Shown: piece after piece, positions 1 through 64,000 of the stretch
How the letters are laid out: every line of letters starts with the position of its first letter
Numbering within the stretch: position 1 is the stretch's first letter
Assembly (NCBI GenBank): GCA_030679895.1
Contig: JAUXSN010000003.1
Span: 5,517-69,516 of the forward strand
DNA: 64,000 bases
Direction: 5' to 3'
Source of the DNA: Candidatus Moraniibacteriota bacterium
Lineage (GTDB): Bacteria; Patescibacteriota; Minisyncoccia; Moranbacterales; UBA11712
Program-made: the position numbers and the translations under genes
The notes under the pieces: generated by a model
What the model was told of the DNA's origin: nothing
Databases searched by the model: none
The model's input: the letters and a program-made list of their open reading frames with translations, nothing else

Positions 1-896
1 ACAAAGACCGGGGAAAGTTCTTTGGAGCTGTAGTATTCGTCCATGGCGCAAAGGCCGGCACAAATTTCGTCCAAAAAACAAGCTTCGCATTTTTTCGGCT
101 TGTCGCGATAAAAATTCTCCTGCACGACCAATCCCCTGCCGTCCAAAAAATACAGGGGACGCAGTTCGTTTTTTACGATTTTTCTCGTCTCCGTCGAAAC
201 GTGCTCGAACCCGGGCATATAGCAAAGCGGCACCCTTTCAATTCGGAAAGTTTTTTTGTTTTTTTCCAGGATTTTGGCCATCCTGACAAGTTCGATTTCA
301 AAATCGGAAAATTTGGGAATTGTGTCCGTGTTTTCCCTGGCTCGCTCCGAAGTCGGGTCAAGATTATTGCAGCTAAAATGGCCGACAAAAGGATAATTCC
401 GGATGATGAATTCCACCAATGAGCTGAGATGGTCGGCGTTATACTTATTGAAAGTGATGTTTATGTCAACTCTCACCTCTTTCATCCCCGACAAATGGCC
501 GAGTGTTTTTTTGATGTTTTCGAGCGAATCTTCTTTTTTGGAAAGAAAGGCCTGGATCTTCGGACGATGGGAATAGATGGAAACATGGACGTGCCTGAGT
601 CCCGCTTTCGCCAAAGACCGGAGATATTTCTTGTCCGCTGTTTTCTGGGCGTTGGTTATCATCTTTGTCTCAATTTTTTTCTTTGAGCAATATCGGATCA
701 GATCGCGAAGGTGTGGATATTTGGTCGGCTCCCCTCCCGTCAGAATCAAGCCGTCATAACCTTTTTTTTGATAAGTATCCACCAGCTTTTTCGCGCTCGC
801 CAAAGACATATCCTTCCACCCCGACGGAGGATTCGAACAAAAACGGCATTCCTGGTCGCATTCTCTGGTTATTTGGATGTAAGCAAAGTTGGCCAT
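1..896 (-). CDS. radical SAM domain protein (partial; C-terminus runs off window start)
   Basis: Manual translation of minus strand gives uninterrupted frame from ATG at 894-896 to window edge: MANFAYIQITRECDQECRFCSN...GLILTGGEPT...C-terminal CEACFLDEICAGLC; CxxxCxxC rSAM motif + GGEPT glycine-rich motif, same architecture as downstream ~300 aa rSAMs. Not in ORF track because no stop inside window. Confidence 0.6.
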   Translation of the reverse strand, partial: MANFAYIQITRECDQECRFCSNPPSGWKDMSLASAKKLVDTYQKKGYDGLILTGGEPTKYPHLRDLIRYCSKKKIETKMITNAQKTADKKYLRSLAKAGLRHVHVSIYSHRPKIQAFLSKKEDSLENIKKTLGHLSGMKEVRVDINITFNKYNADHLSSLVEFIIRNYPFVGHFSCNNLDPTSERARENTDTIPKFSDFEIELVRMAKILEKNKKTFRIERVPLCYMPGFEHVSTETRKIVKNELRPLYFLDGRGLVVQENFYRDKPKKCEACFLDEICAGLCAMDEYYSSKELSPVF

Positions 897-903
897 AATA
901 TTT

Positions 904-1842
904 TTAGCGATGGTTTTTTTTCAAATACTTCCGAATGTCCCCGAAAAATCGGCGGTAAGGCGAGGGCAGAACTTCTTTCACCGGCTTATATCTCAGCCTC
1001 AAAGCCGTGTAAAAAAACAGGAACGAATCAAGCTGCTCCATGTCTTTCCGAGAAAAACGGAGGGAGGGCAGCAACTTGCGGTTGATGCTGTTCATATATC
1101 TTATAAGATTCGCGACATCTCTTGTGTTGTCGTGGGCCGTCCGAAAAATTTCGAAACGGAGATCGTCAAGCCCGACGCTGTCGAAATCAATCATTAAGAG
1201 CTTTTTTTTGTGATAAACCAGATTCTTGTCAGTGCAATCTCCATGGCAGACTTTCAGATCCTTGTATACTGCAAAGTATTCATTCGCTTTTTTTTCCAAT
1301 TCGTCAAAATCATTGAAAAAAATTTTAAGCTTTTTCCTATGTTCATTGTCGCCCAAAACTTCCCTAAATTCAACTTCGTGTCTTTTGAATTTTTCGGCGT
1401 TTAGTTTTTTTGCAAGGCGTTTGTCGGAATTGACAATGTTATAAAAAGAAGAAAACAAGCTGATTTCTTTCCCTCTTTTGTTCTTTACTTTGGAAAGATC
1501 GCTTTTGACAAAAGGGAAGAGCTGGACCGCGGAATCGTTTTTATGTGTGACAAAACCGCCGCGTTTGTTTCTTGCCGGATAAAGAGCGGGAAATTTTTTT
1601 TTCAAAAGAAGATCATAAAGATCGTTTAGTAATGCCATATTTCCAAAATCGCTGGCTCCCACTTTCAAAAACCATTCCCGCCCCTCTTCGTCTTTTAGGA
1701 TAAAGTGGTTTGGCCTCACTCTGTTTTTGTAGTAAAACGGGCTCAGGTCTGAAATTTTTATGCCGGAATAATCTTCGGACACTGTTTGTTTTATGAATTT
1801 TTCCATTTTCATTGGCATATTATTTTTGTTAAATAGTGGCAA
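904..1842 (-). CDS. protein-kinase-like phosphotransferase (APH/choline-kinase fold)
   Basis: 312 aa ORF; motifs VCHGDCTDKNLV (cf. HGDxxxxN catalytic loop) and LMIDFDSVG (cf. IDFD/DxG Mg-binding) typical of aminoglycoside/homoserine-kinase-type phosphotransferases; embedded between rSAM genes on same strand. Confidence 0.5.
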   Translation of the reverse strand: MPLFNKNNMPMKMEKFIKQTVSEDYSGIKISDLSPFYYKNRVRPNHFILKDEEGREWFLKVGASDFGNMALLNDLYDLLLKKKFPALYPARNKRGGFVTHKNDSAVQLFPFVKSDLSKVKNKRGKEISLFSSFYNIVNSDKRLAKKLNAEKFKRHEVEFREVLGDNEHRKKLKIFFNDFDELEKKANEYFAVYKDLKVCHGDCTDKNLVYHKKKLLMIDFDSVGLDDLRFEIFRTAHDNTRDVANLIRYMNSINRKLLPSLRFSRKDMEQLDSFLFFYTALRLRYKPVKEVLPSPYRRFFGDIRKYLKKNHR

Positions 1843-1853
1843 ATTTTGGCGTC

Positions 1854-4055
1854 TTATTTTTTGGATAATTCCCCGTAGCGCCGATGCAAGAAAGTTTTCA
1901 AAGCGGGAGAAATTGACTTAAAAGGTTTTATCTCCTTATCCCCGTAAAGATCCAGGTATAATTTAGGAACACCTCTGCAAAAATAAGATAATTTGCAATT
2001 TTCACATTTCGATGATTTCGAAAGACGGCCTCTAGCTGTATCACTATAACGATTATAAGTCGAGTCTTCAATAGCTACACCATTTGATGAAATCTTAACG
2101 ACCGCGCTTCTAAGAGCAGGTAAAAAAAGTTCATTAAATTTTTTATTGTCTTTAGCGAACAAAATTTTCAAATATGAATCAGGGAGAACGCAAAAGGGAA
2201 TGTCGAACTTCGCCCTTGGCATGAAAGCTTCCTTATTCAATATCATTCTTATGTCAGCATACCGAGGGCAGACCCGGCCATAATCGGTCGCGTCGGAGTT
2301 CACCGGCCTGACTTTTCTGAAGTCAATCCTGCGAAGTTTTAGTTTTTTTACAATAAATTTATAGATGTCCGGAACAACTGAATAATTTTGTTTCAGCAAA
2401 AGGGAGTGCAGAACTATTTCGACATTCGGATTTTTTTTCAAGTTTTTGATCGCGTTCATCAGTTTATTGAAGCTCCCTTTCGTTCTTGTTATCTGATCAT
2501 GTATTTTTTGGTTTTGGCCATAAATAGGCAATTCAAATCTACCAACGCCCGAGCGCACAATCAAATTTGTGAAAGATCCAGACGCCAGTTCCATCCCCGT
2601 TGTTTCCAAAGATATCTTTTTAAATCCGATTTTTTTCGCGTGCCTGATAATCTGCAAAATTCCGTCGCATTTTAAGGGTTCATTTCCTCCTATGCACAAC
2701 CGCACAGCATCGGGATAACACTCCCTGATGAGCAAGAGATAGAATTTCAAATCGTCGAGATCAAAAACAACTTTTTCATTTTTCATCTTGGAAATTTTGT
2801 CCCGGGAAGAAACAGCTCCCGAGCAAAAAACGCAATTGAGGTCACAATGGGAAACGCCGCTCAGACTCAGCAAGATGCTTGAGTTTTCAGCTATCTCAGC
2901 TGAGAAGGGTCTTAGCATTTTCAAGCCGTTCTCTTTTGCGAAATCGGCCGGCACGCCGTCACATTTTTTGTCGAATTTGCATATATTGCATTTTTGCCCT
3001 TTGGCAAAAAATCTGAAATTTATAAAAAAATAAAAAAAATCAAATATACCGCCTCCTGACAGCTCGCGAATTTTTTTGGAATCGTAGCGACCCGGATTTT
3101 TTTTTGGATAGCAGAAACTATTTTTGAAATTAAGCTTTTTGTCTTGCACCAATTCGCGCAAATCGCGGCAAAATTCATCGGCCGGACAGTGCCGGCACCT
3201 TTCCTCGAAGCAGGGAATTTTTCCTTTTCCGAAAATAAATTCATTAAACATTCCTTCCCAGCATCCCAATACCGTATAGGGATCGAAGGGATAGTGGAAA
3301 AATTTTTCCAAATGATCTAGATACTTTGACGGATATCCATCCAGCTCAACGGTTATGTTCTTTTCGACAGAAAATTTGAGGACTTTTCTTATATAGGACA
3401 TATCCTCATTCGGCCTTGTTATTAGACTGTCACGATTTTTCCAGGCTCTCCCAAGAGGTAAAATTCTGTGCAAATATAATTTATTTATTCCTAATTTTTC
3501 AAAATATTCGACCATTTCAAGCAAATGAAAGAAATTGAGTTTGTTGACTACGACAGAGATATTGACTTTCAAATTTTTCATCTTTATGGCATTTTGCAGT
3601 CCCGCGAACGTTTGCTTGAATGATCCCTTTATTTGAGATTGGGATTCATGCAGTTCTTTGGAATGTCCGTGAATCGAGAAAGTTATTTCGTCCATTCCGT
3701 TGTTGGCCGCCGACATCAAAAAATCGTGATAGGCAAACATTCTTCCATTGGTAACAACTTGAACATGCGAGTAGCCCATTTTTTTAGCCGCACCGATAAT
3801 TTCTATAAAATCCGGATGGATGGTCGGCTCGCCTCCGGAAAAAATGACTTCCTTGATCTTTTTTCCTCTGCCTTCCAGTAATTTATTTTTAATTTCCTGC
3901 TTGGATATTATGGATCCATCCTGATTATCGCTATCCAAACAAAAAAGGCACTTGTTATTGCAAGTTTTTGTCAGCCGGATCCAATGCTTTCGTCCTATCG
4001 AATCCTTCTCTCGACTGGCAATACTGCGGTGTTTCAATATTTTTTTTCTCTCCAT
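1854..4055 (-). CDS. fused tandem double radical SAM protein
   Basis: 733 aa; N-terminal rSAM domain (CNNKCLFCLD, GGEPTIHPDF, C-terminal CRHCPADEFC) plus second rSAM domain (CDLNCVFCSG, GGNEPLKCDG, C-terminal CENCKLSYFCRGVP); paralog of 4066..6141. Confidence 0.75.
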   Translation of the reverse strand: MERKKILKHRSIASREKDSIGRKHWIRLTKTCNNKCLFCLDSDNQDGSIISKQEIKNKLLEGRGKKIKEVIFSGGEPTIHPDFIEIIGAAKKMGYSHVQVVTNGRMFAYHDFLMSAANNGMDEITFSIHGHSKELHESQSQIKGSFKQTFAGLQNAIKMKNLKVNISVVVNKLNFFHLLEMVEYFEKLGINKLYLHRILPLGRAWKNRDSLITRPNEDMSYIRKVLKFSVEKNITVELDGYPSKYLDHLEKFFHYPFDPYTVLGCWEGMFNEFIFGKGKIPCFEERCRHCPADEFCRDLRELVQDKKLNFKNSFCYPKKNPGRYDSKKIRELSGGGIFDFFYFFINFRFFAKGQKCNICKFDKKCDGVPADFAKENGLKMLRPFSAEIAENSSILLSLSGVSHCDLNCVFCSGAVSSRDKISKMKNEKVVFDLDDLKFYLLLIRECYPDAVRLCIGGNEPLKCDGILQIIRHAKKIGFKKISLETTGMELASGSFTNLIVRSGVGRFELPIYGQNQKIHDQITRTKGSFNKLMNAIKNLKKNPNVEIVLHSLLLKQNYSVVPDIYKFIVKKLKLRRIDFRKVRPVNSDATDYGRVCPRYADIRMILNKEAFMPRAKFDIPFCVLPDSYLKILFAKDNKKFNELFLPALRSAVVKISSNGVAIEDSTYNRYSDTARGRLSKSSKCENCKLSYFCRGVPKLYLDLYGDKEIKPFKSISPALKTFLHRRYGELSKK

Positions 4056-4065
4056 CGAATAATAC

Positions 4066-6141
4066 TCACCGCTTAGAATGATTTTTTATGGGCGTGAATT
4101 CGGAATCACCGTATAAATTGAGGTAGGCTTCAGGGACTCCCTGGCAATAGCTGTCTAATTCACATTTTTCACATTTTTCGCATTTGGAAAAACCGGCTGG
4201 TTTCGTCTCTTGATCGCCAAAGTCATTTACTTTTATACCCGCCGCGGAAATTCTCACCATCTTGATAGAATTGTCGAAAAGATCGCGCCTTCTGTCGGCC
4301 GGCAAAAGGCAAAAGGGCAGCTCGATTCTGGCCCCGGGTGCCAGCTTGGCACCGCTGAATGCTTTTTTGATTTCAGAATAACGGGGACAATTTCGCGCAT
4401 AATCCGCCAAATCGCTGCTTCGAGGCAATAGTTTTCTGAAACTCAATTTTCCGACGCCTAGATTCCTAGTGACATAATCATGGATCTCAAGAACAAACGA
4501 ATAATTTTTTTTCAGAAGCAATGTGCGCATCTCTATTTCAACTCCCGGATAATCTTTTAGGATTTTCACCGCCTTAATCAGACGGGAAAAACTTCCCTTT
4601 CTGCCCGTTATTGAATCGTGCAATTTGGCGTTATGGCCGTAAATAGGCAACCTGAAACTCCTCACGCCCGCACCGATCAACTCTTTGACTTTTTTTTCGT
4701 CGACCAGCCCAAAGCCGGTGCTGGACAAGGCAATTTCCCGAAAACCCAATTTTTTCGCGTATCCGACCAGTTCGACCAAGTCGGGACAATTGAGAGGTTC
4801 GTCTCCGGTGACAATCAATTTCCCCGCCGAAAAAAATTTTCGGGCTTCGGCCAAATTTCGTTTTATTTTTTCCAAACCGGGATGATGTTCTTCATTTTTC
4901 TTGGGACGCAAAGTCCGGAAACAAAATATGCAGCGCAAATCGCATTTCGTTATTTCCTTGAGATCAAGGAAAAACTCCGTATTTTTTCCCCTTCCCGAAA
5001 CCAAGGGTTTCAGAATTTTCAATCCTTTTTCTATGACATAATCGCAAGGGGCGCCGTCGCATTTTTTTTTCAGATCGCAAAATTCGCATTTTTCGCTTTT
5101 GATGAAATATCTGTTGTCGATGAAGAAGTCCAACAGACGGAAGAGGCTGGCTTGGAGATTTTTTTTGTTTATTTTGATTGTCTTTTCTTCCATTTTATCC
5201 GGAACACAAATAGGCATTTTTTTGGAAACCAGCTTTCCTTCTTTTTTGAAACGGATCAGGTCGTCGCAAAAATCGCCAAGGAAGCAATGGACGCATCTTT
5301 CTCCACGGCAGGACATTTTTCGCCCGTTCTTCAAAAAATCTTCGAACATTCTTTGTCTTCCCTTTACTTCATCATGCATCTTTTTCGGATTTTGAATCAG
5401 ATCCTCAAAGCCTTCAAGATACCGGGGAGGAAACCTATTGGTCCAGATGAATATTTCCCGATTTTTTGAAAATTGAAAGGCCTCTTTCAAGTTTGGCAGG
5501 GCTTTTTCGATGTCATAAAACAATTTATTTCTGTTTTCCCAGGCTCTGCCAAAAGGAATGATTTGGAGAAGATCAAACTCTCGCACGCCAAAATTGATGA
5601 AATATTTGAGGATATCCGCCAAATTTTCAACATTCATTCCGTTTATAACAATATCCTGATTGACAATCAGGCCGTCAACGACAAGCGCGTTTTTGAGACC
5701 GATTAGCGCTTGTTTGAATGACCCTTTGATTTGCGTGAGGCTGTCATGAAGTTCTTCCGTATGGCCATGGATGGAAAAAGTTATTTCATTAACACCCGCT
5801 CTGATGGAAGAAATAAGAAAATCCCGATAAGCAAACATTCGGCCGTTTGTTATGACTTGAATATGCTTGTATCCCATATCTTTCGCCATTTTGACAATTT
5901 CAATGAATTCCGGATGAATGGTTGCTTCTCCGCCACTCAGAACAACCTGATCGATTTTTTTCTTTCTGCCTTCTCGAAATTTTTCCCTGATTTCATCTTG
6001 AGTCAAAACAGTTCCGTTCTGTGCTTCTTTGTCCAGACAAAAAATACAGTTGTTGTTGCAAACTCTAGTCAAACGAACCCAATGCTTTTTTTTCGCGGCC
6101 GCCTGCTCTTTTTTTTCGATTTTCAGGAAGTTTTTTTTCAT
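4066..6141 (-). CDS. fused tandem double radical SAM protein (paralog of 1854..4055)
   Basis: 691 aa; CNNNCIFCLD + GGEATIHPEF and second domain CDLRCIFCFR + C-terminal CEKCEKCELDSYCQGVP; collinear with neighbour. Confidence 0.75.
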   Translation of the reverse strand: MKKNFLKIEKKEQAAAKKKHWVRLTRVCNNNCIFCLDKEAQNGTVLTQDEIREKFREGRKKKIDQVVLSGGEATIHPEFIEIVKMAKDMGYKHIQVITNGRMFAYRDFLISSIRAGVNEITFSIHGHTEELHDSLTQIKGSFKQALIGLKNALVVDGLIVNQDIVINGMNVENLADILKYFINFGVREFDLLQIIPFGRAWENRNKLFYDIEKALPNLKEAFQFSKNREIFIWTNRFPPRYLEGFEDLIQNPKKMHDEVKGRQRMFEDFLKNGRKMSCRGERCVHCFLGDFCDDLIRFKKEGKLVSKKMPICVPDKMEEKTIKINKKNLQASLFRLLDFFIDNRYFIKSEKCEFCDLKKKCDGAPCDYVIEKGLKILKPLVSGRGKNTEFFLDLKEITKCDLRCIFCFRTLRPKKNEEHHPGLEKIKRNLAEARKFFSAGKLIVTGDEPLNCPDLVELVGYAKKLGFREIALSSTGFGLVDEKKVKELIGAGVRSFRLPIYGHNAKLHDSITGRKGSFSRLIKAVKILKDYPGVEIEMRTLLLKKNYSFVLEIHDYVTRNLGVGKLSFRKLLPRSSDLADYARNCPRYSEIKKAFSGAKLAPGARIELPFCLLPADRRRDLFDNSIKMVRISAAGIKVNDFGDQETKPAGFSKCEKCEKCELDSYCQGVPEAYLNLYGDSEFTPIKNHSKR

Positions 6142-6158
6142 ATCAGCGTGGGAAAAAT

Positions 6159-7577
6159 TTATTTTTTCGCCATCGATTCATAAGCGAAAAAGGAAGCAAA
6201 AATGAATTTTTCTCCGGAATCTTTGAAGAAAAGTTCAAAGACGCCCTTTTTTTCTCTCATTTTTTTCTTTTTTTTCAAGGCGTTCATCGCATAAGGGAAA
6301 ACATCGATGATCTCCTTGTCGAATATTCCGGCGAATTCTCTCGGGCGCAGAATATTTCCGTGTTCCATGGAGCTGATGACGAACCTTAGCATTTCATCGT
6401 TCGCCGAAAGTTTTCTCCCGGAGTATATTTTTATTTCCGGATCGAACCTTGATTGGGAAGCACTCTGCTGGTATTCCAGTGTGCCGCGCAGATATGACCT
6501 TGAAAAAGGGCCCAGCCCGAAAGTGGAGGATGGAGAGCTGGATGAAAATTCTCCGCCGTATTCCCTGCCTCGGCTTTTTCGGGGATTGAATTTTTTCAGT
6601 TGCCTTATGTCGTTGAACTGCCAAAAAAAATCCATGGAGCCGAAAGGCCTGGCATCATATCCGTTCTTTCCCGCTATATCATACGCTTTTTTCAACAATT
6701 TCGGAATTTTTTTCGGATAATAGGTTTTGAAATATTGCGGATAATTCATCTTGAAATGGCTGGCCAGATATTTATCACTGGGCGGATAAAGACCATAAAC
6801 TGTTATCGTCGTTGGCCGCATTGCAGTCAATTTTTGAAAGCTATCCGCAAAGGTATCCGGCGTATCAGTGGAAAATCCCGCGATCAGATCAGCGTTGACA
6901 ATATCAAATTTGTTTTTTTTCGCCGTTTCGATGGCCTTCTTGACGGTTTCATATTTTTGAGAATCTCGACGGTTGAACAAAAGGATTTTCTCGCTGAAAG
7001 ACTGCACGCCGAAACTGATTCGATTGAAGCCAAATTTTCTCAAAAGGGATATTTTTGACAATTCGCCGACGCTCGAGTTGAATTCATACGTCCAGATCCG
7101 TTCTTTCGGGTCGTCGGCAAAATTGAAATTTCTGAAAAGGGCGGAAAACAGCTTTTCTATTTGCGCGGAACTCAAGATATTGGGAGTTCCGCCGCCGAAG
7201 TATATGTTTCTGAATTTTATTTTTGAGAAAGTTTTTCGGAAAAAACGGAAATTTTCGATCAAATATTCAACGTATTCATCCAATTTCTTTTCGTCTTTCA
7301 GCTCCCAGGAAGGAAAACTGCAATATTCGCACCGGGAACGGCAAAAGGGCGTGTGAACATAGAAGTTGATATTTCCAAGGACTTCCTGACCCTTGTTCGC
7401 CCGAATAAAATTCTCCCAATATTTTTTGATTTCGGAAGCGGCATACTTTTCATCATATTTTGGAAGCGTATAAAGCCGGCTGATGTTATAGTAGTAGCCG
7501 TTTTTCTCAAGAAAGTCCTTGAAAAAGGAAATCTGTTTTTCCAAATCCCTATTTGATATTTTTGGCGCGTCGGTCAT
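6159..7577 (-). CDS. HemN-like (oxygen-independent coproporphyrinogen oxidase family / class C) radical SAM protein
   Basis: 472 aa; CRSRCEYCSF motif ~70 aa from N-term, GGGTP motif, HemN-like length and C-terminal domain; 4-nt overlap with upstream gene. Confidence 0.7.
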   Translation of the reverse strand: MTDAPKISNRDLEKQISFFKDFLEKNGYYYNISRLYTLPKYDEKYAASEIKKYWENFIRANKGQEVLGNINFYVHTPFCRSRCEYCSFPSWELKDEKKLDEYVEYLIENFRFFRKTFSKIKFRNIYFGGGTPNILSSAQIEKLFSALFRNFNFADDPKERIWTYEFNSSVGELSKISLLRKFGFNRISFGVQSFSEKILLFNRRDSQKYETVKKAIETAKKNKFDIVNADLIAGFSTDTPDTFADSFQKLTAMRPTTITVYGLYPPSDKYLASHFKMNYPQYFKTYYPKKIPKLLKKAYDIAGKNGYDARPFGSMDFFWQFNDIRQLKKFNPRKSRGREYGGEFSSSSPSSTFGLGPFSRSYLRGTLEYQQSASQSRFDPEIKIYSGRKLSANDEMLRFVISSMEHGNILRPREFAGIFDKEIIDVFPYAMNALKKKKKMREKKGVFELFFKDSGEKFIFASFFAYESMAKK

Positions 7578-8515
7578 ATTTTTTTGACTGGCTTAAATTC
7601 TTTCCACCCTCTTCTTCGGACGTAGGCTTCCCAGACTCCGCTGCAGGAGTCAAAAAATCGGCATTCCGCGCACTCCGACCCCTTGATTTTTTTCGGCCAC
7701 TTGACGGAAGTCGGCTTGATCGCTTCTGACTTCGCGTTCTTTCTTCTCACGGCCGATTCATACTCGATAATGTTGCGTTCGGCTCCGGGAAGGACGCAGG
7801 GAGGAAGTCCGAGGACAAGTATTTCCGGACGACGGTTTTTCAGCCGCTTTTCAAACTTTTTCAAAACTCTCGCCACTTCTTTTCCGACTTTGAAATAACG
7901 TGGCACGATCTGCTCAAAGTATCTGTCGGCTCTTCCTTCCGGCAGCACCGTGTTGAATACGATCCCCTCAACGCCGTCGAAAGTCAGCATGAGCCGAAGA
8001 TAATTTTCCATGTCGCGATAATTTATTTTATTCAGCAAAAAATTGACAAAGAATCGGAAAGGGTATTTTTTGGCGAAAAAAGACAAATTGCACAGACCAA
8101 AAAAAGTTTCCTCAAAACTTCCCGGCACTCTCGTAATCGCATCATGCACTTCTTTTTTGCTCCCGTGAAGGGAAACGCTGATCTCGTTGAGGCCGGCTTT
8201 GAGCAAATTCTCGCAGAATTTTTTGTCCGCCAGCTTTCGACCGTTCGTGATGAGATCGACTTTCTTGTAGCCATATTTCATGGCCAGCTTAATAAGATCC
8301 GGAAGGGCGGGATTCAGCGTCGGTTCTCCGGAAGAGAACAAAACCCGGTCAATTTTTCCCCGCATCGCCTTGAGATCATTTTCCGCATATTTCTTCAAAT
8401 TTTTGAATTCGGCCCGATTCTGCTTGTGAAGATCCGAGCAAAACAAGCACCCGTTGTTGCAGTGGGAATTCGTCAAAATATGCAGTCTTTTTTCTTTTAT
8501 CTCTTTGACAGACAT
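7574..8515 (-). CDS. radical SAM protein with C-terminal Cys cluster (partial SPASM/twitch-like)
   Basis: 313 aa; CNNGCLFCSD, SSGEPTLNP, C-terminal CAECRFFDSCSGVWEAY. Confidence 0.75.
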   Translation of the reverse strand: MSVKEIKEKRLHILTNSHCNNGCLFCSDLHKQNRAEFKNLKKYAENDLKAMRGKIDRVLFSSGEPTLNPALPDLIKLAMKYGYKKVDLITNGRKLADKKFCENLLKAGLNEISVSLHGSKKEVHDAITRVPGSFEETFFGLCNLSFFAKKYPFRFFVNFLLNKINYRDMENYLRLMLTFDGVEGIVFNTVLPEGRADRYFEQIVPRYFKVGKEVARVLKKFEKRLKNRRPEILVLGLPPCVLPGAERNIIEYESAVRRKNAKSEAIKPTSVKWPKKIKGSECAECRFFDSCSGVWEAYVRRRGWKEFKPVKKI

Positions 8516-8524
8516 ACTGGTTTT

Positions 8525-9481
8525 TTATTGGACGATTAGTTCCCCGTCCCCAAACTCTTGATAATATTTTTCGAAAATGCCCGGACAAAAATCTTTTTTC
8601 GAGCACCTCAGGCATTTGTCCGGTTTCATGACTCCTTTCAGGGGCTTGAACCCTTCGGTCTCGGCCAAAACGGTCCTTTTGTCCCTTCTAATTTTTTTGA
8701 GGGTGATTTGAAAATGCCATTTAGTGTCACTGGAGCGATCTTTAAGCTCTCCTAGGACACAAACCGGCAAACCGAAAAATTTTATTTTTCGGGATTTTTT
8801 TGCAACCAGTCTCGCGAGTAATGGAATTTTTTTTCTTATTTCGCCCAAAGGCACGACCAGATTCCGATAATTTTCCAGCGCCCGGCCTTCCGGAGCCAGA
8901 CCGGAAAACAATATTTTTTTCACTCTCTTATATCGACTGATAAAATCAATTATTCGGGTGAGTTTGGAAAAGTTATGTTTCGTTATCAAAATCCTCGCTG
9001 AAATTTTTGTTTCTGCCGGAATTTTTTCGACATTTTCCAAAGACTTTTTCAGTATGGAGAAACTTTTTCCGTTTCGAGTATGAAGGTTGTGCAGCCTGTC
9101 GATATGTCCGTAGATTGAGAAAGACAAATAGTCGATATGCGGCATAATTTTTCGGCAAAAATTTTCCTCGGAAAATCTTCCGCCGTCAGAATTGACGAAA
9201 ACCTGATAGCGCAATCTCTTGGCAAGTTTTGCTATTTCCACAATGTCGGGATGCAAAGTCGGCTCCCCGCCGGTGAGAACCAAAAAATTGAAACCCGCTT
9301 TCGCCCGTTTTTTTATCTCCCTTTCCACTTCCGCTTTCGCGACAAACTGGCCCTTGAAGTCTTCCAGCAGATCCTTTTCTCCGCAAAAAATGCAATTGTT
9401 GCGGCAAGAAGAGGAAATATAAAATTCCAGGCGTTTGATTTCGCTGTTTCTTTCTTCAATATTTCGTATATTTTTTTTCAT
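8525..9481 (-). CDS. radical SAM protein with C-terminal Cys cluster
   Basis: 318 aa; CRNNCIFCGE, TGGEPTLHP, C-terminal CLRCSKKDFCPG. Confidence 0.75.
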   Translation of the reverse strand: MKKNIRNIEERNSEIKRLEFYISSSCRNNCIFCGEKDLLEDFKGQFVAKAEVEREIKKRAKAGFNFLVLTGGEPTLHPDIVEIAKLAKRLRYQVFVNSDGGRFSEENFCRKIMPHIDYLSFSIYGHIDRLHNLHTRNGKSFSILKKSLENVEKIPAETKISARILITKHNFSKLTRIIDFISRYKRVKKILFSGLAPEGRALENYRNLVVPLGEIRKKIPLLARLVAKKSRKIKFFGLPVCVLGELKDRSSDTKWHFQITLKKIRRDKRTVLAETEGFKPLKGVMKPDKCLRCSKKDFCPGIFEKYYQEFGDGELIVQ

Positions 9482-10878
9482 TTCTTTCTTTCGTTATTTT
9501 TTTCGATCATTTTTTTCCTAATATCATTTTCACTAAAAAAGAACATGCAAGCGGCAAAGCGATCAATCGGTTCCTCCGGGAAAAAAACCCGATCTCCTTG
9601 GAATCTTATCTTCCCTATTTTTTTCAAGCCGTTTATTCCGTCGGCAAAAATTTCTTTGAAATCCGCTCCGAAATGCTTCGCGAAACCTTTTCGAGAAAAG
9701 CACCGCTCATGAGATAGTTTTTGCAGGATAAAGTTTCTCATCTCCCCCCGCTCGCCCAGCCTGACAGCTTTGTAGTCAAGACTATTTGAGTTGAAATTGA
9801 AATTGTCTCTCCCGTCTTTTGTGTAGTAATATTGCAAATCCTTGAAAATATAGGCGTTTGCCCGGCTACCGAGCGCGAAAAGGGACTGAGAACTTGAAGG
9901 GGAAGGCGAGAAATTATACACGTTTCCCAAAATTTTTTTATTCTTGAGCAAAAATTTATATCCGATAGAGTCATAGACCACGAATTTTGACTCAATCATT
10001 TCATAATTATGCTTATCCGCTTCGGCCTTAAACTGTTTTTTAATTTTCCTGAACTTTTCGCTTATTTTTTTTCTCTCCCGGCTCTGAAAACTTTCCGAGC
10101 GGAGCCCAAAATAGCCATTCGGGGGACGAAAACGATAGACGATTATCGAATCCGGCCGTAAGTCGGCCAGGCCGGAAAAACTGCTCAGAATCGAACTAGC
10201 ATCGTCTCCTCGCAAGCCGACCATCAAATCAACGTTTATTTCAAATTTCAATTTTCGGGCGCTTTGGATCACCTCTTTTATCTTGGAAAACTCTTGATAT
10301 CCGCGCAAAGCGGAGTTTAGCACATTTTTGTCCAAACTTTGAACGCCGAAGCTGATTCTGTTGAAGCCGAAATCTTTTATTATTTTCAGCTTTTTTTTAT
10401 CAATGCTTTCTGGGTTTCCTTCAAAAGTTTTTTCTCCCCGTTTCTCGAAACTGAAATACTTTTTCAGATTTCCCACGAGTTCCATGAGTTGTTTTTCCGA
10501 CAAAATAGACGGAGTTCCTCCGCCGATATATAGATTGTCTATTTTTTTACTCTTAAAAACTTCTCGGAAAAAAGAAATTTGTTTTTTTAAATTTTTCAAA
10601 TAACTTTCAATCTCCCTGTCGACCGGAACTTTCGAAAAATACGGGCAATAATTGCATTTGGATCGGCAAAATGGAATATGAACATAAAAATTCAAGATTT
10701 CTTTCGAACTCTCTTTTGAATCCAGATGGATATTCCAATGATTCCTTATCTGTCCGGCGCTCAGGACGCATTCTTCTCCGAACCAGCGGATAAGATCCGT
10801 CAGAAAAAAATTGTCATAAAAAGACTTATGATTCGATAAAAAAAATTTGTATGAATTGTATCTTTCCTGAGAGTTCAT
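9478..10878 (-). CDS. HemN-like radical SAM protein (paralog of 6159..7577)
   Basis: 466 aa; CRSKCNYCPY, GGGTPS; 4-nt overlap with downstream gene. Confidence 0.7.
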   Translation of the reverse strand: MNSQERYNSYKFFLSNHKSFYDNFFLTDLIRWFGEECVLSAGQIRNHWNIHLDSKESSKEILNFYVHIPFCRSKCNYCPYFSKVPVDREIESYLKNLKKQISFFREVFKSKKIDNLYIGGGTPSILSEKQLMELVGNLKKYFSFEKRGEKTFEGNPESIDKKKLKIIKDFGFNRISFGVQSLDKNVLNSALRGYQEFSKIKEVIQSARKLKFEINVDLMVGLRGDDASSILSSFSGLADLRPDSIIVYRFRPPNGYFGLRSESFQSRERKKISEKFRKIKKQFKAEADKHNYEMIESKFVVYDSIGYKFLLKNKKILGNVYNFSPSPSSSQSLFALGSRANAYIFKDLQYYYTKDGRDNFNFNSNSLDYKAVRLGERGEMRNFILQKLSHERCFSRKGFAKHFGADFKEIFADGINGLKKIGKIRFQGDRVFFPEEPIDRFAACMFFFSENDIRKKMIEKNNERKK

Positions 10879-10895
10879 GCTGGCAACTTTTTATG

Positions 10896-11792
10896 TCATT
10901 TGAGTCCGACAGCCCTAAATTCTTTCCAGCCAAATTTTTCCGGATATTCCCGCCACGGACCTTCACATATCGCGTTGTGACGGCATTTGGCGCACTGCGG
11001 ACCTTTCATCTTCCCTTCTTTCCGACGAGCTTCGGCGAAATCTTCAACCACCGATTTGAAGTCGTATATTTTGGTCGGCGGAATATATTTTTCTGCCACG
11101 TAGTCTTCATAGCCTTTCATAAAACAAAATGGAATGGCTTCGGTCATCACGACTTTTTTCTTTTTTATGCCGATGTCCAATCCCGCTTTCACATAGGGTT
11201 CCGTCAGAGCCATCCTCGGCACAATGGATTCAAAATTTTCCCCTGCGTTTCCGGTCGCGTGAACAAAAGCGAATTGATATTGATCAACGTCTAAAGAGAC
11301 CAGAAGTTCTGCTATTTCCGGCAAATGCCGGTAATTAGACCTGGTTATCACTGTGTTGGTAATAACTTCCTGACCGAGCAATTTCAGGTTCCTTATCCCC
11401 TGCACCGTTTGCGCGAAACTTCCCCGAGCGGTGGTCAGATAATCATGGAGTTCTCCAATGTGCCCATGCAGAGCTGGTGAAAATTCGGTCGCTCCCGCCC
11501 TGATGGTTTTTTTGCAAAAGTCCGGATAGGAAAACATCCTGCCGTTGCTTTGAATTTGAATTAGTTTAAAACCGATATTTTTCGCAAAGCTTACAAGGCT
11601 GAGAAAGTCAGGTCTTATTGTCGGCTCTCCTCCCGTAAACACAATTCCGTCGCACTCGGCTACGGCTTCTTTCATTTCTTTTTTTATTTGCTTAATATCC
11701 TTATCTTTGAATTGGATCCTTTTTCTCCCCTGCACGCAAAAAAGGCAATGGTTGTTGCAAGAAAATCCAACTTTTAGATCCGCTTTTTTCAT
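10896..11792 (-). CDS. radical SAM protein with C-terminal Cys cluster
   Basis: 298 aa; CNNHCLFCVQ, TGGEPTIRP, C-terminal CAKCRHNAICEGPW. Confidence 0.75.
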   Translation of the reverse strand: MKKADLKVGFSCNNHCLFCVQGRKRIQFKDKDIKQIKKEMKEAVAECDGIVFTGGEPTIRPDFLSLVSFAKNIGFKLIQIQSNGRMFSYPDFCKKTIRAGATEFSPALHGHIGELHDYLTTARGSFAQTVQGIRNLKLLGQEVITNTVITRSNYRHLPEIAELLVSLDVDQYQFAFVHATGNAGENFESIVPRMALTEPYVKAGLDIGIKKKKVVMTEAIPFCFMKGYEDYVAEKYIPPTKIYDFKSVVEDFAEARRKEGKMKGPQCAKCRHNAICEGPWREYPEKFGWKEFRAVGLK

Positions 11793-12700
11793 AAAGATGA
11801 AATTTTATCCACAAAATCGCTAAGAGCCCTGTCGACTTTCCTCGTGGAATCCAAAATCTGCCTAGAAAAGGTTCTTTTGAAAAGAAAATCGAAATCGAAC
11901 TCCAGGGGAAACTGAACAATGCTTTTCCAGTCATTCGTGTTTTGAATATTACCTAATTTCAATTCTTTCCGCCAGCCCGAAAAGCGCTTGTCCAGAAAAA
12001 AATTTCCGAAATACACATCCCCTTCGGGATCAATAACCGGGGACATATTAAACAAAGGCACGGGCGAAAATGATTTAATATTTTTTACCTGGATGCCGTC
12101 TGGATGGGATTTTATTTCCTTCTCAATGACTTTGAAATTGTCACGGAGAGAACTTATGCTTTTTTCGGACCAATCCGTATAATAAGCCGGCAAAAAATTG
12201 AATCGCCTAAATCCTTTTTTTCTTAGTTCCGAAAAAAGATCTTTTGACTGCCTCATGTTGTCCGGCAAAAGATTGATATTGACCGTCATGAGCGGAAGGC
12301 GTGATATGTTTTTTATGAATTCATCGTCATCGAATATTTTTGAGTAACTGGAACTTATGATAATTTCAAAATTTGGAAATTTTTTGAGATAGTCTGCGAT
12401 TTTTTTGTCGAGAAGCAATCCATTCGTCGTGAGATTGAAATCCGCTTTTTTCGCTTTTTTTCCTAATCGCGCCACGAGTCCCTTTACCAAACCGAAATTG
12501 AGAAGCGGCTCCCCCCCAAAAAAACGAATAAGAGGCCTCACGGAACGATTATTTTTCCCCTCTAAAAACAAAGAAGCAGCCCTTGAAGCCGTTTCTAAGT
12601 TCATGCTTCTATTTGTTTTTCTTACCTGGCAATGACTGCAATTCAGATTGCACTTTAGGGTTGTCACCAAAACCAAACTTTGATCATCGAGTTTCGACAT
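11789..12700 (-). CDS. radical SAM protein
   Basis: 303 aa; CNLNCSHCQV, FGGEPLLN; resembles second domain of the fused double rSAMs; 4-nt overlap (ATGA) with downstream gene. Confidence 0.7.
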   Translation of the reverse strand: MSKLDDQSLVLVTTLKCNLNCSHCQVRKTNRSMNLETASRAASLFLEGKNNRSVRPLIRFFGGEPLLNFGLVKGLVARLGKKAKKADFNLTTNGLLLDKKIADYLKKFPNFEIIISSSYSKIFDDDEFIKNISRLPLMTVNINLLPDNMRQSKDLFSELRKKGFRRFNFLPAYYTDWSEKSISSLRDNFKVIEKEIKSHPDGIQVKNIKSFSPVPLFNMSPVIDPEGDVYFGNFFLDKRFSGWRKELKLGNIQNTNDWKSIVQFPLEFDFDFLFKRTFSRQILDSTRKVDRALSDFVDKISSL

Positions 12701-12781
12701 TGATAGCTGAAAAATAATTGATGCAGAATTTTTTTTCTTATTTTTTTATTTTCGGAAATTATTCAGCCAAGGATCTGGATA

Positions 12782-13063
12782 TTACCAGCTGCCGTGAGAA
12801 CCATGCGATCCGTGAGCTCCGTGCGATCCGTGCGATCCGTGCGATCCGTGAGATCCGTGAGATCCGTGAGAAGCATGGGCACAAGTCGCATTGGCCAGTT
12901 TCTCATTCGGCTTCATTATCCCTGCCAGAACTGCGGCGCTGGCGACCACCACCATTCCGATTTTCATCACGCTTTCCTTGCTAATATTCCCTTCTTCGCT
13001 GGTCAAGAAGGCCTGGATGTTCTTTTTTATCTTAGGTATCCTTGTTTTTTTTGATTCACTCAT
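12782..13063 (-). CDS. His-Gly-Ser (His-Xaa-Ser-type) repeat precursor peptide; probable true start at internal ATG (12967) with signal-peptide-like N-terminus
   Basis: ORF ends ...ANATCAHASHGSHGSHGSHGSHGSHGAHGSHGSHGSW; internal ATG (MKIGMVVVASAAVLAGIM..., 61 aa) is preceded by AAGGAAAG 5 nt upstream, the 13063 start has no SD; sits in middle of rSAM operon. HxsA (His-Xaa-Ser repeat protein) analogy from recollection of TIGRFAMs Hxs system. Confidence 0.6.
   Translation of the reverse strand: MSESKKTRIPKIKKNIQAFLTSEEGNISKESVMKIGMVVVASAAVLAGIMKPNEKLANATCAHASHGSHGSHGSHGSHGSHGAHGSHGSHGSW
12803..12872. repeat. 9-bp tandem repeat (cgtgcgatc/cgtgagatc, ~8 units) encoding the HGS repeats
   Basis: Direct reading: catgcgatccgtgagctccgtgcgatccgtgcgatccgtgcgatccgtgagatccgtgagatccgtgagaagc. 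Confidence 0.9.
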
Positions 13064-13088
13064 AAATTAAGATTAGATCTTAAAAATT

Positions 13089-14099
13089 TTATTTTGCTCC
13101 GGTAGCTTCGAAAAGCAGTTGGAGACGGTCTAGATTATAATAATCGTCGCATTTTTCCTCGCTGAAGTTCAACATTTTCCGACAGTCGAAATTAGGATCA
13201 AAATATAGCTTATAAACGCTATAATAGTCGCGGTGGGAAATTTCTTCCAGTATCGCCGGATTATTGTCTCTCACAGTTCTCGCAAAATAAGCAAGCTGAA
13301 AACATTTATACCAAAGGTCTTCTCCCACTCCACCCTGCTCGACCGATCCCCCTTGCGAAGCCCTGGGAAGATTTTTCATGACGTCGCAGGCCGCATAATC
13401 TCTCTTGTTTATGGCAAGGCACAATGCCTGAGTCAAGGAACCTTTGGGAAAACTCGCGCAATCGCTCTCTGATTTACTCATGACCAACGATTGGCACAGA
13501 TTTTGGCAATCATCCTCTCCTGAATTTTTGCAAGCCTGGACAAATTCGACCGAGCAATTTCCTGCTTTCATGCTTGGTAATATACTTTCGAGATACAGCT
13601 TGACCCTGTATTCACAATGCGACAATACCATCGGATCCGGAATACTTTTGCAGTATCCGATATTCTTTTCCTTTATGGCAGAGCAAATTAGAAAATTTTC
13701 TGTTTTGAACGGATTTATTCTAAACATTTCGGAGGCCAGGAGAATAATATCTTTTGTTTCTTTTCCGGAAAGACCTTCAAGCCTTTTCTTGCAAGCGTCT
13801 CTCTCCGCCCAAAAATAGGTTTCCACTTCCTGCCGGCTTTTCCCCTTCAATTTTTCTGTTTCGAAAGAAACATCTGCCTGACTTTTTTGCTCATATGGCG
13901 AAGGTTCCATGATCTCGGCGGGAACAGCCAAGAGCGCTTTTTTATTTTGAGAAGGAATATCCTCTATTGTTTTATGCGGAATATTTTGAGAGTCGTTGCT
14001 AAAAAATAAATATTTTACTCCCAAAAACAACCCGGCCAAAACCAGCAAGACAACGAATGCGATTAATACTTCCTTTAGTTTTTTATTTTCGATTACCAT
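13089..14099 (-). CDS. membrane-anchored Cys-rich protein of unknown function (cluster-associated)
   Basis: 336 aa; N-terminal TM helix (LIAFVVLLVLAGLFLGV), >20 Cys in extracytoplasmic part; between precursor and rSAM/SPASM gene. Confidence 0.5.
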   Translation of the reverse strand: MVIENKKLKEVLIAFVVLLVLAGLFLGVKYLFFSNDSQNIPHKTIEDIPSQNKKALLAVPAEIMEPSPYEQKSQADVSFETEKLKGKSRQEVETYFWAERDACKKRLEGLSGKETKDIILLASEMFRINPFKTENFLICSAIKEKNIGYCKSIPDPMVLSHCEYRVKLYLESILPSMKAGNCSVEFVQACKNSGEDDCQNLCQSLVMSKSESDCASFPKGSLTQALCLAINKRDYAACDVMKNLPRASQGGSVEQGGVGEDLWYKCFQLAYFARTVRDNNPAILEEISHRDYYSVYKLYFDPNFDCRKMLNFSEEKCDDYYNLDRLQLLFEATGAK

Positions 14100-14185
14100 T
14101 TTGATTATTTATATCATAAATTACAAACCTAGAAAAGACAATAAACAGCAAAGTGCTTCGGCGTTCGTATTTTTTGAAAAAGGTA

Positions 14186-15688
14186 TCAGTCCGGTATTTT
14201 CTGATAATTTTTTTTACTGCACTCTATTTCTTTTTTTGCCCATTTTTCAAGGATCTTTTTCTTCTTTTTGTCTTTCAAGTAGCTGAAAATCAGGTCAAAA
14301 ATAGATTTGTTTATTATGCATCTCAGGCTGTTGGGCTGTTGGCAAAAAACATTTCCGGTTTCAGCAAAGTTGTGGATGGGACAAATTCCGCAATAAGGCT
14401 GATAAACGCAGTGCGAACAGCCCGCCTGGCAACTTGTCTCCGAGGCTACACACATGCTCTTCAGGGCCGGGCTGTCGATGATTTCCGAATAAACGTTTTG
14501 GGCGACGGTTCCCAGTCTAAACATTTCTTGCCCTGAGTAGCCCATCATTCTGCCTTCATCGCAAGTATAAATATCACCATTGAAATCATAGGCAAGTTGT
14601 CCGATCCCGGCTCCGCAAGGAGAACGGAGCTCCAGATAATTCGGATCGTCATCCGTCAAAATCTTTGAAACAACAATTGAGGCCGTCCTTTCATAAAATC
14701 TTTTTCCCGACTGGTTGATTTCCAAAATATAATCCAGAGCTTTTTTATAGAAATCAAGATATTCTTGAGGCTTATATCCCATCTTTGACCAAGCTTTTCC
14801 GGCTGTTCCCAACGGGCTCAAGGGACGGAGAAATATAGTATCAAAACCCCATTTTAAATATTCATCCACTATTTCTTTCGGGTGCTCAAGAGAGAATCGA
14901 CTCACCGTAACGAGTGCTCCGGGCTGAAAAAAATAATATTTCCCTCTAATTTTCTTCCGCTCAATCCTCCGGTATTCATCCATGGCTTGCTTCAGCCATT
15001 TTGTCGTTTCCTCATAGCTGTTTTTGCGGGGAAGCGGGCGATTTCTGTTATGAATAGCTTCCGGACCGTCGAGCGAGGTGCAAAGCGCCACGTGATTTCT
15101 GAAGAAAAAACGCAGTTTCTCCTTGTCCATCAGGGAAAAATTGGAAACGAGTCGGAGCTCCAGGCTTTTTTTCTCGATTTTATTTTTTTCTTTGGCATAT
15201 TCAACAATAAACTTGACTATCGGCCAATTAAGAAGAGGCTCCCCTCCCTGAAACTCAATGGCGACGTTGTTATTCGGCGTGCTGAAAATAAAATCGACTA
15301 CTTGCTTAGCCGTTCCAAGGCTCATGTCAAATTGGGAGCTAGTCACTCCTTTCGCACTAGCCTGGCAGTAAACACAGCTGTAATTGCAGCGCAGCGTCAC
15401 AACAACGATATGAAGACTCGGCCCTCCAAAAAGATTCTGGTGTTTTTTTTGGTATTTTTCAATGTATTTGTCAAAATTTATTTTGTCGCGGATGAAATTT
15501 TTTTTCGCCAATTCTTTGTAGGACGCACTTTTTGAGCTGATTTTTCCCTCGATGAATTTTCCAAAATTATTTTCGTCCAAAAAAGCGTATTCTCCCGCAT
15601 CATTCGTGAGAAGATATTCTTTTCCCAACTTTCTATAACGGAAAAAGCCTACTGTTGAGTGATCTATCTTATCCGGATTGAATTTCAT
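14186..15688 (-). CDS. radical SAM/SPASM-domain peptide maturase (HxsB/HxsC-like)
   Basis: 500 aa; CNYSCVYCQA rSAM motif, FQGGEPLLN, SPASM-type C-terminal clusters CGAGIGQLAYDFNGDIYTCDEG and CQAGCSHCVYQPYCGICP; ~90 aa N-terminal extension. Confidence 0.8.
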   Translation of the reverse strand: MKFNPDKIDHSTVGFFRYRKLGKEYLLTNDAGEYAFLDENNFGKFIEGKISSKSASYKELAKKNFIRDKINFDKYIEKYQKKHQNLFGGPSLHIVVVTLRCNYSCVYCQASAKGVTSSQFDMSLGTAKQVVDFIFSTPNNNVAIEFQGGEPLLNWPIVKFIVEYAKEKNKIEKKSLELRLVSNFSLMDKEKLRFFFRNHVALCTSLDGPEAIHNRNRPLPRKNSYEETTKWLKQAMDEYRRIERKKIRGKYYFFQPGALVTVSRFSLEHPKEIVDEYLKWGFDTIFLRPLSPLGTAGKAWSKMGYKPQEYLDFYKKALDYILEINQSGKRFYERTASIVVSKILTDDDPNYLELRSPCGAGIGQLAYDFNGDIYTCDEGRMMGYSGQEMFRLGTVAQNVYSEIIDSPALKSMCVASETSCQAGCSHCVYQPYCGICPIHNFAETGNVFCQQPNSLRCIINKSIFDLIFSYLKDKKKKKILEKWAKKEIECSKKNYQKIPD

Positions 15689-15711
15689 AAGTCGTCAATT
15701 TTCAAAAAGAC

Positions 15712-15915
15712 TTAGCGCGCTCCTTTTCTCAGTCCCAAAACATAATTTCCAAATTCATCTTCCAGAAAATTATTATGCTCGGACTTTTTTGGCTTTATTT
15801 TGACTAAATAATACTTATTTTTTTCAGCCATCTGAAGATCCGCAATCTTTTTATATCTCTTGACGGCTTCTTTTATGGCTTCTTGGCTGTAAAGACTTTT
15901 GCTAAACTTTTTCAT
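15712..15915 (-). CDS. small hypothetical protein
   Basis: 67 aa Lys-rich ORF, same strand, tightly spaced in operon. Confidence 0.35.
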   Translation of the reverse strand: MKKFSKSLYSQEAIKEAVKRYKKIADLQMAEKNKYYLVKIKPKKSEHNNFLEDEFGNYVLGLRKGAR

Positions 15916-15924
15916 TGCATTTTG

Positions 15925-16383
15925 TTACTTATTCTTTTTTTGTTTTTCTTTGGCTTTTTTAGCATGCTTTTCTTCCCAAGGGACAGCGATTTCCAAAGGA
16001 TCTTCTCGCCAATCAACCGTCTCTTCTTCAGACCTTGAAGATTGGGCGATGACATTGCTTGGCAGACTTGACACCAGAGAAGCGGCTACTATATATTCTC
16101 TTATTTTCTGGTTATTTTTCGCAACTTCTATCCGAAGAAGATAATTCAAAAGTTCATTGAGAAACTCTCCTTTGAGCGCTTCCAGCTGCTTTTTGTCCAA
16201 TCTTTCTTTTCCTTTCAGCGAAATGAGTATTTCTTTTTCCGGATCGCCGTCGAGATGAACATAGACCCTATCTATAAACACATAGGCCGCATTGAGTATC
16301 GCCTCCAGCGGATAGTTTTTACTATTTAGCCGAAAAACGATTTGATTTTCCTTTATATTGATTTTACTTTTTGGATTTTGCAT
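15925..16383 (-). CDS. hypothetical protein (first gene of rSAM operon; possible HxsD-like accessory)
   Basis: 152 aa ORF, no recognisable motif; position only. Confidence 0.45.
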   Translation of the reverse strand: MQNPKSKINIKENQIVFRLNSKNYPLEAILNAAYVFIDRVYVHLDGDPEKEILISLKGKERLDKKQLEALKGEFLNELLNYLLRIEVAKNNQKIREYIVAASLVSSLPSNVIAQSSRSEEETVDWREDPLEIAVPWEEKHAKKAKEKQKKNK

Positions 16384-16464
16384 AAAATTTAACTGCTAAA
16401 GAAATTTATCTACGATTAACTCTATCACAGCGCCATAGAAACGACAATACCTCAAAAAAAGAGT

Positions 16465-17520
16465 TTAATTTGTTTCTACCCATCCGCAGGAACGGCTATT
16501 GCCGGCATGGCATACGGTCGTGCTGGTTGGACAAATGCCGTTGCAATTCCACGTCCATTCCGTGTAGTTATTTTCTAAACTTCCGGCCTGGTATAGGGAG
16601 TTTGGAGAACACAAATTGTCCGAATCGGGCTGGGTTTCTTTGTAGCAATAATTTTGTCCGCTCGCGTCGCCACATGTGGGGGCAATTATTTCCGTAAAAC
16701 TTCTAGAGCATGCTTTGTCTAGAGCCGTCTGGTTGCACTTTGCCGAGCAAGTCCAATTCCATCCAGTTGTTCCGTCTCCAGTGACGACGGGAGGTCTAGT
16801 TGGATCGTAAATGGTGCATAGCCTGGATGGGTCCAGTGTGATGCTGCTGCCCGAACAAATTGTGTCGCTCATGACGCTTCCGCAGTTGGGCGCCTCGATG
16901 ATTGGAGCCTGTGCCGTGCAAGAAGCCGACACACCGCCGCCTGAGCCGGAACATATCCATGACCACGTTGTTCCAGCGGCCCCGGATCCGGAAACTGCCG
17001 GCGGATTAAGCAGGCTATATTTCAAGCAAAGTTCCGGATATTGCAGGCTAGGTAAGCTGTAAGGACAATATGAGTTTCCGTTTGAAGTTCCACATTCGCC
17101 ATCTCTCCTATTGATAACAAAGGTTCCAACAGCCTGCGGCGTCCAGTCGCCATAATATCCGTAAACACTGACCCGCGCGGCATAAAATGGGCTGATATTC
17201 ATAGGCAAAATCCCAGGCGGTATATAATGAGTGTAATTTCCCGGATTTGTACTTGGCGGTACGACTGCTCCTGAATTGTATACCTGAGTATATGTTTTTG
17301 TTCTAAGGTTCCATTTATCCACCTGAACCTGATAGTAGTAAAAAGGATTGCCCGATACGCCAAAATTAATATCGGGCCAAGCGGGATCAAAAATATTTAG
17401 ATTATCAGCAACGCATACAGTAATATTTGTTCCCGGATTCAAGGCATGAACATTATCAGGACAATAAAATAACAATACGAGACAAACAAAAAATAATATC
17501 GATCCGATTTTCTTTATCAT
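16465..17520 (-). CDS. secreted Cys-rich protein with TG(T/W)xWxC repeats
   Basis: 351 aa; signal peptide MIKKIGSILFFVCLVLLFYCPDNVHA; repeats GTTWSWICSG / GTTGWNWTCS / YTEWTWNCNG; N-terminus paralogous to 37632..38225. Confidence 0.55.
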   Translation of the reverse strand: MIKKIGSILFFVCLVLLFYCPDNVHALNPGTNITVCVADNLNIFDPAWPDINFGVSGNPFYYYQVQVDKWNLRTKTYTQVYNSGAVVPPSTNPGNYTHYIPPGILPMNISPFYAARVSVYGYYGDWTPQAVGTFVINRRDGECGTSNGNSYCPYSLPSLQYPELCLKYSLLNPPAVSGSGAAGTTWSWICSGSGGGVSASCTAQAPIIEAPNCGSVMSDTICSGSSITLDPSRLCTIYDPTRPPVVTGDGTTGWNWTCSAKCNQTALDKACSRSFTEIIAPTCGDASGQNYCYKETQPDSDNLCSPNSLYQAGSLENNYTEWTWNCNGICPTSTTVCHAGNSRSCGWVETN

Positions 17521-17734
17521 TTTTTTGTATTACTTTTACCTCTTGCAATTATTATACCATATCCAAAAACAAGCACAATGCTCCCGATGAGCCCTTTCAA
17601 AAATCGGGGAATGTGATATTATGAAACAAGCGCAAAGTGTAAAATGCAAAGCTAAAAACCACAGCGAAAAACCAAAAGTTTTTAGCTTTAAGTTTTGGTT
17701 TTGCACTTTGAGCTTTTAGTTTTGAATTCGACAT

Positions 17735-18241
17735 ATGCCACACAAAAAAATCATAATTTCCATCAGTATCTTGCTATCTTCGTTGATCGCCAAGTCAGCG
17801 CTTGCCGTCTGTCCCGTCTGCACCATTGCCGTTGGTGCGGGATTGGGTCTGGCTCAATGGTTGGGAATCGACGACTCTGTCTCCGGCCTTTGGATCGGCG
17901 CTTTGATCGTTTCGATGTCAATTTGGACAGTCAACTGGCTAAATGGCAAAAATATCAAGTTTAAAGGCCGAAAGATCCTCATTTTTGCGGCGTATTATAT
18001 CATCGTTGTCATCCCTCTTTATTGGAAAGGCATGATAGGACATCCACTCAACAGACTTTGCGGAATTGATAAATTGCTTTTTGGAATAATTTTGGGAACT
18101 ATTCTGTTTTCTGCGGGAGTTTTGTTTCACAACTATATTCGAAAAAGAAACGGCGATATTTCATATTTCAAAGGTCAGAAAATAGTTTTTGGCATCGCGC
18201 CACTCGTGATTGCCAGTATAATTTTATATTTCACTTGTTAA
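17735..18241 (+). CDS. integral membrane protein, unknown function
   Basis: 168 aa with 4 predicted hydrophobic helices. Confidence 0.5.
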   Translation: MPHKKIIISISILLSSLIAKSALAVCPVCTIAVGAGLGLAQWLGIDDSVSGLWIGALIVSMSIWTVNWLNGKNIKFKGRKILIFAAYYIIVVIPLYWKGMIGHPLNRLCGIDKLLFGIILGTILFSAGVLFHNYIRKRNGDISYFKGQKIVFGIAPLVIASIILYFTC

Positions 18242-18247
18242 CAAAAA

Positions 18248-18290
18248 CCTAAGATCCGATCTTGGGAGCGTCCCAAGATCGGATCTTAGG
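18248..18290. repeat. CCTAA..TTAGG-type perfect palindromic hairpin (20-bp arms, gcg loop)
   Basis: cctaagatccgatcttggga-gcg-tcccaagatcggatcttagg between two plus-strand genes. Confidence 0.85.
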
Positions 18291-18302
18291 TGACTAAACA
18301 TA

Positions 18303-18839
18303 ATGCCCGACCAAGAAAAACTCCAAAAAATCAACGACCTCATCCAAAAAGTGGACGAGATGAAAAAACAGGACAAAATGGATCTTTCATCCGATCAGGA
18401 TCTCTCGATCGCGATTATGAATCTCGTCTCGATCGAAGAGCACTTCTTTTTCACGGGAGCCAAGACCGGAAAACCGGAATATTACGACCTACTCCAAGAA
18501 GTTCGTAAGATGAGAGGCGATTTACTAAGAAAAATTGTTAAAAATCCGGAAGGGGAAGTGTGGTGTATTTCAAAACACTTACTCGCCGCTTCGATGCGCC
18601 TCATGGAAGTCGGGACAAAACAGCAGGGAATGGGAAATAAAAAAGAAGCTTCGGAGCTTTTTGAAAAATCTTTTGATTGCTATTCACTCTTTTGGGGGTT
18701 GAATATGAATTTAGTAAAAACTGACGACATAAAAAAAATAGACGCCGATGCCGTCAATATTCACGACACCGAGAAGAAAGGTTTTTTGGGAAAACTGGGA
18801 GAACTGGTCCGGAAAGCGGTGGATTGCTGTTTGGAATAA
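18303..18839 (+). CDS. hypothetical protein
   Basis: 178 aa ORF followed by intrinsic terminator. Confidence 0.5.
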   Translation: MPDQEKLQKINDLIQKVDEMKKQDKMDLSSDQDLSIAIMNLVSIEEHFFFTGAKTGKPEYYDLLQEVRKMRGDLLRKIVKNPEGEVWCISKHLLAASMRLMEVGTKQQGMGNKKEASELFEKSFDCYSLFWGLNMNLVKTDDIKKIDADAVNIHDTEKKGFLGKLGELVRKAVDCCLE

Positions 18840-18868
18840 AAAAAGATTTTGGATATTTGCGCAATAAA

Positions 18869-18897
18869 CCCCGAAGCTAAGCTTCGGGGTTTTTCTT
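18869..18897 (+). terminator. rho-independent terminator (possibly bidirectional)
   Basis: ccccgaagc-taa-gcttcgggg followed by ttttcttatt. Confidence 0.7.
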
Positions 18898-18921
18898 ATT
18901 TCCGATTTCCAAGAAATGGAT

Positions 18922-19635
18922 TTATTGGTCGATGCCTTTTCTCCAAGGCCGGATCTCCCGCGCCCAAAAAATTCCTTCCTCTTTTTCTTCACCGATCACT
19001 TTTACTTCTTTCCCTATTCTGATAATAGCCGGTTCTTGCTCTATTGTTTCGCCATCCGCCTCAACCTGCCAAAAAGTCCCCTTGAAATCCTCAAGGCCGA
19101 AATTTTGCTCGTCCTTGATTTCAATAATTTTTCCACCCAGGAGCCCGATTGTCGGCTGATCCCAGATATCTTTGCGATGGCTGCAGCAGGCCGCCTTTTC
19201 GTAAAGAGGAACGCTTGAGATTGCAAAATCTTCAATTTTCTCTCCCACTCCCAATGTGTGAAGAAAGGTGCCCAAAATGACGCTCCCGGCTATGCTTAGA
19301 AGCAAAATTATATAGGTTTCATGGCGATAACCGTCCTTGGTATGCTTATAATTATAAAAGGCCAGCGCCAGAAATAAGATCAGAAATAAGATCCAAAGAT
19401 ACGGGATCGAAAGCATAATGTGCCCGACAACACTGGTATGAAGATATTTATAAAGATCCCAATCATTATTGAAGAAAACGTAGAGCATCGTGCAGAAGGC
19501 CAGGGATCCAATAAAAATTGAAACAATGAACATAGCCCAGGTAAAATAATTTTTCATAAGAAAACGCCAGCGGGGTTTCGGCGCGATTTTCTCTTCCTTG
19601 ATCTTCTCGATGACTTTTTTCCCGATCTCTCCCAT
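18922..19635 (-). CDS. membrane protein, putative anti-sigma factor partner
   Basis: 237 aa, TM segments after a short N-terminal region, immediately downstream of ECF sigma gene; function inferred from context only. Confidence 0.45.
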   Translation of the reverse strand: MGEIGKKVIEKIKEEKIAPKPRWRFLMKNYFTWAMFIVSIFIGSLAFCTMLYVFFNNDWDLYKYLHTSVVGHIMLSIPYLWILFLILFLALAFYNYKHTKDGYRHETYIILLLSIAGSVILGTFLHTLGVGEKIEDFAISSVPLYEKAACCSHRKDIWDQPTIGLLGGKIIEIKDEQNFGLEDFKGTFWQVEADGETIEQEPAIIRIGKEVKVIGEEKEEGIFWAREIRPWRKGIDQ

Positions 19636-19645
19636 ATATTTTTGG

Positions 19646-20230
19646 CTAGAAATTAAATTCTTTTCCGGCGCTGATGTCTTTGAATTGCTTTTTGGCGCGG
19701 TTGATCAGCGTTGCCACTGTTCCCAGCGGCTTTTCTAAAATGTCCGATATTTCTTTATAGTCTTTTCCTTCCAAAAATTTGAGAACGATGACTTCCCTAT
19801 ATTTTTCGTCCAGCTGGCTGATGATGCCTCTTACTTCTTCGCCCGTAAACTTCCGCTCCGTGTCCCTGGCTAGATCCTCATCGGTCGCGATAAACTTCAA
19901 AAAGTCCTCATCGGCCTCAAACTTTAGTACCTGTGGGCGAGTCTTAGACTTTCGCCAGTGGCTGATCACCTGGTTGTGCGAAATCCGATATATCCAGGAA
20001 GAAAACTTGAGTTTTTGATCAAAAGCATTGAGATTACGATATACTTTGACAAAGATCTCCTGGAGGAGGTCTTCGGCATCTTCCCGAGTCACGGCCGAGA
20101 TCCGCATTATATAGCGCAAAAGTTTTTCTTCATAGCGATCCACCAGGCACGAAAAAAAATCCTGATTTTTGAGGGTCAGGGCGACCAATTCTTCGTCGGT
20201 TTTTTCATCGCAGTTGTTTTTGTCGAGCAT
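19646..20230 (-). CDS. RNA polymerase sigma-70 factor, ECF subfamily
   Basis: 194 aa; region 2 (LLQEIFVKVYRNLNAFD...FSSWIYRISHNQVISHWRK) and region 4 (REVIVLKFLEGKDYKEISDILEKPLGTVATLINRAKKQF). Confidence 0.8.
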   Translation of the reverse strand: MLDKNNCDEKTDEELVALTLKNQDFFSCLVDRYEEKLLRYIMRISAVTREDAEDLLQEIFVKVYRNLNAFDQKLKFSSWIYRISHNQVISHWRKSKTRPQVLKFEADEDFLKFIATDEDLARDTERKFTGEEVRGIISQLDEKYREVIVLKFLEGKDYKEISDILEKPLGTVATLINRAKKQFKDISAGKEFNF

Positions 20231-20238
20231 CCATTTTT

Positions 20239-20281
20239 CCTAACATCGAATGTTAGGAGCGTCCTAACATTCGATGTTAGG
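20239..20281. repeat. CCTAA..TTAGG-type perfect palindromic hairpin (20-bp arms, gcg loop)
   Basis: cctaacatcgaatgttagga-gcg-tcctaacattcgatgttagg between beta-propeller gene and ECF sigma gene. Confidence 0.85.
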
Positions 20282-20295
20282 AAGTGCTCCGAACT

Positions 20296-22368
20296 TTATA
20301 ATTCCAGCTCCCCCACCCTTTCCCAATTATTTTCATCCAGAACGATTATTTTATCCTCTCCAATTACGTACAAGAGATCATTGATATATAACGCTCTTTT
20401 GGCTTGGATATCGGCGACGGTCTTCACAAGTTTTAATTGGTTGTTCGCGTAAGAGAAAATATATCCGCCTTTTGATCCCGGCAGGAAGAAAACCTGGTGT
20501 TTTTTGTCCAAGAGAAAAGCGTGATGAGTCGCGGAAATTTCGGAATAGTATTCATCGAGATTATATTTTGAAATTTCCCTCGGATTTTCGGGAGAGCTGA
20601 CGTCAAACAAGCTGACTTTCACTTGATTATTTTCCTCGCCGATACCGAGAATTTTGTCTTTTGTGATCGGATGAAGATACGATGAATATCCGGGAATCTT
20701 GAGTTCGCCTGATTTTTTCGGATTTTGCGGATCAGAGAGATCCAAAACAAAAAACGGATCAATCTGCCGGAAAGTGACAAGATACCCCTTGTCTTCGATA
20801 AAGCGAGCCGAATAAATTTTTTCCTCAAGGCCCAGATCCGTTACGGCTCCTGCCAGGCGCAATTCCTTGTCGAGAACATAAACATCGTTGGCGCTGTCCC
20901 GCGTTCCGCCGAAACCAAAACCCCACCAGCCTTGCCCGACTGTGGTTGCGATTCGCAAATGATTCTCATATTCATCGAGTGAAAACTGATTCAAGGGCTT
21001 CCCGGCTACCGCGCCACTCGCTTCGATATTCAAATTATCCACCGCTATTTTCACTATTCCCGTCCGCTCCAAATCCCTTTTATGCCCGGAAAAATATTTT
21101 TCCATGCGGTTCCTCAATTCATTTTCCATTTTCATTTTTTCATCATTGCTCAAAGAATTTTGGTAATGCTCCAGTATTTCCGAAAACTCCGTCATCTTGG
21201 CGCTGGCTCCAATGTCATAATTTTTCAGTTTTTCAATCTTATCGAGCACACTTCCGGGAATCAGATCGTTGTTTTCCTTAAAAAAATCAAAGGAAAATTT
21301 AATGAAATCACCCGGATAATAATAAGTGAGAAAAATAGAATCCGGCGACATATAAACCACCGACTCGCTGGACGATCCCAGGAATGTGGTCGTATCTTTG
21401 GCTTCCCCGGTTGCGGCGTCTAATGCTGTAACTGTATAAGTCACATCTGCTGGAACGAGCGTTGCCGGGTGATAAACTTCAATGCAGCCGATCGACAAGC
21501 TCTTTCCGTTGATGGACATCGGCTCAATCGGACAGGGACGATTTTCATCGATTGTTTTTTTGGTAACGATATAAATCTTGTCGCCGGTCAGCCTGGCCGC
21601 GACCAGCTCGTTATTTTCCTTGAGATCCGCGTTCCATTTTTCTTTGGGAGATTTCGGATCGCTTACGTCATAACCGATGATTTTCCTTGGCTGATTCCCG
21701 TAATAATTATTCTCCGGAAGTATCGCCAGAATATTGTCCTTGAGCAAAAGATTGCCGCTTTTTTCAATTTTTCCTTCGATTTCCAGATCCTTGAGCGGAA
21801 AGGCCCTTATATTTTTCGTGGCTCCTGATTGTTGCGGCGGAATTGCACATCCCCCTTTTTCATCAGGAATGCACCGTGCGGTGTCTCTCATCAGCGGCAT
21901 TATTCCTGATCTCGGCGAAGAATAATAAATTTCCTTGCCGTCCGTTTTCACAATATCCGGTTCGTCGATACCCGCCACCTGAACATTGGTTTCGGAAACC
22001 CGTTCTGGTCCTCCGCCGCCGCGGCCATCAGCTGTTTTTTGGCTCAATCCTGTCGCCGCGGGCAAATTTATTTCCGCCATTGGCGCGAGTTGCGTCCCGC
22101 TCATTCCGCCCAGCATCCGGGAAGCGCTGAAGTCTGAAAGATCCCGGCTTTTTTCCAGATAATTTTTGAAATCCGATTCGGAAGAAAAATGCTGGATGCT
22201 CGTCAGTCCGCCAAATTGAGAAGGTGAAGATTGAGAAGAAATATTCGGTTTGAATCCGTCCGGAAGCGGAAATTGAAAATTGCTAAGGCCAATGAGAACC
22301 AGGGTCGCGATTATTCCCACCGCCGCGATGATCGCGACAGCGTGATTGAAGCGAATTTCTTTGTTCAT
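20296..22368 (-). CDS. membrane-anchored beta-propeller-domain protein (PF09826-like) co-transcribed with ECF sigma
   Basis: 690 aa; N-terminal TM (AVAIIAAVGIIATLVLIGL); C-terminal repeated blade-like segments; family recalled as commonly linked to ECF sigma/anti-sigma pairs. Confidence 0.5.
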   Translation of the reverse strand: MNKEIRFNHAVAIIAAVGIIATLVLIGLSNFQFPLPDGFKPNISSQSSPSQFGGLTSIQHFSSESDFKNYLEKSRDLSDFSASRMLGGMSGTQLAPMAEINLPAATGLSQKTADGRGGGGPERVSETNVQVAGIDEPDIVKTDGKEIYYSSPRSGIMPLMRDTARCIPDEKGGCAIPPQQSGATKNIRAFPLKDLEIEGKIEKSGNLLLKDNILAILPENNYYGNQPRKIIGYDVSDPKSPKEKWNADLKENNELVAARLTGDKIYIVTKKTIDENRPCPIEPMSINGKSLSIGCIEVYHPATLVPADVTYTVTALDAATGEAKDTTTFLGSSSESVVYMSPDSIFLTYYYPGDFIKFSFDFFKENNDLIPGSVLDKIEKLKNYDIGASAKMTEFSEILEHYQNSLSNDEKMKMENELRNRMEKYFSGHKRDLERTGIVKIAVDNLNIEASGAVAGKPLNQFSLDEYENHLRIATTVGQGWWGFGFGGTRDSANDVYVLDKELRLAGAVTDLGLEEKIYSARFIEDKGYLVTFRQIDPFFVLDLSDPQNPKKSGELKIPGYSSYLHPITKDKILGIGEENNQVKVSLFDVSSPENPREISKYNLDEYYSEISATHHAFLLDKKHQVFFLPGSKGGYIFSYANNQLKLVKTVADIQAKRALYINDLLYVIGEDKIIVLDENNWERVGELEL

Positions 22369-22460
22369 TTTTTTAGTTTAAAATTCAATCATTTAGTCAT
22401 TGAAAATTCTGCTCATATTATCTCACAAAATCCCTTTCCTCGCCAGCAGAAATTTTGTAT

Positions 22461-22691
22461 TTAGTTACAAGCATAAAGACACGGATCGAGCCAACCCGAA
22501 AGTTCCGCTTTTGACTGGACGTAGCCCAGAATATTGACGCCGGCGCCTTTATGGATTCCCAGATGCAAGTGTTTGCGTTCTCCGTCCGTTTCCGCGCCAT
22601 AGGCTTTGCCCAAAATTCCAATCGCTTCTCCTTGCGTCAGAGTGTCGCCCGTACTTTTCTTAATGCCGGCTAATTTGAGATGGCCGTTTAT
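22461..22691 (-). pseudogene. remnant of M23 family peptidase (C-terminal ~75 aa only)
   Basis: Stop-to-stop frame without start: INGHLKLAGIKKSTGDTLTQGEAIGILGKAYGAETDGERKHLHLGIHKGAGVNILGYVQ... matches M23 signature (GxxVxxGxxIGxxGxTG...HLHfei). Confidence 0.35.
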
Positions 22692-22703
22692 TTACCCGAG
22701 AGC

Positions 22704-23786
22704 TTAGCTCTTGGGTTCTTGCAAACTTTCCTTTATTTCTTGCGCCAAATTCTGGTTCCACATCGCGCCGGTCGCGCTCATCACTGCGTCCGCTCCGGCT
22801 TCGCGGTATTTTTTGAAATCATCCGCGCTCGAAACTCCGCCTACACCGACAATCGCGAATTTCATTCCAAGTTCCTCGCGCAGCTCCGCAAGCCGTCCTG
22901 TCATATCAAGTCCCGCCCATTTGATCGCCTCTCCGCAAACGCCGCTCACCAACCGGCCTTCTCCCGGCAAAGCTTGCTCGCCATTCTTATCCCGCACCGC
23001 TGAGCCGATTGTATTAATGGCCGAAATTCCGTCAACTATATTCCCAACGTCTTGAAGCAGTTTTTTAAGCGCCTCTTGATTTTCATAATAGGCCATCTTG
23101 ATGACGAGCGGAGTGTTTCCAATCTCATTTTTGATCGCTTCGCTCACTCTTTGCACCATCGCCATATCGAAACACATAAGATGCGCCGTACCCTCGTTCG
23201 GACAGGAAAAATTCACTTCGAGAATTTTCGCGCCGGTTTCTTTGACCAGCCGCGCCGCCAAAACAAAATCGGAAACGAAAGCGTCAACATTTCCGTCCCC
23301 TTTTTTTGTTCCCTGAAAACTGCCGACAACGACTTGGCCGTTTCCAGCGTAAGCTACCGCATCCGCGAGATCCTTTTGCCAGATTTCCACGTCAAAAGAA
23401 GGAACACCAAAAGAATTGGTGATTGAAAGCGGCGTTTCGTAATTGTCTTTTGATATTATCCCTTTTTGGGCTTGCTCAAGGGTCAAATCGCCCTTGAGAT
23501 CCACTGCCACAACATTCGGAAAATCGTTGCAGGGATGGGCTTGGGTGCGAACGGTTTTATACACCGCGATGTCAAAGCCGCTGTCAAGCGCCGCTTTCAC
23601 GAATTTTCCATTGAGCAGCGGACCGGCCGGAATGCCAAACGGGAAAAATACTTTATTCCCCAAAAAACTATATTTCGGCTCACTCTGATTTTGATATTTT
23701 TCCGGCTTCTGAAAATCACCGAACGGCCCTTTTTCATAATTTTCCTCGTACGATTTTTTCGGATCATAAAACGGTTCGCGAATCAT
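22704..23786 (-). CDS. dihydroorotate dehydrogenase family (class 1 PyrD-like) TIM-barrel flavoprotein
   Basis: 360 aa; ...LVIKMAYYENQ..., GISAINTIGS, AIVGVGGVSSADDFKKYREAGADAVMSATG. Confidence 0.65.
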   Translation of the reverse strand: MIREPFYDPKKSYEENYEKGPFGDFQKPEKYQNQSEPKYSFLGNKVFFPFGIPAGPLLNGKFVKAALDSGFDIAVYKTVRTQAHPCNDFPNVVAVDLKGDLTLEQAQKGIISKDNYETPLSITNSFGVPSFDVEIWQKDLADAVAYAGNGQVVVGSFQGTKKGDGNVDAFVSDFVLAARLVKETGAKILEVNFSCPNEGTAHLMCFDMAMVQRVSEAIKNEIGNTPLVIKMAYYENQEALKKLLQDVGNIVDGISAINTIGSAVRDKNGEQALPGEGRLVSGVCGEAIKWAGLDMTGRLAELREELGMKFAIVGVGGVSSADDFKKYREAGADAVMSATGAMWNQNLAQEIKESLQEPKS

Positions 23787-23812
23787 AAGTTTTTTGTTAT
23801 AAATTATTTTTC

Positions 23813-24376
23813 CTAAAAATCATAAACATAAATTTTTCGGACAAGAAATAATTTGGACCGTCCCAGTTCTATTATGCCGGAGGGCTCCTTTATTTTCAAG
23901 GGAAAAGAACAGGTGACCAGGCGCGTTCCCGGAGAAAGCTCCCTTTCGAATTTCTCTTCAAGCTTCTCCATTTGCCTGGGCATCAGATAGGTGAAAACGT
24001 GCGTGGCTTTTGAAAAATCCGCGCCAAAAAAATTTTTCCTGAAAATTTTTATGGAACGATATTTTTTCGTCTTCAACATTCTGATCCAGGCCAGAAGAAA
24101 AATTGATAAATTTATCTCATATCCGACATATTTTGCTTTCGGCTGTGTCCTCAAGCAAGCCATCAGCACCTTCCCGTCTCCACAGCCGAGATCATACACT
24201 ACACTGTTTTCCCCAATTTCCAGCGCTTTTGTTATTTCGGACATAACCACCGATGGAACCGGAACAAAAGGAGCGTCTCCCCGGAGTAGCCTGTAATAAG
24301 AAAAAAAGAAGGAATAAATCAAGAAAAAGACTACCAAGAAAATGAAGAACATGAATAACAAAAGGAAAAATTCCAT
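23813..24376 (-). CDS. class I SAM-dependent methyltransferase
   Basis: 187 aa; N-terminal TM; motif I VVYDLGCGDGKVL. Confidence 0.6.
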   Translation of the reverse strand: MEFFLLLFMFFIFLVVFFLIYSFFFSYYRLLRGDAPFVPVPSVVMSEITKALEIGENSVVYDLGCGDGKVLMACLRTQPKAKYVGYEINLSIFLLAWIRMLKTKKYRSIKIFRKNFFGADFSKATHVFTYLMPRQMEKLEEKFERELSPGTRLVTCSFPLKIKEPSGIIELGRSKLFLVRKIYVYDF

Positions 24377-24408
24377 TTTTATTTGTAAATAGAGATTATT
24401 TTTATTTT

Positions 24409-24479
24409 TCGGGCTGCTGGGAATCGAACCCAGCCTACAAGACCCCCAGCCTTGCGTACTACCAATATACTACAGCCCG
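24409..24479 (-). tRNA. tRNA-Pro (anticodon GGG)
   Basis: Manual fold of CGGGCTGTAGTATATTGGTAGTACGCAAGGCTGGGGGTCTTGTAGGCTGGGTTCGATTCCCAGCAGCCCGA: 7-bp acceptor, D-arm GTAT/GTAC with GG, anticodon stem CAAGG/TCTTG, loop CTGGGGG (GGG, G37), T-arm CTGGG-TTCGATT-CCCAG; CCA not encoded. Confidence 0.85.
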
Positions 24480-24512
24480 ATATCTGCAGACGTCGGACGT
24501 CTACAAAAAATT

Positions 24513-24704
24513 CTACGATTTGGATTTCAAATTTTTATTTTCTTCTTCCAATTCGTGAACTTTATCAGCGAATGCATCCAGTATCTGCGCGCGAGAATGA
24601 ATTTTTTCTGCAATATCTTCCAATTCTCTTGATTTTATTCTGATATCCTCCCTGTAGTCGTCGATATCCTTTGCAATTTGTTTTACCGAGTCTCTAAAGC
24701 TCAT
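24513..24704 (-). CDS. small coiled-coil protein (hypothetical)
   Basis: 63 aa from internal ATG (MSFRDSVKQIAKDIDDYRED...EEENKNLKSKS); longer 126 aa ORF has implausible N-terminus. Confidence 0.25.
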   Translation of the reverse strand: MSFRDSVKQIAKDIDDYREDIRIKSRELEDIAEKIHSRAQILDAFADKVHELEEENKNLKSKS

Positions 24705-24798
24705 ATTTTTTCTTTTAATTATTATTAAAACTAAATAAAATTTAGCATAGCGAAAAGAAAAAGGAAAGACACCGCGTTGGGTGGCTTCCCTCTTCTCA

Positions 24799-25047
24799 TC
24801 AGCAAAGTTTGCAGCGCCCGCTGGACGCTGATCGCAAATGATATTGCTTCTTAGGCTTTTCCTCCTGGCATCTTTCGGAATGCGGACATTCAAGGCAATT
24901 TGTCGTCAATTCACGACCCGGTAAATCTTTGGAAATCTTTAGAAAAACATTAGCCAGGGCTCCCGACAATCCAATCCCGAAGCCGCTAAACACATCCATA
25001 AAATATTCTTTCAACAGTCTGCAATCTTTCGGCGGTATTTCTTTCAT
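24799..25047 (-). CDS. hypothetical Cys-containing small protein
   Basis: 82 aa from ATG preceded by AAGGGAG SD (track ORF uses upstream GTG); CLECPHSERC...CKLC. Confidence 0.35.
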   Translation of the reverse strand: MKEIPPKDCRLLKEYFMDVFSGFGIGLSGALANVFLKISKDLPGRELTTNCLECPHSERCQEEKPKKQYHLRSASSGRCKLC

Positions 25048-25271
25048 TGCGGCTCCCTTTGATTTTTTCACGTTGTGAAAAATAAAAAAACCGACTCAAT
25101 GTTGCCGAGCCGGTTTTGGATTCAAGGTTGATTCACTTAAACGCAAAACTGACGCGACAACTTCAGTCGGATAATAATGCTAATAATGGTTATAAAGATA
25201 TTTTTGCGGTTCATTGTTGTCTATTATACGTATTATCGAAAATTGGTCAAGTCTTAAGATTTATACGCAAT

Positions 25272-25296
25272 AAAAAAAGAGGAGTTTCTACTCCTC
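25272..25296 (-). terminator. rho-independent terminator (minus strand)
   Basis: minus-strand reading: gaggag-tagaaa-ctcctc followed by ttttttt. Confidence 0.6.
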
Positions 25297-25392
25297 AGGA
25301 AAGGTTGGCGCCACCGCGCCTGGTTGCCTTCCCCTCGAATTCATAGCGATTGGCTATGTCCGAAAAATTTTTAGGCCTTGCGATTGTTACGC

Positions 25393-25578
25393 TTAGACCT
25401 GTTCTAACTCTTGAAGCCAGGAAAGGTGTTCTTCACCCACCGACTCGCCTCCCCCAACCGGCCCGACTAACGGCCGCCCAAATCTTGAATATGAAGCTCC
25501 TCCTGCTCCGCCATCCGTTTGGCCGCCGCATACGTCAGCCTCGCCCGCTTCCACGCCTTCCTGTTCCGTTCCTGTCAT
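25393..25578 (-). CDS. small acidic Gly-rich protein (hypothetical) within GC-rich island
   Basis: 61 aa MTGTEQEGVEAGEADVCGGQTDGGAGGASYSRFGRPLVGPVGGGESVGEEHLSWLQELEQV; perfect SD AAGGAGG 5 nt upstream of ATG; hairpin upstream, intrinsic terminator downstream; GC-richness explained by GGN/GCN/GAR codons; alternatively region is a structured RNA. Confidence 0.3.
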   Translation of the reverse strand: MTGTEQEGVEAGEADVCGGQTDGGAGGASYSRFGRPLVGPVGGGESVGEEHLSWLQELEQV

Positions 25579-25981
25579 CAGTTCCTCCTTCGCGCCGTTG
25601 CGCGGTTAAATTTATAAACAGTTAGCCGCCGCCGGAAAAAGACTCCAGGTTCCTTCCAAATCCAGGGAATTCCAGACTCTGCCCCTGCAAAATCTACAGT
25701 AGGCGTCCAGCTTATCTTCGGCTTGAAAATGAACTATTTTCCCTTTTTGGGACACAAATCTTCCCTCCCCTGAAAATAAAAATCTCGGCTTTTTCGCCGA
25801 GCAGAGGATTCTATCTTTATATCTGAACTTACTTAATTGGCGATCTTATCAAATACTCTGCTTAGCGAAAAACTGGCTCCCACTAGGAGGAGGGTAAACA
25901 CCAGCACCAGCTGAATCAGCATATTTTTCGTTAAGCTTATTTCCATACCATTTTCTAAGGTAGTTTATTTGCCAATATTCG

Positions 25982-26923
25982 TCAAGGGCGGTTGTGGAAA
26001 ACCGATGCCGCCGCGCCCAAAAGCGGCGCATTTTCGCCTAAAGCGGTGATTTCTAGCTTTGGCAATCGCAAGAATTTATCTATATTTTTTTTCGCATATT
26101 TAAGCGCTAAATCACCGTTATTCAGCGCCACCGCCCCACCCAAAACAATGATTTCCGGATCATAGGCCGCGACGACATTTGATATCCCCCGCCCGTTGAT
26201 TTTTCCCAGTTCTTCCATGAATTGCAGGGCAACTTTATCTTTTTTCCGCGCCGCGTCGAAAATATCTTTCGCCGCACTTGGAAACTTAGTTTCCAAGTGA
26301 TTTTTTTTCGTCCAAATTCTGAAAAATTTCGGGATATTGTTTCCCGAAGCGTAAGCTTCCCAGTGGCCGCGTCCTTTTCCGCAGGTGCAGGGCAGATTAT
26401 ATTCGGTATCAACTGTCATATGTCCGATTTCCGCCGCATTCCCGTTTTTTCCAAGAAGTAAATTTCCATTGACAATCGCTCCCCCGCCAATTCCGGAAGA
26501 AATTGTGATATAAACCAAATTGGAAAATTTCTTTCCCGCGCCAAAATATTTTTCTCCCAGCGCGCCCGCATTGCAATCATTTATGAAAAGAATTGGCAAT
26601 CCAAATGCTTTTTTAAGCGGCTCTATGATCGGAATAAACTTATACTTAATATTCGGCGTATTCACAATAGCGCCTTTTTTAAAGTCAATTGGACCAACTG
26701 CGCTCACTCCGATTCCTTTGAATTTTTTGATGCCATATCCGCTGATTAATTTCTTTATCTCATCGATCACTTGAATAGTGACAGTATTTCCGCTTTCCCC
26801 TTTTTGAATAGTCTTTGCGGAATTTTTCGCGATTATTTTTCCTTTTTCATCAACAATCGCCGTCCGCATATTCGTCCCGCCGATGTCAATCGCAATCGCC
26901 AAATTATTTGCTTTTTTTGCCAT
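25982..26923 (-). CDS. ROK family glucokinase/sugar kinase
   Basis: Start taken at MAKKANNLAIAIDIGGTNMR (DxGGT); CTCGKGRGHWEAYASG zinc motif; AAEIGHMTVD; upstream part of 362 aa track ORF lacks homology. Confidence 0.8.
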   Translation of the reverse strand: MAKKANNLAIAIDIGGTNMRTAIVDEKGKIIAKNSAKTIQKGESGNTVTIQVIDEIKKLISGYGIKKFKGIGVSAVGPIDFKKGAIVNTPNIKYKFIPIIEPLKKAFGLPILFINDCNAGALGEKYFGAGKKFSNLVYITISSGIGGGAIVNGNLLLGKNGNAAEIGHMTVDTEYNLPCTCGKGRGHWEAYASGNNIPKFFRIWTKKNHLETKFPSAAKDIFDAARKKDKVALQFMEELGKINGRGISNVVAAYDPEIIVLGGAVALNNGDLALKYAKKNIDKFLRLPKLEITALGENAPLLGAAASVFHNRP

Positions 26924-27029
26924 ATCTTTAATTTTATTTATCTGCCAACATTCTACCACAAAAAGAAAAGTCCTCCCAAGGTCGGTTAACCCCGGAAGAA
27001 CTTCGCGAAATTTTGGGCGCGCGTTGGCG

Positions 27030-27197
27030 CTATGGGTTTTTCCTGGCGATGATGATAATATCGTCGCCATCGTATCTGATTTCCTTTACCCGCTCGCCAA
27101 TTCCTTGCAGAGCAGCAAGGTTATCATAAGGAATGTCGAGAATTTGAGCTACTCTTCCGCCTTTTCGTCTTTCTTCAATGATGTCAACCAAAGCCAT
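27030..27197 (-). CDS. small hypothetical protein (55 aa)
   Basis: MALVDIIEERRKGGRVAQILDIPYDNLAALQGIGERVKEIRYDGDDIIIIARKNP; AGGAGA immediately upstream of ATG; hairpin+T-run further upstream on same strand. Confidence 0.3.
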   Translation of the reverse strand: MALVDIIEERRKGGRVAQILDIPYDNLAALQGIGERVKEIRYDGDDIIIIARKNP

Positions 27198-27492
27198 TCT
27201 CCTTTTTTTTCGAATTTTCGAAAATAAAAAACCGCGCCTTGGAAGGCCGGTCTTTGGTTTGCTTATAATTCTTCGGAAGCTTTATCTTTTTGCTAAAATT
27301 CTATTCAAACCAAAACCGACCTGGCGCGTAAACCAGAAAAAATAATAGCTGGAAGAAAAAGTTTTGGATTGCTTAGAATTCATTACGATATTATATTAGC
27401 AAACTTGAAATTTATGTCAAGTATTTGCAATTAATATCTCTTGATGGATCAGGTATAATTTTGTATTATCAATATATAAAAATCTCTAATTT

Positions 27493-28674
27493 ATGGCATC
27501 GAAAGTCATTTTCGCCTCCACTCAAGACTCCGATATGCGCTACGCGGTGAAAACCCCCATCACCAGCTCTTTTTTCTATGTCGAAACTAAAGGAAAAAAA
27601 TACGCTTTTCTCGACAAGGTTGATTTTGGCACTATTTGCCCTTCAAAAGGTTTGACCTTGGGGAATTCCCCGACGAGTAGTCGGGGAAGGAAAAGGTCGA
27701 ACCTTGAAACGATTCCACTTGAACCTCTCGCAAAAGAGGCTAGAAAGCTAAAATTCCAGACTTCCAACCGCAATAAGCTGGCTTATTATATTTTTAAAAA
27801 ATACAAACTTTTGGGCCGCGAAGTCGAAGTGCCCATCCACTTTCCGCTCGATATGGCTGATTTTCTGCGAAAGAAAGGCGCGAAACTCGTTCCCACTTTT
27901 CCATTTTTTCCGGAAAGAGCCGTGAAAACCGAAGAAGAAATCGAATATATCAAAGAGTGCCTTGCTCACACAAGGCTGGCTTTTCGGATAATAGAAAATA
28001 TCTTGAGAACATCGGAAATTTCCGCCCGAGGCAGATTCGCCTTTGGCGAAAAAATTTATTACAAGAATAAAGTTCTTACATCGGAATTTTTGAAGCAGGA
28101 AGCCGAAAAAGCGCTCATCGAAAAAGGCATGTTTGACCTATTGGGAATGATTATCTCCACCGGCGAGCAGACCGCCGTTCCCCATCACGATGGAACCGGA
28201 CCAATCCATCCGCACCGACCCGTTGTCTGCGATATTTTCCCCCGCCACCGGAAATCCGGCTATTTCGCTGACATGACCCGAACTTTCGTCAAAGGAAAAC
28301 CCTCGCCGGAAATTCAAAAAATGTACGCCGCCGTTCTCAAGGCCCAGCTCGCCGCCATGAAAAAAATCCGCGCCGGAATGAGCGCGAAAGAAATCTATGA
28401 CGTCGCAACGGATATTATATCAAAAGAAGGCTATGATGTTGGCGAAAAAGGTTTTATTCATGGTCTCGGCCACGGCGTCGGACTCGACATCCACGAAAAA
28501 CCCAGCCTCAAGCCCCATTCGGAAGATGTTTTGGAAGCGGGGAACGTCATCACTATCGAGCCGGGATTATATTATCCGAAAGTTGGGGGCATTCGAATCG
28601 AGGATATGGTTCTCGTCACCAAAACCGGTTGCAAAAATCTGACCAATTATCCGAAAAAGCTGATTATTCCTTAA
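27493..28674 (+). CDS. M24 family metallopeptidase (Xaa-Pro aminopeptidase/dipeptidase)
   Basis: 393 aa; HGLGHGVGLDIHEKP and GIRIEDMVLVT metal-binding motifs. Confidence 0.8.
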   Translation: MASKVIFASTQDSDMRYAVKTPITSSFFYVETKGKKYAFLDKVDFGTICPSKGLTLGNSPTSSRGRKRSNLETIPLEPLAKEARKLKFQTSNRNKLAYYIFKKYKLLGREVEVPIHFPLDMADFLRKKGAKLVPTFPFFPERAVKTEEEIEYIKECLAHTRLAFRIIENILRTSEISARGRFAFGEKIYYKNKVLTSEFLKQEAEKALIEKGMFDLLGMIISTGEQTAVPHHDGTGPIHPHRPVVCDIFPRHRKSGYFADMTRTFVKGKPSPEIQKMYAAVLKAQLAAMKKIRAGMSAKEIYDVATDIISKEGYDVGEKGFIHGLGHGVGLDIHEKPSLKPHSEDVLEAGNVITIEPGLYYPKVGGIRIEDMVLVTKTGCKNLTNYPKKLIIP

Positions 28675-28723
28675 GCATTTGCCTCGATCAGCATAGGACA
28701 TCGACAACTCTTTCAAAAAAATA

Positions 28724-28758
28724 AGGCCGGCTCCCTTGGGGGCCGGCGCTTTTTATTT
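28724..28758 (+). terminator. rho-independent terminator
   Basis: aggccggc-tcccttgg-gggccggcg followed by ctttttattt. Confidence 0.65.
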
Positions 28759-28787
28759 CTGATAACGACGTTGCGCATGACTTGCCG

Positions 28788-29099
28788 CTAATGAAAAGAC
28801 GCGTGCTGGTCGAGTGCATACTCAACCTTCTTTTCTATCACCTCCTCGGATACGATATCCAAGAGGTGGGCATTTTGATTTATCACCTCCCGAATTATGA
28901 TGGGTCTGGCAACTGACAATCTGCAAGAATCGCAGATATCGAAGTTGATATTCGTGTTCACCTCCTCCAGATAAAGGCTGTTGTTGCAGGCAACGCTTTC
29001 TTCGCAGCATGTCCCGCAAATCCATTTCGCCAATTGACCAACTTCATGGCTGGCGACAGATGGAACAGCGCCTCCTTGACCTGAACCGTTCATGGACAC
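28788..29099 (-). CDS. small Cys-rich protein (possible metal/FeS-binding)
   Basis: 103 aa; WICGTCCEESVACNNS...CDSC. Confidence 0.4.
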   Translation of the reverse strand: MSMNGSGQGGAVPSVASHEVGQLAKWICGTCCEESVACNNSLYLEEVNTNINFDICDSCRLSVARPIIIREVINQNAHLLDIVSEEVIEKKVEYALDQHASFH

Positions 29100-29230
29100 C
29101 TCCGTTGAGAATTTGATGCAAACTATATTTCTTTAATCTACTTATTTTATAACAAATGTCAACTAAAACAAGAAAATCCGCCATAAAAACGCGGAACTTT
29201 ATACATTACTAACGAGATCCGGCTTAATCA

Positions 29231-29734
29231 TTATTTTTTCAAAACTTCATATTTCACAACCGCCGTATTTTCATTAATTTCGGAAACATCAATCATTTTC
29301 AGATCAATATCAAAGTCCCCGCCGAAAACTCCAAGACCGTCGCCGAATATTTTCGGCTCGATCGTGAGCCAGATTTCGTCGATGAGTTTTCGCTCGAGAA
29401 ATTGGGAGTTCATATATGTCCCGCCGCCCAAAATTGCGGATTTATATCCCATTTTTTCCAGTTCTTCCAAAACTTTTTCCGGCTCTCCCGTTACCCATTT
29501 CACGTTTTCCGTTTCCGGTGGATTTTCAAGCAGCGTAAAAACCACATTGAGCCGATCCGGTAAAGGTTTTGGGAATGTGAAAAAGGTTTTGTCTCCCATA
29601 ATCACCACTCCATGTTCTTTGGAAGTTTTCGCAAACAGCTTCTTGTCTTCTTTCGATGTCCAATCGGGAAAATGATCGCTGTTTTTGGCGATTTTCCCGT
29701 CAGCGGTCATGGCCATCATCAAAATTATTTTCAT
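29231..29734 (-). CDS. dihydrofolate reductase family protein (RibD C-terminal-like)
   Basis: 167 aa; MKIILMMAMTADGKIA..., adjacent to thyA. Confidence 0.7.
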   Translation of the reverse strand: MKIILMMAMTADGKIAKNSDHFPDWTSKEDKKLFAKTSKEHGVVIMGDKTFFTFPKPLPDRLNVVFTLLENPPETENVKWVTGEPEKVLEELEKMGYKSAILGGGTYMNSQFLERKLIDEIWLTIEPKIFGDGLGVFGGDFDIDLKMIDVSEINENTAVVKYEVLKK

Positions 29735-29744
29735 ATTGAAATTT

Positions 29745-29787
29745 CCTAAAGTTAAGCTTTCGGATTTTCCTAAAGCTTAACTTTAGG
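29745..29787. repeat. CCTAA..TTAGG-type palindromic hairpin
   Basis: cctaaagttaagcttt-cggattttcc-taaagcttaactttagg between thyA and DHFR-like gene. Confidence 0.8.
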
Positions 29788-30787
29788 AACCGCCGACGTT
29801 GACGATTTCCGCTTTGATCGCCGGATGGGGATCATAGCCTTCAAGCGTGAAGTCTTCGTAGACAAAGTCGTCGATATCTTTTTTGTCCGGATTCAGCTTT
29901 AATGTCGGAAAAGACCTCGGCTCGCGCGCCAATTGCTCTTTCACCTGCTCGAAATGATTGGAATAGATGTGGACATCGCCAAAAAAATGGACGAACTCGC
30001 CGGCCGGAATTCCCGTCACTTGCGAAACCATTTGAAGAAGAAGCGCGTAGCTCGCTATATTGAACGGCACGCCCAGAAAAAGATCGGCGCTTCTTTGATA
30101 CATTCCCAAATTCAATTTGTCGTTCACCACCGCGAACTGAAAAGTGGTGTGGCAAAAAGGAGGAACTTCGTTTTTGTTTTGCGGGGAGGCCATAGCGTAG
30201 ATGAAGTCCGGATTCCAGGCCGAAACGCAATATGATTTTCGGTACGGCTTGTCTTTGAGGCCTTTGATGCAATAACCCAGTTGGTCGATAAGATGTCCGT
30301 CACTTCCCGGCCATTTGCGCCACATCCGGCCGTAGATTGTGACTAGATCGCCCCATTTTTTCACAAAATCGCTGTCCGCCGGTTCCGATTTCAGCTTCGC
30401 TATGAAATCTTTTTGTTCCAAATCTTGCTCCGGCGCGTTCTCAAGGCAGTGTTTGTGATATTTTTTCCAGGCCCACTCATCCCAAATGTGGACATCGCGA
30501 TCGACAAGATATTTGATGTTCGAATCCCCGGTCAGAAACCAAAGGAGTTCTTCAAAAACCCCCCGATAGAAAACTTTTTTCGTCGTAAGGAGGGGGAATC
30601 CCTGCGCGAGATCAAAGCGAATCACCCTCCCGAAAACCGAACGGATGAAAGGCAGATCTTCGCCTTTTTTCCGATACTGCTCCTGAACTTCCGGCGTGAG
30701 GAATAGCGGCTTATCCGCGCCATTTTCGAGAATATCCTTGATAAGATTGAGATATTGATATTCGGGATGGGTTTGGTTTTTATTCAT
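29783..30787 (-). CDS. thyA: thymidylate synthase
   Basis: 334 aa; ...PFCHTTFQFAV..., SADLFLGVPFNIASYALLLQMV, conserved ThyA core throughout. Confidence 0.9.
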   Translation of the reverse strand: MNKNQTHPEYQYLNLIKDILENGADKPLFLTPEVQEQYRKKGEDLPFIRSVFGRVIRFDLAQGFPLLTTKKVFYRGVFEELLWFLTGDSNIKYLVDRDVHIWDEWAWKKYHKHCLENAPEQDLEQKDFIAKLKSEPADSDFVKKWGDLVTIYGRMWRKWPGSDGHLIDQLGYCIKGLKDKPYRKSYCVSAWNPDFIYAMASPQNKNEVPPFCHTTFQFAVVNDKLNLGMYQRSADLFLGVPFNIASYALLLQMVSQVTGIPAGEFVHFFGDVHIYSNHFEQVKEQLAREPRSFPTLKLNPDKKDIDDFVYEDFTLEGYDPHPAIKAEIVNVGGS

Positions 30788-30812
30788 TTTCCTAAAGTCA
30801 AACTTTTTAAAA

Positions 30813-31892
30813 TTATAATCCGAGCAATTCCACTAGTTGCCGCACGAGCGAAAGCGCCACCGGCGGAGCAAGAAGGCTATACACTTCCATACCCTCGTCA
30901 TCTTTCACAATAAAAGGCTTTTCAATCGTTTTCACTTTCTTGGTCGCATCGTCAAATTCATATGAATAGGCTGGAGTTATTTCATAATCGTCAACATATT
31001 CTTTTGACTTTTCAACCGAAACGGCATTGCGAATGAGTCCTTTCTTGATACCATGCAGAGAGAAAATTTTCTCAATCAACTGATCATCCAGTTCCAGCCT
31101 GTCCCGGATGGATTCGATTCCCATCTCATCTCCTTCTTTACCGTACATCCTGGAACGTTTGTGATCGGGATTATCGCAAATCAAATAGAACTGCTTTTCT
31201 TTTTCGTCGTATTCAACTTCTTGGGTAGTGAAAAGCTTCAAATTGCGCGGCGTGTGGCAGATCGGACAAACGCGGCGCCACCTCATACGCTCATCAATGA
31301 CAGCCTCAGGAATATCGATTGCAATGAAGATGTCAGGATCCTGTCGGTAATCAACCAATTGCTTGAAAAACAAGGAATAGGAAACCTGATCTAAATTTCT
31401 CGGAAAACCGTCGACAAAGATTATTTTCTTTCCAATTTTGTCGATTTCCCTCTTTACCATGGCCATTATAAATTCATTCGGAAGCAAAGTTTTCTGGTCT
31501 CGTCCCAAAAGTGCGTCAATTGCTTGTTCGGGAGAAATATAACCTCGATAATTCTCATGAAGGTAGTCAAGGAGTTCCTTTTTCTGATTCTCGTCTTCCA
31601 TCGCCGTGTGAACATCCCGAACGATGTCTCCCACTGAAAGGTGGGCAATTTTGTCACGGCCGAAAATCTCCATCAAAAGTTTGGTATAGGTTCCCTTTCC
31701 GGCATTCTTTTTGCCGAGAAGATAGACGATAAAAGTTTTTCCTTCATCGATATATTTTTTCAGTTTTGCTATATCCTCGCCAGCTTTGGCCTCAAAGTAT
31801 TCTTTTCTTTTATTTATGTCCGATAGATTATATTTCTTCGTCATACCCTCAGCTTTTGTCGAGAACAGCGGAAATTCTTTTTCGTATTTCAT
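30813..31892 (-). CDS. adenylate kinase family nucleotide kinase (extended)
   Basis: 359 aa; P-loop LLGKKNAGKGTYT, NMP-site IIFVDGFPRNLDQ, Zn-lid-like CPICHTPRN...CDNPDH. Confidence 0.6.
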   Translation of the reverse strand: MKYEKEFPLFSTKAEGMTKKYNLSDINKRKEYFEAKAGEDIAKLKKYIDEGKTFIVYLLGKKNAGKGTYTKLLMEIFGRDKIAHLSVGDIVRDVHTAMEDENQKKELLDYLHENYRGYISPEQAIDALLGRDQKTLLPNEFIMAMVKREIDKIGKKIIFVDGFPRNLDQVSYSLFFKQLVDYRQDPDIFIAIDIPEAVIDERMRWRRVCPICHTPRNLKLFTTQEVEYDEKEKQFYLICDNPDHKRSRMYGKEGDEMGIESIRDRLELDDQLIEKIFSLHGIKKGLIRNAVSVEKSKEYVDDYEITPAYSYEFDDATKKVKTIEKPFIVKDDEGMEVYSLLAPPVALSLVRQLVELLGL

Positions 31893-32041
31893 GGTTTATT
31901 TAGATAGTTAAGGGATTTATAAAAAATTAGCTTTCCCCAGCTAACATTCTGATTTTAGCAGAGAAAAAAAATTGAGGCAAGAAAAAAGGGAGCCCGAAGA
32001 CCCCCGATAAACGCATAGAATGAAGAATTGAAAGCCGGAAG

Positions 32042-32533
32042 TCAGCGCTGGCCTTTCGCGAGGCTGGATCTGTCAACCTCCAGATAGTATATTTCTGTGT
32101 CGCCGCCGCCATACATTTTCTTTCGCCATTCCCCCTGAACCCTGGCCGGAGATAAGATATTGTCAGTTTTGCACCGAATCAATATGGCACAGCAACCGCC
32201 TTCTTTTCCCCTCAAATAAAAGAGGTGGCCGGAATCAAACGCTTCCGTCCATTCAAGATTGTCTCTGTGGCCGAAAGGGTTTCTTGTTATTTTTTCCGGA
32301 AAACCAATCACCTCCAGTTTCGCTCCTACGGGAAATTCCTTTGGGCTTATCGCCAATTCCCCGATTGGTACGTATTGGTAGTGGTATTCTTCATCACTCT
32401 TACCCCCTCCGCATCCCATCACCACGGCCAAAATGAAAATGAGCAATAAGTTTCTCAAAGCCTGCATGAGGCATACCCCCTTTTTTTTATGAGAATTTTT
32501 CTTTTTCATAGCAGGAAAAGAGATTTTTTGCAA
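32042..32533 (-). CDS. lipoprotein (hypothetical); likely start at internal Met 32467
   Basis: MQALRNLLLIFILAVVMGCGGG lipobox. Confidence 0.45.
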   Translation of the reverse strand: MQKISFPAMKKKNSHKKKGVCLMQALRNLLLIFILAVVMGCGGGKSDEEYHYQYVPIGELAISPKEFPVGAKLEVIGFPEKITRNPFGHRDNLEWTEAFDSGHLFYLRGKEGGCCAILIRCKTDNILSPARVQGEWRKKMYGGGDTEIYYLEVDRSSLAKGQR

Positions 32534-32748
32534 GAAAAAAGGCCGAGTCGTTTGACTGGCCTCTTCGGTTGAATCCCGAGGGAAAGAAGTTTTTTAACTT
32601 CACTCGGGCCTCCTTTTGCGTATTGTGTTTAGGACGCCTCCCCGCCGCGATGTTCCGCGACGTTTTAGATTTTTGTCAAACTGCGCTCCGGGAAATTCAC
32701 GGAGCAACTCAGTTGAACTTGGGCATCACCTCCTTGGTCGTAAATGGA

Positions 32749-32847
32749 TTAGATTAAGACCGAATCCAGTAAACCAACAAGGCAGAGCCAAATTATAATA
32801 TGTATAACTATACACCGCGCCGGCTCAAGCGCTTCCCATAGTTTCAT
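32749..32847 (-). CDS. possible small hydrophobic peptide (32 aa)
   Basis: MKLWEALEPARCIVIHIIIWLCLVGLLDSVLI with AGGGGTGA SD 4 nt upstream; within otherwise non-coding 340-nt spacer. Confidence 0.2.
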   Translation of the reverse strand: MKLWEALEPARCIVIHIIIWLCLVGLLDSVLI

Positions 32848-32875
32848 GGCATCACCCCTTCTTGGTAATAACTGT

Positions 32876-33271
32876 TTATTCCGTTCGGAGATATTTCGGG
32901 TCCGGGACCGCATTGTCGGAAGCGATGTACAGAATAACGGAACCAGCACCTCCGATAAATGATTTCAAAATCGCATCTCCAGGATAACCGTTTTTGGCTG
33001 AATGATCTTTCAAATACGCGGTAATCTCCGGGTTGCGAAACCTTTCACCGTTAGTTGATGTATAAATGTAACGATAAGTATAGTTTCGTTTTTCAGATGG
33101 CATAAAATCCACCGCTGTCCCGAATTTTTTCTTTAAGGTGCTGTTGAACTGGTCCACGTTTACTACGGGACGATAATCGACCTTTGGAAGAACCGGGATT
33201 AATACCAGAAATAGAATGAGCCCCACAAAAATAATGCCCACGATGTAAGCAATAATTCTTCCCAAATTCAT
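32876..33271 (-). CDS. membrane-anchored hypothetical protein
   Basis: Start at internal Met (MNLGRIIAYIVGIIFVGLILFLVLIPV) with AGGAAGGGGA SD; upstream ORF part low-complexity. Confidence 0.45.
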   Translation of the reverse strand: MNLGRIIAYIVGIIFVGLILFLVLIPVLPKVDYRPVVNVDQFNSTLKKKFGTAVDFMPSEKRNYTYRYIYTSTNGERFRNPEITAYLKDHSAKNGYPGDAILKSFIGGAGSVILYIASDNAVPDPKYLRTE

Positions 33272-33473
33272 ATCTTTCCCCTTCCTCGAGAAATTTTTTT
33301 TAATCTCATACGCGCACTTTCGTGCAGCGTAATGTATCATTTTATCACAAAAAAACAGCCGTGTCAATCGGTTGTGAAACATTCGATAAAAGAGGCTTAT
33401 AAAAGCCTTGGAAAAGGCGGATAAAAAATTGAATAAATCAATACTGACTCGACAATCATAATTGCTTCTCAAT

Positions 33474-33617
33474 TGTCATCCCGGGCTTGACCCGGGATCC
33501 AGAAAATAAAATTTTGTGCAAAGAAACTGGATTCCCGCTTTCGCGGGAATGACACTGCATTTATATTTTTGAGTTTTGCGCTGTGGCTTTGCGCTTTGCA
33601 TTTTGAGTTTTGCGTTT
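33474..33617. repeat. intergenic palindromic element, family B (TGTCATCCCGC cruciform core + gttttgc-repeat arm)
   Basis: tgtcatcccgggcttgacccgggatccag...ctggattcccgctttcgcgggaatgaca then gagttttgcgctgtggctttgcgctttgcattttgagttttgcg; copies also at 44003-44148, 55010-55119, 59041-59262. Confidence 0.8.
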
Positions 33618-34650
33618 ATTTTAATTTAGTTTGCCCTCTCTTCGTCATTTCAAATTTCAATTCGCCAAATTCCATTGTGCGATCGGGATTGATTGTCACT
33701 TCCACTCCCAGACCTTCCATCGTTTCTTTTTGAAAATACTGGTCGAAGACGAAATTTCCAAGAGAATAATATATTTTTTTGCTGTTGTATTCCTCGCTGT
33801 TTTGAACAACGTGCGGGTGTGTGCCGATGATTGCGTCCGCGCCGGCATCGATGAACCGGTAGGCGAGAGCGCGAACCGCTTCTCCCGGATCGCCCGTTTT
33901 GTATTCCGTCCCCCAATGCGGGCAGACGATAACGATATCCGACTGCTCTTTCGCCGATTTGATGTCTTCGATCGCCGCTTCAATCGAATCCGTGACGGAA
34001 TAGTTATAACTCACAAACTCAATTCTCATTCCTTCAATTTCTTTCTCCCTACTTGGAAACTTAGTTTCCAAGTCGCCTATATTTCCGAAGTACTCCACTC
34101 CCGCTTCATCCAGATATTTTTTCGTCTGCTCGACACCCTTCGCGCCTTGATTGAGAATATGATTGTTGCCCAAATTAATTAGTTTTATATTATTCTCCGC
34201 GAGAGTCTTTGCCACTGCTGGATCAAAAGTGAAAACAAAATTCTTGCTTTCGCCAATTTTTGTATTTACACTGATTGACTTGTTTTCCGTTATCGGCCCT
34301 TCGAGGTTGCCCACGACAAGATCATATTCGGACAATTTTTCTTTCAGCGACTCGAGAGCGTAGTTGTAGTCGCCGCTGCCATATTTCCCCACCGCCTCCC
34401 GAATATGCCGGTCAAACATCATATCCCCGATGAATAGAATTTTGATGGGTTTGTTATCGTTTATGTTATTTTCCGGCGCTGGCTTGTTTTCGCTTCTTAA
34501 ATCAACCGCGCTTTGCATCGAGGAAATGCTTTTTTGCTCCTGCGCTTTCTCTTCTTTTGCTTGCTTTCTCAAATCAACATTTTGCGCACAACCCGCTAAA
34601 AATAGCACGCTAAGAAATAAAAAAGTAATTTTAAATTTTACATTTTGCAT
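33616..34650 (-). CDS. CapA/PgsA family metallophosphatase-like protein (poly-gamma-glutamate capsule synthesis family), lipoprotein
   Basis: 344 aa; signal FLAGC; ILFIGDMMFDR, GNHILNQG, VCPHWGTEY, IIGTHPHVVQ; contains in-frame palindromic insert encoding LETKFPS. Confidence 0.75.
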   Translation of the reverse strand: MQNVKFKITFLFLSVLFLAGCAQNVDLRKQAKEEKAQEQKSISSMQSAVDLRSENKPAPENNINDNKPIKILFIGDMMFDRHIREAVGKYGSGDYNYALESLKEKLSEYDLVVGNLEGPITENKSISVNTKIGESKNFVFTFDPAVAKTLAENNIKLINLGNNHILNQGAKGVEQTKKYLDEAGVEYFGNIGDLETKFPSREKEIEGMRIEFVSYNYSVTDSIEAAIEDIKSAKEQSDIVIVCPHWGTEYKTGDPGEAVRALAYRFIDAGADAIIGTHPHVVQNSEEYNSKKIYYSLGNFVFDQYFQKETMEGLGVEVTINPDRTMEFGELKFEMTKRGQTKLK

Positions 34651-35479
34651 TTTGACTTTTACACTTATATATTATGTCTCCCTTTTCATCCGTCCTCAAA
34701 ATTTCGACGCCTTTATTCTTGAATTCTTCCAGAATAATTTCCGTCGGATGTCCGTAGGAATTGTTTTTGCCGACGGAAATTACGGCATCTTTCGGCGTCA
34801 CCTTATCAAGAAACGCGTCCGTTGTCGAATATTTCGAGCCATGATGGGCCACTTTCAGGATATCCGCGTCGATGTTTTCGCCGCTTTCAAGAATTTCATT
34901 TTCAGCGGAGGATTCGATATCGCCCGTGAAAAGAAAAGAGCTCTCTCCAAAATCCAGCCGCGTTACGACCGATTTGTTGTTCGCTTCGCCGATCGCGGGA
35001 TCAACTAGCGCTTGGGGATGAATAATTTTTATTTCGGCGTCATCGAAGCTTATCTTGTCGCCCCGCATAGCTTCGATTGTCTCAACTTTGTTATAGTCCA
35101 AAATCTCTTTCCATTCCTTATAGACCTCGGTATTCTTTCCCGCGCCAGTCGTCAAAACTTTCCCGATCTTATAATTCCTCGCCGCTTCCACGAGCCCCGC
35201 GATATGATCCTTGTCCGGATGAGTCGCGATCACGACATCAATCTCGTTGTCAAAATAGGGCATATATTTTCCCAGTTTCGCCATTTCCACTTTCCCGCTC
35301 GGCCCGCCGTCAATCAAAATCTGCTTTGTCCCTTTTTGAATCAAAATTGAATCCCCCTGCCCGACATCGAGAAAAATAATCTGTAGGTGTCCGACACCTA
35401 CAGAAATTTGGTAGGAGAGATAGGCAAATATGGCCGCTAAAGCCGCGAGCGTTATTAAATAAAGTTTTCTATTCTGCAT
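34631..35479 (-). CDS. ComEC-type metallo-beta-lactamase domain protein
   Basis: Start at internal Met MQNRKLYLITLAALAAIF; HPDKDHIAGL and VAHHGSKYS MBL motifs. Confidence 0.65.
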   Translation of the reverse strand: MQNRKLYLITLAALAAIFAYLSYQISVGVGHLQIIFLDVGQGDSILIQKGTKQILIDGGPSGKVEMAKLGKYMPYFDNEIDVVIATHPDKDHIAGLVEAARNYKIGKVLTTGAGKNTEVYKEWKEILDYNKVETIEAMRGDKISFDDAEIKIIHPQALVDPAIGEANNKSVVTRLDFGESSFLFTGDIESSAENEILESGENIDADILKVAHHGSKYSTTDAFLDKVTPKDAVISVGKNNSYGHPTEIILEEFKNKGVEILRTDEKGDIIYKCKSQNAKCKI

Positions 35480-36932
35480 TGTTTGAGATTTCTTTGCAAT
35501 TTTTAATCTTCCAAAAATATAAAATAACAAACAGTCCCGCGTAATAAATTGTTGCATAAACCCACCCGAAATTTTTTATTTCTACCGACGCCCAGGATAG
35601 ATCGCCCAATCCCTGGACGATGGCTAATTCCAATTTCAGGAGAAGATACGGAATGAACCCGACAAGCTTCCCCAGCGGAACAAAAATAAAACCGGCTATC
35701 CCCGCCGCGAAGCCCGTCCCCATTATATAAGGTATCGCCGGCAAAATCAGTAAATTCGCAAGAGGGGAGACCAAAGAAAGTTTTTCAAAGGAATTGAGAA
35801 GGATCGGCAAAACGAAAATTTGAGCCGCCATCGTCATCAAAATTGTTTCCTTCAAAATGTTCGGACTCCCCTTTTGAAAAAATTTTTCAAACAGGGGATA
35901 GAGCCAGACGATTCCGAGCGTGGCAAAAAACGAAAGCTGAAAACCGGCGTCGTATCTCAACAATAACGGATTTATGAGAAGCATAACAGCGGCCGCCAAA
36001 ATAATCGCGTTTGTGGAGTTCGCGAGCCTCCCCTCTTTCATCGCCCAAATGACCAGCGCGCCCATAATCCCCGCTCTTACGGCAGAGCTCGGCGCGCCAG
36101 TCATGAGAACAAAGATCACAATTCCCAAAACCGCAAAAGAAAACACTTGCTGGCGCCAAAGGCCCAAAAAGATCCCGAGCCACATCAGAAACGCGGCCAC
36201 AATCGTCACGTTGTATCCCGAAACGGCCACCGTGTGCGTCGTTCCCGTTCTTGAAAATGCGTCGTTCAAATCCTTCGTCATTCGTTTGCTGCCTCCCAAA
36301 AGCAGTCCTTTGAGATACGCGCCTTCCGGATCGGGAAAAATCGCCGAAAGTTTTTCTTCAAACTTGTTTTTGACTGCCAAAACTGCTGAATAAAATATGC
36401 TTCCTTTGTTTTTTGCGACCGCTGTGATTTGCGCCCTGTTGCAAACGCGATGAATCCCGTCCTTCGCGAGATACATTTGATAATCAAAGTTCGAATCTTC
36501 AAAGTTCTTGGGTTCCTGCAAAATACATTTTGTTTTCAGCTCATCGCCATAATTATATGCCGGGTATATTTCTGTGTTTATGAGTATCTTGTTTTTCTCA
36601 CCGTCCTCGACTATAACCTTTTGATATTTTTCGTCTGTTTCCGGTTCCTTGATGACCGCCGCTGAAAATTCGACCGAACCGAGTTTCTCGCCGGCTAAAT
36701 TATTTTTTGCGCTATCAAGCGAAATATTCGTTCGCCAAATTCCAATGGCCAAAAACAAAATAGCCGCACTCGCGACTATAGCTTTTTTGTTTTTATAATT
36801 GATGATAAATATAACTATTCCCGAAGCAACAAAAACCAAGAGAGAAAATTTTTCAAACCGAAAAAACGACGCCAAAAAAACACCGAGCAAAAAACAAAGG
36901 GATAATATCAAAAATATTCTGGATTTGGTCAC
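35469..36932 (-). CDS. ComEC/Rec2 competence membrane channel domain protein
   Basis: 487 aa polytopic membrane protein with N-terminal domain + competence-type TM bundle; GTG start; overlaps 11 nt with downstream MBL ORF. Confidence 0.65.
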   Translation of the reverse strand: MTKSRIFLILSLCFLLGVFLASFFRFEKFSLLVFVASGIVIFIINYKNKKAIVASAAILFLAIGIWRTNISLDSAKNNLAGEKLGSVEFSAAVIKEPETDEKYQKVIVEDGEKNKILINTEIYPAYNYGDELKTKCILQEPKNFEDSNFDYQMYLAKDGIHRVCNRAQITAVAKNKGSIFYSAVLAVKNKFEEKLSAIFPDPEGAYLKGLLLGGSKRMTKDLNDAFSRTGTTHTVAVSGYNVTIVAAFLMWLGIFLGLWRQQVFSFAVLGIVIFVLMTGAPSSAVRAGIMGALVIWAMKEGRLANSTNAIILAAAVMLLINPLLLRYDAGFQLSFFATLGIVWLYPLFEKFFQKGSPNILKETILMTMAAQIFVLPILLNSFEKLSLVSPLANLLILPAIPYIMGTGFAAGIAGFIFVPLGKLVGFIPYLLLKLELAIVQGLGDLSWASVEIKNFGWVYATIYYAGLFVILYFWKIKNCKEISNNAE

Positions 36933-36946
36933 AAGATCATTATATC

Positions 36947-36976
36947 AAAAAAAGCGGGCCGAAACCCGCTTTTTAT
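36947..36976. terminator. bidirectional rho-independent terminator
   Basis: aaaaaaa-gcggg-ccgaaa-cccgc-tttttat. Confidence 0.7.
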
Positions 36977-37012
36977 CATCTTTCAATTCCTAAAGTTGAT
37001 CTTCAGGAGCGG

Positions 37013-37597
37013 TCAATTTGATAAGTTTAGATTATTTTGGCTCATTATCATAATCTTTTTCGCTTCAAAATTGTCTTTGCTTTTAATATCTTCAAAAGCC
37101 TCGACCGCGACGTTGTAGTTTTCTTTAATGTCATCCAGGCTGGCCGGATTTTCCTGCTCTTTTTCTCTTTTAATTATTACGGTATTTTTCGTCACAAGCA
37201 TTTTATAGGTCTTGTGGCCCTCTCCGCAACTAAACATATCCACAGTTATCGTATTTCTCTCGACTCCGACAACCGTTCCGGAAAAGGCATAGGTCGCGCC
37301 GGAAGAAACAATTTTAGGAACAGCGGTAGGATCAGCGGGAACAAGAGCAGGAGGGGGAATGGGAGCGGGAGCGGACGGCGGCAAATTGATACTTTTTTCA
37401 CTGCTCATTTTTTTGGCCGGACTTTCTGAATATTTCGCCATCCAGAAGAAATAAACGCTGATAATGACAAAATTCAACAGAAAACCGACAAAAAAACCTA
37501 TCAGAACCGGTAGGATTTTTTTGCACCGTTTTTTTTCCGGCAATTTATCCTCGGCCTTTTCACTTTTCTTTTTGGTGATTTTTTTTATGTTTTTCAT
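37013..37597 (-). CDS. membrane-anchored hypothetical protein (paralog of 40348..41001)
   Basis: 194 aa; TM LPVLIGFFVGFLLNFVIISVYFF; shared blocks FSGTVVGVERNTITVD / KTYKMLVTKNTVIIKRE with paralog. Confidence 0.5.
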   Translation of the reverse strand: MKNIKKITKKKSEKAEDKLPEKKRCKKILPVLIGFFVGFLLNFVIISVYFFWMAKYSESPAKKMSSEKSINLPPSAPAPIPPPALVPADPTAVPKIVSSGATYAFSGTVVGVERNTITVDMFSCGEGHKTYKMLVTKNTVIIKREKEQENPASLDDIKENYNVAVEAFEDIKSKDNFEAKKIMIMSQNNLNLSN

Positions 37598-37631
37598 TTT
37601 TGATTATAAAGCTTTGAGACCGATGACCTTT

Positions 37632-38225
37632 CTAAAAGGGAATTGCTCCGCAGGACCCGAGCGGAACTGAACGGAATGATTTGCAAACCGGAGAAATTGG
37701 CGCGCCAGAACATTGCCAATACCACCCGCAGTTTACCGCTGTCATACCGACGACACTTCCGAAAGCGCACAGCGTCCCCCCTCGGTCGCCTGCAGTACTG
37801 CACGACACCCCGCCATTGGCCGTTCCACAGACACCAGGCGCTCCGAGAATAAAATTTCCCCAGTTCCAGCCCGACCATACATAACCGTTCCAAACCACGA
37901 CTTGAGCCTGATAATAACTGCCATCCACTTCCAAAGTTCCTGGCGGTATATAATAGACGTTATTTCCCGGATACCAAGCTGCATTAACTAACCCTGTGAA
38001 GTATTTCAAAGTCCAAGTGGCACCTGTCCATTTAAACACCGCGACTTCATAGTAGCTAACAGCATCGCCCGATAAGCCGACATTGATATCGGGATAATAG
38101 GGATTAGCTACAATAAAAAAATCAGCTAGGCACACAGTGGTGCTGGCGGCATGCACAGTATCCGGACAATAAAATAACAGCAAAAGACAAACGGAAGCGA
38201 ATATCAATCCGATTTTCTTCATCAT
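37632..38225 (-). CDS. secreted Cys/Trp-rich protein (paralog of 16465..17520)
   Basis: 197 aa; signal peptide MMKKIGLIFASVCLLLLFYCPDTVHA near-identical at DNA level to 16465..17520 start; GCGWYWQCSG motif. Confidence 0.5.
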   Translation of the reverse strand: MMKKIGLIFASVCLLLLFYCPDTVHAASTTVCLADFFIVANPYYPDINVGLSGDAVSYYEVAVFKWTGATWTLKYFTGLVNAAWYPGNNVYYIPPGTLEVDGSYYQAQVVVWNGYVWSGWNWGNFILGAPGVCGTANGGVSCSTAGDRGGTLCAFGSVVGMTAVNCGWYWQCSGAPISPVCKSFRSVPLGSCGAIPF

Positions 38226-38277
38226 TTTTTATTTTCAATTCCTAAGGTTGAACTTTAGGAGCGGCAAATTTTCCAGG

Positions 38278-40311
38278 TTATTTTGACTCCAGCGCTTCGA
38301 TTCTTCTTTTCAAATCGTTTATTATTTCTTCCCTTACTCTTTCATTCGCTTCAAGATTGTCGATTTTTTCGCGAAGGATTTCGACATCCTGATCTTTTTC
38401 TATCTTCAGATCTTTTATTGATTCGATAATCAGAGGCGTCAACTTGGAATAATCAACAGCTTTGAGACCCTGCTCATTCGTGGTCACGACTTCAGGAAGA
38501 ACCTTTTCCACATCTTGGGCGATAACACCAACTTGGTTTCCGGTTCCCATCTCTTCATCCTTCCAGGTGAAACTGACGCCTTTTATCGAGAGAACTTTAT
38601 TGAGCGCATCATTAATAGGCTTGATATCTTTTTTGAGATTGATATCCGACATACAATTATACTGATTGGCATAGACGACGTTCAAAACGGTTGTTGACGC
38701 CGGATCGACATAGTAGCCGGTATTGTTCGCGTCATAGAAGATAGGGGCTTGTATCCAGCTGTAGGAATAGATATTATCAAAGACTCCATAGTTCATACGC
38801 GAAGTGGAAGCCGGATCGACATAGTATCCGGTATTTTGCCGGTCATAGAGAATGTTGACGCGCAAATCATTGAGGATCGAAACATTATTGAGATCCATAT
38901 AATAAGTAGTATCGTTCCAGTCATATTCCGTCCAATTCCAGCCGTAATTTCTGCCCAAATAGTTGACCCTCGAAGTGTTGTTGAAATCCATGTAATAATT
39001 CCCGTCGTTCCAGTCATACATATATTGGGGACGGAGATCGACTATGTAGGCACTGTCGACGTAATAGAGCTGATTCATTCGGCTGGAGCCGTTGGGATCG
39101 ACATAATAGCCATTATTTTGCTGGTCATAGTATATCGGGGCTTGCATCCAGCCATAGGAATAAACATTGTCGTTGACGGTGTAATTGAAACGGGAGGTTC
39201 CATTGGGGTCTATGTAATAGCCCCCGTTGTTCCAATCATAAACAGGCCCGTTGAAAGAATAGACCGGCTGCATGCCATAGACATTTGAATAGTAATTAGG
39301 GTCAAGATAATATCCCGTGTTGTTTCCGTCATATATAATGGCAGCGTAGAGAGGTTTGGTTCCGCCGGGGCCGATGGTTACGGCATTACCGCCGTAATAG
39401 TTGAGTTCAAGCGTGCCTCCGCCTCCGTATCCTCCGTCTGTCTCAACGGTATCAACGGCGATAGAACCAGGGTTATAGTAAGCAGCGCCGTTTCCGATGC
39501 CATAAGCGCTCCCGGTTGTGATGCCAGAGCCATTGAATCCTATGCGCACACCCGAGCGCAGATAGTCATTCACATCCTTTCTCAAAAAATTGCCCCCCAT
39601 TTGGCTCATCCACATGCCGGCCGCGTTGGAATAAAAGTCTTGGGCATAGACAGGCGGACCATATCCGCCGCTTCGGTTTAGAAATTGAAAATATTGATCG
39701 GAGCCAAAATACATCGGGGAGCCGCCATTTCCCGCCAAGAGACCCGTATATCCCCACAGCGAACCCAGCTGGAGATCCGCTCGGCTGTTTTCGTCGTAAA
39801 GTCTAAAAACTCCACTGCCCATATATCCCTCGTATTTTCCAGCTGTGGAAAAATAAAGGTAAGATCCGTTGGTTTTGAGAGTGGGATATACGTTGGCTGA
39901 ATAACCCGGCAGGTCGCCAGTCAGACCTATCCATCCTTGAGAGGGAGCGCTGTTCACGATATTTCCGGCGGCCTGCGAATAGCTGTCGGTATACACCGGT
40001 CCGTGAAAATACCCGCCATATCCCGCGTATCCCAAAAGCCCGTAGGCTCCGTTGCTAGTGTTGACGCCATAGACCCCATAACTTGCTCCCTGGGCATATA
40101 TACCGTAGCCTCCGGCTCCGCTGATGGATAAAGATCCTTGTTTGATTTGAGAAGTTGTTCCCGTATGAAGAGGCGCGGCGATGTTTCCTCCGGGCGGGGT
40201 AGCGCTTGGTTCCACCCAGGCATTGGCAAAGGAATAGATCGAGAAGCCAAGCGAAAAAAGTATCAGGATTATGGCTGACGCGCGGACGGGATGAAGTTGG
40301 AATTTCGACAT
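38278..40311 (-). CDS. tail-fibre-like surface protein with C-terminal intramolecular chaperone (peptidase S74-like) domain
   Basis: 677 aa; N-terminal hydrophobic anchor; Gly/Tyr-rich region, 5x YY(V/M)DPxxxSRxN repeats; C-terminal DINLKKDIKPINDALNKVLSIKGVSFTWKDE...VGVIAQDVEKVLPEVV...AVDYSKLTPLIIESIKDL resembling endosialidase/tail-fibre chaperone domain, then coiled coil. Confidence 0.55.
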   Translation of the reverse strand: MSKFQLHPVRASAIILILFSLGFSIYSFANAWVEPSATPPGGNIAAPLHTGTTSQIKQGSLSISGAGGYGIYAQGASYGVYGVNTSNGAYGLLGYAGYGGYFHGPVYTDSYSQAAGNIVNSAPSQGWIGLTGDLPGYSANVYPTLKTNGSYLYFSTAGKYEGYMGSGVFRLYDENSRADLQLGSLWGYTGLLAGNGGSPMYFGSDQYFQFLNRSGGYGPPVYAQDFYSNAAGMWMSQMGGNFLRKDVNDYLRSGVRIGFNGSGITTGSAYGIGNGAAYYNPGSIAVDTVETDGGYGGGGTLELNYYGGNAVTIGPGGTKPLYAAIIYDGNNTGYYLDPNYYSNVYGMQPVYSFNGPVYDWNNGGYYIDPNGTSRFNYTVNDNVYSYGWMQAPIYYDQQNNGYYVDPNGSSRMNQLYYVDSAYIVDLRPQYMYDWNDGNYYMDFNNTSRVNYLGRNYGWNWTEYDWNDTTYYMDLNNVSILNDLRVNILYDRQNTGYYVDPASTSRMNYGVFDNIYSYSWIQAPIFYDANNTGYYVDPASTTVLNVVYANQYNCMSDINLKKDIKPINDALNKVLSIKGVSFTWKDEEMGTGNQVGVIAQDVEKVLPEVVTTNEQGLKAVDYSKLTPLIIESIKDLKIEKDQDVEILREKIDNLEANERVREEIINDLKRRIEALESK

Positions 40312-40347
40312 AGAATTAGGGACTAGATTATTTATTTTTGTCGGATA

Positions 40348-41001
40348 CTATTTTTGAGCAGAAGGCGCAGCCGGAGGAGCCGGGAGATCGGTAGGAGCGG
40401 GAAAATTGTCCGCTTTCAAAGGAGCGGCAGGCACAGGCGGCGGAGTTGGAATTGAATTCATATCCGATGTTGCGGAAGGAGCGGGAAGATTGGATATCTC
40501 AATGTAAACAGTTTTAGCTTCGAATTCAGTTTTATCTTTGATATTTTCATCGGATTCAACGGTGATGCTGTCGTTTTGGCGGATATCCTCCAGCTTGGCA
40601 TCAGTAGTAGTGAAAGGCTCAAAAGACTTTCCTTCCTCCGGTTTGGGGATTTCTTTTTTTATTTCTCTTTTCTGGATTTTGGTATTGTCGCCGATTTTGA
40701 CCTTATACGACTTCTCTTGCCCGAAGAAAAACGACTTTACCGTCAATGTTCCATCCTGGATTTCAGTGACTGTTCCGCCTATACTGAAGACTTCGTTTGG
40801 AACGGGAACAGTAGGAGCTTCGGGAATGGCGCTTGCTTTTTTCTCGGCCACTTTTTGAGCTTCAGCGCATTCATTTTCCACTTTGGTAACTTTTTTCTGT
40901 ATCCAGAGGCCGGAAACGAGAGCTCCGAGAATGAAAACCAGCACAAACCCGCCCGCCATAATGGCTATTTTGCGGCCTTTGTTTTCGATTGGCATGTCCA
41001 T
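40348..41001 (-). CDS. membrane-anchored hypothetical protein (paralog of 37013..37597), Pro-rich C-terminus
   Basis: 217 aa; TM IAIMAGGFVLVFILGALVSGLWI; FSIGGTVTEIQDGTLTVK block. Confidence 0.5.
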   Translation of the reverse strand: MDMPIENKGRKIAIMAGGFVLVFILGALVSGLWIQKKVTKVENECAEAQKVAEKKASAIPEAPTVPVPNEVFSIGGTVTEIQDGTLTVKSFFFGQEKSYKVKIGDNTKIQKREIKKEIPKPEEGKSFEPFTTTDAKLEDIRQNDSITVESDENIKDKTEFEAKTVYIEISNLPAPSATSDMNSIPTPPPVPAAPLKADNFPAPTDLPAPPAAPSAQK

Positions 41002-41083
41002 ATTTTTGTTTTAAGGATTATTTAAACATATTTTAGCATAACGGTCATATATCTTCAATGGCAAGTTATCCGCATTCTTGCTG

Positions 41084-42358
41084 CTAGGGAGCTGCCTCAA
41101 TCCAACCCGGCCGGCTTACGAAAAGTTCACAGCTCCCGCTCCCGCAAGACGCGCAACTGGACGCCGCCGTAACCTGAAAATTTTTCATGGCGCAATATTT
41201 TCCTCCGGGAGTGGTCGTGTATATTTCCACGGAATAGGTCGAGCCGCTCGCCGTCGCGCTTTTCACGCAGTCCGAGTCGCTCCCTGAATAGCTCCAGTTT
41301 ACTGACGGATCGGAATATCCTGTTATATCGGCCGTGAATGTTGCAGTTTCTCCGGGTATTATGGTCGTCTCTTCCGGAGAACACTTCGTTGAACAGCTTT
41401 GCAAAATAGTCAGAGCGGCACTGCTTTGCCCGCAAATGGATTGTTCCGTAACCGTCGCGGAGTCGGAGCATATATTTTCCGGAATATTAGTAATGAAAAT
41501 ATCAAAATTATATGATGTCTGTCCGGCCGGAAAAACGACAGGATTTGTCGGAAAAGAAAGCCGGGAGGGATTACTACTTGAAAGATTCACCGAAACAGGA
41601 AAGCTGGCCGCCCGATTGCGAACCAAAGAAAGGCTGCTCGCGGTTTCGTAAATTGTCTGGCTTGCCGAAGGAAAAGCAATGCTGCAAATTTCAGCGTTCG
41701 CAAATTTTATCCATCCCAAGCCGGAATTGTTGCTAACATTCGCACCTTGGTTTCCGGAATTCCAGCCGTAGCTATTGCTGCCGGCCAAACCGTCTTGCTG
41801 CAAACTCAATCCATAAGTGGAGCCTTTGAGCCTGATCCACCCGTCGTCTCCCATAGAGACAATCTTCGCCCATCCGTCAACATATCCCTGATAATCATTT
41901 CCGGTCTTATGCCACTCGGCCGAATGGCATTCGCCGGGACAAAAAGGAGGAGAACCGGCCTGAAAATTGACCCAGCCTATTGATTCAGCGTCATTTTGGC
42001 AAGTCAAACCGGAAAGATTGGCGCTATAGGGATCCGAAGTAGAACCGATCCCAAACCAGGCGTATCCGTTGACCGACCGGGTATTGTCTCCCTGACTTCC
42101 TCCAAGGGTGACGGCATAAGCCGATCCCGAGCAGCTTGTCTGCCCGGAGGAAAAACTCAACCAGCCGCCCACCGGCTCGCCGGTGTTCACTCCGTTTACC
42201 AAATCATTTCCAATCCATCCAAACCCGCTTAAATTGAGATCAGCCAAAGAGAAACGAGAAAAATAGAAAAGGCCTGCCGCTAATATAACTAGCAGTAATG
42301 GCAAAAGAAACTTTTTTTTCACTTTAGTCTTTTTTTGTTTTTTGACCGTCATCGTCAT
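41084..42358 (-). CDS. secreted repeat protein (GWI/GW aromatic repeats), unknown function
   Basis: 424 aa; signal/TM FLLPLLLVILAAGLFYF; repeats GWLSFSS, GWVNFQ, GWIRLKG, GWIKFANA; Cys-rich C-terminus. Confidence 0.5.
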   Translation of the reverse strand: MTMTVKKQKKTKVKKKFLLPLLLVILAAGLFYFSRFSLADLNLSGFGWIGNDLVNGVNTGEPVGGWLSFSSGQTSCSGSAYAVTLGGSQGDNTRSVNGYAWFGIGSTSDPYSANLSGLTCQNDAESIGWVNFQAGSPPFCPGECHSAEWHKTGNDYQGYVDGWAKIVSMGDDGWIRLKGSTYGLSLQQDGLAGSNSYGWNSGNQGANVSNNSGLGWIKFANAEICSIAFPSASQTIYETASSLSLVRNRAASFPVSVNLSSSNPSRLSFPTNPVVFPAGQTSYNFDIFITNIPENICSDSATVTEQSICGQSSAALTILQSCSTKCSPEETTIIPGETATFTADITGYSDPSVNWSYSGSDSDCVKSATASGSTYSVEIYTTTPGGKYCAMKNFQVTAASSCASCGSGSCELFVSRPGWIEAAP

Positions 42359-42505
42359 AAAAGAAGATTTTTTATACGAAGAAGAAAAATATCCTAAAGT
42401 AATGCAAAAAAACGCTTCCAGTGGCGATATTTTTAAAAGAGATCCTTTATTGGTTATATTATATCACAATAAAGGAAGGGTAGCTATCCACACCCTCAAA
42501 TCCGG

Positions 42506-42724
42506 TTAGCTTATTTCAATAAGCTTCACTCGAGTAGATTTTCCGCCGATTATTGTAATTGAGCTTTTCGGCGCGTCAAAATATTCGGCCAGTATTTTGA
42601 TCACGGCGTCATTGGCTTTCCCTTTTTCCGGCGGCGCTGTGACTTTCACTTTATATTCGCCTTCGGAAATTTTCACGACTTCGTTTTTCCCCGCGCGCGG
42701 GGTCACTTTGACGTAGATTCTCAT
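42506..42724 (-). CDS. DUF167/YggU family protein
   Basis: 72 aa from internal Met: MRIYVKVTPRAGKNEV...GKAN... Confidence 0.6.
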   Translation of the reverse strand: MRIYVKVTPRAGKNEVVKISEGEYKVKVTAPPEKGKANDAVIKILAEYFDAPKSSITIIGGKSTRVKLIEIS

Positions 42725-42767
42725 ATATTTCCTACTAATCCCTTTCCTAATCAACGAGATTAGGAAA

Positions 42768-43691
42768 TTAGTTAATGTATTTTTTCGCTTCGGGAGTAAG
42801 AAAAATATTTCTTTTGTAATCCAAAAAAATTGCGGCGGTTTTGTTTTTTTTTGCAAATTCCAGTCCCCTTTCTTTTCCCATGAGCATCAGCACCTTGGCT
42901 CGGCCGTCGGCATATTCCGTTTTTTCGGAAATCACGGAAACGGTTCGGAGCTCGTAGGAAAAATGATTCGGATTTTTCGGATTCACAAGATGATGGAATT
43001 TCTTTCCTTTTATTTCCCATTTCTTTCGGCTGATGCCGGAAGTGGCAATGCCCCTGTCCGTTATCTCGAGCATCAATTTTTCTTCCGGCACGCCTTCGAT
43101 GGAAATTTTCCAATCCGCGCCGTCTTTGTTTTTTCCGACTATCCGCATGTCCCCGCCGGAATCAATCAGAAAGTTTTTCCAGCCTCTCTTTTTCAAAAAT
43201 TCAGCGGCGCAATCGGTGATGTATCCCTTGGCGATGCCGGAAAAATCCATCCTCTTTTTGAACAATATTGTGTCTCCGCTCACTCCTAAATCACGAGACA
43301 AATCGCCCTCAATTTTTGAAAATTTTTCCGGAAGATCCAGCTTTCTAAAATCAGTTTTCTGAAAATCCAGGCCATAGCCGATTTTTTCCAAAACTCCGAT
43401 GATTCTGGGATCATAAAGTCCCCCGCTGATTTCGTTATAGTGAAGCGCGCGACCGGCCAGATACAAAATATCCGGCGACGCTTTTTGAAAGACACCTGAA
43501 TTTTGATTCAGCCGGCTAAGCTCGCTTTCCGCGCTGAAACGGCAGAAAATTTTTTGCTTGGCGCGATAAATATTTTCGATTTCTTCTATATCTTTTTTCG
43601 CCTTTTTTCTTTCTGCCTCATCATTAATAACAATACAAACATTTATATCAGTGCCCAGAGCGCGAAAATTTGATTTTACTTCAGATTTCAT
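42768..43691 (-). CDS. apbE: FAD:protein FMN transferase (ApbE family)
   Basis: 307 aa; ALGTDINV, ...GIAKGYITD..., SGGDM motifs. Confidence 0.75.
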   Translation of the reverse strand: MKSEVKSNFRALGTDINVCIVINDEAERKKAKKDIEEIENIYRAKQKIFCRFSAESELSRLNQNSGVFQKASPDILYLAGRALHYNEISGGLYDPRIIGVLEKIGYGLDFQKTDFRKLDLPEKFSKIEGDLSRDLGVSGDTILFKKRMDFSGIAKGYITDCAAEFLKKRGWKNFLIDSGGDMRIVGKNKDGADWKISIEGVPEEKLMLEITDRGIATSGISRKKWEIKGKKFHHLVNPKNPNHFSYELRTVSVISEKTEYADGRAKVLMLMGKERGLEFAKKNKTAAIFLDYKRNIFLTPEAKKYIN

Positions 43692-43701
43692 AAGAGCCTA
43701 A

Positions 43702-43738
43702 AAATCTCTATCCTGAGATCGGATCTTAGGATAGAGAT
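43702..43738. repeat. palindromic hairpin sharing gatcggatcttagg core with 18248..18290
   Basis: aatctctatcctgagatcggatcttaggatagagatt. Confidence 0.75.
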
Positions 43739-43992
43739 TAATTTACTATTTTTTTGATCTCTCCTTTCACTTGATCGTCAATTTGATCCGGAAGCATATC
43801 GCCCGCCGGATTGTGAATAGTGGCTTCATGGTAGACAAACCCCTCAACCTTTCTCACGACTTTTTTCAGAAAATCTTTTTCCGGTTTGTTGATTGTGAGA
43901 GAAAACGGAGAAAAACTCACGGAAAAAATACCGCCGAGCCAGGCAAGGAGGACAACTAAAATTACAAGTAAGAAAATAATTTTTTTTATCAT
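43738..43992 (-). CDS. small membrane protein, hypothetical
   Basis: 84 aa with N-terminal TM IIFLLVILVVLLAWLGGIF. Confidence 0.4.
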   Translation of the reverse strand: MIKKIIFLLVILVVLLAWLGGIFSVSFSPFSLTINKPEKDFLKKVVRKVEGFVYHEATIHNPAGDMLPDQIDDQVKGEIKKIVN

Positions 43993-44002
43993 AATTTAGT
44001 TC

Positions 44003-44148
44003 AAAGCGCAAAACCATATTTTGTCATCCCGCGCTTGATGCGGGATCCAGTTTCTGCAAGTAGAATTATATTTTCTGGATCCCCGCTGGAGTTTATCCTC
44101 GTGAAAACGGGGACGGGGATGACACTCAAAAAAATGTGAGTTTTGCAT
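44003..44148. repeat. intergenic palindromic element, family B
   Basis: caaagcgcaaaacc...tgtcatcccgcgcttgatgcgggatccag...ctggatccccgctggagtttatcctcgtgaaaacggggacggggatgaca...gtgagttttgcat; right half identical to copy at 59153-59202. Confidence 0.8.
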
Positions 44149-44149
44149 A

Positions 44150-44869
44150 TCATCTTATTTCTATCTTCTCAAAATATTTCTCGATATTTTTCGCTATTTT
44201 TTCGAGATCCAGCCTTTTCCCTTTTGTTTTTTTCTTGAGATTCGGATCGAGTATTTTCCCCTTGTCTTCAAAAGCTTGCAGGACATATTTTTTCGCGCCT
44301 TCGAGCCACTTCCCGATTTTGGAAAAATCGCCTTCGGAATGCAAACCGGGCACGGCAGTTGTGCGAAATTCATAGTCAACACCGCTGTTTCGTATCAAAT
44401 CCACGCTCAACTTAATACGCTCTACATCCACTTCGCTATTCGTCGTGGAATTGTATCTTTCCGGGCTGTTTTTGATGTCCATCGCTACAAAATCAAGCAG
44501 CTTGCCTGCCGATGAGGCAGGTTTCTCCGAAAATAGCCGCCTCAATATGTCCGGGCGGGCGCCGTTTGTGTCAAGCTTCACTTTATAGCCTATGCTTTTT
44601 ATTTTCTTTATAAAATCAACAATATCCGGCTGAAGAGTCGGCTCACCCCCGGTGATGCAAACTCCTTCGATTTTTCCTTTTCTCGTTTCTAAAAATTTAA
44701 AAAAATCTTCTTCCAATATATTGGAAATTGGAAATTGGAAATTGGAAATTGCCAACTCGGGGTTGTGGCAAAACGGGCAGCGGAAATTACATCCCACCGT
44801 GAAAACAGTCGCGGCAATATGGCCGGGATAGTCAATGAGCGTCAGTTTTTGTAAACCGCCGAGAATCAT
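44150..44869 (-). CDS. nrdG: anaerobic ribonucleoside-triphosphate reductase activating protein
   Basis: 239 aa; CNFRCPFCHNPEL rSAM motif, ITGGEPTLQPD; adjacent to nrdD; contains 4x ggaaatt tandem 7-mer (ISNFQFPISN). Confidence 0.8.
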   Translation of the reverse strand: MILGGLQKLTLIDYPGHIAATVFTVGCNFRCPFCHNPELAISNFQFPISNILEEDFFKFLETRKGKIEGVCITGGEPTLQPDIVDFIKKIKSIGYKVKLDTNGARPDILRRLFSEKPASSAGKLLDFVAMDIKNSPERYNSTTNSEVDVERIKLSVDLIRNSGVDYEFRTTAVPGLHSEGDFSKIGKWLEGAKKYVLQAFEDKGKILDPNLKKKTKGKRLDLEKIAKNIEKYFEKIEIR

Positions 44870-45058
44870 AAAATATAAAATACTAAATCGCCGAAGAATT
44901 GAAATTTTTGCAGAAAATTTTGTTTGAGAATATGATTTATGTCGAAAAAATACGTGATAGATTTGCGTATGAAGTATTTTTTCGCTACAGAAATCATATT
45001 CGAGTTAATTTTCAAGAAAATTTCGGTTCTTTCGGCGATTCTAATATGTCGTACGTAA

Positions 45059-47236
45059 TTAGCCAATTACAAACTCTTTCCGATCCCCATATTCCGTCGC
45101 TTTGCCTTTGTTCCATTGTTCAACCGGGCGGATGTAGCCGACGATGCGGGAATAAACCTCGCATTTTTGCTCCACGACGCATTTGGGGCAAAGCTGATGC
45201 TCTCCGATAAGGTACCCGTGCGAAGGGCAGATGCTGAAAGTCGGAGACAAAGTAAAGTAAGGAAGCGCGTATTTTTCAGAAATGGTTTTTACCAGTTTTT
45301 TCGTCGTTTCGATGTCCTGGATCCGCTCGCCCATAAATCCGTGGAGAACCGTCCCGCCGGTATATTTTGTCTGCAGCGGTTCTTGAAGATCCAGCGCTTC
45401 AAAGAAATCTTCGGTATGGCCGACGGGAAGCTGGGTGGAATTCGTGTAATAAGGTTCGATGGATTTCGTTTCATCAACTTGGCCGTTCGCGAAGATCATA
45501 TCGGGATATTTTTGGCGGTCTTTCAAAGCCAGCCTATAGGAAGTTCCTTCGCCCGGCGTCGCTTCAAGATTGTATAGATTTTCGGTTTCTTCCTGATATT
45601 TTATAAGCCTATGGCGCATATGAACCAAAACGTCTTCGGCAAATTTCACTCCTTTTTCCGTCGCCGTAGTTTCGCCCATGAAATTTTTTAGAGCCTCGTT
45701 CATCCCGATAATGCCGATAGTCGAGAAATGATTCGACCAATAGTTTCCCCGGCGCTTATAGATACTGTCCAGATAAAATCTCGCGTAGGGGTAAAGCCCT
45801 TTTTTCATAAAACTGTCGATGATTTTCCTTTTTGTTTCTAGGCTCTCTTTGGCAAGATCCATTATTTTTTCCAGCCGCGCGTAAAAATCTTTTTTGCTCT
45901 TTGACAGATACCCGATCCGGGCCAGATTGATCGTCACCACCCCGATCGAACCGGTGAGAGGATTGGCTCCGAAAAGTCCTCCGCCGCGCTTATGAAGCTC
46001 GCGATTATCGATCCGCAGCCGGCAGCACATCGAACGCGCGTCGTCCGGATCCATATCCGAGTTGATAAAATTGGCAAAATAGGGAATGCCGTACTTTGCC
46101 GTCATTTCCCAGACCGGTTTCAGATTTTCATCGTTCCAATCAAAATTTTTCGTGATGTTATAGGTCGGAATGGGAAAAGTAAAAACGCGACCGGTGGCAT
46201 CTCCCTCGGCCATCACTTCGGCAAAGGCCCGATTGATCATATTCATCTCCTCCTGGAATTCTCCGTAATTTTCCTTTTGCGGCGCTCCGCCGATAATCAC
46301 TGACTCCTCCGCCATATTTTTCGGAGGAACGATATCTAGGGTTATATTCGTAAAAGGCGTTTGAAATCCGACCCGGGTGGGAACGTTGACATTGAAAACA
46401 AATTCCTGCATACACTGTTTGACCTCCTTCAATGAAAGTCCGTCATATCTGACAAATGGAGCCAAAAGCGTATCAAAATTGGAAAAAGCTTCCGCTCCCG
46501 CCACTTCCCCCTGGAGAGTGTAAAAAAAGTTGACCATCTGTCCGAGAGCCGTTCGTAAGTGTTTCGGGGGTTTGCAGGCAATTTTTCCGGGAACTCCCGT
46601 GAATCCGCGCCGGAGAAGATCCTGAAGATCCCAGCCACAGCAATAAACGGCGATTTTATCAAGATCATGGATATGAAAATCGCCCTCGTCGTGCGCGTCT
46701 CGGATAGCTTTGGAATAAACACGATTGAGCCAATATTTGGAACTGACAATGGAAGAAATATAATTGTTGAGGCCTTGCAGGGAATAAGCCATATTGGCGT
46801 TTTCTTTCACCTGCCAGTCGATTTCCTGGATGTATTTGTCCACCAGATCCACCGCTTCCTTGAGCGCTTCTTCGGATTCGCGGATTTTGCGGTGCTGTTC
46901 GCGATAGAGAATATAAGCTTTGGCCGTTTCTTCAAAATCCAAAATCATGAGGACCCGCTCCACGAGGTCCTGAATTTCTTCTATTTCGGGAACGTTTCCT
47001 TTCTTGTAATTTTTATTGAGAAGCTGGACGACTTTGGATGAAACTTTTTTTGCGTCTGCTTCTTTGCCTTCCCCCGTCTCCGCGAAAGATTTCATCACCG
47101 CTTTCGTGATTTTGTCCTGCTCGAATTCGACAACCCGTCCGTCGCGCTTTACCACTCGATCAACGCGATTTTGTCCGCTCGAGGCGGACCTCTCCTTTTT
47201 GCTGACCATTTTTTGGCCTTTTTTTACGGCAATCAT
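45059..47236 (-). CDS. nrdD: anaerobic ribonucleoside-triphosphate reductase
   Basis: 725 aa; N-terminal ATP-cone (VKRDGRVVEFEQDKITKAV), C-terminal Zn ribbon CPSHG...CPKC and glycyl-radical-like SRIVGYIRP. Confidence 0.85.
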   Translation of the reverse strand: MIAVKKGQKMVSKKERSASSGQNRVDRVVKRDGRVVEFEQDKITKAVMKSFAETGEGKEADAKKVSSKVVQLLNKNYKKGNVPEIEEIQDLVERVLMILDFEETAKAYILYREQHRKIRESEEALKEAVDLVDKYIQEIDWQVKENANMAYSLQGLNNYISSIVSSKYWLNRVYSKAIRDAHDEGDFHIHDLDKIAVYCCGWDLQDLLRRGFTGVPGKIACKPPKHLRTALGQMVNFFYTLQGEVAGAEAFSNFDTLLAPFVRYDGLSLKEVKQCMQEFVFNVNVPTRVGFQTPFTNITLDIVPPKNMAEESVIIGGAPQKENYGEFQEEMNMINRAFAEVMAEGDATGRVFTFPIPTYNITKNFDWNDENLKPVWEMTAKYGIPYFANFINSDMDPDDARSMCCRLRIDNRELHKRGGGLFGANPLTGSIGVVTINLARIGYLSKSKKDFYARLEKIMDLAKESLETKRKIIDSFMKKGLYPYARFYLDSIYKRRGNYWSNHFSTIGIIGMNEALKNFMGETTATEKGVKFAEDVLVHMRHRLIKYQEETENLYNLEATPGEGTSYRLALKDRQKYPDMIFANGQVDETKSIEPYYTNSTQLPVGHTEDFFEALDLQEPLQTKYTGGTVLHGFMGERIQDIETTKKLVKTISEKYALPYFTLSPTFSICPSHGYLIGEHQLCPKCVVEQKCEVYSRIVGYIRPVEQWNKGKATEYGDRKEFVIG

Positions 47237-47271
47237 TTTGTTTTCGCCCCCGAAATTTATTAATTATGATT

Positions 47272-47724
47272 TTAGGTTGTCATCAGCTTTTCTGCTTCTT
47301 TTTTGAAGCTGTCCGCGCTGCCGAATCCTTTATACACCGACGCGAACCGCAGATACGCCACGTCATCCAGTTCTCGCAACTTATCCAGGACCAGTTTGCC
47401 TATATCCTTGCTCAAAATTTCACAATTTCCCTTAAGATGCAGGTTGTATTCTATTTCATCAACCGCTTCTTCAATTTTTTTATCTTCAATCGGCCGCTTT
47501 TCAAGCGCTTTTCTGATTCCGCTTTCCAATTTTTCCCGCTTGTATTCTTCCTTGTTTCCATTTTTCTTGATGACTGTGAAATTCAAAAGCTCCAGTTGCT
47601 CATAAGTGCTGAACCTTTTTTGGCACTGTAAACATTCCCGCCGGCGGCGAATAACTTTTCCGTCTCCGGATTCGCGCGAATCAATCACTTTGGTTTCCTT
47701 GTGGGAACAAAAAGGGCAAAGCAT
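47272..47724 (-). CDS. nrdR: transcriptional repressor NrdR
   Basis: 150 aa; MLCPFCSHKETKVIDSRE...CLQCQKRF zinc ribbon + ATP-cone. Confidence 0.85.
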   Translation of the reverse strand: MLCPFCSHKETKVIDSRESGDGKVIRRRRECLQCQKRFSTYEQLELLNFTVIKKNGNKEEYKREKLESGIRKALEKRPIEDKKIEEAVDEIEYNLHLKGNCEILSKDIGKLVLDKLRELDDVAYLRFASVYKGFGSADSFKKEAEKLMTT

Positions 47725-47933
47725 ATGCGAAAATTAAAAATGAAAAAGTAAAAAGTAAAAATTATAGTGTCCCGCAAACGGGATGATCTTTTTTTATTTT
47801 GGGGAATTAATAAGGGCGATTCATAGAATCCCCTTTTCACACTATATCTTGTGTCCGTAATGGTTATTTTACCACAATTGAAAAAAGCCTGTCAAACAGG
47901 CTTTTTTATCGAATAATTTTGAGTTATCCACAG

Positions 47934-49178
47934 CTATTTTTTCATCTTTCGCCGGATGAAGGCCGGGATTTCCAATTCGTCGTCTTCGTCCTCGCCGACG
48001 GAGCTGACTTTTGATTCAAAGCTGATGTTTCTCTTGGGCTTCGGGGCAACTTTTTCTTCGATGATATATTTCGGTTTTTCTTCAATCTTGGGAGATCCGG
48101 CTGATGATGACGATGGCATCGCCGAAAACTTATTTTCCTCATCGTCAAAAAGACTTTTTTTGGCTTCCTGAAAGGCCGCCGACTGGCTGGCTGGCGAAGA
48201 AATGGAAGGCTCGTTGATGACATCGGAATCGAAACCGGCCGCCACCACAGTCAGAGTAATCTCGCCCTTCTTGGCAGAATCATCAATTGTGGCTCCGAAA
48301 ATGACTTTAGCGTTTGAATCGATGCTTTCCGTGATAATATTGGCCGCTTCGTTGATTTCAAGCATAGCAATATCGGGTCCGCCGCTCACGTTGAAGAGGA
48401 TGCCTTTGGCTCCATCAATTGAGAATTCAAGAAGCGGACTGTTGATGGCCATCTTGGCCGCTTGAGATGCTCTGTTCTCACCCGTCGCCGTTCCGATTCC
48501 CATAAGAGCCGATCCGGAATCCTGCAAGATTGCCCTTACGTCGGCAAAGTCAACGTTAACGATGCCCGGTTTGGTTATCAAATCGGAAATCCCTTGCACG
48601 CCTTGCCGCAGTATATCATCCACCACCCGAAAGGCATTCATCAAAGTTGTTTTTCTGTCAATAATTTGAAGCAACCGGTCATTGGGGACGATAATAAGCG
48701 CGTCCACTCTGTCTTTCAAATTTTCAATGCCTTCCATGGCAATAGCTTTTCTTTGAGCGCCCTCAAAACTAAAAGGCTTGGTGACAACAGCGATGGTCAG
48801 GGCGCCGGCTTCTTTGGCCGCTTCAGCAACCACCGGTGAGGCCCCGGTTCCTGTTCCGCCTCCGAGTCCGCAGGTGACAAAGACCATATCCGCGCCCTTC
48901 AAAACCTCGTGAATTTCATCCCGATTTTCTTCGGCGGCCTGGCGGCCGATTTCCGGATTCATTCCGGCTCCGAGACCCTTAGTCAAGTTTTTTCCAATGT
49001 GAATTTTTTCCGTAGCCTTGGAATGATGAAGCGCCTGCGCGTCGGTGTTGATCGCCACGAACTCAACGCCTTTCAGTTTGCACTCAATCATCCGGCTTAT
49101 GGCGTTTACGCCTGATCCGCCCACTCCAACCACTTTTATCCGGGCAAATGTTTCAATATCGGGTTTTATCTCGGCCAT
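47934..49178 (-). CDS. ftsZ: cell division GTPase FtsZ
   Basis: 414 aa; [41 protein letters not shown] tubulin signature. Confidence 0.9.
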
Positions 49179-49252
49179 AAAGTTTTTATAAAGTCTAAAT
49201 AAGTTGTATTAAGTCAGTAGAATACTGTAGCACAAGGGAGTTTTTTGTGTCA

Positions 49253-49378
49253 AGCAAAGAAAAAATCTCTACGGATTACCAATCAATTACGAATATACGA
49301 ATGAATTATTTTTCGCGTATTTGCAAGAATTTTCATTGATTCGTATATTCGTACGAAATTCGTAATTCGTAGAGATTC
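49253..49378. repeat. long imperfect inverted repeat in ftsA-ftsZ intergenic region
   Basis: aatctctacggattaccaatcaattacgaatatacgaatgaa ... ttcattgattcgtatattcgtacgaaattcgtaattcgtagagatt. Confidence 0.6.
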
Positions 49379-50633
49379 ATGGCAGAAACTTTCTTAGCCA
49401 TCCCTTCATCTTATCCACCGTCTGCCCCATTTTTGGCAAATTGTCTATCCCCGCTGAAATTCTTCCTTTTCCGGATCCGGCGGACAACTCCTCCATGCCC
49501 CAGAGCGCCAGCCCCACGGCTGTCACAAACCCGGGTTCGTCAACCTTGTCCACGATCCCGCCAAGCTCCAAAGGAAAACCGGTTTGGGCCGGAAGCCGCA
49601 AAATTTTCTTGGCCAGATCCACTACGCCGTGGAGCTTGGCTCCGCCGCCGACAATGAGCGCTCCGGCGGGAAGCATTCCGGACCGTCCGGTTTTTCGAAG
49701 CTCTTTGTCAATCATGGTAAAAATTTCCTCGAGCCGGGCTTCGATTATTTCCGCCACATGGTGCCGGGAAATTTCTCCTTCCTCATTTTGATCAATTTCC
49801 GCCAGATTTATCTGATCTTTTTTGCTTATATCGCCGGGAAGCGCCGATCCGTAGTTTATTTTTACTTTTTCCGCCACATCGATTGATGTCCGAAGGCCTA
49901 TGGCCACGTCATTGGTAATATGCCCTCCGCCAATCGGCACGACGCCCACCTGGACCAGTTCTCCTTCTTCATAAACCACGAAATTGGTGGTGCCGCCGCC
50001 CATATCGACAAGAACAACCCCCAGTTCTTTTTGCCGCTTGTTTAGGGCCGCTTTCCCCGCCGCAAGGGCCGAAAAAGCCATATCTTCCACTTCAACTCCC
50101 GATTGATACACGCACTTGGAAAGGTTTTTGATAACCGGCGTTGATCCGAGAACCAAGAGAGCGTTAACTTCAAGCCTTATGCCGTTCATCCCGATCGGAT
50201 CTTTTATATTTTTCTGGTCATCCACAGAGAAATTGCGGGGAATGACATGCAGAATCTCTACGTTAGAAGGAAGAGAAATCGTTTCGGCCGCCGTAAGCGA
50301 ACGCATTACGTCATCGCTCGTTATTTCCCCGTCAGCCTTTCCGATGGCCACTACTCCCTGGCTTTCCTGATATCTGATGTGATTTCCGCCAACGCTAACT
50401 ACCGCTTTCGAAACGGGAATGCCCGAAGTGCGTTCGGCATTTTTCGCCGCTTCTCCAATTGATCTTATTGTTTCCTCAACGTCGGACACCACCCCCCGGC
50501 GGACGCCAAGAGAAGGAGCCAAACCCACTCCCATCACTCTGGGCCTTTCTTCTTCGTCAAATTTTTGCAGAATCACCGCTCTGACATTGGACGAGCCGAC
50601 ATCAAGACCGACGACTATATCTCCTTTTCCCAT
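49377..50633 (-). CDS. ftsA: cell division protein FtsA
   Basis: 418 aa; VVGLDVGSSNVRAVI actin-fold N-term, ...LVDMGGGTTNFVVY..., position upstream of ftsZ. Confidence 0.85.
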   Translation of the reverse strand: MGKGDIVVGLDVGSSNVRAVILQKFDEEERPRVMGVGLAPSLGVRRGVVSDVEETIRSIGEAAKNAERTSGIPVSKAVVSVGGNHIRYQESQGVVAIGKADGEITSDDVMRSLTAAETISLPSNVEILHVIPRNFSVDDQKNIKDPIGMNGIRLEVNALLVLGSTPVIKNLSKCVYQSGVEVEDMAFSALAAGKAALNKRQKELGVVLVDMGGGTTNFVVYEEGELVQVGVVPIGGGHITNDVAIGLRTSIDVAEKVKINYGSALPGDISKKDQINLAEIDQNEEGEISRHHVAEIIEARLEEIFTMIDKELRKTGRSGMLPAGALIVGGGAKLHGVVDLAKKILRLPAQTGFPLELGGIVDKVDEPGFVTAVGLALWGMEELSAGSGKGRISAGIDNLPKMGQTVDKMKGWLRKFLP

Positions 50634-50652
50634 TTTTTTTCAGCGAATTACC

Positions 50653-51048
50653 CTAATTATACAAAAAAACTAGATTGTTTGCAAAAAATAATTCCTTAAA
50701 GTAAGGATAAAATATCGTAATTCCAACCACAATCGCCCCAATCGAGGAAATCAATACGGCGGCGGCCATTATGTCTTTTATCAATCGGGCGTAAGGATGG
50801 ACTCTCGGCTTCAGAATATCAACCACCCTCTCGAAGATGGTGTTTATGAGCTCCATCACCAGCACCAAAAAGATCACCAGAAATAAGGCGACCTTTTCCC
50901 ACCCCCGGATGGAAAAAATAAACATCAGTATTATTACAAATAATCCGACCAGCATTTGAATTTGAAAACTCTGCTCATTCTTGAGCATATGCTTAAGCCC
51001 GCGAAAAGCGTATCGGAAGCTTTTGAAAAATTTGTGAATGTTATCCAT
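50653..51048 (-). CDS. dgkA: diacylglycerol kinase family protein
   Basis: 131 aa; three TM helices; ...FRGLKHM..., ELINTIFERVVD. Confidence 0.7.
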   Translation of the reverse strand: MDNIHKFFKSFRYAFRGLKHMLKNEQSFQIQMLVGLFVIILMFIFSIRGWEKVALFLVIFLVLVMELINTIFERVVDILKPRVHPYARLIKDIMAAAVLISSIGAIVVGITIFYPYFKELFFANNLVFLYN

Positions 51049-51052
51049 TTTT

Positions 51053-51475
51053 TTATTTTATGAGACTTACAACTTCGTCTTGCAACTCATACATTTTCTT
51101 TCCGTGTCTCATCCCCAGAAGATGCAAAACGCCGTGCGAGAGAACGAAAGCCAGCTCCCGATCGAAATTTATCTTGTTTTTTTTCGCCTGTTCCGCGATT
51201 ATTCCGGAGCAGAGAAAAATCTCTCCTTCGATATTTTTTTCGTTTTTTCCATTATACTCTGCTTCGTAGTTAAATGAAAGAACGTCGGTCGCTTCATTTT
51301 TCCGGCGATACGCGCGGTTAAGAGAACGAATTTTGGCCCGGCTGGCAAAAATAACGGAAAAGCTCGCCTTTTTTATCCTTATTCCCGATAAACGAATGGT
51401 TTTTTGGACAACCCCACTGATAAAAACCTTGTTTATTCTTCTCGCGGTTTCATTAATAATTTCAATTTCTGCCAT
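51053..51475 (-). CDS. ybeY: rRNA maturation RNase YbeY
   Basis: 140 aa; ATDVLSF, HGVLHLLGMRHG zinc motif. Confidence 0.8.
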   Translation of the reverse strand: MAEIEIINETARRINKVFISGVVQKTIRLSGIRIKKASFSVIFASRAKIRSLNRAYRRKNEATDVLSFNYEAEYNGKNEKNIEGEIFLCSGIIAEQAKKNKINFDRELAFVLSHGVLHLLGMRHGKKMYELQDEVVSLIK

Positions 51476-51497
51476 CGATAAAAAAATTACGCGAATC

Positions 51498-51980
51498 CTA
51501 GCCGGCCCGCCTAGATTCGGCGAGACTGGCCAGCTCCTCTTCCGCGATTTTTCGCGCCGCGTTTCCGTCTGCCTGGCCTTTTGCTTCTTTCATGACCGCG
51601 CCCATCAATTTGCCGAATTCGGGTTTTCCGCTTATGGACAGTTCTTTGATTTTTTCTTTCACAATTTGCCGCAATTTTTCTCCATCCATTTGGGCGGGCG
51701 CGTATTTTTCGAGAATAGCCAGCTCTTTTTCTTCCTTTTCCGCCAAGTCCGCCCGTCCGCCTTTCTGATATTCAGCGATTGAATCTTTTCTTTGATTGAC
51801 TTGCCGGCGAATGACCGCGGTTGTTTCCTCGTCGGCCAGATATTCCTTGTCTTTGGCCTTCACTTCAATCTGATGATTTTTTACCGCCGCGATGAGAAAA
51901 CGCAAAACACCGGCCCGTTCTTTATCGCCGGCTTTGAGCGCGGTCTTGAGATCGGATTCGATACTTTGGTGTAAACTCAT
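51498..51980 (-). CDS. GatB/YqeY domain protein
   Basis: 160 aa; ...ESDLKTALKAGDKERAGVLRFLIAAVKN... Confidence 0.7.
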   Translation of the reverse strand: MSLHQSIESDLKTALKAGDKERAGVLRFLIAAVKNHQIEVKAKDKEYLADEETTAVIRRQVNQRKDSIAEYQKGGRADLAEKEEKELAILEKYAPAQMDGEKLRQIVKEKIKELSISGKPEFGKLMGAVMKEAKGQADGNAARKIAEEELASLAESRRAG

Positions 51981-52003
51981 AATATTTTCATTAAGTATCT
52001 GCT

Positions 52004-52261
52004 TTATTTGTCGCTGATTTTCTTTTTCACTCTCTTGAGCGCTTCTTCGTCGAATTTTCCTATTTTCTTGAGTTTATCCACTTCTTTCTTGACCTTGGAC
52101 CGGTACATAGCGGATTCTCTCACTTGCCGGCGGCTTTTGGGCTTCGCGTAAAATCGGCCTTTGCGAGCCGACAGCAAAACACCGCTCTGCTGGACTCTCC
52201 GGCTGAAGCGCTTGATCAAGCTATCCGAACTTTCCCGATCCTTTTTTTTGACTTCTACCAT
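52004..52261 (-). CDS. rpsU: 30S ribosomal protein S21
   Basis: Start at MVEVKKKD...; basic 85 aa; SLIKRFSRRVQQSGVL. Confidence 0.8.
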   Translation of the reverse strand: MVEVKKKDRESSDSLIKRFSRRVQQSGVLLSARKGRFYAKPKSRRQVRESAMYRSKVKKEVDKLKKIGKFDEEALKRVKKKISDK

Positions 52262-52291
52262 AGGTAACCTCCCTTCTAAAAAAAATTTCAA

Positions 52292-52425
52292 TTTCTAATT
52301 TTCAATTTCTAAACAATGTTTTAATTTCTCAATTTTTCAATGACAAATTGTTTGAAAATTCGGTCATTGAAGCATTGAAAATTGTTTGAAAATTGAAAAT
52401 TGAAAATTATAATCTAAAAAACATC
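52292..52425. repeat. intergenic palindromic element, family C (aattttc/gaaaatt 7-mer arms with caatgac/gtcattg boxes)
   Basis: tttcaatttctaattttcaatttctaaacaatg...caatgacaaa...ggtcattgaag...gaaaattgaaaattgaaaatt. Confidence 0.8.
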
Positions 52426-52429
52426 GCGA

Positions 52430-52777
52430 TCATACAGGCCTTATATCTTCCCTTAATTTCGCTCCTCCTATCAAATGCAGATGCAAATGCCCCACTTCCT
52501 GTCCGCCGTGCTCTCCGACCCGAATGAGAAGTTTATATCCTTTTTTGGAAATCCGCAAATCTTCGGCTAATTTTTTCGCTGTTGTTATCAGCTTTCCCAT
52601 CAATAACTCATCTCCGCCGCTGATTTCCGCGACGCTTTCGATGTGTTTTTTTGGAATAACCAGAACATGAACCGGCGCGATCGGATGCAAATCGCGAAAA
52701 GCCGCAACAAAATCATCTTCATATAGAAACTCCGTCGGGATTTCTTTCCTGGCAATTTTGCAGAAAACGCAATCCAT
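52430..52777 (-). CDS. HIT family hydrolase
   Basis: 115 aa; histidine triad HLHLHLIGG. Confidence 0.8.
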   Translation of the reverse strand: MDCVFCKIARKEIPTEFLYEDDFVAAFRDLHPIAPVHVLVIPKKHIESVAEISGGDELLMGKLITTAKKLAEDLRISKKGYKLLIRVGEHGGQEVGHLHLHLIGGAKLREDIRPV

Positions 52778-52861
52778 TTACACAACGATTAATGAACAAA
52801 GATCAAAGATCCATATTCACCAAATATAAATTCTAAAAAAATATTGTTCACTGTTCACTGG

Positions 52862-54238
52862 TCATTGATTTCTTACCACCGTTCCTCCCATCTTCAGCCT
52901 TTTTTTCACTTCGTCAATCAGCTTATCGCCATTAATAATTTCCTGGTTGCCGCTGGCCATATCTTTTATTATCACCGTTCCGTCCAAAGCTTCCTTTTGG
53001 CCCAGAATCAGGGTGATTTCCACCCTTAGGCGGTCAGCCACTTTGAGCTGCGACTTGAGGCTCCCCCGTCCGAAACTTTCAGCTACCATTATGCCCGCCC
53101 GTTCAAGAGATTCAAACATGCGCAGGCTTTTTTTCTTGGCAAAAATTCCGAGTTGCGCGAGAAAAACCCGGGGCTTTTGCTGTTTATATTGTCTTGCCCC
53201 TATTTTTTTCATTTCGAGAACAAGCCGATCCAATCCCAGGCTGAAACCGACCGCCGGCGTATCTTCGCCTCCCATAAGCTTCACGAGGCCGTCATATCTC
53301 CCGCCTCCGCCCAAGGCGCTCTTCTTTTTTTCTTCCGCTCCGGCTTGAGGAAAAAATTCAAAGACCGTCCGGGTATAATAATCCAGGCCTCTCACCAGCG
53401 TCGGATCAAGCTCAAAGGGAATTTCCAGCTCCTCGAGATATTCCAAAAGTTCCTTGAAATGAACCCGGCACTCGTCGCAAAGATGGTCGATCGATTGAGG
53501 AGCGTTCATTCTGACTTGCACGCACTTGTCTTCCTTGCAATCAAGAATGCGAAGCGGATTTTTTTCCAACCGCCGCTTGCAGTCAATGCAAAGTTTTTGC
53601 TTTTTCGATTCGAAATAGGAAACCAGAAGATTCCGATAGCTTTTTCGGCAGGACGGGCAGCCGATGCTGTTGACATTGACGGAAACGTTTCTTATGCCCA
53701 GCTGATGGATGATCCGCCAGCCCATTTGAATGATCTGAACATCGATTATCGGATCATCTTCTCCCAGCGCTTCGCAGCCGAACTGAAAAAATTCCCTAAA
53801 TCTTCCCTCTTGGGGACGATCATAGCGATAGCAGGGGCCGGTATAGTATAGTTTTACCGGTTTGGGAGCGACGTGAAGGCCATGCTGAATATAGGCCCGG
53901 GCGATGCCGGCCGTGAATTCCGGCCGCAGGGAAACTTTTTCCCCGCCCTTGGTATTGAAAGAGTACATTTCCTTTTCTATAATATCCGTGCCGGAGCCGA
54001 TACCGCGCGCGAACAGATTTGAAAATTCAACCAAGGGAAGATCAATCCGCCGATAGCCGAAATCAGCCGCCGCCTTTTCGGAAATTTTGCGGACTTGCTG
54101 CCAATAGGGCTGATCCGCAGGCAAAATATCGCGCATCCCGCGCGGAGGCTGGAGAACAAGCTCCTCGACTGGCTCGACGCTTTTTGGCTTCTTAGCTTTT
54201 TTCAAAGTTTTTTTATTAAGCATAAATTTAATTTTCAA
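52862..54238 (-). CDS. hisS: histidine--tRNA ligase
   Basis: 458 aa class II aaRS; MRDILP..., LRPEFTAGIARAY, GGGRYDGL. Confidence 0.85.
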   Translation of the reverse strand: MKIKFMLNKKTLKKAKKPKSVEPVEELVLQPPRGMRDILPADQPYWQQVRKISEKAAADFGYRRIDLPLVEFSNLFARGIGSGTDIIEKEMYSFNTKGGEKVSLRPEFTAGIARAYIQHGLHVAPKPVKLYYTGPCYRYDRPQEGRFREFFQFGCEALGEDDPIIDVQIIQMGWRIIHQLGIRNVSVNVNSIGCPSCRKSYRNLLVSYFESKKQKLCIDCKRRLEKNPLRILDCKEDKCVQVRMNAPQSIDHLCDECRVHFKELLEYLEELEIPFELDPTLVRGLDYYTRTVFEFFPQAGAEEKKKSALGGGGRYDGLVKLMGGEDTPAVGFSLGLDRLVLEMKKIGARQYKQQKPRVFLAQLGIFAKKKSLRMFESLERAGIMVAESFGRGSLKSQLKVADRLRVEITLILGQKEALDGTVIIKDMASGNQEIINGDKLIDEVKKRLKMGGTVVRNQ

Positions 54239-54239
54239 T

Positions 54240-54360
54240 TTCTAATTTTCAATTTTCAAACAATGACTCAATTTCCCAATGTCTAAATGAATTTGTTTTA
54301 AAAATTGAATCATTTGGTCATTGGAAATTGTTTAGAAATTAAAAATTGGAAATTAAAAAT
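54240..54360. repeat. intergenic palindromic element, family C
   Basis: aattttcaatttctaattttcaattttcaaacaatgac...ggtcattggaaattgtttagaaattaaaaattggaaattaaaaatt. Confidence 0.8.
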
Positions 54361-54361
54361 T

Positions 54362-54997
54362 CTAAAAAATCGCAGCTTTCCCAAACGGCCACGCCCGGAG
54401 CATCACTCTTCCCATAATATCATTCACGGGAACCGGGCCCCAGGAGCGGGAATCGGAACTATACTTCCGGTTGTCGCCCATCACGAAATATTGTTCGCTC
54501 GTGAGCTGGATGATTTGATCTCCGGAAGTAGTCTCTGCCGGGGGCAGATACGCGCTTTCATCCAAAATAAATCCATTTGGATTTTCGGAATTATATATTT
54601 TCACCTCGTTGTCCTTTATCTCAATTTTTTCTCCCTGAAGGCCGACTATTCTTTTTATGTAATACACCGATGGATTTTTGGGATAGCGGAAAACCACCAC
54701 CTCGCCTCTTTTCATTTCTTTGAAAGGATTCACGGTAAAAAAATTGATCTCTTTCTCGCCGTAATCGAATCCGACATCCGTTGTCTTGTATCCCAGCTCG
54801 CTGATGATGAGATACTCTTTGTCCTCAAAATTGGGCTCCATCGAAGCGCCCTGAACAAAAAACGGCTGGACAAGAAAAACCCGCAAAGGGACGATGATCA
54901 AGACCACCCAAAGCACGATCTTTATCATTTCCCAAAATATCCCGCCCGCTCCGTATGTTTCCTCTTGTTTTTCCTCGATTTGTTCGTTTTCGGTCAT
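54362..54997 (-). CDS. lepB: signal peptidase I
   Basis: 211 aa; TM then VQGASMEPNF (Ser box), GDNRKYSSDSR, GPVP. Confidence 0.8.
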   Translation of the reverse strand: MTENEQIEEKQEETYGAGGIFWEMIKIVLWVVLIIVPLRVFLVQPFFVQGASMEPNFEDKEYLIISELGYKTTDVGFDYGEKEINFFTVNPFKEMKRGEVVVFRYPKNPSVYYIKRIVGLQGEKIEIKDNEVKIYNSENPNGFILDESAYLPPAETTSGDQIIQLTSEQYFVMGDNRKYSSDSRSWGPVPVNDIMGRVMLRAWPFGKAAIF

Positions 54998-55009
54998 AAA
55001 AAAAATAAG

Positions 55010-55119
55010 CTCACTAAATTGTCATCCCGCACTTGCCTGTCCGCCTCTGGAGGAATGCGGGATCCAGAAAATCTACATTGTTCATACGCACTAAAAAAAC
55101 GCTAGATTCCCGCTTCCGC
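55010..55119. repeat. intergenic palindromic element, family B core
   Basis: tgtcatcccgcacttgcc...ggaggaatgcgggatccag...ctagattcccgcttccgcgggaatgaca. Confidence 0.8.
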
Positions 55120-55178
55120 GGGAATGACAAAAAGGATATTCCGCGATTCCGTTTGCATAATAGCAGAAAAAAAGGCAT

Positions 55179-56873
55179 ATGACAAGTTTGAGATTCAACC
55201 CTATAAATTGCCCAAGTTCGAGCCTCGGAACAGTTCAGCTTTTTAGAAAATCCTTATTAAGCTATACTGAAAATATGCCCAGCCTTTTTTTCTCGCCCAA
55301 GGGCGATAATTTTCAGCATCATAGCGAAAGCCGAACGCAAAATCGCGCGTCCGGAAAAAGAAGATTTTTCTTTTGGCTCGTTATCGCTTTTTTGATCTTT
55401 GGCATTGTTTTTTTGGCTTCAATCGCGTTTGCCTATAAATTCTATTCCACAAGCCAAAAAGTGATCGATAACGGGCAGAATACTTCATTTATTCAAAGCC
55501 TGAAAGACATTGCCTTTTCGGACCGCAAGGCTTTGCGCGGCGAGAAATACGGGAGGATCAATATTTTGCTCGTGGGACTCGCCGGGAAAAATTATCCCGG
55601 CGCGAACCTCACCGACTCGATCATTATCGCGAGTGTCGACCCGAAAACTTATCAGACTGCCCTGCTTTCGGTTCCTCGAGATCTTTATGTCCCGATCCCG
55701 GGCACAAATTCCTCGACGAAAATCAACGCGCTCTATGCCCGCTCCGAGGATGCGGACGCAAACGGAAAATCCGGCATTGAAAATCTGAAATATGCGCTTG
55801 CGGATATCACCGGCCAGCCCATTGACTACTACATCGCTCTCGACTTCGACGGCTTCGAGCAGATCATCAATGAACTCGGCGGCATCAAAGTCCAGGTTCC
55901 CAAGGATTTGCACGACGAACGCTATCCGGGGCCGAATTACAGTTACGAGACTTTCGATATCAAAAAAGGACTTCAAACTCTCGACGGCGAGACAGCCTTG
56001 AAGTTCGCCCGCACTCGGCATAACGAAGACGGCGATTTCGGCCGGGCCTATCGGCAGCAGCTCATTCTTGAATCCGCCCGCTCGAAAGCATTTTCCCTGG
56101 GAACAATTCTCAACATTCCCGAGCTCAACAATATGCTTGATACGCTTGGCGAGCATTTGCGCACGGACATTCCGCTCGATGAATTCAACTCATTCATCGA
56201 TCTCGTCAAAAAAATCGACACGCACACAACGACCAACAAAGTTCTCGATGCCGGAAAACCGGATAGCCTCACAGCGGTTTCTCATGTTATGCTGGGGAAT
56301 GTCCGGGCTTTCATACTCATACCCCGGACCGGAAATTATGACGAAATTCAGGATCTCGCCAAAAATATTTTCGATCTTGATCTCATAGCGCGCAAGAAAC
56401 AGGAAATTAAAAACGAAAATGCGACCGTTGCAATCGTGAACGAAAGCGGCGTGAACGGTTTTGACGGAAAATTGAAAAATCTGCTGGATAAATTTGACTA
56501 TCAGGCGGAAATTGCCGTTTGTAGAGACGCATCGAATGCGTCTGCATGCCAACAGAGATGGATTCAATCCGTCTCTACGGATACAACCGTTTATGACCTC
56601 ACCGGTGGCCTCAAACCATTTTCCCTTGAAGACCTTTCGAAAAAATTGGGCGCGAAGATCGAAAATGGAAGTTTAGCTTCCACCGTGGAAGCTAAACTTC
56701 CACCGTCCGCCAATAAACCCGATTTCATTCTCGTCGCCGGATCGGATATCACAGACAAACTGAACTACGAAGAAAATTCCGTGCAGGATCTCGAGAACGG
56801 ATACGACCATCAGCAAGTGGACGAAAAAACATATATTGATTTGCTGAAAAAAGGAAGTAGTCAGAGATTTTAG
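55179..56873 (+). CDS. LytR-CpsA-Psr (LCP) family cell-envelope phosphotransferase
   Basis: 564 aa; TM anchor; INILLVGLAGKNYPGANLTDSIIIASVD, LLSVPRDLYV LCP core; long C-terminal extension containing palindromic insert. Confidence 0.75.
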   Translation: MTSLRFNPINCPSSSLGTVQLFRKSLLSYTENMPSLFFSPKGDNFQHHSESRTQNRASGKRRFFFWLVIAFLIFGIVFLASIAFAYKFYSTSQKVIDNGQNTSFIQSLKDIAFSDRKALRGEKYGRINILLVGLAGKNYPGANLTDSIIIASVDPKTYQTALLSVPRDLYVPIPGTNSSTKINALYARSEDADANGKSGIENLKYALADITGQPIDYYIALDFDGFEQIINELGGIKVQVPKDLHDERYPGPNYSYETFDIKKGLQTLDGETALKFARTRHNEDGDFGRAYRQQLILESARSKAFSLGTILNIPELNNMLDTLGEHLRTDIPLDEFNSFIDLVKKIDTHTTTNKVLDAGKPDSLTAVSHVMLGNVRAFILIPRTGNYDEIQDLAKNIFDLDLIARKKQEIKNENATVAIVNESGVNGFDGKLKNLLDKFDYQAEIAVCRDASNASACQQRWIQSVSTDTTVYDLTGGLKPFSLEDLSKKLGAKIENGSLASTVEAKLPPSANKPDFILVAGSDITDKLNYEENSVQDLENGYDHQQVDEKTYIDLLKKGSSQRF

Positions 56874-56938
56874 ATTTATGTGATAAAATAACCGTAGTCC
56901 CGAAAAAAGGCCGCATATATGCGGCCACTACATAATTT

Positions 56939-57499
56939 ATGAAAACAATGTTAATCGCCGGGCTCGGCAATCCGGGAAAAGAATATGCGCGTACCCGCCA
57001 CAACGCCGGGTTTATGTTTGTGGATTATTTTTGGGAAGAAAATCGGGAAAATTTTTCCGAGTGGGAGTTCAGCAAAAAATTGAATTCAGAAATTTGTTTT
57101 GGAAAATTCGAAGGAAAAAAAATAATTCTCCTGAAGCCGCAAACTTTTATGAATCTCTCGGGCGAGGCGATCGCGGCGGCACTCAAATATTACAAAATCC
57201 CCTGTCGAGGTGAAACCTCGACAAACTTGATTGTCGCACATGACGAGATTGATTTGCCGCTTGGGACATTTCGCGTTTCCCAAAACGCTTCTTCCGCCGG
57301 CCACCAGGGCGTCCAGAATATAATCGACCTCTTGGGAACGAAAGATTTTACGCGGCTTCGGATTGGGGTTGATAGCAGAAAAGGCAAAAAGATCGCAACG
57401 GAAAAATATGTGCTGGGGAAATTTACAATTATTGAACTGCGCACTATTAAAGATGTTTTAAAAAAATCCACTGATGAACTAATTAAAGATCTTTCTTAA
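56939..57499 (+). CDS. pth: peptidyl-tRNA hydrolase
   Basis: 186 aa; MLIAGLGNPGKEYARTRHNAGF, LIVAHDEIDLPLG. Confidence 0.85.
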   Translation: MKTMLIAGLGNPGKEYARTRHNAGFMFVDYFWEENRENFSEWEFSKKLNSEICFGKFEGKKIILLKPQTFMNLSGEAIAAALKYYKIPCRGETSTNLIVAHDEIDLPLGTFRVSQNASSAGHQGVQNIIDLLGTKDFTRLRIGVDSRKGKKIATEKYVLGKFTIIELRTIKDVLKKSTDELIKDLS

Positions 57500-57524
57500 T
57501 TTTCAATTATCAATTTCTAATTTC

Positions 57525-57629
57525 CAAACAATTTTCAATGTCACAATGACAAAATTTTCAAACTTTATTTCATTGAAAATTGAAGAATTGGAGCATTAAT
57601 TGAAAATTGAAAATTAGAAATTGAAAATT
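57525..57629. repeat. family C palindromic element; near-identical inverted copy of 61595..61700
   Basis: caaacaattttcaatgtcacaatgacaaaattttcaaactttatttcattgaaaattgaagaattggagcattaattgaaaattgaaaattagaaattgaaaatt vs reverse complement of 61595-61700 (about 100/105 identical). Confidence 0.85.
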
Positions 57630-57917
57630 ATTTAGCGCATAGATTTAGAAAAAACAAAAAAGCCGTAAAAGGCTTTTCGCTTGAATTATCGCTAAAGTTA
57701 ACACAACATGTCCTCTGTCCCACCTAAAAGTGCTGGAATCGCCTACATTTGCAGGCTATCCAAACTTATCGACGATGTTTAAGGAGGGGTCACACCGCCA
57801 GACTTCCAGGCGGGACAAAAGACACGAAAAATGGCTATTTATTTGTTAATACGCTGGAAAACAGCGAATATTGCCTTATATTAAAGCCGATTATACATTA
57901 TAGCAGAATATAAAGAT

Positions 57918-59039
57918 TTGTCAATGTCCAATATGCGAGATAACGAACTGATCTATTGGAACGCTTTTGCCGGAGTCGGCGGATTTGGGCCGCAGAGTTT
58001 CAAAAAACTGCTGGCATTCTTTGGCGACCTGGAAACAGCCTGGAAAGCCGGACGGGAGGAATTGATCGGAACCGGCATCGGCGAAAAAAAAGTTGAAAAT
58101 TTGTTGTCCGAGCGCGGGAAAATTTCTCCCGAAAAATTTTTTGAAGATGTTTTGAAAGAACAGATTGAGATCATCACTATCAATAGCGCCGTTTATTCGC
58201 CCCGGCTCAAAGAAATTCCCTCCGCCCCGGCGGTTCTCTATGGCCGGGGAGATCTCAAAATCTTGAACAATAAATCGCTCGCCGTGGTTGGTTCGCGAAA
58301 ATTCACGTCATACGGCGAACGCTCGACCCAAAGCCTTTGCCGCGATCTGGTCCGGGCGGGACTCACCATCACGAGCGGTTTGGCTCTCGGCATTGACGCC
58401 ATCGCCCACCGAGCGACTTTGGAAGCCGGCGGGAAAACCATTGCAGTTCTGGGAACCGGCATCGATGACGCGACCATTTATCCCCGGGAGAATTTCAATT
58501 TGGCAAAAAATATTATTGAAAGCGGCGGGGCGCTCCTGACGGAATATCCTCCGAAAACCCCCTCTCTCAAGCAAAATTTTCCCGCCCGCAACCGGATTAT
58601 GGCCGGACTCTCTCTCGGAACGCTTGTTATCGAAGCCGCCGAGGGAAGCGGATCGCTCATCACCGCCGGATACGCCCTTGAATTCGACCGCGAAGTTTTG
58701 GCCGTCCCCGGAGATATTTTTTCTCCCCAGTCCACCGGCGCCAACGCGCTCATCAAAAACGGAGCCAAGCTCGTCCAGTCGGCCAACGACATTCTGGAAG
58801 AATTGAACGTAAAAACAAGCGGACGGCAAACGCTTCTTTTTGAAGAGCAAAAAAATTACGATCCGAAAACAAGCGAAGAAAAAATTCTCTGGAAAATTCT
58901 TTCCCACGAGCCCCTTCACATTGACAGGATCTCAAAAATGACTAAACTGGACGCAGCAGCCGTGAACGGAACGCTTTCCCTGATGGAAGTCGAAGGCGCG
59001 GTAAAAAACGTGGGAGGGCAGAACTATATCAAGTTATAA
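57918..59039 (+). CDS. dprA: DNA processing protein DprA (Smf)
   Basis: 373 aa; SLAVVGSRKFTSYG, GLALGIDAIAHRATLEAGGKTIAVLGTGID Rossmann-like core. Confidence 0.85.
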   Translation: MSMSNMRDNELIYWNAFAGVGGFGPQSFKKLLAFFGDLETAWKAGREELIGTGIGEKKVENLLSERGKISPEKFFEDVLKEQIEIITINSAVYSPRLKEIPSAPAVLYGRGDLKILNNKSLAVVGSRKFTSYGERSTQSLCRDLVRAGLTITSGLALGIDAIAHRATLEAGGKTIAVLGTGIDDATIYPRENFNLAKNIIESGGALLTEYPPKTPSLKQNFPARNRIMAGLSLGTLVIEAAEGSGSLITAGYALEFDREVLAVPGDIFSPQSTGANALIKNGAKLVQSANDILEELNVKTSGRQTLLFEEQKNYDPKTSEEKILWKILSHEPLHIDRISKMTKLDAAAVNGTLSLMEVEGAVKNVGGQNYIKL

Positions 59040-59040
59040 G

Positions 59041-59262
59041 CGCAAAACTCAAAGCTAAAAACGCAAAACCACAACTCAAAACTAAAAACTTTATTTTGTC
59101 ATCCCGCACTTGATGCGGGATCCAGAAAAAATACAACATTATCGCGCAGAAACTGGATCCCCGCTGGAGTTTATCCTCGTGAAAACGGGGACGGGGATGA
59201 CAGTATCGTGAGTTTTGAGCTTTACGCTGTGGTTTTGCACTTTGCACTTTGCGCTTTGAACT
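59041..59262. repeat. composite palindromic element: caaaac-type arm + family B core + gttttg-type arm
   Basis: caaaactcaaagctaaaaacgcaaaaccacaactcaaaac...tgtcatcccgcacttgatgcgggatccag...ctggatccccgctggagtttatcctcgtgaaaacggggacggggatgaca...gagttttgagctttacgctgtggttttgcactttgcactttgcgctttg. Confidence 0.85.
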
Positions 59263-59268
59263 AAATTT

Positions 59269-61596
59269 ATGAATCTAATAATAGTAGAGTCTCCCACCAA
59301 AGCCAAAACCATTTCCAAATTCTTAGGCCCTAAGTATAAGGTGCTGTCTTCCTATGGGCATATGCGCGATCTTCCGGAAAAGAAAATGGGCATTGATATT
59401 GAAAAAAATTTCGCTCCTCAATATGTCATCAATCCTAAATCCGAAGAAAAGGTTGAAATTCTCAAAAAAGAAGCCAAAAAATCCGAGAAAGTTATCCTCG
59501 CGACTGATGAAGACCGCGAGGGAGAAGCTATCGCCTGGCATCTTTCGGAAATTTTGAATCTCGATCCCCGAGAAAAAAGCCGGATTGTTTTTCACGAAAT
59601 TACCAAAAAAGCCATTGAAAAAGCTCTCGACAGCCCCCGGGAAATAAATTTCGATCTGGTTGACGCCCAGCAGGCCCGCCGGGTGCTGGATAGGCTGGTC
59701 GGCTTCGAGCTCTCCCCTTTTCTCTGGGAAAAAATCAGGCGCGGACTTTCAGCCGGACGCGTGCAGTCCATCGCCTTGCGTCTCATTGCTGAGCGCGAGC
59801 GGGAAATCGAGAAATTTAATAAGGAAGAATATTGGACAATCTCCGCTGACTTGGAAACTAAGTTTCCAAGTGGAAACTTAGTTTCCAAGTTTAACGCAAA
59901 TCTCACCGAACAAAACGAGAAAAAAATTGAAGAGGTCATCACTCTCAAGCTTTTCGCCGGAGACTACAAGACCAGAAAATCAATCATTGCCGATGAAAAA
60001 ACGGCCAAAGTTATAAAAGCGGAACTGGAAAAAGCGGCTTTTGGCGTCCGGGAAATCGTCAGAAAGGAAACGAAGCGCACTCCGCCGCCTCCCTTCACCA
60101 CCTCAACTCTCCAGCAAGCCGCCATCAATTCTTTGGGATATTCGGCGAAACTGACGATGATGCTGGCGCAGAAACTTTATGAACAGGGCTTCATCACCTA
60201 TATGCGAACGGACAGCATGAACTTGTCTCTCGAATCCATGCTGGCCGCCCGAAAAACCATTGAAAAAATTTTTGGAAAAGATTACGCGCTTCCCGATCCG
60301 CGATTCTTCAAGACCAAATCCAAAGGCGCCCAGGAGGCCCACGAAGCTATCCGGCCGACCGATACGGGCAAAACTCCGGACGAACTCGCCGGCTCCCTGG
60401 ATGAAAAACAGCTTCGCCTTTATCGGCTGATCTGGAGAAGGATGATGGCCTGCCAAATGCAACCGGCCGCGCTGAACTCGGTAAAGGTGACCATTGACGC
60501 AAAGGGCGGGGAAAATAATTATACATTCCAGGCCAACGGATCGACCGTGAAATTCGACGGATATTTGAAAGTATATGGGGATTCACCCCTCACCACTTCT
60601 CCAAATAAAAATGATGAAAATGATAATAATTCAAAATCCAACAAACCGAGTGAAGTGGTGAGGGGCAAGCTGCCGGTCAGCGAAAATATTTTGCCGCCGC
60701 TCGAGGAAAAAGAAGTTTTGGATCTGGCGGAAATCAACACCAGCCAGAAGTTCACCGCTCCCCCGCCCCGCTACAGCGAAGCGGCTCTGGTCAAAGTGAT
60801 GGAAGAAAACGGGATCGGACGCCCGTCGACATACGCGCCGACGATTTCGACCATCATTGACCGTAAATACGTTGACAAAAACGAGGAGAAAAAACTTTTT
60901 CCTCTCGAGATCGGCCTGTTGGTAAATGATTTGCTGGTGGAGCATTTTCCGAAAATCGTCGATTCGCAATTCACGGCCGGGATGGAAAAAGATCTGGACG
61001 AAATCGCCGAAGGAAACAAAAAATGGGTACCGGTGATAAAAGCATTCTACGAACCGTTCCACAAAAATTTGAAAAATAAATCCAAGGAAGTGAAGAAGGA
61101 AGACCTAATGGAAAAAATCGGCCGCCAATGTCCGGAGTGCGGCGGGGATCTCGTCATGAAATTCGGCCGCTTTGGAAAATTTATCGCCTGCATGAAATAT
61201 CCCGAGTGCAAATATACCGAAAAAACCGCGGAAGAGAAAAAGGAAGAAGCGGAAAACAGCGGACATATTTGCGAGAAATGCGGCGCTCCAATGGTAGTGA
61301 AAAGGGGCCGCTTCGGCGCTTTTCTTGGCTGTTCCAGATACCCGGAATGCAAGACTATCCAAAAAATTGAGAACAAAACGGGCGTAAAATGCCCGAAATG
61401 CAAAGTTGGCGATATTCTGGAGCGTAAATCAAAACGGGGAAGGATTTTTTACGGCTGCAGCAAATATCCCGCCTGCGATTTTTCTTTGTGGAACAAGCCC
61501 ACCGGCGAACTTTGCCCAAAGTGCCAAAATCCGATGGTATATCAAACGAAAGGAAAAGAAAAGTGTTCGAACAAAGAATGCGGATATGAAAAATAA
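59269..61596 (+). CDS. topA: DNA topoisomerase I
   Basis: 775 aa; Toprim MNLIIVESPTKAKTI..., type IA core, multiple C-terminal C4 zinc ribbons; contains tandem in-frame palindromic insert (LETKFPSGNLVSKF). Confidence 0.9.
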   Translation: MNLIIVESPTKAKTISKFLGPKYKVLSSYGHMRDLPEKKMGIDIEKNFAPQYVINPKSEEKVEILKKEAKKSEKVILATDEDREGEAIAWHLSEILNLDPREKSRIVFHEITKKAIEKALDSPREINFDLVDAQQARRVLDRLVGFELSPFLWEKIRRGLSAGRVQSIALRLIAEREREIEKFNKEEYWTISADLETKFPSGNLVSKFNANLTEQNEKKIEEVITLKLFAGDYKTRKSIIADEKTAKVIKAELEKAAFGVREIVRKETKRTPPPPFTTSTLQQAAINSLGYSAKLTMMLAQKLYEQGFITYMRTDSMNLSLESMLAARKTIEKIFGKDYALPDPRFFKTKSKGAQEAHEAIRPTDTGKTPDELAGSLDEKQLRLYRLIWRRMMACQMQPAALNSVKVTIDAKGGENNYTFQANGSTVKFDGYLKVYGDSPLTTSPNKNDENDNNSKSNKPSEVVRGKLPVSENILPPLEEKEVLDLAEINTSQKFTAPPPRYSEAALVKVMEENGIGRPSTYAPTISTIIDRKYVDKNEEKKLFPLEIGLLVNDLLVEHFPKIVDSQFTAGMEKDLDEIAEGNKKWVPVIKAFYEPFHKNLKNKSKEVKKEDLMEKIGRQCPECGGDLVMKFGRFGKFIACMKYPECKYTEKTAEEKKEEAENSGHICEKCGAPMVVKRGRFGAFLGCSRYPECKTIQKIENKTGVKCPKCKVGDILERKSKRGRIFYGCSKYPACDFSLWNKPTGELCPKCQNPMVYQTKGKEKCSNKECGYEK

Positions 61597-61700
61597 TTTT
61601 CAATTTCTAATTTTCAATTTTCAAAAAATGCTCCAATTCTTCAATTTTCAATGAAACAAAGTTTGAAAATTTTGTCATTGTGACATTGAAAATTGTTTGT
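61595..61700. repeat. family C palindromic element (inverted partner of 57525..57629) followed by (taaattg)x4
   Basis: aattttcaatttctaattttcaattttcaaaaaatgctccaattcttcaattttcaatgaaacaaagtttgaaaattttgtcattgtgacattgaaaattgtttg. Confidence 0.85.
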
Positions 61701-61731
61701 AAATTGTAAATTGTAAATTGTAAATTTCCGC

Positions 61732-63231
61732 ATGACTCTTCAAGAACTCCTCACCCATTATAAAAATCCTCTCGATCAAAAACAGCGGGCTCTGGTCACC
61801 GAGGCTTTTGAATTTGCCGAGCATGCGCACAAGGGACAGAAAAGAAAATCCGGAGAGGATTATTTCGAACACTCCGTTGCCACGACCGCGATCCTGGCCG
61901 AAATCGGAATGCGTTCCAAGACTACCGCCGCCGCGCTTTTGCACGACGTTCCCGAAGACACGGAAGTGACGCTGGAAGAAATTCAAAAAAAATTCGGACC
62001 GGAGATCACGAAACTCGTGGACGGGATCACGAAACTGGGAAAATTCAAGTTGCGCGGCGATAAAAAAGAGCTTCAGCTTGAAAACCTGCGCAAAATTTTC
62101 CTGGCCATGGCCGAGGACATCCGGGTGGTGCTGATCAAACTGGCCGACCGCTTGCATAATATGCGGACTCTCGATGCCCTCCCTCCCGAAAAACAAGAGC
62201 GAATTGCCAGGGAAACAATGGAAATTTATGCTCCCATCGCCAACCGGCTCGGCATCGGAGAGATCAAAGGAGAACTGGAGGACTTGTCGTTCAAATTTCT
62301 TGATCCGAAAAACTATGAATTTTCGAGAGATCTGATGGATAAGGTATTCAAGGAACGAAAAAAATATGTCGACCTGGCCATCAAAGAGCTTCGCGAAGAA
62401 CTGGTAAGCAGCAAAATAAAAGTCATTGACGTCCATGGGCGGGCCAAGCATATTTACCGCTTTTTTCTGAAGCTCAAAAAGTACGACATGAATATGCAGC
62501 AGGTCCATGACGTGATGGCCGTGCGGGTGATCGTGCCGGGCATTCCCGATTGCTACGAGGCCTTGGGAATCGTCCATAAAAAATACCGCCCGCTGGTCGG
62601 ACGAATCAAGGATTATATTTCCCTGCCCAAGCCCAACGGGTACCGGTCTCTCCATACCACCGTTTTCGGGCCTTCGGGAAAAATACTCGAAATCCAGATC
62701 CGCACTCCCCGTATGCACGACGAATCAGAGTTCGGTATCGCCGCCCATTGGATATATTCCTCGCCCCAAAGCTGGCGCGATTATATTTTCGGCCGGCGGG
62801 CTCCGGTTGATATTCCCGAAAAAGAATTGGAATGGGTCAAGCAGCTGCGCGAATGGCAAAAAGAATTCGGCCAGGACAGCCTGGAATATCTGCAGGGACT
62901 CCGGATTGATTTTTTTCAGAATCACATTTTCGCTTTCACTCCCAAAGGGGACATCATTGATCTTCCCGAAGAAGCCACGCCGATTGATTTTGCCTACGCG
63001 GTCCACAGCGAAATCGGAAGCCGGACCACCGGCGCGAAAGCGGACGGCAAGCTGGTGCCGCTCGATTATAAGATCAGAAACGGACAAGTGGTGGAAATTC
63101 TCACTTCGAAAGACCCCAAGACCCCCAATCAGGATTGGATCCGCATCGCCCGGACCTCATACGCCAAAACCCGCATCCGCCAGCAGCTGCGAAAAGCGGG
63201 GATTATGGTGGGGCTGGTGAGGAAAGAATGA
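61732..63231 (+). CDS. RelA/SpoT family (p)ppGpp synthetase/hydrolase (short form lacking TGS/ACT)
   Basis: 499 aa; HD domain HDVPEDT, synthetase motifs RAKHIYRFFLK...DVMAVRVIV, RSLHTTVFGPSGK. Confidence 0.8.
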   Translation: MTLQELLTHYKNPLDQKQRALVTEAFEFAEHAHKGQKRKSGEDYFEHSVATTAILAEIGMRSKTTAAALLHDVPEDTEVTLEEIQKKFGPEITKLVDGITKLGKFKLRGDKKELQLENLRKIFLAMAEDIRVVLIKLADRLHNMRTLDALPPEKQERIARETMEIYAPIANRLGIGEIKGELEDLSFKFLDPKNYEFSRDLMDKVFKERKKYVDLAIKELREELVSSKIKVIDVHGRAKHIYRFFLKLKKYDMNMQQVHDVMAVRVIVPGIPDCYEALGIVHKKYRPLVGRIKDYISLPKPNGYRSLHTTVFGPSGKILEIQIRTPRMHDESEFGIAAHWIYSSPQSWRDYIFGRRAPVDIPEKELEWVKQLREWQKEFGQDSLEYLQGLRIDFFQNHIFAFTPKGDIIDLPEEATPIDFAYAVHSEIGSRTTGAKADGKLVPLDYKIRNGQVVEILTSKDPKTPNQDWIRIARTSYAKTRIRQQLRKAGIMVGLVRKE

Positions 63232-63317
63232 TATCTTTTAATTTCGAATTTCCAATTTTCCTTTTTTAGCTCAAAACTCAAAGCTCAAAACGCAAAACCA
63301 CAGAGCAAAATTCAAAA

Positions 63318-63716
63318 TTATCTTTTGTTTTTTAATGTTAAGGCGCTTGCTCCGAGTATTCTTGATATTTCGTCCGCTTCTTTCAATAAGTCATCGGTTT
63401 CAGTTGGTTTGGCCTTGGTCGCGTCTCGCAACAATCCCAGCCAGTATTTGGTTTCATTGGCGGATTTGAGGGCTATTTCAAAAAACTTTATAAAATCTCT
63501 TTTTGAACTTCCGGCTTGGGCTTCAATGATATTTGCTCCAATTGATGTCGCGCTTCGCAGAAGCTGGTCGGAAATTATCCAGTATATTTTTTCGTTGGGT
63601 AATTTTTCCAGCAGCTTGATTATCTTTATTGAGAAATAGTAACATCTGTATTTCAGATCTGTTTTGCATTTTGAGTTTTGGTTTTGCGCTTTGAACTTTG
63701 CGCTTTGCGTTTTCAT
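63318..63716 (-). CDS. four-helix-bundle protein (TIGR02436-like); start codon uncertain
   Basis: ...IYWIISDQLLRSATSIGANIIEAQAG...ETKYWLGLLRD; first ~20 codons of the ORF are encoded by the gttttgc repeat arm, so the real start is probably downstream. Confidence 0.55.
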   Translation of the reverse strand: MKTQSAKFKAQNQNSKCKTDLKYRCYYFSIKIIKLLEKLPNEKIYWIISDQLLRSATSIGANIIEAQAGSSKRDFIKFFEIALKSANETKYWLGLLRDATKAKPTETDDLLKEADEISRILGASALTLKNKR

Positions 63717-63771
63717 ATTGAAAATTCAGTCATTTGAAATTGTTTGAAAATTAGAAATTGAAAATTGAAAA

Positions 63772-64000
63772 TTATAAAAACCGTCCAGCTATGTTTTCGA
63801 GCTCTTCTTCGGAATAATAGTCGACGATGATCTTTCCGCCTCCGCCTGATTTTTTGATCGTCACTTTCGTGCCGAGCGCTTGGGCGATTTGGCCTTCTTT
63901 TTCTTTGAGATACGGATCAGCATCAGCGCTGATTCGGCGTTGGTGGGTATTGACCGTCACTTCTCTCACTTTATCTTCGGCTTGGCGGACAGTGAGATTG
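63772..64000 (-). CDS. ParB-like partition protein, C-terminal end (partial, continues beyond window)
   Basis: ...ISADADPYLKEKEGQIAQALGTKVTIKKSGGGGKIIVDYYSEEELENI resembles ParB/Spo0J C-terminal dimerisation segment; frame open to window end. Confidence 0.45.
   Translation of the reverse strand, partial: NLTVRQAEDKVREVTVNTHQRRISADADPYLKEKEGQIAQALGTKVTIKKSGGGGKIIVDYYSEEELENIAGRFL

What the first reader, a model, noticed from the sequence alone, without database searches (positions are those of the whole stretch)
1..16383. Expanded radical-SAM mega-operon around a His-Gly-Ser repeat precursor (Hxs-like, about ten rSAM genes)
Seen in sequence:
- One minus-strand array runs from 16383 down to the window edge with only 4- to 90-nt spacers; several start/stop overlaps are ATGA.
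- It holds ten genes with CxxxCxxC radical SAM motifs, twelve rSAM domains in total: five roughly 300-aa rSAMs with a C-terminal CxxCx5C cluster, two fused double-rSAM proteins, two HemN-like rSAMs, and one 500-aa rSAM/SPASM maturase.
- Embedded among them are a kinase-fold phosphotransferase, a Cys-rich membrane protein, and a small ORF ending in ...SHGSHGSHGSHGSHGAHGSHGSHGSW.

Established knowledge (recalled, not searched): TIGRFAMs describe a 'His-Xaa-Ser system' with a repeat protein HxsA, two radical SAM maturases HxsB and HxsC, and HxsD.

Inference: here X is Gly, and the enzyme set is expanded about five-fold. I am not aware of any characterised RiPP-like cluster with this many rSAM enzymes per precursor. 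This suggests iterative or multi-site radical chemistry, for example C-methylation by the HemN-like enzymes, crosslinking or epimerisation on the repeat units, possibly combined with Ser phosphorylation.
Basis: partly seen in the sequence, partly recalled or inferred. Interest (0 to 1): 0.92.

Follow-up and report, generated by a model that had tools for sequence, protein, structure and literature searches.

The report
Ten-enzyme His-Gly-Ser peptide maturation operon
A small-genome bacterium (Candidatus Moranbacteria) carries a 17-kb operon in which at least ten radical-SAM enzymes surround one short His-Gly-Ser repeat peptide; it is a much enlarged, uncharacterised relative of the four-gene HXS system recently shown to block phage DNA entry, and such enlarged versions turn out to be common in several little-studied phyla.

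Summary
One minus-strand operon (window edge to 16383, probably to 17520) holds ten radical-SAM (rSAM) genes with twelve rSAM domains, a 93-aa precursor ending in (SHG)9-W, two HxsD-type proteins, a Cys-rich membrane protein and a kinase-like gene.

Curated NCBIfam models place it in the His-Xaa-Ser (Hxs) family. HxsB, HxsD, HxsD-like and HxsA4 pass their cut-offs. No protein passes the HxsC or HxsC4 cut-off, so the eight HxsC-like domains are distant paralogs (21-42% identity to each other).

The window comes from an NCBI Candidatus Moranbacteria MAG where PGAP already names HxsB and HxsD. The architecture is not unique:
- Of 51 species-level HxsB loci, the median has 4 further rSAM genes within 10 kb downstream (range 0-8).
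- Loci seeded independently on the double-rSAM gene nearly always carry HxsB, HxsD or HxsA and 5-12 rSAM genes.
- Precursor tail type covaries with the accessory enzyme set.
- The kinase is lineage-specific.
- A close relative shows the array continues past the window edge.

Most likely this is a leader-guided, multi-step radical maturation of an exported (SHG)n peptide. Function is unproven; envelope-level phage defence is suggested by analogy with E. coli HXS. I rate it a new variant of a known kind, interest about 0.65.

The parts
3..896 (-). HxsC-like radical SAM gene ('edgeC'). It is cut by the window edge and is 315 aa when complete. It has CDQECRFC and a C-terminal CEACFLDEIC.
   Evidence: best family HxsC, 92.7 bits, below cut-off. 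The full length is seen in L002. It has reciprocal-best orthologs at 48-78% identity in 10 of 46 loci. This type is usually placed directly after a dbl-type rSAM (37 of 61 cases).
904..1812 (-). Kinase-like (APH/RIO-type) protein, 302 aa from the ATG at 1812. The ORF extends to a TTG at 1842.
   Evidence: Pfam APH 24.2 bits against a cut-off of 23.2, plus weak RIO1 and Bud32 hits. The motifs HGDCTDKN and IDFD are present. Only 84-85% identical homologs were found in 5.8 billion proteins. It is absent from all other Hxs loci. It sits inside the otherwise conserved dbl-edgeC gene pair.
1854..4055 (-). Fused double radical SAM protein, 733 aa: two HxsC-like domains and three CxxCx5C motifs.
   Evidence: two Radical_SAM stretches; HxsC4 221 bits. 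It is 40% identical over its full length to the next gene. Homologs of 686-1003 aa occur in other Hxs loci.
4066..6141 (-). Second fused double radical SAM protein, 691 aa.
   Evidence: Its N-terminal half has reciprocal-best orthologs (median 48% identity) as stand-alone rSAMs of about 380-450 aa in 16 of 46 loci.
6159..7577 (-). HemN-like radical SAM protein, 472 aa.
   Evidence: best matches are STM4012 family, HemZ, HemN and ChuW/HutW, all below cut-off. It is 30% identical to the other HemN-like gene.
7574..8515 (-). HxsC-like radical SAM protein, 313 aa, with C-terminal CAECRFFDSC.
   Evidence: HxsC4 205.6 bits over the full model length, against a cut-off of 500. Its start overlaps the next gene by 4 nt.
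8525..9481 (-). HxsC-like radical SAM protein, 318 aa, with C-terminal CLRCSKKDFC.
   Evidence: HxsC4 87 bits and HxsC 85 bits.
9478..10878 (-). HemN-like radical SAM protein, 466 aa.
   Evidence: The closest solved structures are HemN (1OLT) and the class C methyltransferase NocN (9P2U), with similar scores.
10896..11792 (-). HxsC-like radical SAM protein, 298 aa; the probable functional equivalent of HxsC.
   Evidence: HxsC4 164 bits and HxsC 107 bits. It is the most conserved accessory rSAM, with reciprocal-best orthologs in 32 of 46 loci at median 48% identity. It is the best match to a canonical HxsC (E 6e-14, 23% identity).
11789..12700 (-). Radical SAM protein, 303 aa, related to the N-terminal half of HxsB. 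It has no SPASM domain and no C-terminal Cys motif.
   Evidence: PapB, CcpM and HxsB N-terminal matches only. It is 30-34% identical to HxsB. It has positional orthologs directly after HxsA in L003, L012, L083 and L085.
12782..13063 (-). Precursor HxsA4, 93 aa: a basic N-terminus with FLTSEEGNI, a hydrophobic helix at residues 35-51, the linker ...LANATC, (SHG)9 and a terminal Trp.
   Evidence: NF038313 HxsA4 59.4 bits against a cut-off of 55. The same architecture occurs in more than 40 species. There are 319 clusters at E<=1e-3 among 1.84 billion representatives.
12792..12871 (.). 9-nt tandem repeat (8.9 copies, 87% matches) encoding the SHG units.
13089..14099 (-). Cys-rich membrane-anchored protein, 336 aa, with 14 Cys and an N-terminal transmembrane helix.
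   Evidence: No family match was found. A Cys-rich protein with a signal or transmembrane segment sits next to HxsA in L003, L005, L012, L083 and L085.
14186..15688 (-). HxsB, a radical SAM/SPASM maturase, 500 aa.
   Evidence: TIGR03978 538.5 bits against a cut-off of 370. PGAP names it HxsB. It is 39% identical to a canonical plasmid HxsB. The closest solved structure is CteB (5WGG).
15712..15915 (-). HxsD-like small protein, 67 aa.
   Evidence: NF038315 72.7 bits against a cut-off of 41. PGAP calls it 'HxsD-like protein'.
15925..16383 (-). HxsD, 152 aa.
   Evidence: TIGR03976 64.0 bits against a cut-off of 50. Pfam HxsD PF27806 was found on the same protein.
16465..17520 (-). Possible first gene of the operon: a secreted Cys-rich protein, 351 aa, with 21 Cys and three W-x-W-x-C modules.
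   Evidence: Homologs lie directly upstream of HxsD in L003 and L010. No family match was found. Membership of the system is inferred from position only.

Best explanation
This is a His-Xaa-Ser (Hxs) family peptide-maturation operon of the short-precursor 'HxsA4' type, with a greatly enlarged set of tailoring enzymes.

Proposed mechanism:
1. The 93-aa precursor is made in the cytoplasm.
2. Its conserved N-terminal leader (K-rich, FL(T/S)SEEGKI) is recognised by the core machinery. That core is HxsB (rSAM/SPASM), HxsD with the HxsD-like protein, and the HxsC-equivalent encoded at 10896-11792.
3. The core performs radical chemistry on the His and Ser residues of the SHG repeats. This follows the E. 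coli system, where HxsB, HxsC and HxsD are needed for a +8 Da change on an SHRSS repeat.
4. The further old paralogs each add a distinct or site-specific modification. These are six more HxsC-like domains, one HxsB-N-like rSAM and two HemN-like rSAMs. The HemN-like enzymes possibly transfer C1 units.
5. The hydrophobic segment followed by an AxA-type site then takes the modified His-rich tail across the membrane, where it is released or stays anchored. It may work together with the adjacent Cys-rich membrane protein.

By analogy with E. coli HXS, the product most likely acts at the cell envelope, possibly as a barrier to phage DNA entry.

What is shown: family membership, operon structure, conservation, and covariation between precursor and enzyme set. 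What is inferred: substrate recognition, the chemistry, export and biological role.
For: Curated cut-offs are passed by HxsB, HxsD, HxsD-like and HxsA4.

The genes form a tight co-directional operon with three 4-nt overlaps.

All twelve rSAM domains keep the CxxxCxxC and GGE-type motifs. The paralogs are 21-42% identical, so they are old and specialised rather than recent copies.

Synteny was recovered from two independent seeds:
- Among HxsB-seeded loci from 80 species, the 51 with at least 9 kb of downstream sequence have a median of 4 extra rSAM genes within 10 kb downstream (range 0-8).
- Of double-rSAM-seeded metagenome loci, 20 of 24 that are at least 15 kb long contain HxsB, HxsD or HxsA.

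Orthogroups are conserved: HxsB in 46 of 46 loci, HxsD in 39, the 10896-type rSAM in 32, and the double-N-type rSAM in 16.

Precursor architecture is conserved across phyla.

The accessory enzyme set covaries with the precursor tail. Extra short HxsB-like rSAMs accompany Cys-containing GGWC tails in 21 of 23 loci, against 3 of 31 for W/Y tails (Fisher p = 8e-10).

The precursor has a transmembrane-capable segment (Kyte-Doolittle 2.06) preceded by a basic N-terminus.

Experimental precedent comes from PMC13128918. [quoted passage not shown]
Against: - No protein reaches the HxsC (267.9) or HxsC4 (500) cut-off; identity to a canonical HxsC is only 20-25%.
- HxsA4 lacks the peptidoglycan-binding domain and the Arg-rich repeats of the characterised HxsA. 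The proposed electrostatic DNA-binding mode therefore may not transfer.
- No defence genes flank the locus. The neighbours are an ECF sigma factor, ftsZ, ftsA, topA and nrdD. PADLOC gives only generic rSAM similarity.
- Export is inferred from hydropathy alone.
- The covariation test is not corrected for phylogeny.
- No product or transcript data exist.
Confidence: 0.65

Rival explanations
1. The operon makes a secreted RiPP natural product, such as a heavily modified His-rich peptide acting as a metal-binding compound, signal or antimicrobial. It would not be an anti-phage effector. The enzymology is the same as in the main explanation; only the biological role differs.
For: - The precursor is short (93 aa) with a leader-core layout and no peptidoglycan-binding domain.
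- The mature tail would be about 34 aa with 10 His and almost no net charge, which suits metal binding better than DNA binding.
- There is no defence-island context.
- HxsB's nearest solved relatives are RiPP maturases (CteB) and anSME.
- A Cys-rich exported partner is conserved next to the precursor.
Against: - No transporter, peptidase or immunity gene was seen in the window part of the operon.
- The only experimentally studied family member is a defence system (PMC13128918).
- The distribution is patchy across many phyla, which fits either role.
Confidence: 0.3
2. The rSAM array is a separate pathway for a small-molecule cofactor that merely sits next to a minimal Hxs module. This follows the proposal of a tetrapyrrole-type cofactor for rSAM-rich clusters around Group VI nitrogenase-like genes in Elusimicrobia.
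For: - Meheust et al. (bioRxiv 10.1101/765248) reported up to 13 rSAM genes beside the nitrogenase paralog, including HemN_C and B12 fusions.
- One of their genomes (GWA2_69_24) is locus L035 here.
- HemN-like genes are present in the window.
- NifH/D/K-like genes lie within 10 kb of HxsB in six loci.
Against: - The window has no nitrogenase-like or tetrapyrrole gene in or near the operon.
- Eight of the twelve rSAM domains are HxsC paralogs.
- The genes overlap within one operon that also contains HxsA.
- The double-rSAM seed recovers Hxs markers in 20 of 24 long loci.
- The accessory enzyme type tracks the precursor tail.
- Where nitrogenase-like genes occur, they are embedded inside the Hxs operon on the same strand. 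This argues that they belong to the Hxs system rather than the reverse.
Confidence: 0.08
3. The array is a pile of redundant or decaying duplicates with no added function beyond a standard Hxs system.
For: There are many similar-sized paralogs in tandem, and gene content varies between loci.
Against: - Paralogs are only 21-42% identical.
- All retain cluster-binding and SAM motifs, and the reading frames are uninterrupted.
- Several have orthologs at 48-78% identity in other species.
- A bacterium of a lineage known for very small genomes (my own knowledge) keeps about 17 kb for this locus.
Confidence: 0.03

Closest known systems
Canonical HXS anti-phage system HxsD-HxsB-HxsC-HxsA of E. coli and Klebsiella (Li et al., Nat Commun 2026, PMC13128918); TIGR03976-TIGR03979 (Haft and Basu 2011, recalled, paper not held)
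   Same: - HxsB is orthologous: 39% identity to a plasmid HxsB and it passes TIGR03978.
- HxsD is present.
- The substrate is a His-x-Ser repeat protein with an N-terminal hydrophobic export-type segment.
- The rSAM partners are of the HxsC superfamily and share the C-terminal CxxCx5C.
   Different: - The published survey found four genes in 99.8% of systems. Here there are ten rSAM genes (at least eleven in the lineage), two HxsD-type proteins, a Cys-rich membrane protein and a kinase-like gene.
- Gene order is D-D'-B-X-A-rSAMs rather than D-B-C-A.
- The precursor is 93 aa with X = Gly and nine repeats, a conserved FLTSEEG leader, no peptidoglycan-binding domain and no Arg-rich repeats.
- No protein meets the HxsC cut-off.
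- The host is a Patescibacterium, not a member of Pseudomonadota.
NCBIfam variant models HxsA2, HxsA3, HxsA4 (NF038296, NF038309, NF038313), HxsC4 (NF038332) and HxsD-like (NF038315)
   Same: The precursor passes HxsA4 and the 67-aa protein passes HxsD-like. The curators have therefore already recognised this precursor type. PGAP names HxsB, HxsD and HxsD-like in the source record.
   Different: - HxsC4 is not met; the best score is 221 bits against 500.
- The other nine rSAM genes are annotated only as 'radical SAM protein'.
- I found no paper describing the multi-rSAM architecture.
rSAM-rich clusters around Group VI nitrogenase-like (NFL) genes of Elusimicrobia (Meheust et al. 2020; reviewed in PMC13474568)
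   Same: Both have long runs of rSAM genes, including HemN-like ones. Some of the same genomes appear among the HxsB loci found here.
   Different: Those papers do not mention Hxs and propose tetrapyrrole cofactor synthesis. The window has no NFL genes.
rSAM/SPASM RiPP and peptide-derived cofactor pathways (SCIFF/CteB, ranthipeptide PapB, PQQ, mycofactocin); named from my own knowledge
   Same: These share a leader-bearing small precursor, an rSAM/SPASM maturase and a small partner protein.
   Different: As far as I know, those pathways use one or two rSAM enzymes per precursor, whereas here there are ten or more. The repeat substrate has no Cys in most lineages.

Membership tests
His-Xaa-Ser (Hxs) system | HxsB rSAM/SPASM maturase (TIGR03978, cut-off 370 bits) | tested here: met
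   538.5 bits over the full model length for 14186-15688.
His-Xaa-Ser (Hxs) system | HxsD small protein (TIGR03976, cut-off 50; HxsD-like NF038315, cut-off 41) | tested here: met
   64.0 bits for 15925-16383 and 72.7 bits for 15712-15915. Pfam HxsD is on record for the same proteins.
His-Xaa-Ser (Hxs) system | His-Xaa-Ser repeat protein | tested here: met
   HxsA4 NF038313 scores 59.4 against a cut-off of 55. The sequence has nine SHG/AHG units. The classic HxsA model TIGR03979 is not met (16.9 against 121.65), and HxsA3 falls just short (57.7 against 65).
His-Xaa-Ser (Hxs) system | HxsC rSAM maturase (TIGR03977, cut-off 267.9; HxsC4 NF038332, cut-off 500) | tested here: not met
   Best HxsC scores are 156.4 (double protein) and 106.8 (10896-11792). 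The best HxsC4 score is 221.3. These are still the top-ranking families for all eight domains. Identity to a canonical HxsC is 20-25%.
His-Xaa-Ser (Hxs) system | Four-gene layout HxsD-HxsB-HxsC-HxsA (99.6% of published systems) | tested here: not met
   The order here is HxsD, HxsD-like, HxsB, Cys-rich protein, HxsA4, then nine rSAM genes and a kinase-like gene.
HXS anti-phage defence (functional class) | [quoted passage not shown] | tested here: not met
   HxsA4 has no peptidoglycan-binding domain, and its tail has 2 K/R against 10 His. Export and defence activity cannot be tested with these tools.
HXS anti-phage defence (functional class) | Protection against phage infection | not testable with these tools
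   This needs an experiment. PADLOC 2023 holds no Hxs model.
Leader-dependent rSAM RiPP pathway | Small precursor with a conserved leader and variable core, encoded next to an rSAM/SPASM enzyme | tested here: met
   The motif K..(I/L)KK.(I/L)..FL(T/S)SEEGKI is conserved in more than 40 precursors while repeat number and tail vary. The precursor is adjacent to HxsB in nearly all loci.
HemN-like / class C rSAM methyltransferase | Membership of a defined HemN, HemZ, HemW or ChuW equivalog | tested here: inconclusive
   Both genes score 117-152 bits against several of these models, all below cut-off. Scores are similar to HemN 1OLT and to the methyltransferase NocN 9P2U.
APH-type kinase fold | Pfam APH above threshold and the catalytic HxDxxxxN and D(F/W)D motifs | tested here: inconclusive
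   APH scores 24.2 against 23.2 bits over residues 177-240 only. The motifs are present. There is no PDB sequence match, and the AlphaFold2 model is unusable (pLDDT 37).

The most novel reading that the evidence does not exclude
The four-gene HXS defence system of enterobacteria is the minimal form of a much larger, phylogenetically broad family. In Patescibacteria, Elusimicrobiota, Omnitrophota and Myxococcota, that family uses 5 to more than 12 specialised radical-SAM enzymes, and in some lineages nitrogenase-like reductases, on a single (SHG)n precursor. The result would be a densely modified, exported His-derived polymer. This would be the most rSAM-rich peptide pathway known. It would also give a substrate context for the orphan Group VI nitrogenase-like proteins.
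Probability: 0.3. Interest if true: 0.85.

Novelty: new variant of a known kind. Interest (0 to 1): 0.65.

Why it matters
**Uncharted chemistry.** Hxs chemistry is unsolved. In the one system studied, only a +8 Da change on one repeat has been seen, and in vitro reconstitution failed. The expanded loci offer a natural series of simpler and richer enzyme sets, with short soluble-looking precursors, on which that chemistry could be dissected.

**Published distribution is too narrow.** The published figure is 99.7% Pseudomonadota with four genes. That view misses a large, more elaborate branch of the family.

**Weight in a small genome.** For a lineage known for very small genomes (my own knowledge), keeping at least 17 kb and ten or more iron-sulfur enzymes for one 93-aa peptide implies an important envelope or interaction function.

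**Nitrogenase-like proteins.** The embedded nitrogenase-like genes in some loci suggest a testable alternative to the tetrapyrrole hypothesis for Group VI NFL proteins.

Tried and rejected
- **Kinase structure.** AlphaFold2 on a three-sequence alignment gave pLDDT 37, so no fold search was run. A PDB sequence search found nothing. A homology search found only 84-85% identical relatives.
- **PADLOC.** It returned only generic rSAM similarity to viperins, which I do not take as evidence of defence.
- **Terminator or attenuator after the precursor gene.** The pattern scan found none in the 12701-12781 gap, and terminator-like sites across the region were no more frequent than in shuffled sequence. 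The RNA fold of 12690-12800 is weak (z = -2.0).
- **Repeat number against rSAM number.** There is no correlation (rho -0.09, p 0.6, n = 40).
- **Recent tandem amplification.** Rejected on 21-42% paralog identity.
- **MoaA, NirJ or other housekeeping identity for the rSAMs.** Rejected, because these rank below HxsC/HxsC4 and far below their own cut-offs.
- **Haft and Basu 2011.** The paper could not be read.
- **JGI contig 3300075153.** No DNA was available, so its rSAM genes (at least 13, two of them double) could not be linked to an Hxs module.
- **Left side of the source contig.** I could not obtain the 73.6-kb NCBI contig itself, so the left end is inferred from the Logan contigs L002 and L087.

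Full report
**What is in the window**

The ORF listing and my own translation show one uninterrupted minus-strand gene array from the left edge to 16383, and probably to 17520. In transcription order it contains:
- a secreted Cys-rich protein (16465-17520);
- HxsD (15925-16383);
- an HxsD-like protein (15712-15915);
- HxsB (14186-15688);
- a Cys-rich membrane protein (13089-14099);
- a 93-aa precursor (12782-13063);
- an rSAM related to the N-terminal half of HxsB (11789-12700);
- an HxsC-like rSAM (10896-11792);
- a HemN-like rSAM (9478-10878);
- two HxsC-like rSAMs (8525-9481 and 7574-8515);
- a second HemN-like rSAM (6159-7577);
- two fused double rSAMs (4066-6141 and 1854-4055);
- a kinase-like protein (904-1812);
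- another HxsC-like rSAM cut by the edge (3-896).

Gaps are 7-86 nt and three junctions are 4-nt overlaps. Pfam finds Radical_SAM in all ten genes, twice in each fused protein. The SHG tail is encoded by a 9-nt repeat of 8.9 copies. Minor corrections: only four of the five roughly 300-aa enzymes have the C-terminal CxxCx5C, and the shortest spacer is 7 nt.

**Family assignment**

Against NCBIfam, these pass their curated cut-offs:
- HxsB: 538.5 bits, cut-off 370;
- HxsD: 64.0, cut-off 50;
- HxsD-like: 72.7, cut-off 41;
- HxsA4: 59.4, cut-off 55.

Every roughly 300-aa rSAM and both double rSAMs have HxsC4 or HxsC as their best family, ahead of MoaA, NirJ, BlsE and others. None reaches the HxsC (267.9) or HxsC4 (500) cut-off. 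The two 470-aa enzymes are HemN-like, below every equivalog cut-off. Their closest solved structures are HemN and the class C methyltransferase NocN. HxsB's closest solved relative is the thioether-forming CteB.

**Source**

The proteins are 100% identical to entries from an NCBI MAG labelled Candidatus Moranbacteria bacterium, on a contig of 73,621 bp. PGAP already names HxsB, HxsD and 'HxsD-like protein' there. It calls the other enzymes only 'radical SAM protein'. The rest of the window is ordinary chromosome: ftsZ, ftsA, topA, nrdD, thyA and an ECF sigma factor. It is not a defence island.

**What is known about Hxs**

A 2026 paper (PMC13128918) shows the following for the four-gene HxsD-HxsB-HxsC-HxsA system of E. 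coli:
- It blocks phage DNA entry.
- HxsB, HxsC and HxsD are needed for N-terminal processing, a +8 Da modification on an SHRSS repeat, and periplasmic export of HxsA.
- HxsA also has a peptidoglycan-binding domain.

That paper reports 99.7% of systems in Pseudomonadota and 99.8% with four genes. I found no paper on HxsA4-type or multi-rSAM Hxs loci.

A canonical system on an Aeromonas plasmid gives direct comparisons:
- its HxsB is 39% identical to the window's HxsB;
- its HxsC is 20-25% identical to the window paralogs, with 10896-11792 the best match (E 6e-14), and shares the C-terminal CxxCx5C;
- its HxsA has a signal peptide, Arg/Ser-rich HxS repeats and a C-terminal domain absent from HxsA4.

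**How common is the expansion?**

An HxsB alignment scanned against one genome per GTDB species returned at least 589 relatives. The best 80 loci come from Patescibacteria, Elusimicrobiota, Omnitrophota, Myxococcota, Spirochaetes and others.

I annotated their ORFs with phmmer against the window proteins. Among 51 loci with at least 9 kb downstream of HxsB, the number of further same-strand rSAM genes within 10 kb is 0-8, median 4. The window has six complete ones, plus most of a seventh, in that span and nine in all. The nearest relative (L003, HxsB 73% identical) is syntenic gene for gene and has eight.

A second, independent seed was an alignment of double-rSAM proteins scanned against JGI metagenomes. 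It returned loci of which 20 of 24 that are at least 15 kb long also carry HxsB, HxsD or HxsA, with 5-12 rSAM genes each. Expanded arrays are thus the norm for this branch of the family. The window is near the upper end but is not unique.

**Structure of the enzyme set**

Window paralogs are 21-34% identical to one another. The two fused proteins are 40% identical over their full length, so the fusion predates their duplication. The HemN-like pair is 30% identical. All twelve domains keep the cluster and SAM motifs.

Reciprocal-best-hit analysis over 46 loci gives these counts:

| Gene type | Loci with ortholog (of 46) | Median identity |
|---|---|---|
| HxsB | 46 | 46% |
| HxsD | 39 | 42% |
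| 10896-type rSAM | 32 | 48% |
| N-half of the double rSAM | 16 | 48% |
| HxsA4 | 15 | 46% |
| HxsD-like | 14 | 40% |
| 11789-type rSAM | 13 | 29% |
| Edge-type rSAM | 10 | 48% |
| 8525-type rSAM | 9 | 28% |
| 7574-type, HemN1 and HemN2 | 4 each | 27-33% |
| Kinase-like | 0 | - |

The double-N-type and edge-type genes form a conserved adjacent pair (37 of 61 cases, median gap 3 nt). In the window the kinase-like gene is inserted into that pair. Its only homologs in 5.8 billion proteins are 84-85% identical. It is therefore a lineage-specific addition, and Ser phosphorylation is not a general feature of the system.

**The precursor**

More than 40 species share the same layout:
- a basic N-terminus with K..(I/L)KK.(I/L)..FL(T/S)SEEGKI;
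- a hydrophobic helix;
- a short linker, often ending A-x-A-(T)-C in Patescibacteria;
- (SHG)n with n from 4 to more than 50;
- either a terminal Trp/Tyr or a Cys-containing GGWC-type tail.

A full HMMER scan of 1.84 billion representatives finds 319 clusters at E<=1e-3, mostly full-length matches of 65-130 aa. In the window protein the helix scores 2.06 on Kyte-Doolittle over 17 residues. The predicted tail has 10 His and almost no net charge.

Repeat number does not correlate with rSAM number. The tail type, however, predicts the accessory enzymes. Extra short HxsB-like rSAMs accompany GGWC-type tails in 21 of 23 loci, but W/Y tails in only 3 of 31 (Fisher p = 8e-10, not corrected for phylogeny). 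This is the best computational evidence that the accessory enzymes act on the precursor.

**Beyond the window**

The Logan contig L002, from the same organism, shows three things:
- the edge rSAM is 315 aa when complete;
- the window cuts only about 50 bp from it;
- a further ORF starts by overlapping its stop codon.

In an 85%-identical relative (L087) that ORF is a 338-aa DUF483-like protein with P.CC and H.PC...C motifs. It is followed by yet another HxsC-like rSAM. The lineage therefore has at least eleven rSAM genes. DUF483-like proteins recur in 13 other Hxs loci and are sometimes fused to an rSAM.

**Mechanism and alternatives**

The most likely reading is leader-guided, multi-step radical maturation of an exported (SHG)n peptide. 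The core is HxsB, the HxsD pair and the 10896-type HxsC equivalent, surrounded by a shell of specialised paralogs. Export and an envelope role are inferred from the hydrophobic segment, the adjacent Cys-rich exported proteins and the E. coli precedent.

A role as a secreted metal-binding or signalling peptide is a serious alternative for function. The reasons are that HxsA4 lacks the peptidoglycan-binding domain and basic repeats, and that there is no defence context.

A separate cofactor pathway, as proposed for rSAM-rich clusters near Group VI nitrogenase-like genes in Elusimicrobia, is unlikely here. The window has no such genes. Where they do occur, they are embedded in the Hxs operon on the same strand.

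**Verdict**

The system is a new variant of a known kind. The family and precursor type are already captured by curated models and by PGAP. The multi-rSAM architecture, its breadth across phyla and its link to the newly characterised HXS system appear undescribed in the papers I could search.

Noticed in passing
L024 12664-16652; L078 12269-16795; L086 6606-10004; also L014, L032, L045: NifH/NifD/NifK-like genes (the Group VI nitrogenase-like type described in Elusimicrobia) lie within 10 kb of HxsB in six loci. In L024 and L078 they are embedded on the same strand between HxsB or HxsA and the HxsC-like rSAMs. The published interpretation (tetrapyrrole cofactor synthesis) does not mention Hxs.
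   Followed up: partly
L087 3667-4683 and 4699-5454; L002 10034-10129 (just left of window position 1): The operon continues past the window edge with a 338-aa DUF483-like protein (motifs PKCC and HIPCHYNC) and another HxsC-like rSAM. DUF483-like proteins occur in 13 other Hxs loci and are fused to an rSAM in L050 and L164.
   Followed up: partly
window 16465-17520: This is a secreted 351-aa protein with 21 Cys and three W-x-W-x-C modules (TTWSWIC, TGWNWTC, TEWTWNC). It has no family match. Homologs sit directly upstream of HxsD in L003 and L010, so it may belong to the system.
   Followed up: partly
(loci L003-L082): HxsB is widespread in Patescibacteria, Elusimicrobiota, Omnitrophota, Myxococcota and Spirochaetes. 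There are at least 589 hits among GTDB species representatives. This is at odds with the published figure of 99.7% Pseudomonadota, which was based on HxsA searches of NCBI genomes.
   Followed up: partly
L040 20262 onward: This is a 239-aa HxsA-type precursor with 53 HxS motifs, in a locus with four HemN-like genes upstream of HxsD and seven rSAM genes downstream of HxsB. It is the most extreme repeat count seen.
   Followed up: no
JGI metagenome 3300075153, contig of 22,987 bp: At least 13 radical SAM genes lie in a row, including two double rSAMs and a DUF483-like gene. No DNA was available, so linkage to HxsB or HxsA could not be checked.
   Followed up: no
window 18247-18291: A 20-bp-stem hairpin followed by a T run lies between two plus-strand ORFs of unknown function (17735-18241 and 18303-18839). 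It is by far the longest-stemmed terminator-like hairpin the scan found in positions 1-18500.
   Followed up: no
window 18922-22368: Upstream on the minus strand lie an ECF-type sigma factor (19646-20230), a 237-aa protein with no family match (18922-19635, possibly an anti-sigma factor) and a 690-aa beta-propeller protein (20296-22368). Any regulatory link to the Hxs operon is unknown.
   Followed up: no
window 1-16000 versus 16001-64000: G+C content of the operon is 0.39-0.43 (mean about 0.41), against about 0.41-0.49 for the rest of the window. This is a weak hint of foreign origin.
   Followed up: no

Follow-up and report, generated by a model that had tools for sequence, protein, structure and literature searches.

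The window, the 64-kb stretch of DNA analysed here, contains a small open reading frame which we assign to hxsA4, the gene encoding the substrate peptide of an Hxs radical-SAM system. Taken as a whole, with the start of the 93-aa form, modification, export and role included, this reading has a probability of roughly 70%. The system is of a known kind, in a form with unusually many radical-SAM enzymes. It is a real find, though not a new one, since the family is already catalogued and its E. coli relative blocks phage DNA entry. With it, a small unannotated-looking ORF can be taken as settled: it encodes the substrate of a system already in the catalogues, and its true start is fixed. A genome-reduced bacterium of the Candidatus Moranbacteria (Patescibacteria/CPR) is seen to devote about 16 kb to one 93-aa peptide and 12 radical-SAM motifs.

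Gene content and order of the hxsA4 cluster

The hxsA4 ORF shows an ATG start codon and a TAA stop codon, and another in-frame TAA is located two codons 5' of the ATG. The 93-aa peptide passes the curated cut-off (55 bits) of the NCBIfam HxsA4 model NF038313 with 59.4 bits and an E value of 4.9e-16, profile positions 2-93 being aligned with aa 9-93. It is below the cut-off of the other HxsA models: HxsA3 (57.7 bits, cut-off 65), HxsA2 (29.9 bits, cut-off 48) and HxsA (16.9 bits, cut-off 121.65). Pfam gave only a sub-threshold collagen-repeat match and no peptidoglycan-binding domain. None of the 93-, 74-, 62-, 61- and 57-aa forms of the peptide was found by exact look-up in a collection of 15 billion proteins. 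The accession number MDP1845166, which lies between the accessions of the neighbour genes, is unaccounted for.

The operon contains, in this order, genes encoding HxsD, an HxsD-like protein, HxsB, an orphan membrane protein, HxsA4 and nine further radical-SAM proteins (Table 1), with a total of 12 CX3CX2C motifs, at the upper end of the range among 80 loci. Related loci were gathered by HxsB alignment and are labelled L002, L003, L004, L005, L013 and L062 where they have to be told apart; WIN is the window sequence and A1 the alignment of HxsA4 peptides. The same gene order, D-d-B-(U)-A4-many rSAM, is seen again in L002, L003, L004, L005 and most of the 80 GTDB loci, and HxsA4-type systems occur in Patescibacteria, Elusimicrobiota and Omnitrophota. 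The first-pass annotation had called the ORF a precursor peptide, which is borne out by the HxsA4 model, by the position between HxsB/HxsD and nine radical-SAM genes, and by the recurrence of the same gene arrangement across dozens of genomes.

Table 1. Features of the hxsA4 cluster, with positions in the window.
Feature	Position	Strand	Basis or remarks
hxsA4, His-Xaa-Ser repeat precursor peptide, 93 aa	12782..13063 (stop codon included)	-	ORF listing, NF038313, 417 homologues
Conserved leader motif, aa 10-29 (PKIKKNIQAFLTSEEGNISK), within Lys-rich N-region aa 1-34	12977..13036	-	Alignment A1
Hydrophobic segment, aa 35-50 (IGMVVVASAAVLAGIM), Sec h-region-like	12914..12961	-	Mean Kyte-Doolittle 2.44
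Junction, aa 51-64 (KPNEKLANATCAHA), A-x-A type site ANA|TC, single Cys61	12872..12913	-	Sequence
Core, ten H-x-S/A units, aa 63-92	12788..12877	-	Repeat count
Terminal Trp93	12785-12787	-	After core
9-bp DNA tandem repeat	12792-12871		Tandem Repeats Finder: period 9, 8.9 copies, 87% matches
Cys-rich (21 Cys), secreted-looking protein, 351 aa	16465..17520	-	Immediately upstream of hxsD
hxsD	15925..16383	-	TIGR03976, 64 bits, cut-off 50
HxsD-like small protein, 67 aa	15712..15915	-	NF038315, 72.7 bits, cut-off 41
hxsB, radical SAM/SPASM maturase with N-terminal RRE-like domain (from model)	14186..15688	-	TIGR03978, 538.5 bits, cut-off 370
Orphan protein between hxsB and hxsA4, 336 aa	13089..14099	-	N-terminal TM helix, Cys-rich (14 Cys) helical region
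Radical SAM protein, 303 aa, with a single CX3CX2C and no motif for an auxiliary cluster	11789..12700	-	Pfam Radical_SAM
HxsC-like radical SAM protein, 298 aa	10896..11792	-	HxsC4 164 bits, HxsC 107 bits, both below cut-off
HemN/HemZ-like radical SAM protein, 466 aa	9478..10878	-	HemZ, HemN, ChuW best, all below cut-offs
HxsC-like radical SAM protein, 318 aa	8525..9481	-	Profile and motif
HxsC-like radical SAM protein, 313 aa	7574..8515	-	HxsC4 205.6 bits, cut-off 500
Second HemN-like radical SAM protein, 472 aa	6159..7577	-	
Double HxsC-like radical SAM fusion protein, 691 aa, CX3CX2C present twice	4066..6141	-	
Double HxsC-like radical SAM fusion protein, 733 aa, CX3CX2C present twice	1854..4055	-	

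The hxsB gene is on the same strand as hxsA4, 1.1 kb upstream, and its product shows a CX3CX2C motif at C101 and, at 420-433, Cys motifs of the SPASM type. The AF2 model of HxsB, built with database homologues (pLDDT 88.9), has an N-terminal beta3-alpha3 domain, and the best Foldseek matches are CteB, TigE and SuiB, which are RiPP maturases containing an RRE, with 490-500 aligned columns, whereas the RRE-less anSME has only about 405. Judged from this model, the N-terminal domain is RRE-like. The window corresponds to a Candidatus Moranbacteria MAG at NCBI, in which the PGAP names of the identical proteins are HxsB (MDP1845168.1), HxsD (MDP1845170.1) and HxsD-like (MDP1845169.1).

The orphan 336-aa membrane protein is inserted between hxsB and hxsA4 in the Parcubacteria sub-clade of the window. 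It shows no match in Pfam, NCBIfam, PADLOC or PDB and has only two homologues among 5.8 billion proteins. L002, L003 and L005 carry the protein in the corresponding place, and a local profile gave one weak positional analogue, in L062 (E 4.6e-5); its AF2 model (pLDDT 47) is unusable. The 351-aa Cys-rich protein, without family match, has a homologue at the same position in L002, L003, L005 and L013 and may be encoded by the first gene of the operon.

Downstream of hxsA4, the 303-aa radical SAM protein has the N-terminal halves of RiPP maturases as top NCBIfam matches. Five genes are HxsC-like and contain seven domains; they share with Aeromonas HxsC the CX3CX2C motif and a C-terminal CX2CX5C motif, and the 313-aa protein is 23% identical to it (E 5e-9). 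None of the five reaches the cut-off of TIGR03977 (HxsC, 267.9 bits) or NF038332 (HxsC4, 500 bits), which are still their best models: scores range from 85 to 221 bits on HxsC4, and the best on HxsC is 156 bits.

The neighbourhood in the window is no recognisable defence island, and PADLOC matched no defence family, with only a generic viperin-like radical-SAM similarity. Over the 80 loci, the flanking genes show clade-specific synteny only (PhoH, barstar, pilin with prepilin peptidase, response regulator); the enriched genes also include some of the B12-radical-SAM type and a number of unknowns, and no transporter, peptidase, metal or defence theme was found. A promoter and terminator scan around the operon remained at the shuffle background, with no terminator after hxsA4, and Rfam matched only a tRNA-Pro in the window.

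The repeat core and the fate of its units

The C-terminus of HxsA4 reads CAHA-(SHG)6-AHG-(SHG)2-SW. Its nine [S/A]HG triplets span 27 residues (aa 65-91; window 12871-12791), with Ser-Trp behind them, and counting by H-x-S gives ten units, aa 63-92. Residues 63-93 contain neither Lys nor Arg, and X is Gly or Ala. The first-pass annotation rightly described 27 C-terminal residues with one A-for-S substitution and a terminal Trp, but its eight-unit count of a repeat that is real is one too low. At the DNA level the repeat had been placed at 12803-12872, with the 3' end set slightly short of that found here (Table 1). This period-9 repeat is the top-scoring tandem repeat of the whole window in Tandem Repeats Finder, and its units are arranged in blocks: three copies of TCTCACGGA, three copies of TCGCACGGA, and then GCTCACGGA, TCGCATGGT and TCTCACGGC. 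The longest exact period-9 self-match has 24 nt, and none of 20 shuffles exceeded 10 nt, so chance is no explanation for the repeat.

Among 1,106 units of the family, position H+2 is Ser (90%), Ala (6.4%) or Asn (2.7%) and never Gly, and position H+1 is Gly (54%), Ser (19%) or Ala (16%), which together make 89%. Compared with L005 and L002, the repeats show 13-19 synonymous-only codon differences and 1-3 amino-acid changes. Since this divergence is biased to synonymous changes, and since H+2 is never Gly although H+1 is Gly in 54% of the units, the sequences indicate selection on the core at the protein level.

The layout is common to more than 400 homologous peptides: the conserved, Lys-rich leader (PKIKKxIxAFLxSEEGxI) is followed by a hydrophobic segment of 16 aa, a junction of the A-x-A/Cys type, and 4-52 H-x-S units with a W/Y/GGWC end. 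The DNA repeat had been described as prone to unit-number variation, and the alignment of homologues agrees: within 90%-identity clusters, peptides with identical leaders differ in unit counts (19/15/10, 21/17/16/13/9, 18/15/13/11 and 21/14/10), differences which may be partly artefacts, as metagenome assemblers can collapse repeats. One public contig ends inside the hxsA4 repeat.

HxsA4 is most likely modified by the neighbouring radical-SAM enzymes before export, to judge by its family and gene context. An improbable alternative keeps the same gene and maturation and makes the product an exported, bufferin-like metallophore or metal buffer, whose imidazoles, modified or not, would chelate Cu, Zn or Ni extracytoplasmically. 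Ten His residues spaced every three residues, preceded by a conserved Cys and followed by Trp, Tyr or Cys, would suit such a product, and Sec-signal RiPP precursors acting as periplasmic copper chelators are established in the bufferins (PMC11626156). Genes for CutA1, DsbD, a thioredoxin-like protein and Cu-oxidase_4 are located just upstream in L004, but metal-related neighbours do not recur over the 80 loci. Moreover, an unmodified His-rich tail would already be metal-binding, which would leave the 12 radical-SAM motifs unexplained, and the sole characterised Hxs system is antiphage.

Far less probable is a multi-core precursor, in which each H-x-S triplet would be converted by the radical-SAM enzymes and then excised to give many copies of a small His-derived molecule, a cofactor-like product comparable to the peptide-derived PQQ or mycofactocin, with the unit number setting only the yield. 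The free variation of the unit number from 4 to 52 with nothing else changing, the exceptional number and diversity of the radical-SAM enzymes, HemN-like included, and the strict conservation of both would-be reactive positions fit this scheme. However, the cluster contains no conserved peptidase, the conserved signal-like segment and the end motifs kept in the family (GQW, GSW, SSY and GGWC) argue for an intact exported peptide, and E. coli HxsA works as a processed protein (PMC13128918).

Leader, start codon and junction

The leader motif is found in 120 of 121 HxsA4 family members, and the n-region of the family has a median length of 33 aa and a net charge of +6. Residues 1-32 are the best-conserved part of the family: six of the 11 invariant columns of A1 are located there (M1, P10, F19, L20, E23 and E24), and G25, also listed among the invariant leader residues, is there too. 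The first-pass annotation had offered, beside the 93-aa form, a 61-aa form starting at the internal ATG at 12967, and the latter does not hold against the conservation of the leader. In that highly improbable case, the product would be a plain Sec signal followed by the repeats, with 32 codons left untranslated. The ATG and AAGGAAAG, 4 nt before it, are indeed present, and no SD-like motif precedes the ATG at 13063; however, the supposed good SD is merely the Ser-Lys-Glu-Ser codons AGC AAG GAA AGC, and 27 of the 30 genes in the window have no SD-like motif. The NCBIfam profile begins already at aa 9, the position of M33 is unconserved, with A, V, Q, L, I or E in homologues (A1), and the upstream 32 codons diverge as a coding region does (13 synonymous-only codon differences and 12 amino-acid changes between the leaders of WIN and L005). 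As aa 1-32 are the best conserved and Shine-Dalgarno sites are hardly in use in this genome, the start of the 93-aa form is the right one, not the internal ATG, and on sequence evidence this form is the one predicted to be translated.

The hydrophobic segment of the family has a median of 16 aa, with a range of 9-22, and the small-residue rule at -3/-1 is satisfied in 61 of 67 members. These same figures uphold the first-pass description of the stretch MKIGMVVVASAAVLAGIM as signal-peptide-like, which is present and conserved in the family, and the single Cys noted before the repeats (ATCAHAS) is confirmed as C61. In the window, the positive n-region, the 16-aa h-region and the ANA|T site would fit export, and the hydrophobic segment and A-x-A site together look like a Sec signal peptide whose n-region is unusually long. 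A hydrophobic segment of 16-18 aa could also be an uncleaved anchor. Cys61 is conserved in at least 90% of A1. Lipoprotein processing as in DAG-RiPPs, by which Cys61 would be the +1 lipidated residue tethering the modified repeats to the membrane, is hardly credible and was rejected: RiPP-lipoprotein hybrids are known (PMC13056109) and 67 of 121 members have a Cys right behind the small-residue junction, but the canonical lipobox ([LVI][ASTVI][GAS]C immediately behind an uncharged h-region) is found in only five of 67 members, the window shows N-A-T-C, 66 of 67 members have a charge within the 10 aa before the Cys, which is atypical of lipoprotein signal peptides, and many family members contain no Cys whatever.

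Proposed maturation and relation to known systems

For the hxsA4 substrate peptide we infer a route from leader binding through chemistry to Sec export, cleavage and function. In the cytoplasm, HxsB would bind the leader through its N-terminal, RRE-like domain, possibly together with the two HxsD-type proteins, and HxsB and the downstream HxsC-like and HemN-like radical-SAM enzymes would then covalently modify the H-x-S units, with the His side chain and the third residue, which carries a C-beta, as the likely reaction partners. The modified peptide would be exported via Sec and cut near ANA|TC, which would give about 34 residues, nearly all of them modified H-x-S units, either released or left surface-associated. 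The in-frame 9-bp DNA repeat would let the unit number grow or shrink with the frame intact. The weakest step is the role of HxsA4, for which an envelope-located defensive or protective function is suggested by analogy with E. coli HXS. Bulky cross-links could hinder transport by Sec, a point raised for bufferins (PMC11626156). The literature searched contains no experiment on any HxsA4-type system.

The NCBIfam models of HxsA4 and its partners derive from the His-Xaa-Ser system described in silico by Haft and Basu (2011). As in the catalogued HxsA4 system, the peptide, HxsB, HxsD and the HxsD-like protein are above the curated cut-offs in the window, and homologues named HxsA4 by NCBI (P0039, P0042 and P0145) match the peptide in leader, hydrophobic segment and layout of the repeats. 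The window differs from the catalogued system in the HxsC-like enzymes below the HxsC4 cut-off, the orphan 336-aa protein and the 12 radical-SAM motifs.

In E. coli, the HXS system (hxsD-B-C-A) is antiphage and blocks phage DNA entry (Li et al., Nat Commun 2026, PMC13128918). Its HxsA is experimentally periplasmic, its processing needs HxsB, HxsC and HxsD, and it shows a modification of an H-x-S unit, +8 Da on SHRSS, for which the His and both flanking Ser are essential (PMC13128918). The same four-gene hxsD-B-C-A system is annotated on the Aeromonas plasmid NC_009349. The window shares with the E. coli and Aeromonas systems HxsB (full-length identity of 38% with the protein annotated in Aeromonas), HxsD, and a substrate with tandem H-x-S units, preceded in the window by a putative export signal at the N-terminus. 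The canonical HxsA, of about 190-214 aa, contains a plain signal peptide of 22 aa, five basic units (HRS/HSS) in mid-protein and a C-terminal peptidoglycan-binding domain, whereas HxsA4 has 93 aa, an extra conserved 33-aa leader and ten non-basic HGS units at the C-terminus. It has neither the peptidoglycan-binding anchor domain present in Aeromonas HxsA nor the basic repeat residues that the E. coli model uses for its proposed DNA binding. The canonical system contains one HxsC; the window operon contains seven HxsC-like domains, two HemN-like proteins and one other radical-SAM protein. In taxonomy they also differ: E. coli-type HXS belongs to Pseudomonadota (99.7% of the systems in the E. 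coli survey, with Patescibacteria not among the finds; PMC13128918) and the HxsA4 type to Patescibacteria, Elusimicrobiota and Omnitrophota. If the defence role carries over, HxsA4 would be an envelope-level antiphage device in Patescibacteria, a group absent from those finds.

The +8 Da of E. coli is the sole data point on the chemistry of Hxs products. HxsA4 is short and soluble-looking, with ten near-identical units, and may therefore suit chemical work better than the inclusion-body-prone E. coli HxsA. Triceptides are RiPPs with three-residue cyclophanes made by radical SAM/SPASM enzymes on aromatic-X-X motifs, and links from His-C2 to the C-beta of residue 3 occur on HAA, HNR and HTK motifs (PMC11499958). 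The H-x-S units of the HxsA4 family are likewise three-residue motifs with His first, a free middle residue and a third residue always carrying a C-beta (no Gly in 1,106 units), and the maturase is in both cases a radical SAM/SPASM enzyme with what, in the HxsB model, appears to be an RRE-like domain. However, HxsB is outside the cyclophane-synthase families (YhhB, 56 bits, cut-off 445; XyeB, 49 bits, cut-off 450; GrrM, 48 bits, cut-off 310), and the only measured Hxs modification is +8 Da, against -2 Da for a cyclophane. Bufferins are MNIO-modified RiPPs whose precursors have Sec signal peptides (PMC11626156). As in bufferins, HxsA4 would be a peptide modified in the cytoplasm and apparently exported by general Sec, no transporter being conserved in its cluster, but the enzymes are radical-SAM proteins and not MNIO/DUF692, the core is a His/Ser repeat instead of Cys motifs, and a separate conserved leader precedes the signal-like segment.

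It is possible, if doubtful, that the HxsA4 clusters are no small variant of E. coli HXS and form a large export-coupled RiPP superfamily of Patescibacteria, Elusimicrobiota and Omnitrophota. A recognition leader (KIKKxIxxFLxSEEGKIsK) fused upstream of a Sec signal could then serve quite different cores, and up to 12 radical-SAM domains could cross-link or rearrange every H-x-S triplet to yield a new residue. If true, this would give ultra-small episymbiotic bacteria a poly-modified surface peptide of hypervariable length. Of 75 leader-only matches, 52 carry fewer than four H-x-S units.

Identity and extent of hxsA4

The ORF hxsA4 encodes a 93-aa product, MSESKKTRIPKIKKNIQAFLTSEEGNISKESVMKIGMVVVASAAVLAGIMKPNEKLANATCAHASHGSHGSHGSHGSHGSHGAHGSHGSHGSW. 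Its score against the curated NCBIfam model NF038313 "His-Xaa-Ser repeat protein HxsA4" is 59.4 bits (cut-off 55; aligned aa 9-93), which makes it a member of this family. An in-frame TAA two codons before the ATG rules out any longer form. Nine [S/A]HG triplets make up residues 65-91, with Ser-Trp after them, and a His-Xaa-Ser reading gives ten units (aa 63-92). The first-pass annotation recognised this H-G-S repeat and its DNA, but counted eight units and placed the DNA repeat a few bases short at its 3' end. In Tandem Repeats Finder, the DNA repeat has period 9, 8.9 copies and 87% matches, and ranks first among the tandem repeats of the whole window. Its units form blocks of identical copies, TCTCACGGA three times and TCGCACGGA three times, the signature of recent local duplication, and exact period-9 self-matches reach 24 nt, versus 10 nt or less in shuffles.

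The 93-aa form is the correct product, rather than the 61-aa form from an internal ATG (12967, Met33), to which a good Shine-Dalgarno (SD) sequence had been attributed. The most conserved residues of the family lie upstream of this ATG, homologues have A, V, Q, L, I or E at the position of Met33, and codons 1-32 diverge in a coding-type manner: 13 and 7 synonymous-only differences, and 12 and 13 replacements, from the two nearest relatives, respectively. Furthermore, the SD-like AAGGAAAG is just the codons AGC-AAG-GAA-AGC, in a genome nearly devoid of SD. Within 20 nt upstream of the start codon, 27 of 30 sampled genes, every operon gene included, show no SD-like motif; upstream regions are simply A/T-rich, and start calling by SD is unreliable in this genome.

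Organization of the Hxs operon

NCBIfam already lists the HxsA4 family and its partner enzymes by name, and neighbours at this exact locus are already labelled: PGAP annotation of identical public proteins gives HxsB, HxsD and HxsD-like protein. The hxsA4 gene here is a further representative of an already catalogued system. The exact peptide, in any of five start variants, is absent from a collection of 15 billion proteins. In the literature searched, neither a description of nor an experiment on the HxsA4 type was found, nor was its extra leader, hypervariable unit number or large radical-SAM complement described.

Features of the hxsA4 region, in same-strand order
Feature	Coordinates	Strand	Remarks
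ECF-type sigma factor	19646-20230	-	with the following 237-aa gene, 18922-20230
351-aa Cys-rich secreted-looking protein	16465-17520	-	first of the row; no family match
Ten radical-SAM genes	1854-15688	-	consecutive or nearly so; hxsB and the genes after hxsA4, listed below
HxsD		-	next after 351-aa gene; TIGR03976, 64 bits (cut-off 50)
HxsD-like 67-aa protein		-	after HxsD; NF038315, 72.7 bits (cut-off 41)
HxsB		-	after HxsD-like; TIGR03978, 538.5 bits (cut-off 370)
Orphan 336-aa membrane protein	13089-14099	-	between hxsB and hxsA4
hxsA4	12782-13063	-	after 336-aa gene
9-bp tandem repeat	12792-12871		within hxsA4
Nine further radical-SAM genes		-	after hxsA4
APH-like phosphotransferase/kinase	904-1842	-	TTG start; Pfam APH, 24 bits; closes the radical-SAM row

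The operon contains 12 CX3CX2C motifs in ten genes. Downstream of hxsA4 the radical-SAM types are one 303-aa protein, three single and two fused double-domain HxsC-like proteins (691 and 733 aa), and two HemN-like proteins; every HxsC-like domain shows a C-terminal CX2CX5C, as in annotated Aeromonas HxsC. About 14 kb of a CPR genome is devoted to one 93-aa peptide.

The 336-aa orphan shows an N-terminal transmembrane helix and a 14-Cys helical region, has no family or PDB sequence match, and its AlphaFold2 model is unusable (pLDDT 47). Only two homologues were found among 5.8 billion proteins, and an Elusimicrobia locus (L062, 5762-6727) has a weakly similar gene in the same slot. The N-terminus of the 351-aa protein is signal-like, its 21 Cys fall in repeated CxxxxC/WxWxC-like modules, and its homologues are directly upstream of hxsD in four related loci (L002, L003, L005 and L013). 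The APH-like kinase might indicate that the Ser-rich peptide is phosphorylated, or have nothing to do with the system. The ECF-type sigma factor and the 237-aa protein after it, which has no family match and is possibly an anti-sigma factor, are encoded on the strand of the operon, some 1.4 kb upstream; this pair could regulate it.

The HxsA4 family and its repeats

Searching 5.8 billion proteins yielded 417 hxsA4 homologues, mostly metagenomic. Their source names point to Patescibacteria, Omnitrophota, Elusimicrobiota and Actinobacteria, and NCBI already calls several of these homologues HxsA4. All share one layout: a Lys-rich N-region (median 33 aa, net charge +6) with the motif lPKIKKxIkaFLtSEEGkIsK, in which P10, F19, L20, E23, E24 and G25 are invariant; an uncharged hydrophobic segment (median 16 aa); a small-residue-rich junction, often with Cys next; a run of H-x-S units; and a short end motif, GQW, GSW, SSY or (R/S)GGWC. 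The alignment of homologous precursors proposed earlier shows a conserved leader and a shared H-x-S run of varying unit count. The 80 genome loci collected through HxsB usually show the order HxsD, HxsD-like, HxsB, one extra gene, HxsA4 and several HxsC-like radical-SAM genes, with 4 to 52 units per peptide. A Parcubacteria MAG comes closest, with 73% identity in HxsB; both the 336-aa and the 351-aa gene are present there too.

The repeats are selected as protein: their codons differ from those of relatives by 13-19 synonymous-only differences and 1-3 replacements. Counted over 1,106 units of 121 peptides, the position behind His varies freely (Gly 54%, Ser 19%, Ala 16%, others) and the one after that is Ser (90%), Ala (6.4%) or Asn (2.7%), never Gly, so that the functional register is H-x-S and its third position needs a side chain. 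The slippage expected from the 9-bp repeat is supported by the unit counts inside 90%-identity clusters (19/15/10; 21/17/16/13/9; 18/15/13/11; 21/14/10), whose leaders and end motifs are identical, although counts from metagenome assemblies call for caution because short-read assemblers mishandle such repeats. In an independent short-read assembly of this locus (Logan contig L086, 8050-8301), the contig stops inside the 9-bp repeat.

A leader-only search (P0155-P0229) gave 75 precursors, of which 52 have fewer than four H-x-S units, or none, after the HxsA4 leader and hydrophobic segment; among them are cores with a GGWC end and others with HTN motifs. Two of the hits are long fusions, P0182 (484 aa) and P0221 (522 aa, HSNCH-type Cys/His repeats). 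That the leader also heads precursors lacking an H-x-S run is a hint that the family may be wider. Some loci contain two different precursors with a shared leader, L007 (12280-12714 and 20615-20869) and L044 (11532-11894 and 13382-13750), the L044 cores being Asp/His-rich, not H-x-S.

Proposed modification and export, and possible role

Along its whole length, HxsB shares 38% identity with an annotated canonical HxsB. Its AlphaFold2 model (48 homologues; pLDDT 88.9, pTM 0.89) places an N-terminal domain of three strands and three helices ahead of a radical-SAM barrel and a SPASM region. The top structural matches, CteB, TigE and SuiB (490-500 columns), are RiPP maturases with an N-terminal peptide-recognition (RRE) domain; the RRE-less anSME aligns over only about 405. 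The N-terminal domain of HxsB would bind the conserved HxsA4 leader. In E. coli HxsA, +8 Da maps to SHRSS, and the His and both flanking Ser are essential (PMC13128918). Other radical-SAM enzymes form cyclophanes between His-C2 and the C-beta of residue 3 on H-x-x motifs (PMC11499958); the lack of Gly at position 3 in the HxsA4 family fits such chemistry, but HxsB is outside those enzyme families.

The hydrophobic segment falls short of the length usual for a membrane anchor, and the site after it conforms to the -3/-1 rule (ANA before TC in the window; 61 of 67 Cys-type members). HxsA4 is therefore a candidate for Sec export and signal-peptidase cleavage, which would release roughly TCAHA(SHG)9SW, about 34 residues; no conserved exporter was found in related clusters. 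RiPPs with Sec signals are known, the bufferins (PMC11626156), as are RiPP-lipoprotein hybrids (PMC13056109). The Cys is unlikely to mark a lipoprotein: 5 of 67 members have a lipobox, and 66 of 67 have charged residues ahead of the Cys.

The sole experimentally studied Hxs system, the four-gene E. coli HXS, blocks phage DNA entry via a periplasmic, peptidoglycan-anchored HxsA, whose basic H-x-S repeats bind DNA (PMC13128918). Envelope-level protection is the leading guess for HxsA4, and only a guess, because, in contrast to E. coli HxsA, it has no peptidoglycan-binding domain and no basic residue in its repeats, and no defence island was found around its operon. The main rival is an exported metal-binding peptide. 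An Omnitrophota HxsA4 locus (L004, 1-5100) shows CutA1, DsbD, a thioredoxin-like protein and Cu-oxidase_4 upstream; no other locus showed such metal/redox neighbours. More remote than either role is the possibility that the peptide serves as a multi-core precursor of a small molecule. Hxs genes are also present in phage sequences: Leptospira phage KF114877 (L087, 3233-6542) contains a complete hxsA-hxsD-hxsB-hxsC beside an IS66 transposase, with a 99-aa HxsA of HRS/HSS repeats, and a 7.5-kb human-gut "Bacteriophage sp." contig (MT837156.1) encodes an HxsB 41% identical to that of the window.

Follow-up and report, generated by a model that had tools for sequence, protein, structure and literature searches.

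We identified a short palindrome that is dispersed among genomes of Patescibacteria (CPR) and is probably the REP-type hairpin of a REP/RAYT-type system widespread in these organisms. It was detected in a 64-kb stretch of DNA (the window), where it lies in-frame inside several genes. An initial annotation of the window had regarded it as an invader of coding sequences that resembles Rickettsia palindromic elements (RPEs). The first half of that description stood, as the palindrome is dispersed and occurs in-frame in unrelated housekeeping proteins; the comparison with an enzyme-less RPE did not, since a cognate HUH/Y1 transposase bracketed by the palindrome was found.

Palindrome copies in the window

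The exact 21-mer, CTTGGAAACT[A/T]AGTTTCCAAG, consists of 10-bp arms and a single central base. It is present at 26277-26297 in a gene for a ROK-family sugar kinase, at 34052-34072 in a CapA-family gene and at 59850-59870 in topA, and a fourth unit, which has 2 mismatches to the 21-mer, follows in topA at 59869-59889. These positions confirm the near-perfect 21-bp palindrome that had been reported once in ROK, once in CapA and twice in topA; 100 dinucleotide-preserving shuffles of the window yielded 0 matches to the 21-mer. The perfect palindromes extend beyond the 21-mer in ROK, with the ends CACTTGG...CCAAGTG, and in CapA, and the topA units together form one inverted doublet that is a perfect palindrome of 42 bp (Table 1). 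In gene sense, all three exact copies are read as LETKFPS and the second topA unit as GNLVSKF, just as the initial annotation had it. A related palindrome in the LCP gene was also present and in-frame as described, but its extent is 56666-56702 instead of 56666-56704, with 18-bp arms and one central base.

Folded as single-stranded DNA, the hairpins gave -10.5 kcal/mol (z -6.4) for ROK and -8.8 kcal/mol (z -5.5) for CapA, and the doublets gave -19.6 kcal/mol (z -8.3) for topA and -18.5 kcal/mol (z -9.6) for LCP. Scanning the window for Rfam families and tRNAs yielded a tRNA-Pro alone and no Rfam family for the palindrome. Other palindromes of the window carry tags: CGTC is centred in those at 18247-18291 and 20237-20283, and GTAG lies inside the one at 35380-35404.

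Table 1. Palindromic elements and their host genes in the 64-kb window.
Feature	Position	Strand	Description
ROK-family sugar kinase, host of copy 1	25982..27070	-	Pfam PF00480, E 1.2e-60
Single REP-type hairpin (probable), ROK	26275..26299	-	25-bp perfect palindrome CACTTGGAAACT[A]AGTTTCCAAGTG in gene sense; in-frame; LETKFPS = residues 259-265
CapA / PGA_cap family gene, host of copy 2	33616..34650	-	Pfam PF09587, E 3.2e-60
Single REP-type hairpin (probable), CapA/PGA_cap	34051..34073	-	23-bp palindrome; in-frame; encodes LETKFPS
LCP gene, LytR_cpsA_psr	55179..56873	+	Pfam
Variant-hairpin doublet, LCP gene	56666..56702	+	GGAAGTTTAGCTTCC / GGAAGCTAAACTTCC, degenerate foot; in-frame near C-terminus; encodes GSLASTVEAKLPP
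DNA topoisomerase I (topA), host of doublet	59269..61596	+	Pfam Toprim, Topoisom_bac, three Zn ribbons
REPIN-like doublet, topA	59849..59890	+	Two units, centre base inverted; 20-bp-arm hairpin; in-frame; encodes LETKFPSGNLVSKF

Occurrence and reading frames in Patescibacteria

When one genome per species was scanned, the exact 21-mer was found at 77 loci, almost all of them in MAGs of Patescibacteria/CPR. Many classes were represented, including Moran-, Parcu-/Paceibacteria, Zambryski-, Nealson-, Giovannoni-, Sungii-, Taylor-, Niyogi- and Saccharibacteria, and the loci span independent studies and assemblers (GW2011, RIFCSP, metaSPAdes and MEGAHIT). One genome, Moranbacteria GW2011_GWC2_40_12 (LBYD01, ~0.92 Mb in three contigs), possessed ~15 exact copies and one cognate transposase gene. 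Carriage by phages was ruled out as the cause of the spread, as the 21-mer was present in just 1 of 2.9 million viral contigs.

Long ORFs contained 50 of 93 CPR sites, and the other 43 were in short ORFs or non-coding DNA (~45% outside long ORFs). The coding-like readings were LETKFPS (22 sites), LGNLVSK (19) and WKLSFQ (8). After orthologs were collapsed, 35 host-site clusters were obtained, with 18 LETKFPS, 13 LGNLVSK and 7 WKLSFQ readings; these total 38 rather than 35 because three clusters hold two different readings each. A single frame and orientation relative to the gene, which had been proposed from the window copies, thus fails genome-wide, and the uniform frame of the window is a small-sample impression, since three readings occur across CPR genomes. 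Of the six frames, four are stop-free; the other two are interrupted by TAA or TAG and were never used. Clear Pfam domains were detected in 18 of the 20 host ORFs tested, and the host families included PGK, DnaX, DinB, UvrB, a MiaB-like enzyme, MnmA, ArgRS, PheRS-beta, TGT, TsaD, Tmk and PilD.

A sequence logo of the flanks of 90 sites had A at position -1 in 85/90 and T at position +1 in 86/90, with weak C/G further out, which gives the extended consensus (C)A-CTTGGAAACT[A/T]AGTTTCCAAG-T(G). Neither a GTAG or CGTC tag nor a target duplication or direct repeat was visible in the flank logo of these 90 sites. Single hairpins predominate, and a doublet architecture like that of topA was found at 9 of 92 CPR sites.

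A transposase bracketed by the palindrome

At five loci (L028, L026, L052, L040 and L013), the exact palindrome or a single-base variant of it flanked an ORF of 213-227 aa. The palindrome was located 10-50 bp upstream of the start codon and 0-25 bp past the stop codon of this transposase gene, and the ORF itself (~215 aa) contained one or two internal in-frame copies, which are read as LGNLVSK. Clusters of 3-4 copies within 700 bp were found only at transposase genes (L028, L026 and L052). Flanking by a cognate repeat was observed at 14 loci, which comprise the above five and L005, L030, L064, L048, L002, L080, L081, L082 and L084, some of them with one clear flank only; an additional locus, L061, is cut at its 3' end.

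Three of the proteins were tested against Pfam and matched Y1_Tnp (PF01797) with 30, 39.5 and 24.9 bits (gathering score 23). The sole NCBIfam match was REP_Tyr_transpos (NF047646) with 21.9-33.8 bits; because these scores are far below the equivalog cutoff of 80, the transposases appear, by their sequences, to be distant relatives of the characterised RAYTs that form a subfamily of their own. Both NPNHYHF (HUH motif) and AYVNLN (Tyr motif) were invariant in 56 sequences. A search of the PDB with the transposase sequence gave nothing meaningful, and matches came from the fold search alone: the best PDB match of the AF2 model (pLDDT 80.5, pTM 0.81) in Foldseek was 4ER8_A (E 1.2e-4, probability 1.0), which is the REP-associated tyrosine transposase of E. 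coli in complex with a REP hairpin, and the next matches were IS608 and ISDra2 TnpA (probability 0.97-1.0). At its C-terminus, the protein is extended by ~60 aa of helical structure. The family includes 4126 proteins at E<=1e-5, some of which carry the JGI label RayT. No transposase gene was detected in the window (tblastn with the transposases, best E 0.23), and the link of the window's own genome to such an enzyme would follow from homology with LBYD01 and other genomes.

Cognate hairpins of transposase paralogs

Paralogs of the transposase (L030, L064, L061, L048, L002 and L005) each had a distinct palindrome on their flanks; the more distant paralogs were 33-39% identical. L005, for example, had the same arrangement with a GC-rich hairpin top (ACTTGGCGCTTCGGGCGCCAAGT). 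Three further loci (L080, L081 and L082) each had one variant in common between the upstream flank and the two internal copies (GGAAA-TCCAG-TTTCC, GGAAGCT-S-AGCTTCC and GGCGGCT-W-AGCCGCC, respectively), and the downstream flank, where present (L080), had it as well. The foot ACTTGG/CCAAGT was constant in these loci while the hairpin top co-varied, and the two internal LGxxxxK motifs also co-varied in 120 homologs. The sequence family, its association with the transposase and the co-variation of hairpins and gene are thus direct observations.

Position of the copies in host proteins

The copies in ROK, CapA and TopA were located in loops, as the initial annotation had anticipated. In the AF2 model of ROK, LETKFPS forms the loop that joins helices 246-256 and 267-275 (pLDDT 88). 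The first ~50 residues of this model have low confidence, and the true start of ROK is therefore probably internal. The ROK homologs found (n=1790) included distant orthologs without the palindrome, in which the loop had equal length, and closer ones; in the closest orthologs without the palindrome it was 4 aa shorter. Many other orthologs had variant palindrome peptides at the same position, such as LEIGFPS, LETEFPS, LEAELPS and LEVRFPS. A clean empty ROK site was sought in the closest long-contig relative (L079, ~79% identity), which was 12 nt shorter at this place and had no definable junction.

The CapA protein of the window is 100% identical to P0121, a protein of an NCBI Moranbacteria MAG. 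Its palindrome lies in a variable loop and accounts for about +2 aa. This loop is a hot spot, which in different orthologs was occupied by singles, by doublets (LETKFPSGNLVS, LEIGFPIGNPISK and LEAKLPLGSLASK), by other palindromes (MEVEPPRGGSTSK) or by nothing, and at least five further palindrome types were found in the same loop in other lineages; the palindrome was absent from the CapA ortholog of L083. In TopA, the doublet corresponds to a beta-hairpin of domain D2, where E. coli TopA (1ECL) has STTTPSGEALA in its place, so that the 14-aa doublet represents a net gain of 5-6 aa. Among topA relatives at 79-88% identity, L085, L087 and L088 had other palindrome doublets and L086 and L089 had none. 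The inner sequence type of the LCP doublet (LGSLASK / LEAKLP) recurred in transposase genes (P0295 and P0353) and, in other CPR genomes, at the site in CapA (P0157, P0170 and P0196).

Indels directly adjoin the elements, including a 21-bp indel beside the CapA copy in a comparison with LBYD01 (L060). Copies within MnmA and other host genes differed in presence or absence, in single or doublet form and in frame, and a single/doublet polymorphism was seen between L017 and L057. Distant orthologs of ROK, CapA and TopA did not contain the LETKFPS motif, and an ancestral origin of this segment, which would have shown itself in distant taxa, was thus not seen. The expectation that ortholog alignments would reveal lineage-specific insertions of 7 or 14 aa was borne out in one respect: the intragenic copies are lineage-specific, yet they are no clean 7-aa additions, as the difference was 0-4 aa in ROK, about +2 aa in CapA and +5 or +6 aa for the TopA doublet. 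The copies may have entered the genes by insertion; no clean junction or empty site was found, and loop lengths were alike with and without the element.

Concerted change of intragenic and transposase-flanking copies

The window and LBYD01 are 72-77% identical at the DNA level, and their palindromes are identical at three orthologous sites (ROK in L001, CapA in L060 and topA in L030). For example, the ROK flanks of the window and of LBYD01 L001 are ~74% identical, and the ROK palindrome is 100% identical. The chance of finding 63 of 63 positions identical at 75% per base is about 1e-8. A different variant, TTGGAAG-CCGAA-CTTCCAA, was observed in a RIFOXYB1_FULL_43_19-type genome at the transposase flank, at the MnmA site and at the ROK site; compared with the variant that the window and LBYD01 have at the same orthologous positions, 5 of the 15 inner positions differ. 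Because the same variant occurs at the flank and at both intragenic sites, independent drift is excluded, and the copies must have been either homogenised from a template or inserted anew at the same address. The match of the ROK and MnmA variants to their own transposase flank, an example from one genome with two intragenic sites that is accompanied by co-variation at the peptide level, indicates concerted evolution. The 100% identity amid ~75% identical flanks would be explained in the same way, since the copies inside genes agree with the master copy at the transposase locus. That the copies lie in loops, that they are conserved and that variants have been replaced at orthologous sites was observed directly; the homogenising agent was probably the transposase rather than gene conversion.

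Proposed mechanism and alternative explanations

If the palindrome is the hairpin of a REP/RAYT-type system, a cognate HUH/Y1 tyrosine transposase of ~215 aa (RAYT-like) should be encoded elsewhere in the genome, outside the window. By analogy with E. coli TnpA-REP and IS608 TnpA, this enzyme would recognise the hairpin, extruded on single-stranded DNA, through the invariant foot ACTTGG/CCAAGT, and would nick and rejoin the DNA in such a way that hairpins are either copied to new addresses or written over existing hairpins. We infer both the catalysis by the transposase and the single-stranded DNA intermediate. In these gene-dense genomes, the copies that survive are located inside genes or just past stop codons. 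Inside genes, 21-bp singles and ~42-bp doublets preserve the frame, four stop-free frames are available, and the encoded peptides come to lie in surface loops or beta-hairpins. Intragenic copies would then track the master copy at the transposase locus.

A more far-reaching version, which we put forward only tentatively and consider rather less than probable, is that hairpin "cassettes" at fixed addresses of the chromosome, some of them within essential genes, are overwritten again and again by a domesticated HUH transposase. Loop segments of housekeeping proteins would then be rewritten in concert, which goes beyond a mere tolerance of insertions, and the in-frame copies in the transposase gene itself would tie the protein sequence, and perhaps its expression, to the DNA substrate. 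If this is true, seven-residue loop segments of many housekeeping proteins change whenever the master hairpin changes, and this would amount to enzyme-driven concerted evolution of coding sequence.

Alternatively, the palindrome might be an RPE-like selfish element without an enzyme, spread by replication slippage or recombination and tolerated in proteins, in which case the adjacency to transposases would reflect hairpins that target this locus or a gene that landed among them. The in-frame copies in loops of unrelated housekeeping genes, the indels directly beside them and the occurrence of several unrelated palindromes in the same loops are all compatible with such an element. However, it would not be expected to produce a regular flanking geometry at 14 independent transposase genes, a separate cognate palindrome for each paralog or internal copies that co-vary with the flanks, and it leaves the concerted switching of variants at orthologous sites unexplained; we therefore consider it improbable.

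A site with a function for the host, with only a secondary tie to the transposase, has a similarly small chance of being correct. It could be a DNA-binding site (operator, parS-like or gyrase) or an mRNA structure for stability or translation. A fixed site of this kind would not change at 15 inner bases together with the transposase flanks, whatever its extreme sequence conservation amid diverging flanks might otherwise suggest. The window may be near a replication origin, but the palindrome has no match to the parS consensus, and no Rfam family was matched. Non-coding palindromes of other families in the window directly follow stop codons, which is the classical REP position and would be compatible with a host function; the intragenic hairpins have no T-tract and are thus not terminators.

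It is very unlikely that LETKFPS is a functional coding motif, either ancestral or convergent, whose palindromy is a by-product of codon choice. In ROK orthologs without the palindrome, the loop of the same length often has L/I-K/E-x-K-F-like residues, as such a motif would predict. The same DNA is, however, read in three frames and also occurs in non-coding DNA, distant orthologs do not contain LETKFPS, and selection on a peptide would not be expected to give a perfect palindrome of 23-25 bp in >15 unrelated gene families; the frame analysis effectively refutes this explanation. Finally, an assembly or sequencing artefact, e.g., an adapter or linker palindrome, might come to mind for a short perfect palindrome known entirely from MAGs, but it is effectively refuted and has almost no probability left, as assemblies of independent studies and assemblers share the orthologous positions, the copies are always compatible with the reading frame and the palindrome co-varies with the neighbouring transposase gene.

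Implications

How REPs spread and why they remain uniform is still unsettled, and a CPR system of the REP/RAYT type bears on both questions. It offers a family of >4000 transposase homologs from a group as little known as the Patescibacteria, and its combination of a constant foot with a variable top allows substrate and enzyme to be read together. Moreover, the copies are at alignable positions in conserved genes, so that each gain, loss or replacement can be assigned to orthologous coordinates, something that intergenic REPs seldom permit. Annotation is also concerned: a short lineage-specific "insertion" of a CPR protein may be encoded by a repeat rather than be adaptive. The palindromes are also expected to complicate the assembly and alignment of CPR genes.

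Comparison with known systems

Two other classes of short repeats were considered and rejected. MITEs have terminal inverted repeats around a non-coding core and produce a target-site duplication, whereas the CPR element is a bare hairpin and no direct repeat was present in the flank logo. DNA uptake sequences (DUS/USS) are non-palindromic 9-12-mers that occur about once per kb; the CPR element is palindromic, with ~15 copies per 0.92 Mb and 3-4 in the 64-kb window. A closer relationship exists with the IS200/IS605 family (IS608, ISDra2), with which the transposase shares a predicted HUH/Y1 fold and, by analogy, may share the recognition of sub-terminal hairpins on single-stranded DNA. The CPR system departs from these insertion sequences in two respects: the hairpin alone is dispersed, with no multiplication of gene and ends as a unit, and one palindrome serves as both flanks, where the insertion sequences have a left end that differs from the right.

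REP/RAYT systems and REPINs have been well described in Proteobacteria and are understood almost entirely from there. Proteobacterial REPs occur in hundreds of copies, and most described REPs are defined by a GTAG or CGTC tetranucleotide tag; the mobile unit, the REPIN of Bertels and Rainey, is reportedly a doublet of two inverted REPs. The CPR system resembles E. coli REP/BIME with TnpA-REP and Pseudomonas REPIN-RAYT in several respects: dispersed short hairpins outnumber the gene, a single HUH/Y1 transposase gene lies between cognate hairpins, several paralogs per genome have a repeat family each, inverted REPIN-like doublets are present, copies apparently persist for long periods at orthologous sites, and the predicted fold of the transposase best matches 4ER8. 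In contrast, the host phylum is Patescibacteria, the GTAG/CGTC tag is missing and the conserved part of the hairpin is the foot ACTTGG/CCAAGT, the copy number is low (~15 exact copies per genome in LBYD01), about half of the copies lie in-frame within genes rather than outside them, the transposase ORF contains in-frame copies of its own (one or two), which vary together with the flanks, and the enzyme has the C-terminal helical extension of ~60 aa and scores below the NCBIfam RAYT cutoff. A full-text literature search found no description of RAYT, REP or REPIN in Patescibacteria, CPR or Parcubacteria, in agreement with the initial impression that the phenomenon had not been described for such genomes; in the 2026 Minerva preprint, REPs are present merely as a benchmark.

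Like RPEs, the CPR element is a palindromic repeat of reduced genomes that functional proteins tolerate as an in-frame stretch of peptide. RPEs make up sequence families specific to Rickettsia; RPE-1 is 100-150 bp long and has no associated transposase (Ogata et al. 2000, cited in PMC3733652). The CPR element, compared here by behaviour, length and taxon, differs from it in being 21-25 bp long (42 for the doublet) and in occurring in Patescibacteria. Intragenic REPs are already known from other phyla (Di Nocera, De Gregorio and Rocco 2013, PMC3733652): known genes contain REPs and REP dimers in their reading frame, e.g., in Opitutus terrae and Rickettsia conorii, the hosts of intragenic GTAG/CGTC REPs are often replication/repair or tRNA synthetase genes (uvrA/B, dnaE and others), the intragenic copies are a minority of a large and mostly extragenic REP family, and Rickettsia RPE-4 and RPE-6 are equated with CGTC-type REPs. 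The CPR host genes, among them topA, uvrB, dnaX, dinB, argS and pheT, are similar to those reported there, and the repeat families and host phyla are different; concerted replacement at orthologous intragenic sites is not mentioned in the passages considered here. What sets the CPR system apart is the phylum, the missing tag, the low copy number, the intragenic position of about half of the copies, the co-varying copies within the transposase ORF and the concerted replacement at orthologous coding sites.

Distribution and context of RAYT-like genes

Many palindrome copies were found in MAGs labelled Gammaproteobacteria and Bdellovibrionales (loci L004, L007, L016, L037, L040, L074, L076 (CAZXPA MAG) and L067), and L040 also contained a cognate RAYT-like gene. 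These MAGs possessed CPR-like orthologs, such as PheRS-beta in L067, and are probably misclassified or contaminated bins. Two Firmicutes matches (L031 and L034), in which the palindrome was flanked by C/G and not A/T, may be unrelated.

In two different CPR genomes (loci L080 and L082), the RAYT-like gene was located a few kb downstream of a ribosomal-protein/secY/adk/map cluster. It was directly flanked by map (Peptidase_M24) and ruvX in L080, and several genes, including a ruvX fragment, separated it from map in L082. This placement is a hint that the gene has been passed on vertically within a more or less constant region. The L082 contig carried this intact gene with a GGCGGCT..AGCCGCC hairpin, as well as a second, truncated RAYT-like gene that was followed by a run of N and had a differing hairpin. 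In locus L084, a canonical IS200-like Y1 transposase gene had hairpin CCCCGCAGCTTGCTGCGGCTGGG on both sides.

ROK start and candidate replication origin

The N-terminal ~50 residues of the 362-aa ROK ORF (window 26920-27070) had pLDDT <50 and no counterpart in most homologs, which are 306-350 aa long; translation probably begins at an internal Met (MAKKANN). At ~55000-57000, gene orientation switched from the minus strand (signal peptidase, 54362..54997) to the plus strand (LCP, 55179..), and the GC skew, until then negative, became near-zero or positive. The switch and the skew make this region a possible replication origin; no dnaA was detected within the 64-kb window.

Additional palindrome families

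Besides the 21-bp palindrome, several other repeats were identified (see table). One type also flanked a second RAYT-like paralog, located beside topA in Moranbacteria GW2011_GWC2_40_12 (LBYD01, locus L030). The ~2-kb L030 segment with this paralog (1564-3568) was missing in the window between 57825 and 57945. A partial copy of the palindrome immediately preceded the first of its two window copies, and the second shared the foot TTCCTAA..TTAGGAA with the doublet at 20237.

Palindromes, transposase genes and an associated gene in the window and in other loci
Feature	Location	Strand	Details
TTCCTAAAG-CTTAA-CTTTAGGAA palindrome type	window 29767-29789 and 42743-42767; L030 1754-2416		
Palindrome TCTGTAGGTGTC-C-GACACCTACAGA	window 35380-35404		25 bp; contains GTAG
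Metallo-beta-lactamase-fold gene	window 34631..35557	minus	
Perfect inverted doublets	window 18247-18291 and 20237-20283		45-47 bp; arms 21-22 bp
Canonical IS200-like Y1 transposase	L084 8448-8894		~148 aa; 1.1 kb from RAYT-like gene
Second RAYT-like gene, truncated	L082 5552-5995		hairpin variant GGAAATCCAGTTTCC

The GTAG palindrome, which appears to represent one more intragenic hairpin family, was in-frame close to the N-terminus of the metallo-beta-lactamase-fold protein, where it reads SVGVGHLQ, and was kept in the LBYD01 ortholog (L060). Separately, CapA homologs P0139 and P0205 had 25-30-aa inserts (e.g., VIARNEVMKQSRDDENGSGSPRPFGARDD) at the loop occupied by the 21-bp palindrome, and these look like translations of a different, longer repeat family.

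The two inverted doublets, each directly 3' of a stop codon, shared the center GAGCGTC, which holds a CGTC tag, and each of their arms was itself a palindrome. Their DNA hairpin energies were ~-24 kcal/mol each (z -11). They are probably additional REP families of the classical extragenic type.
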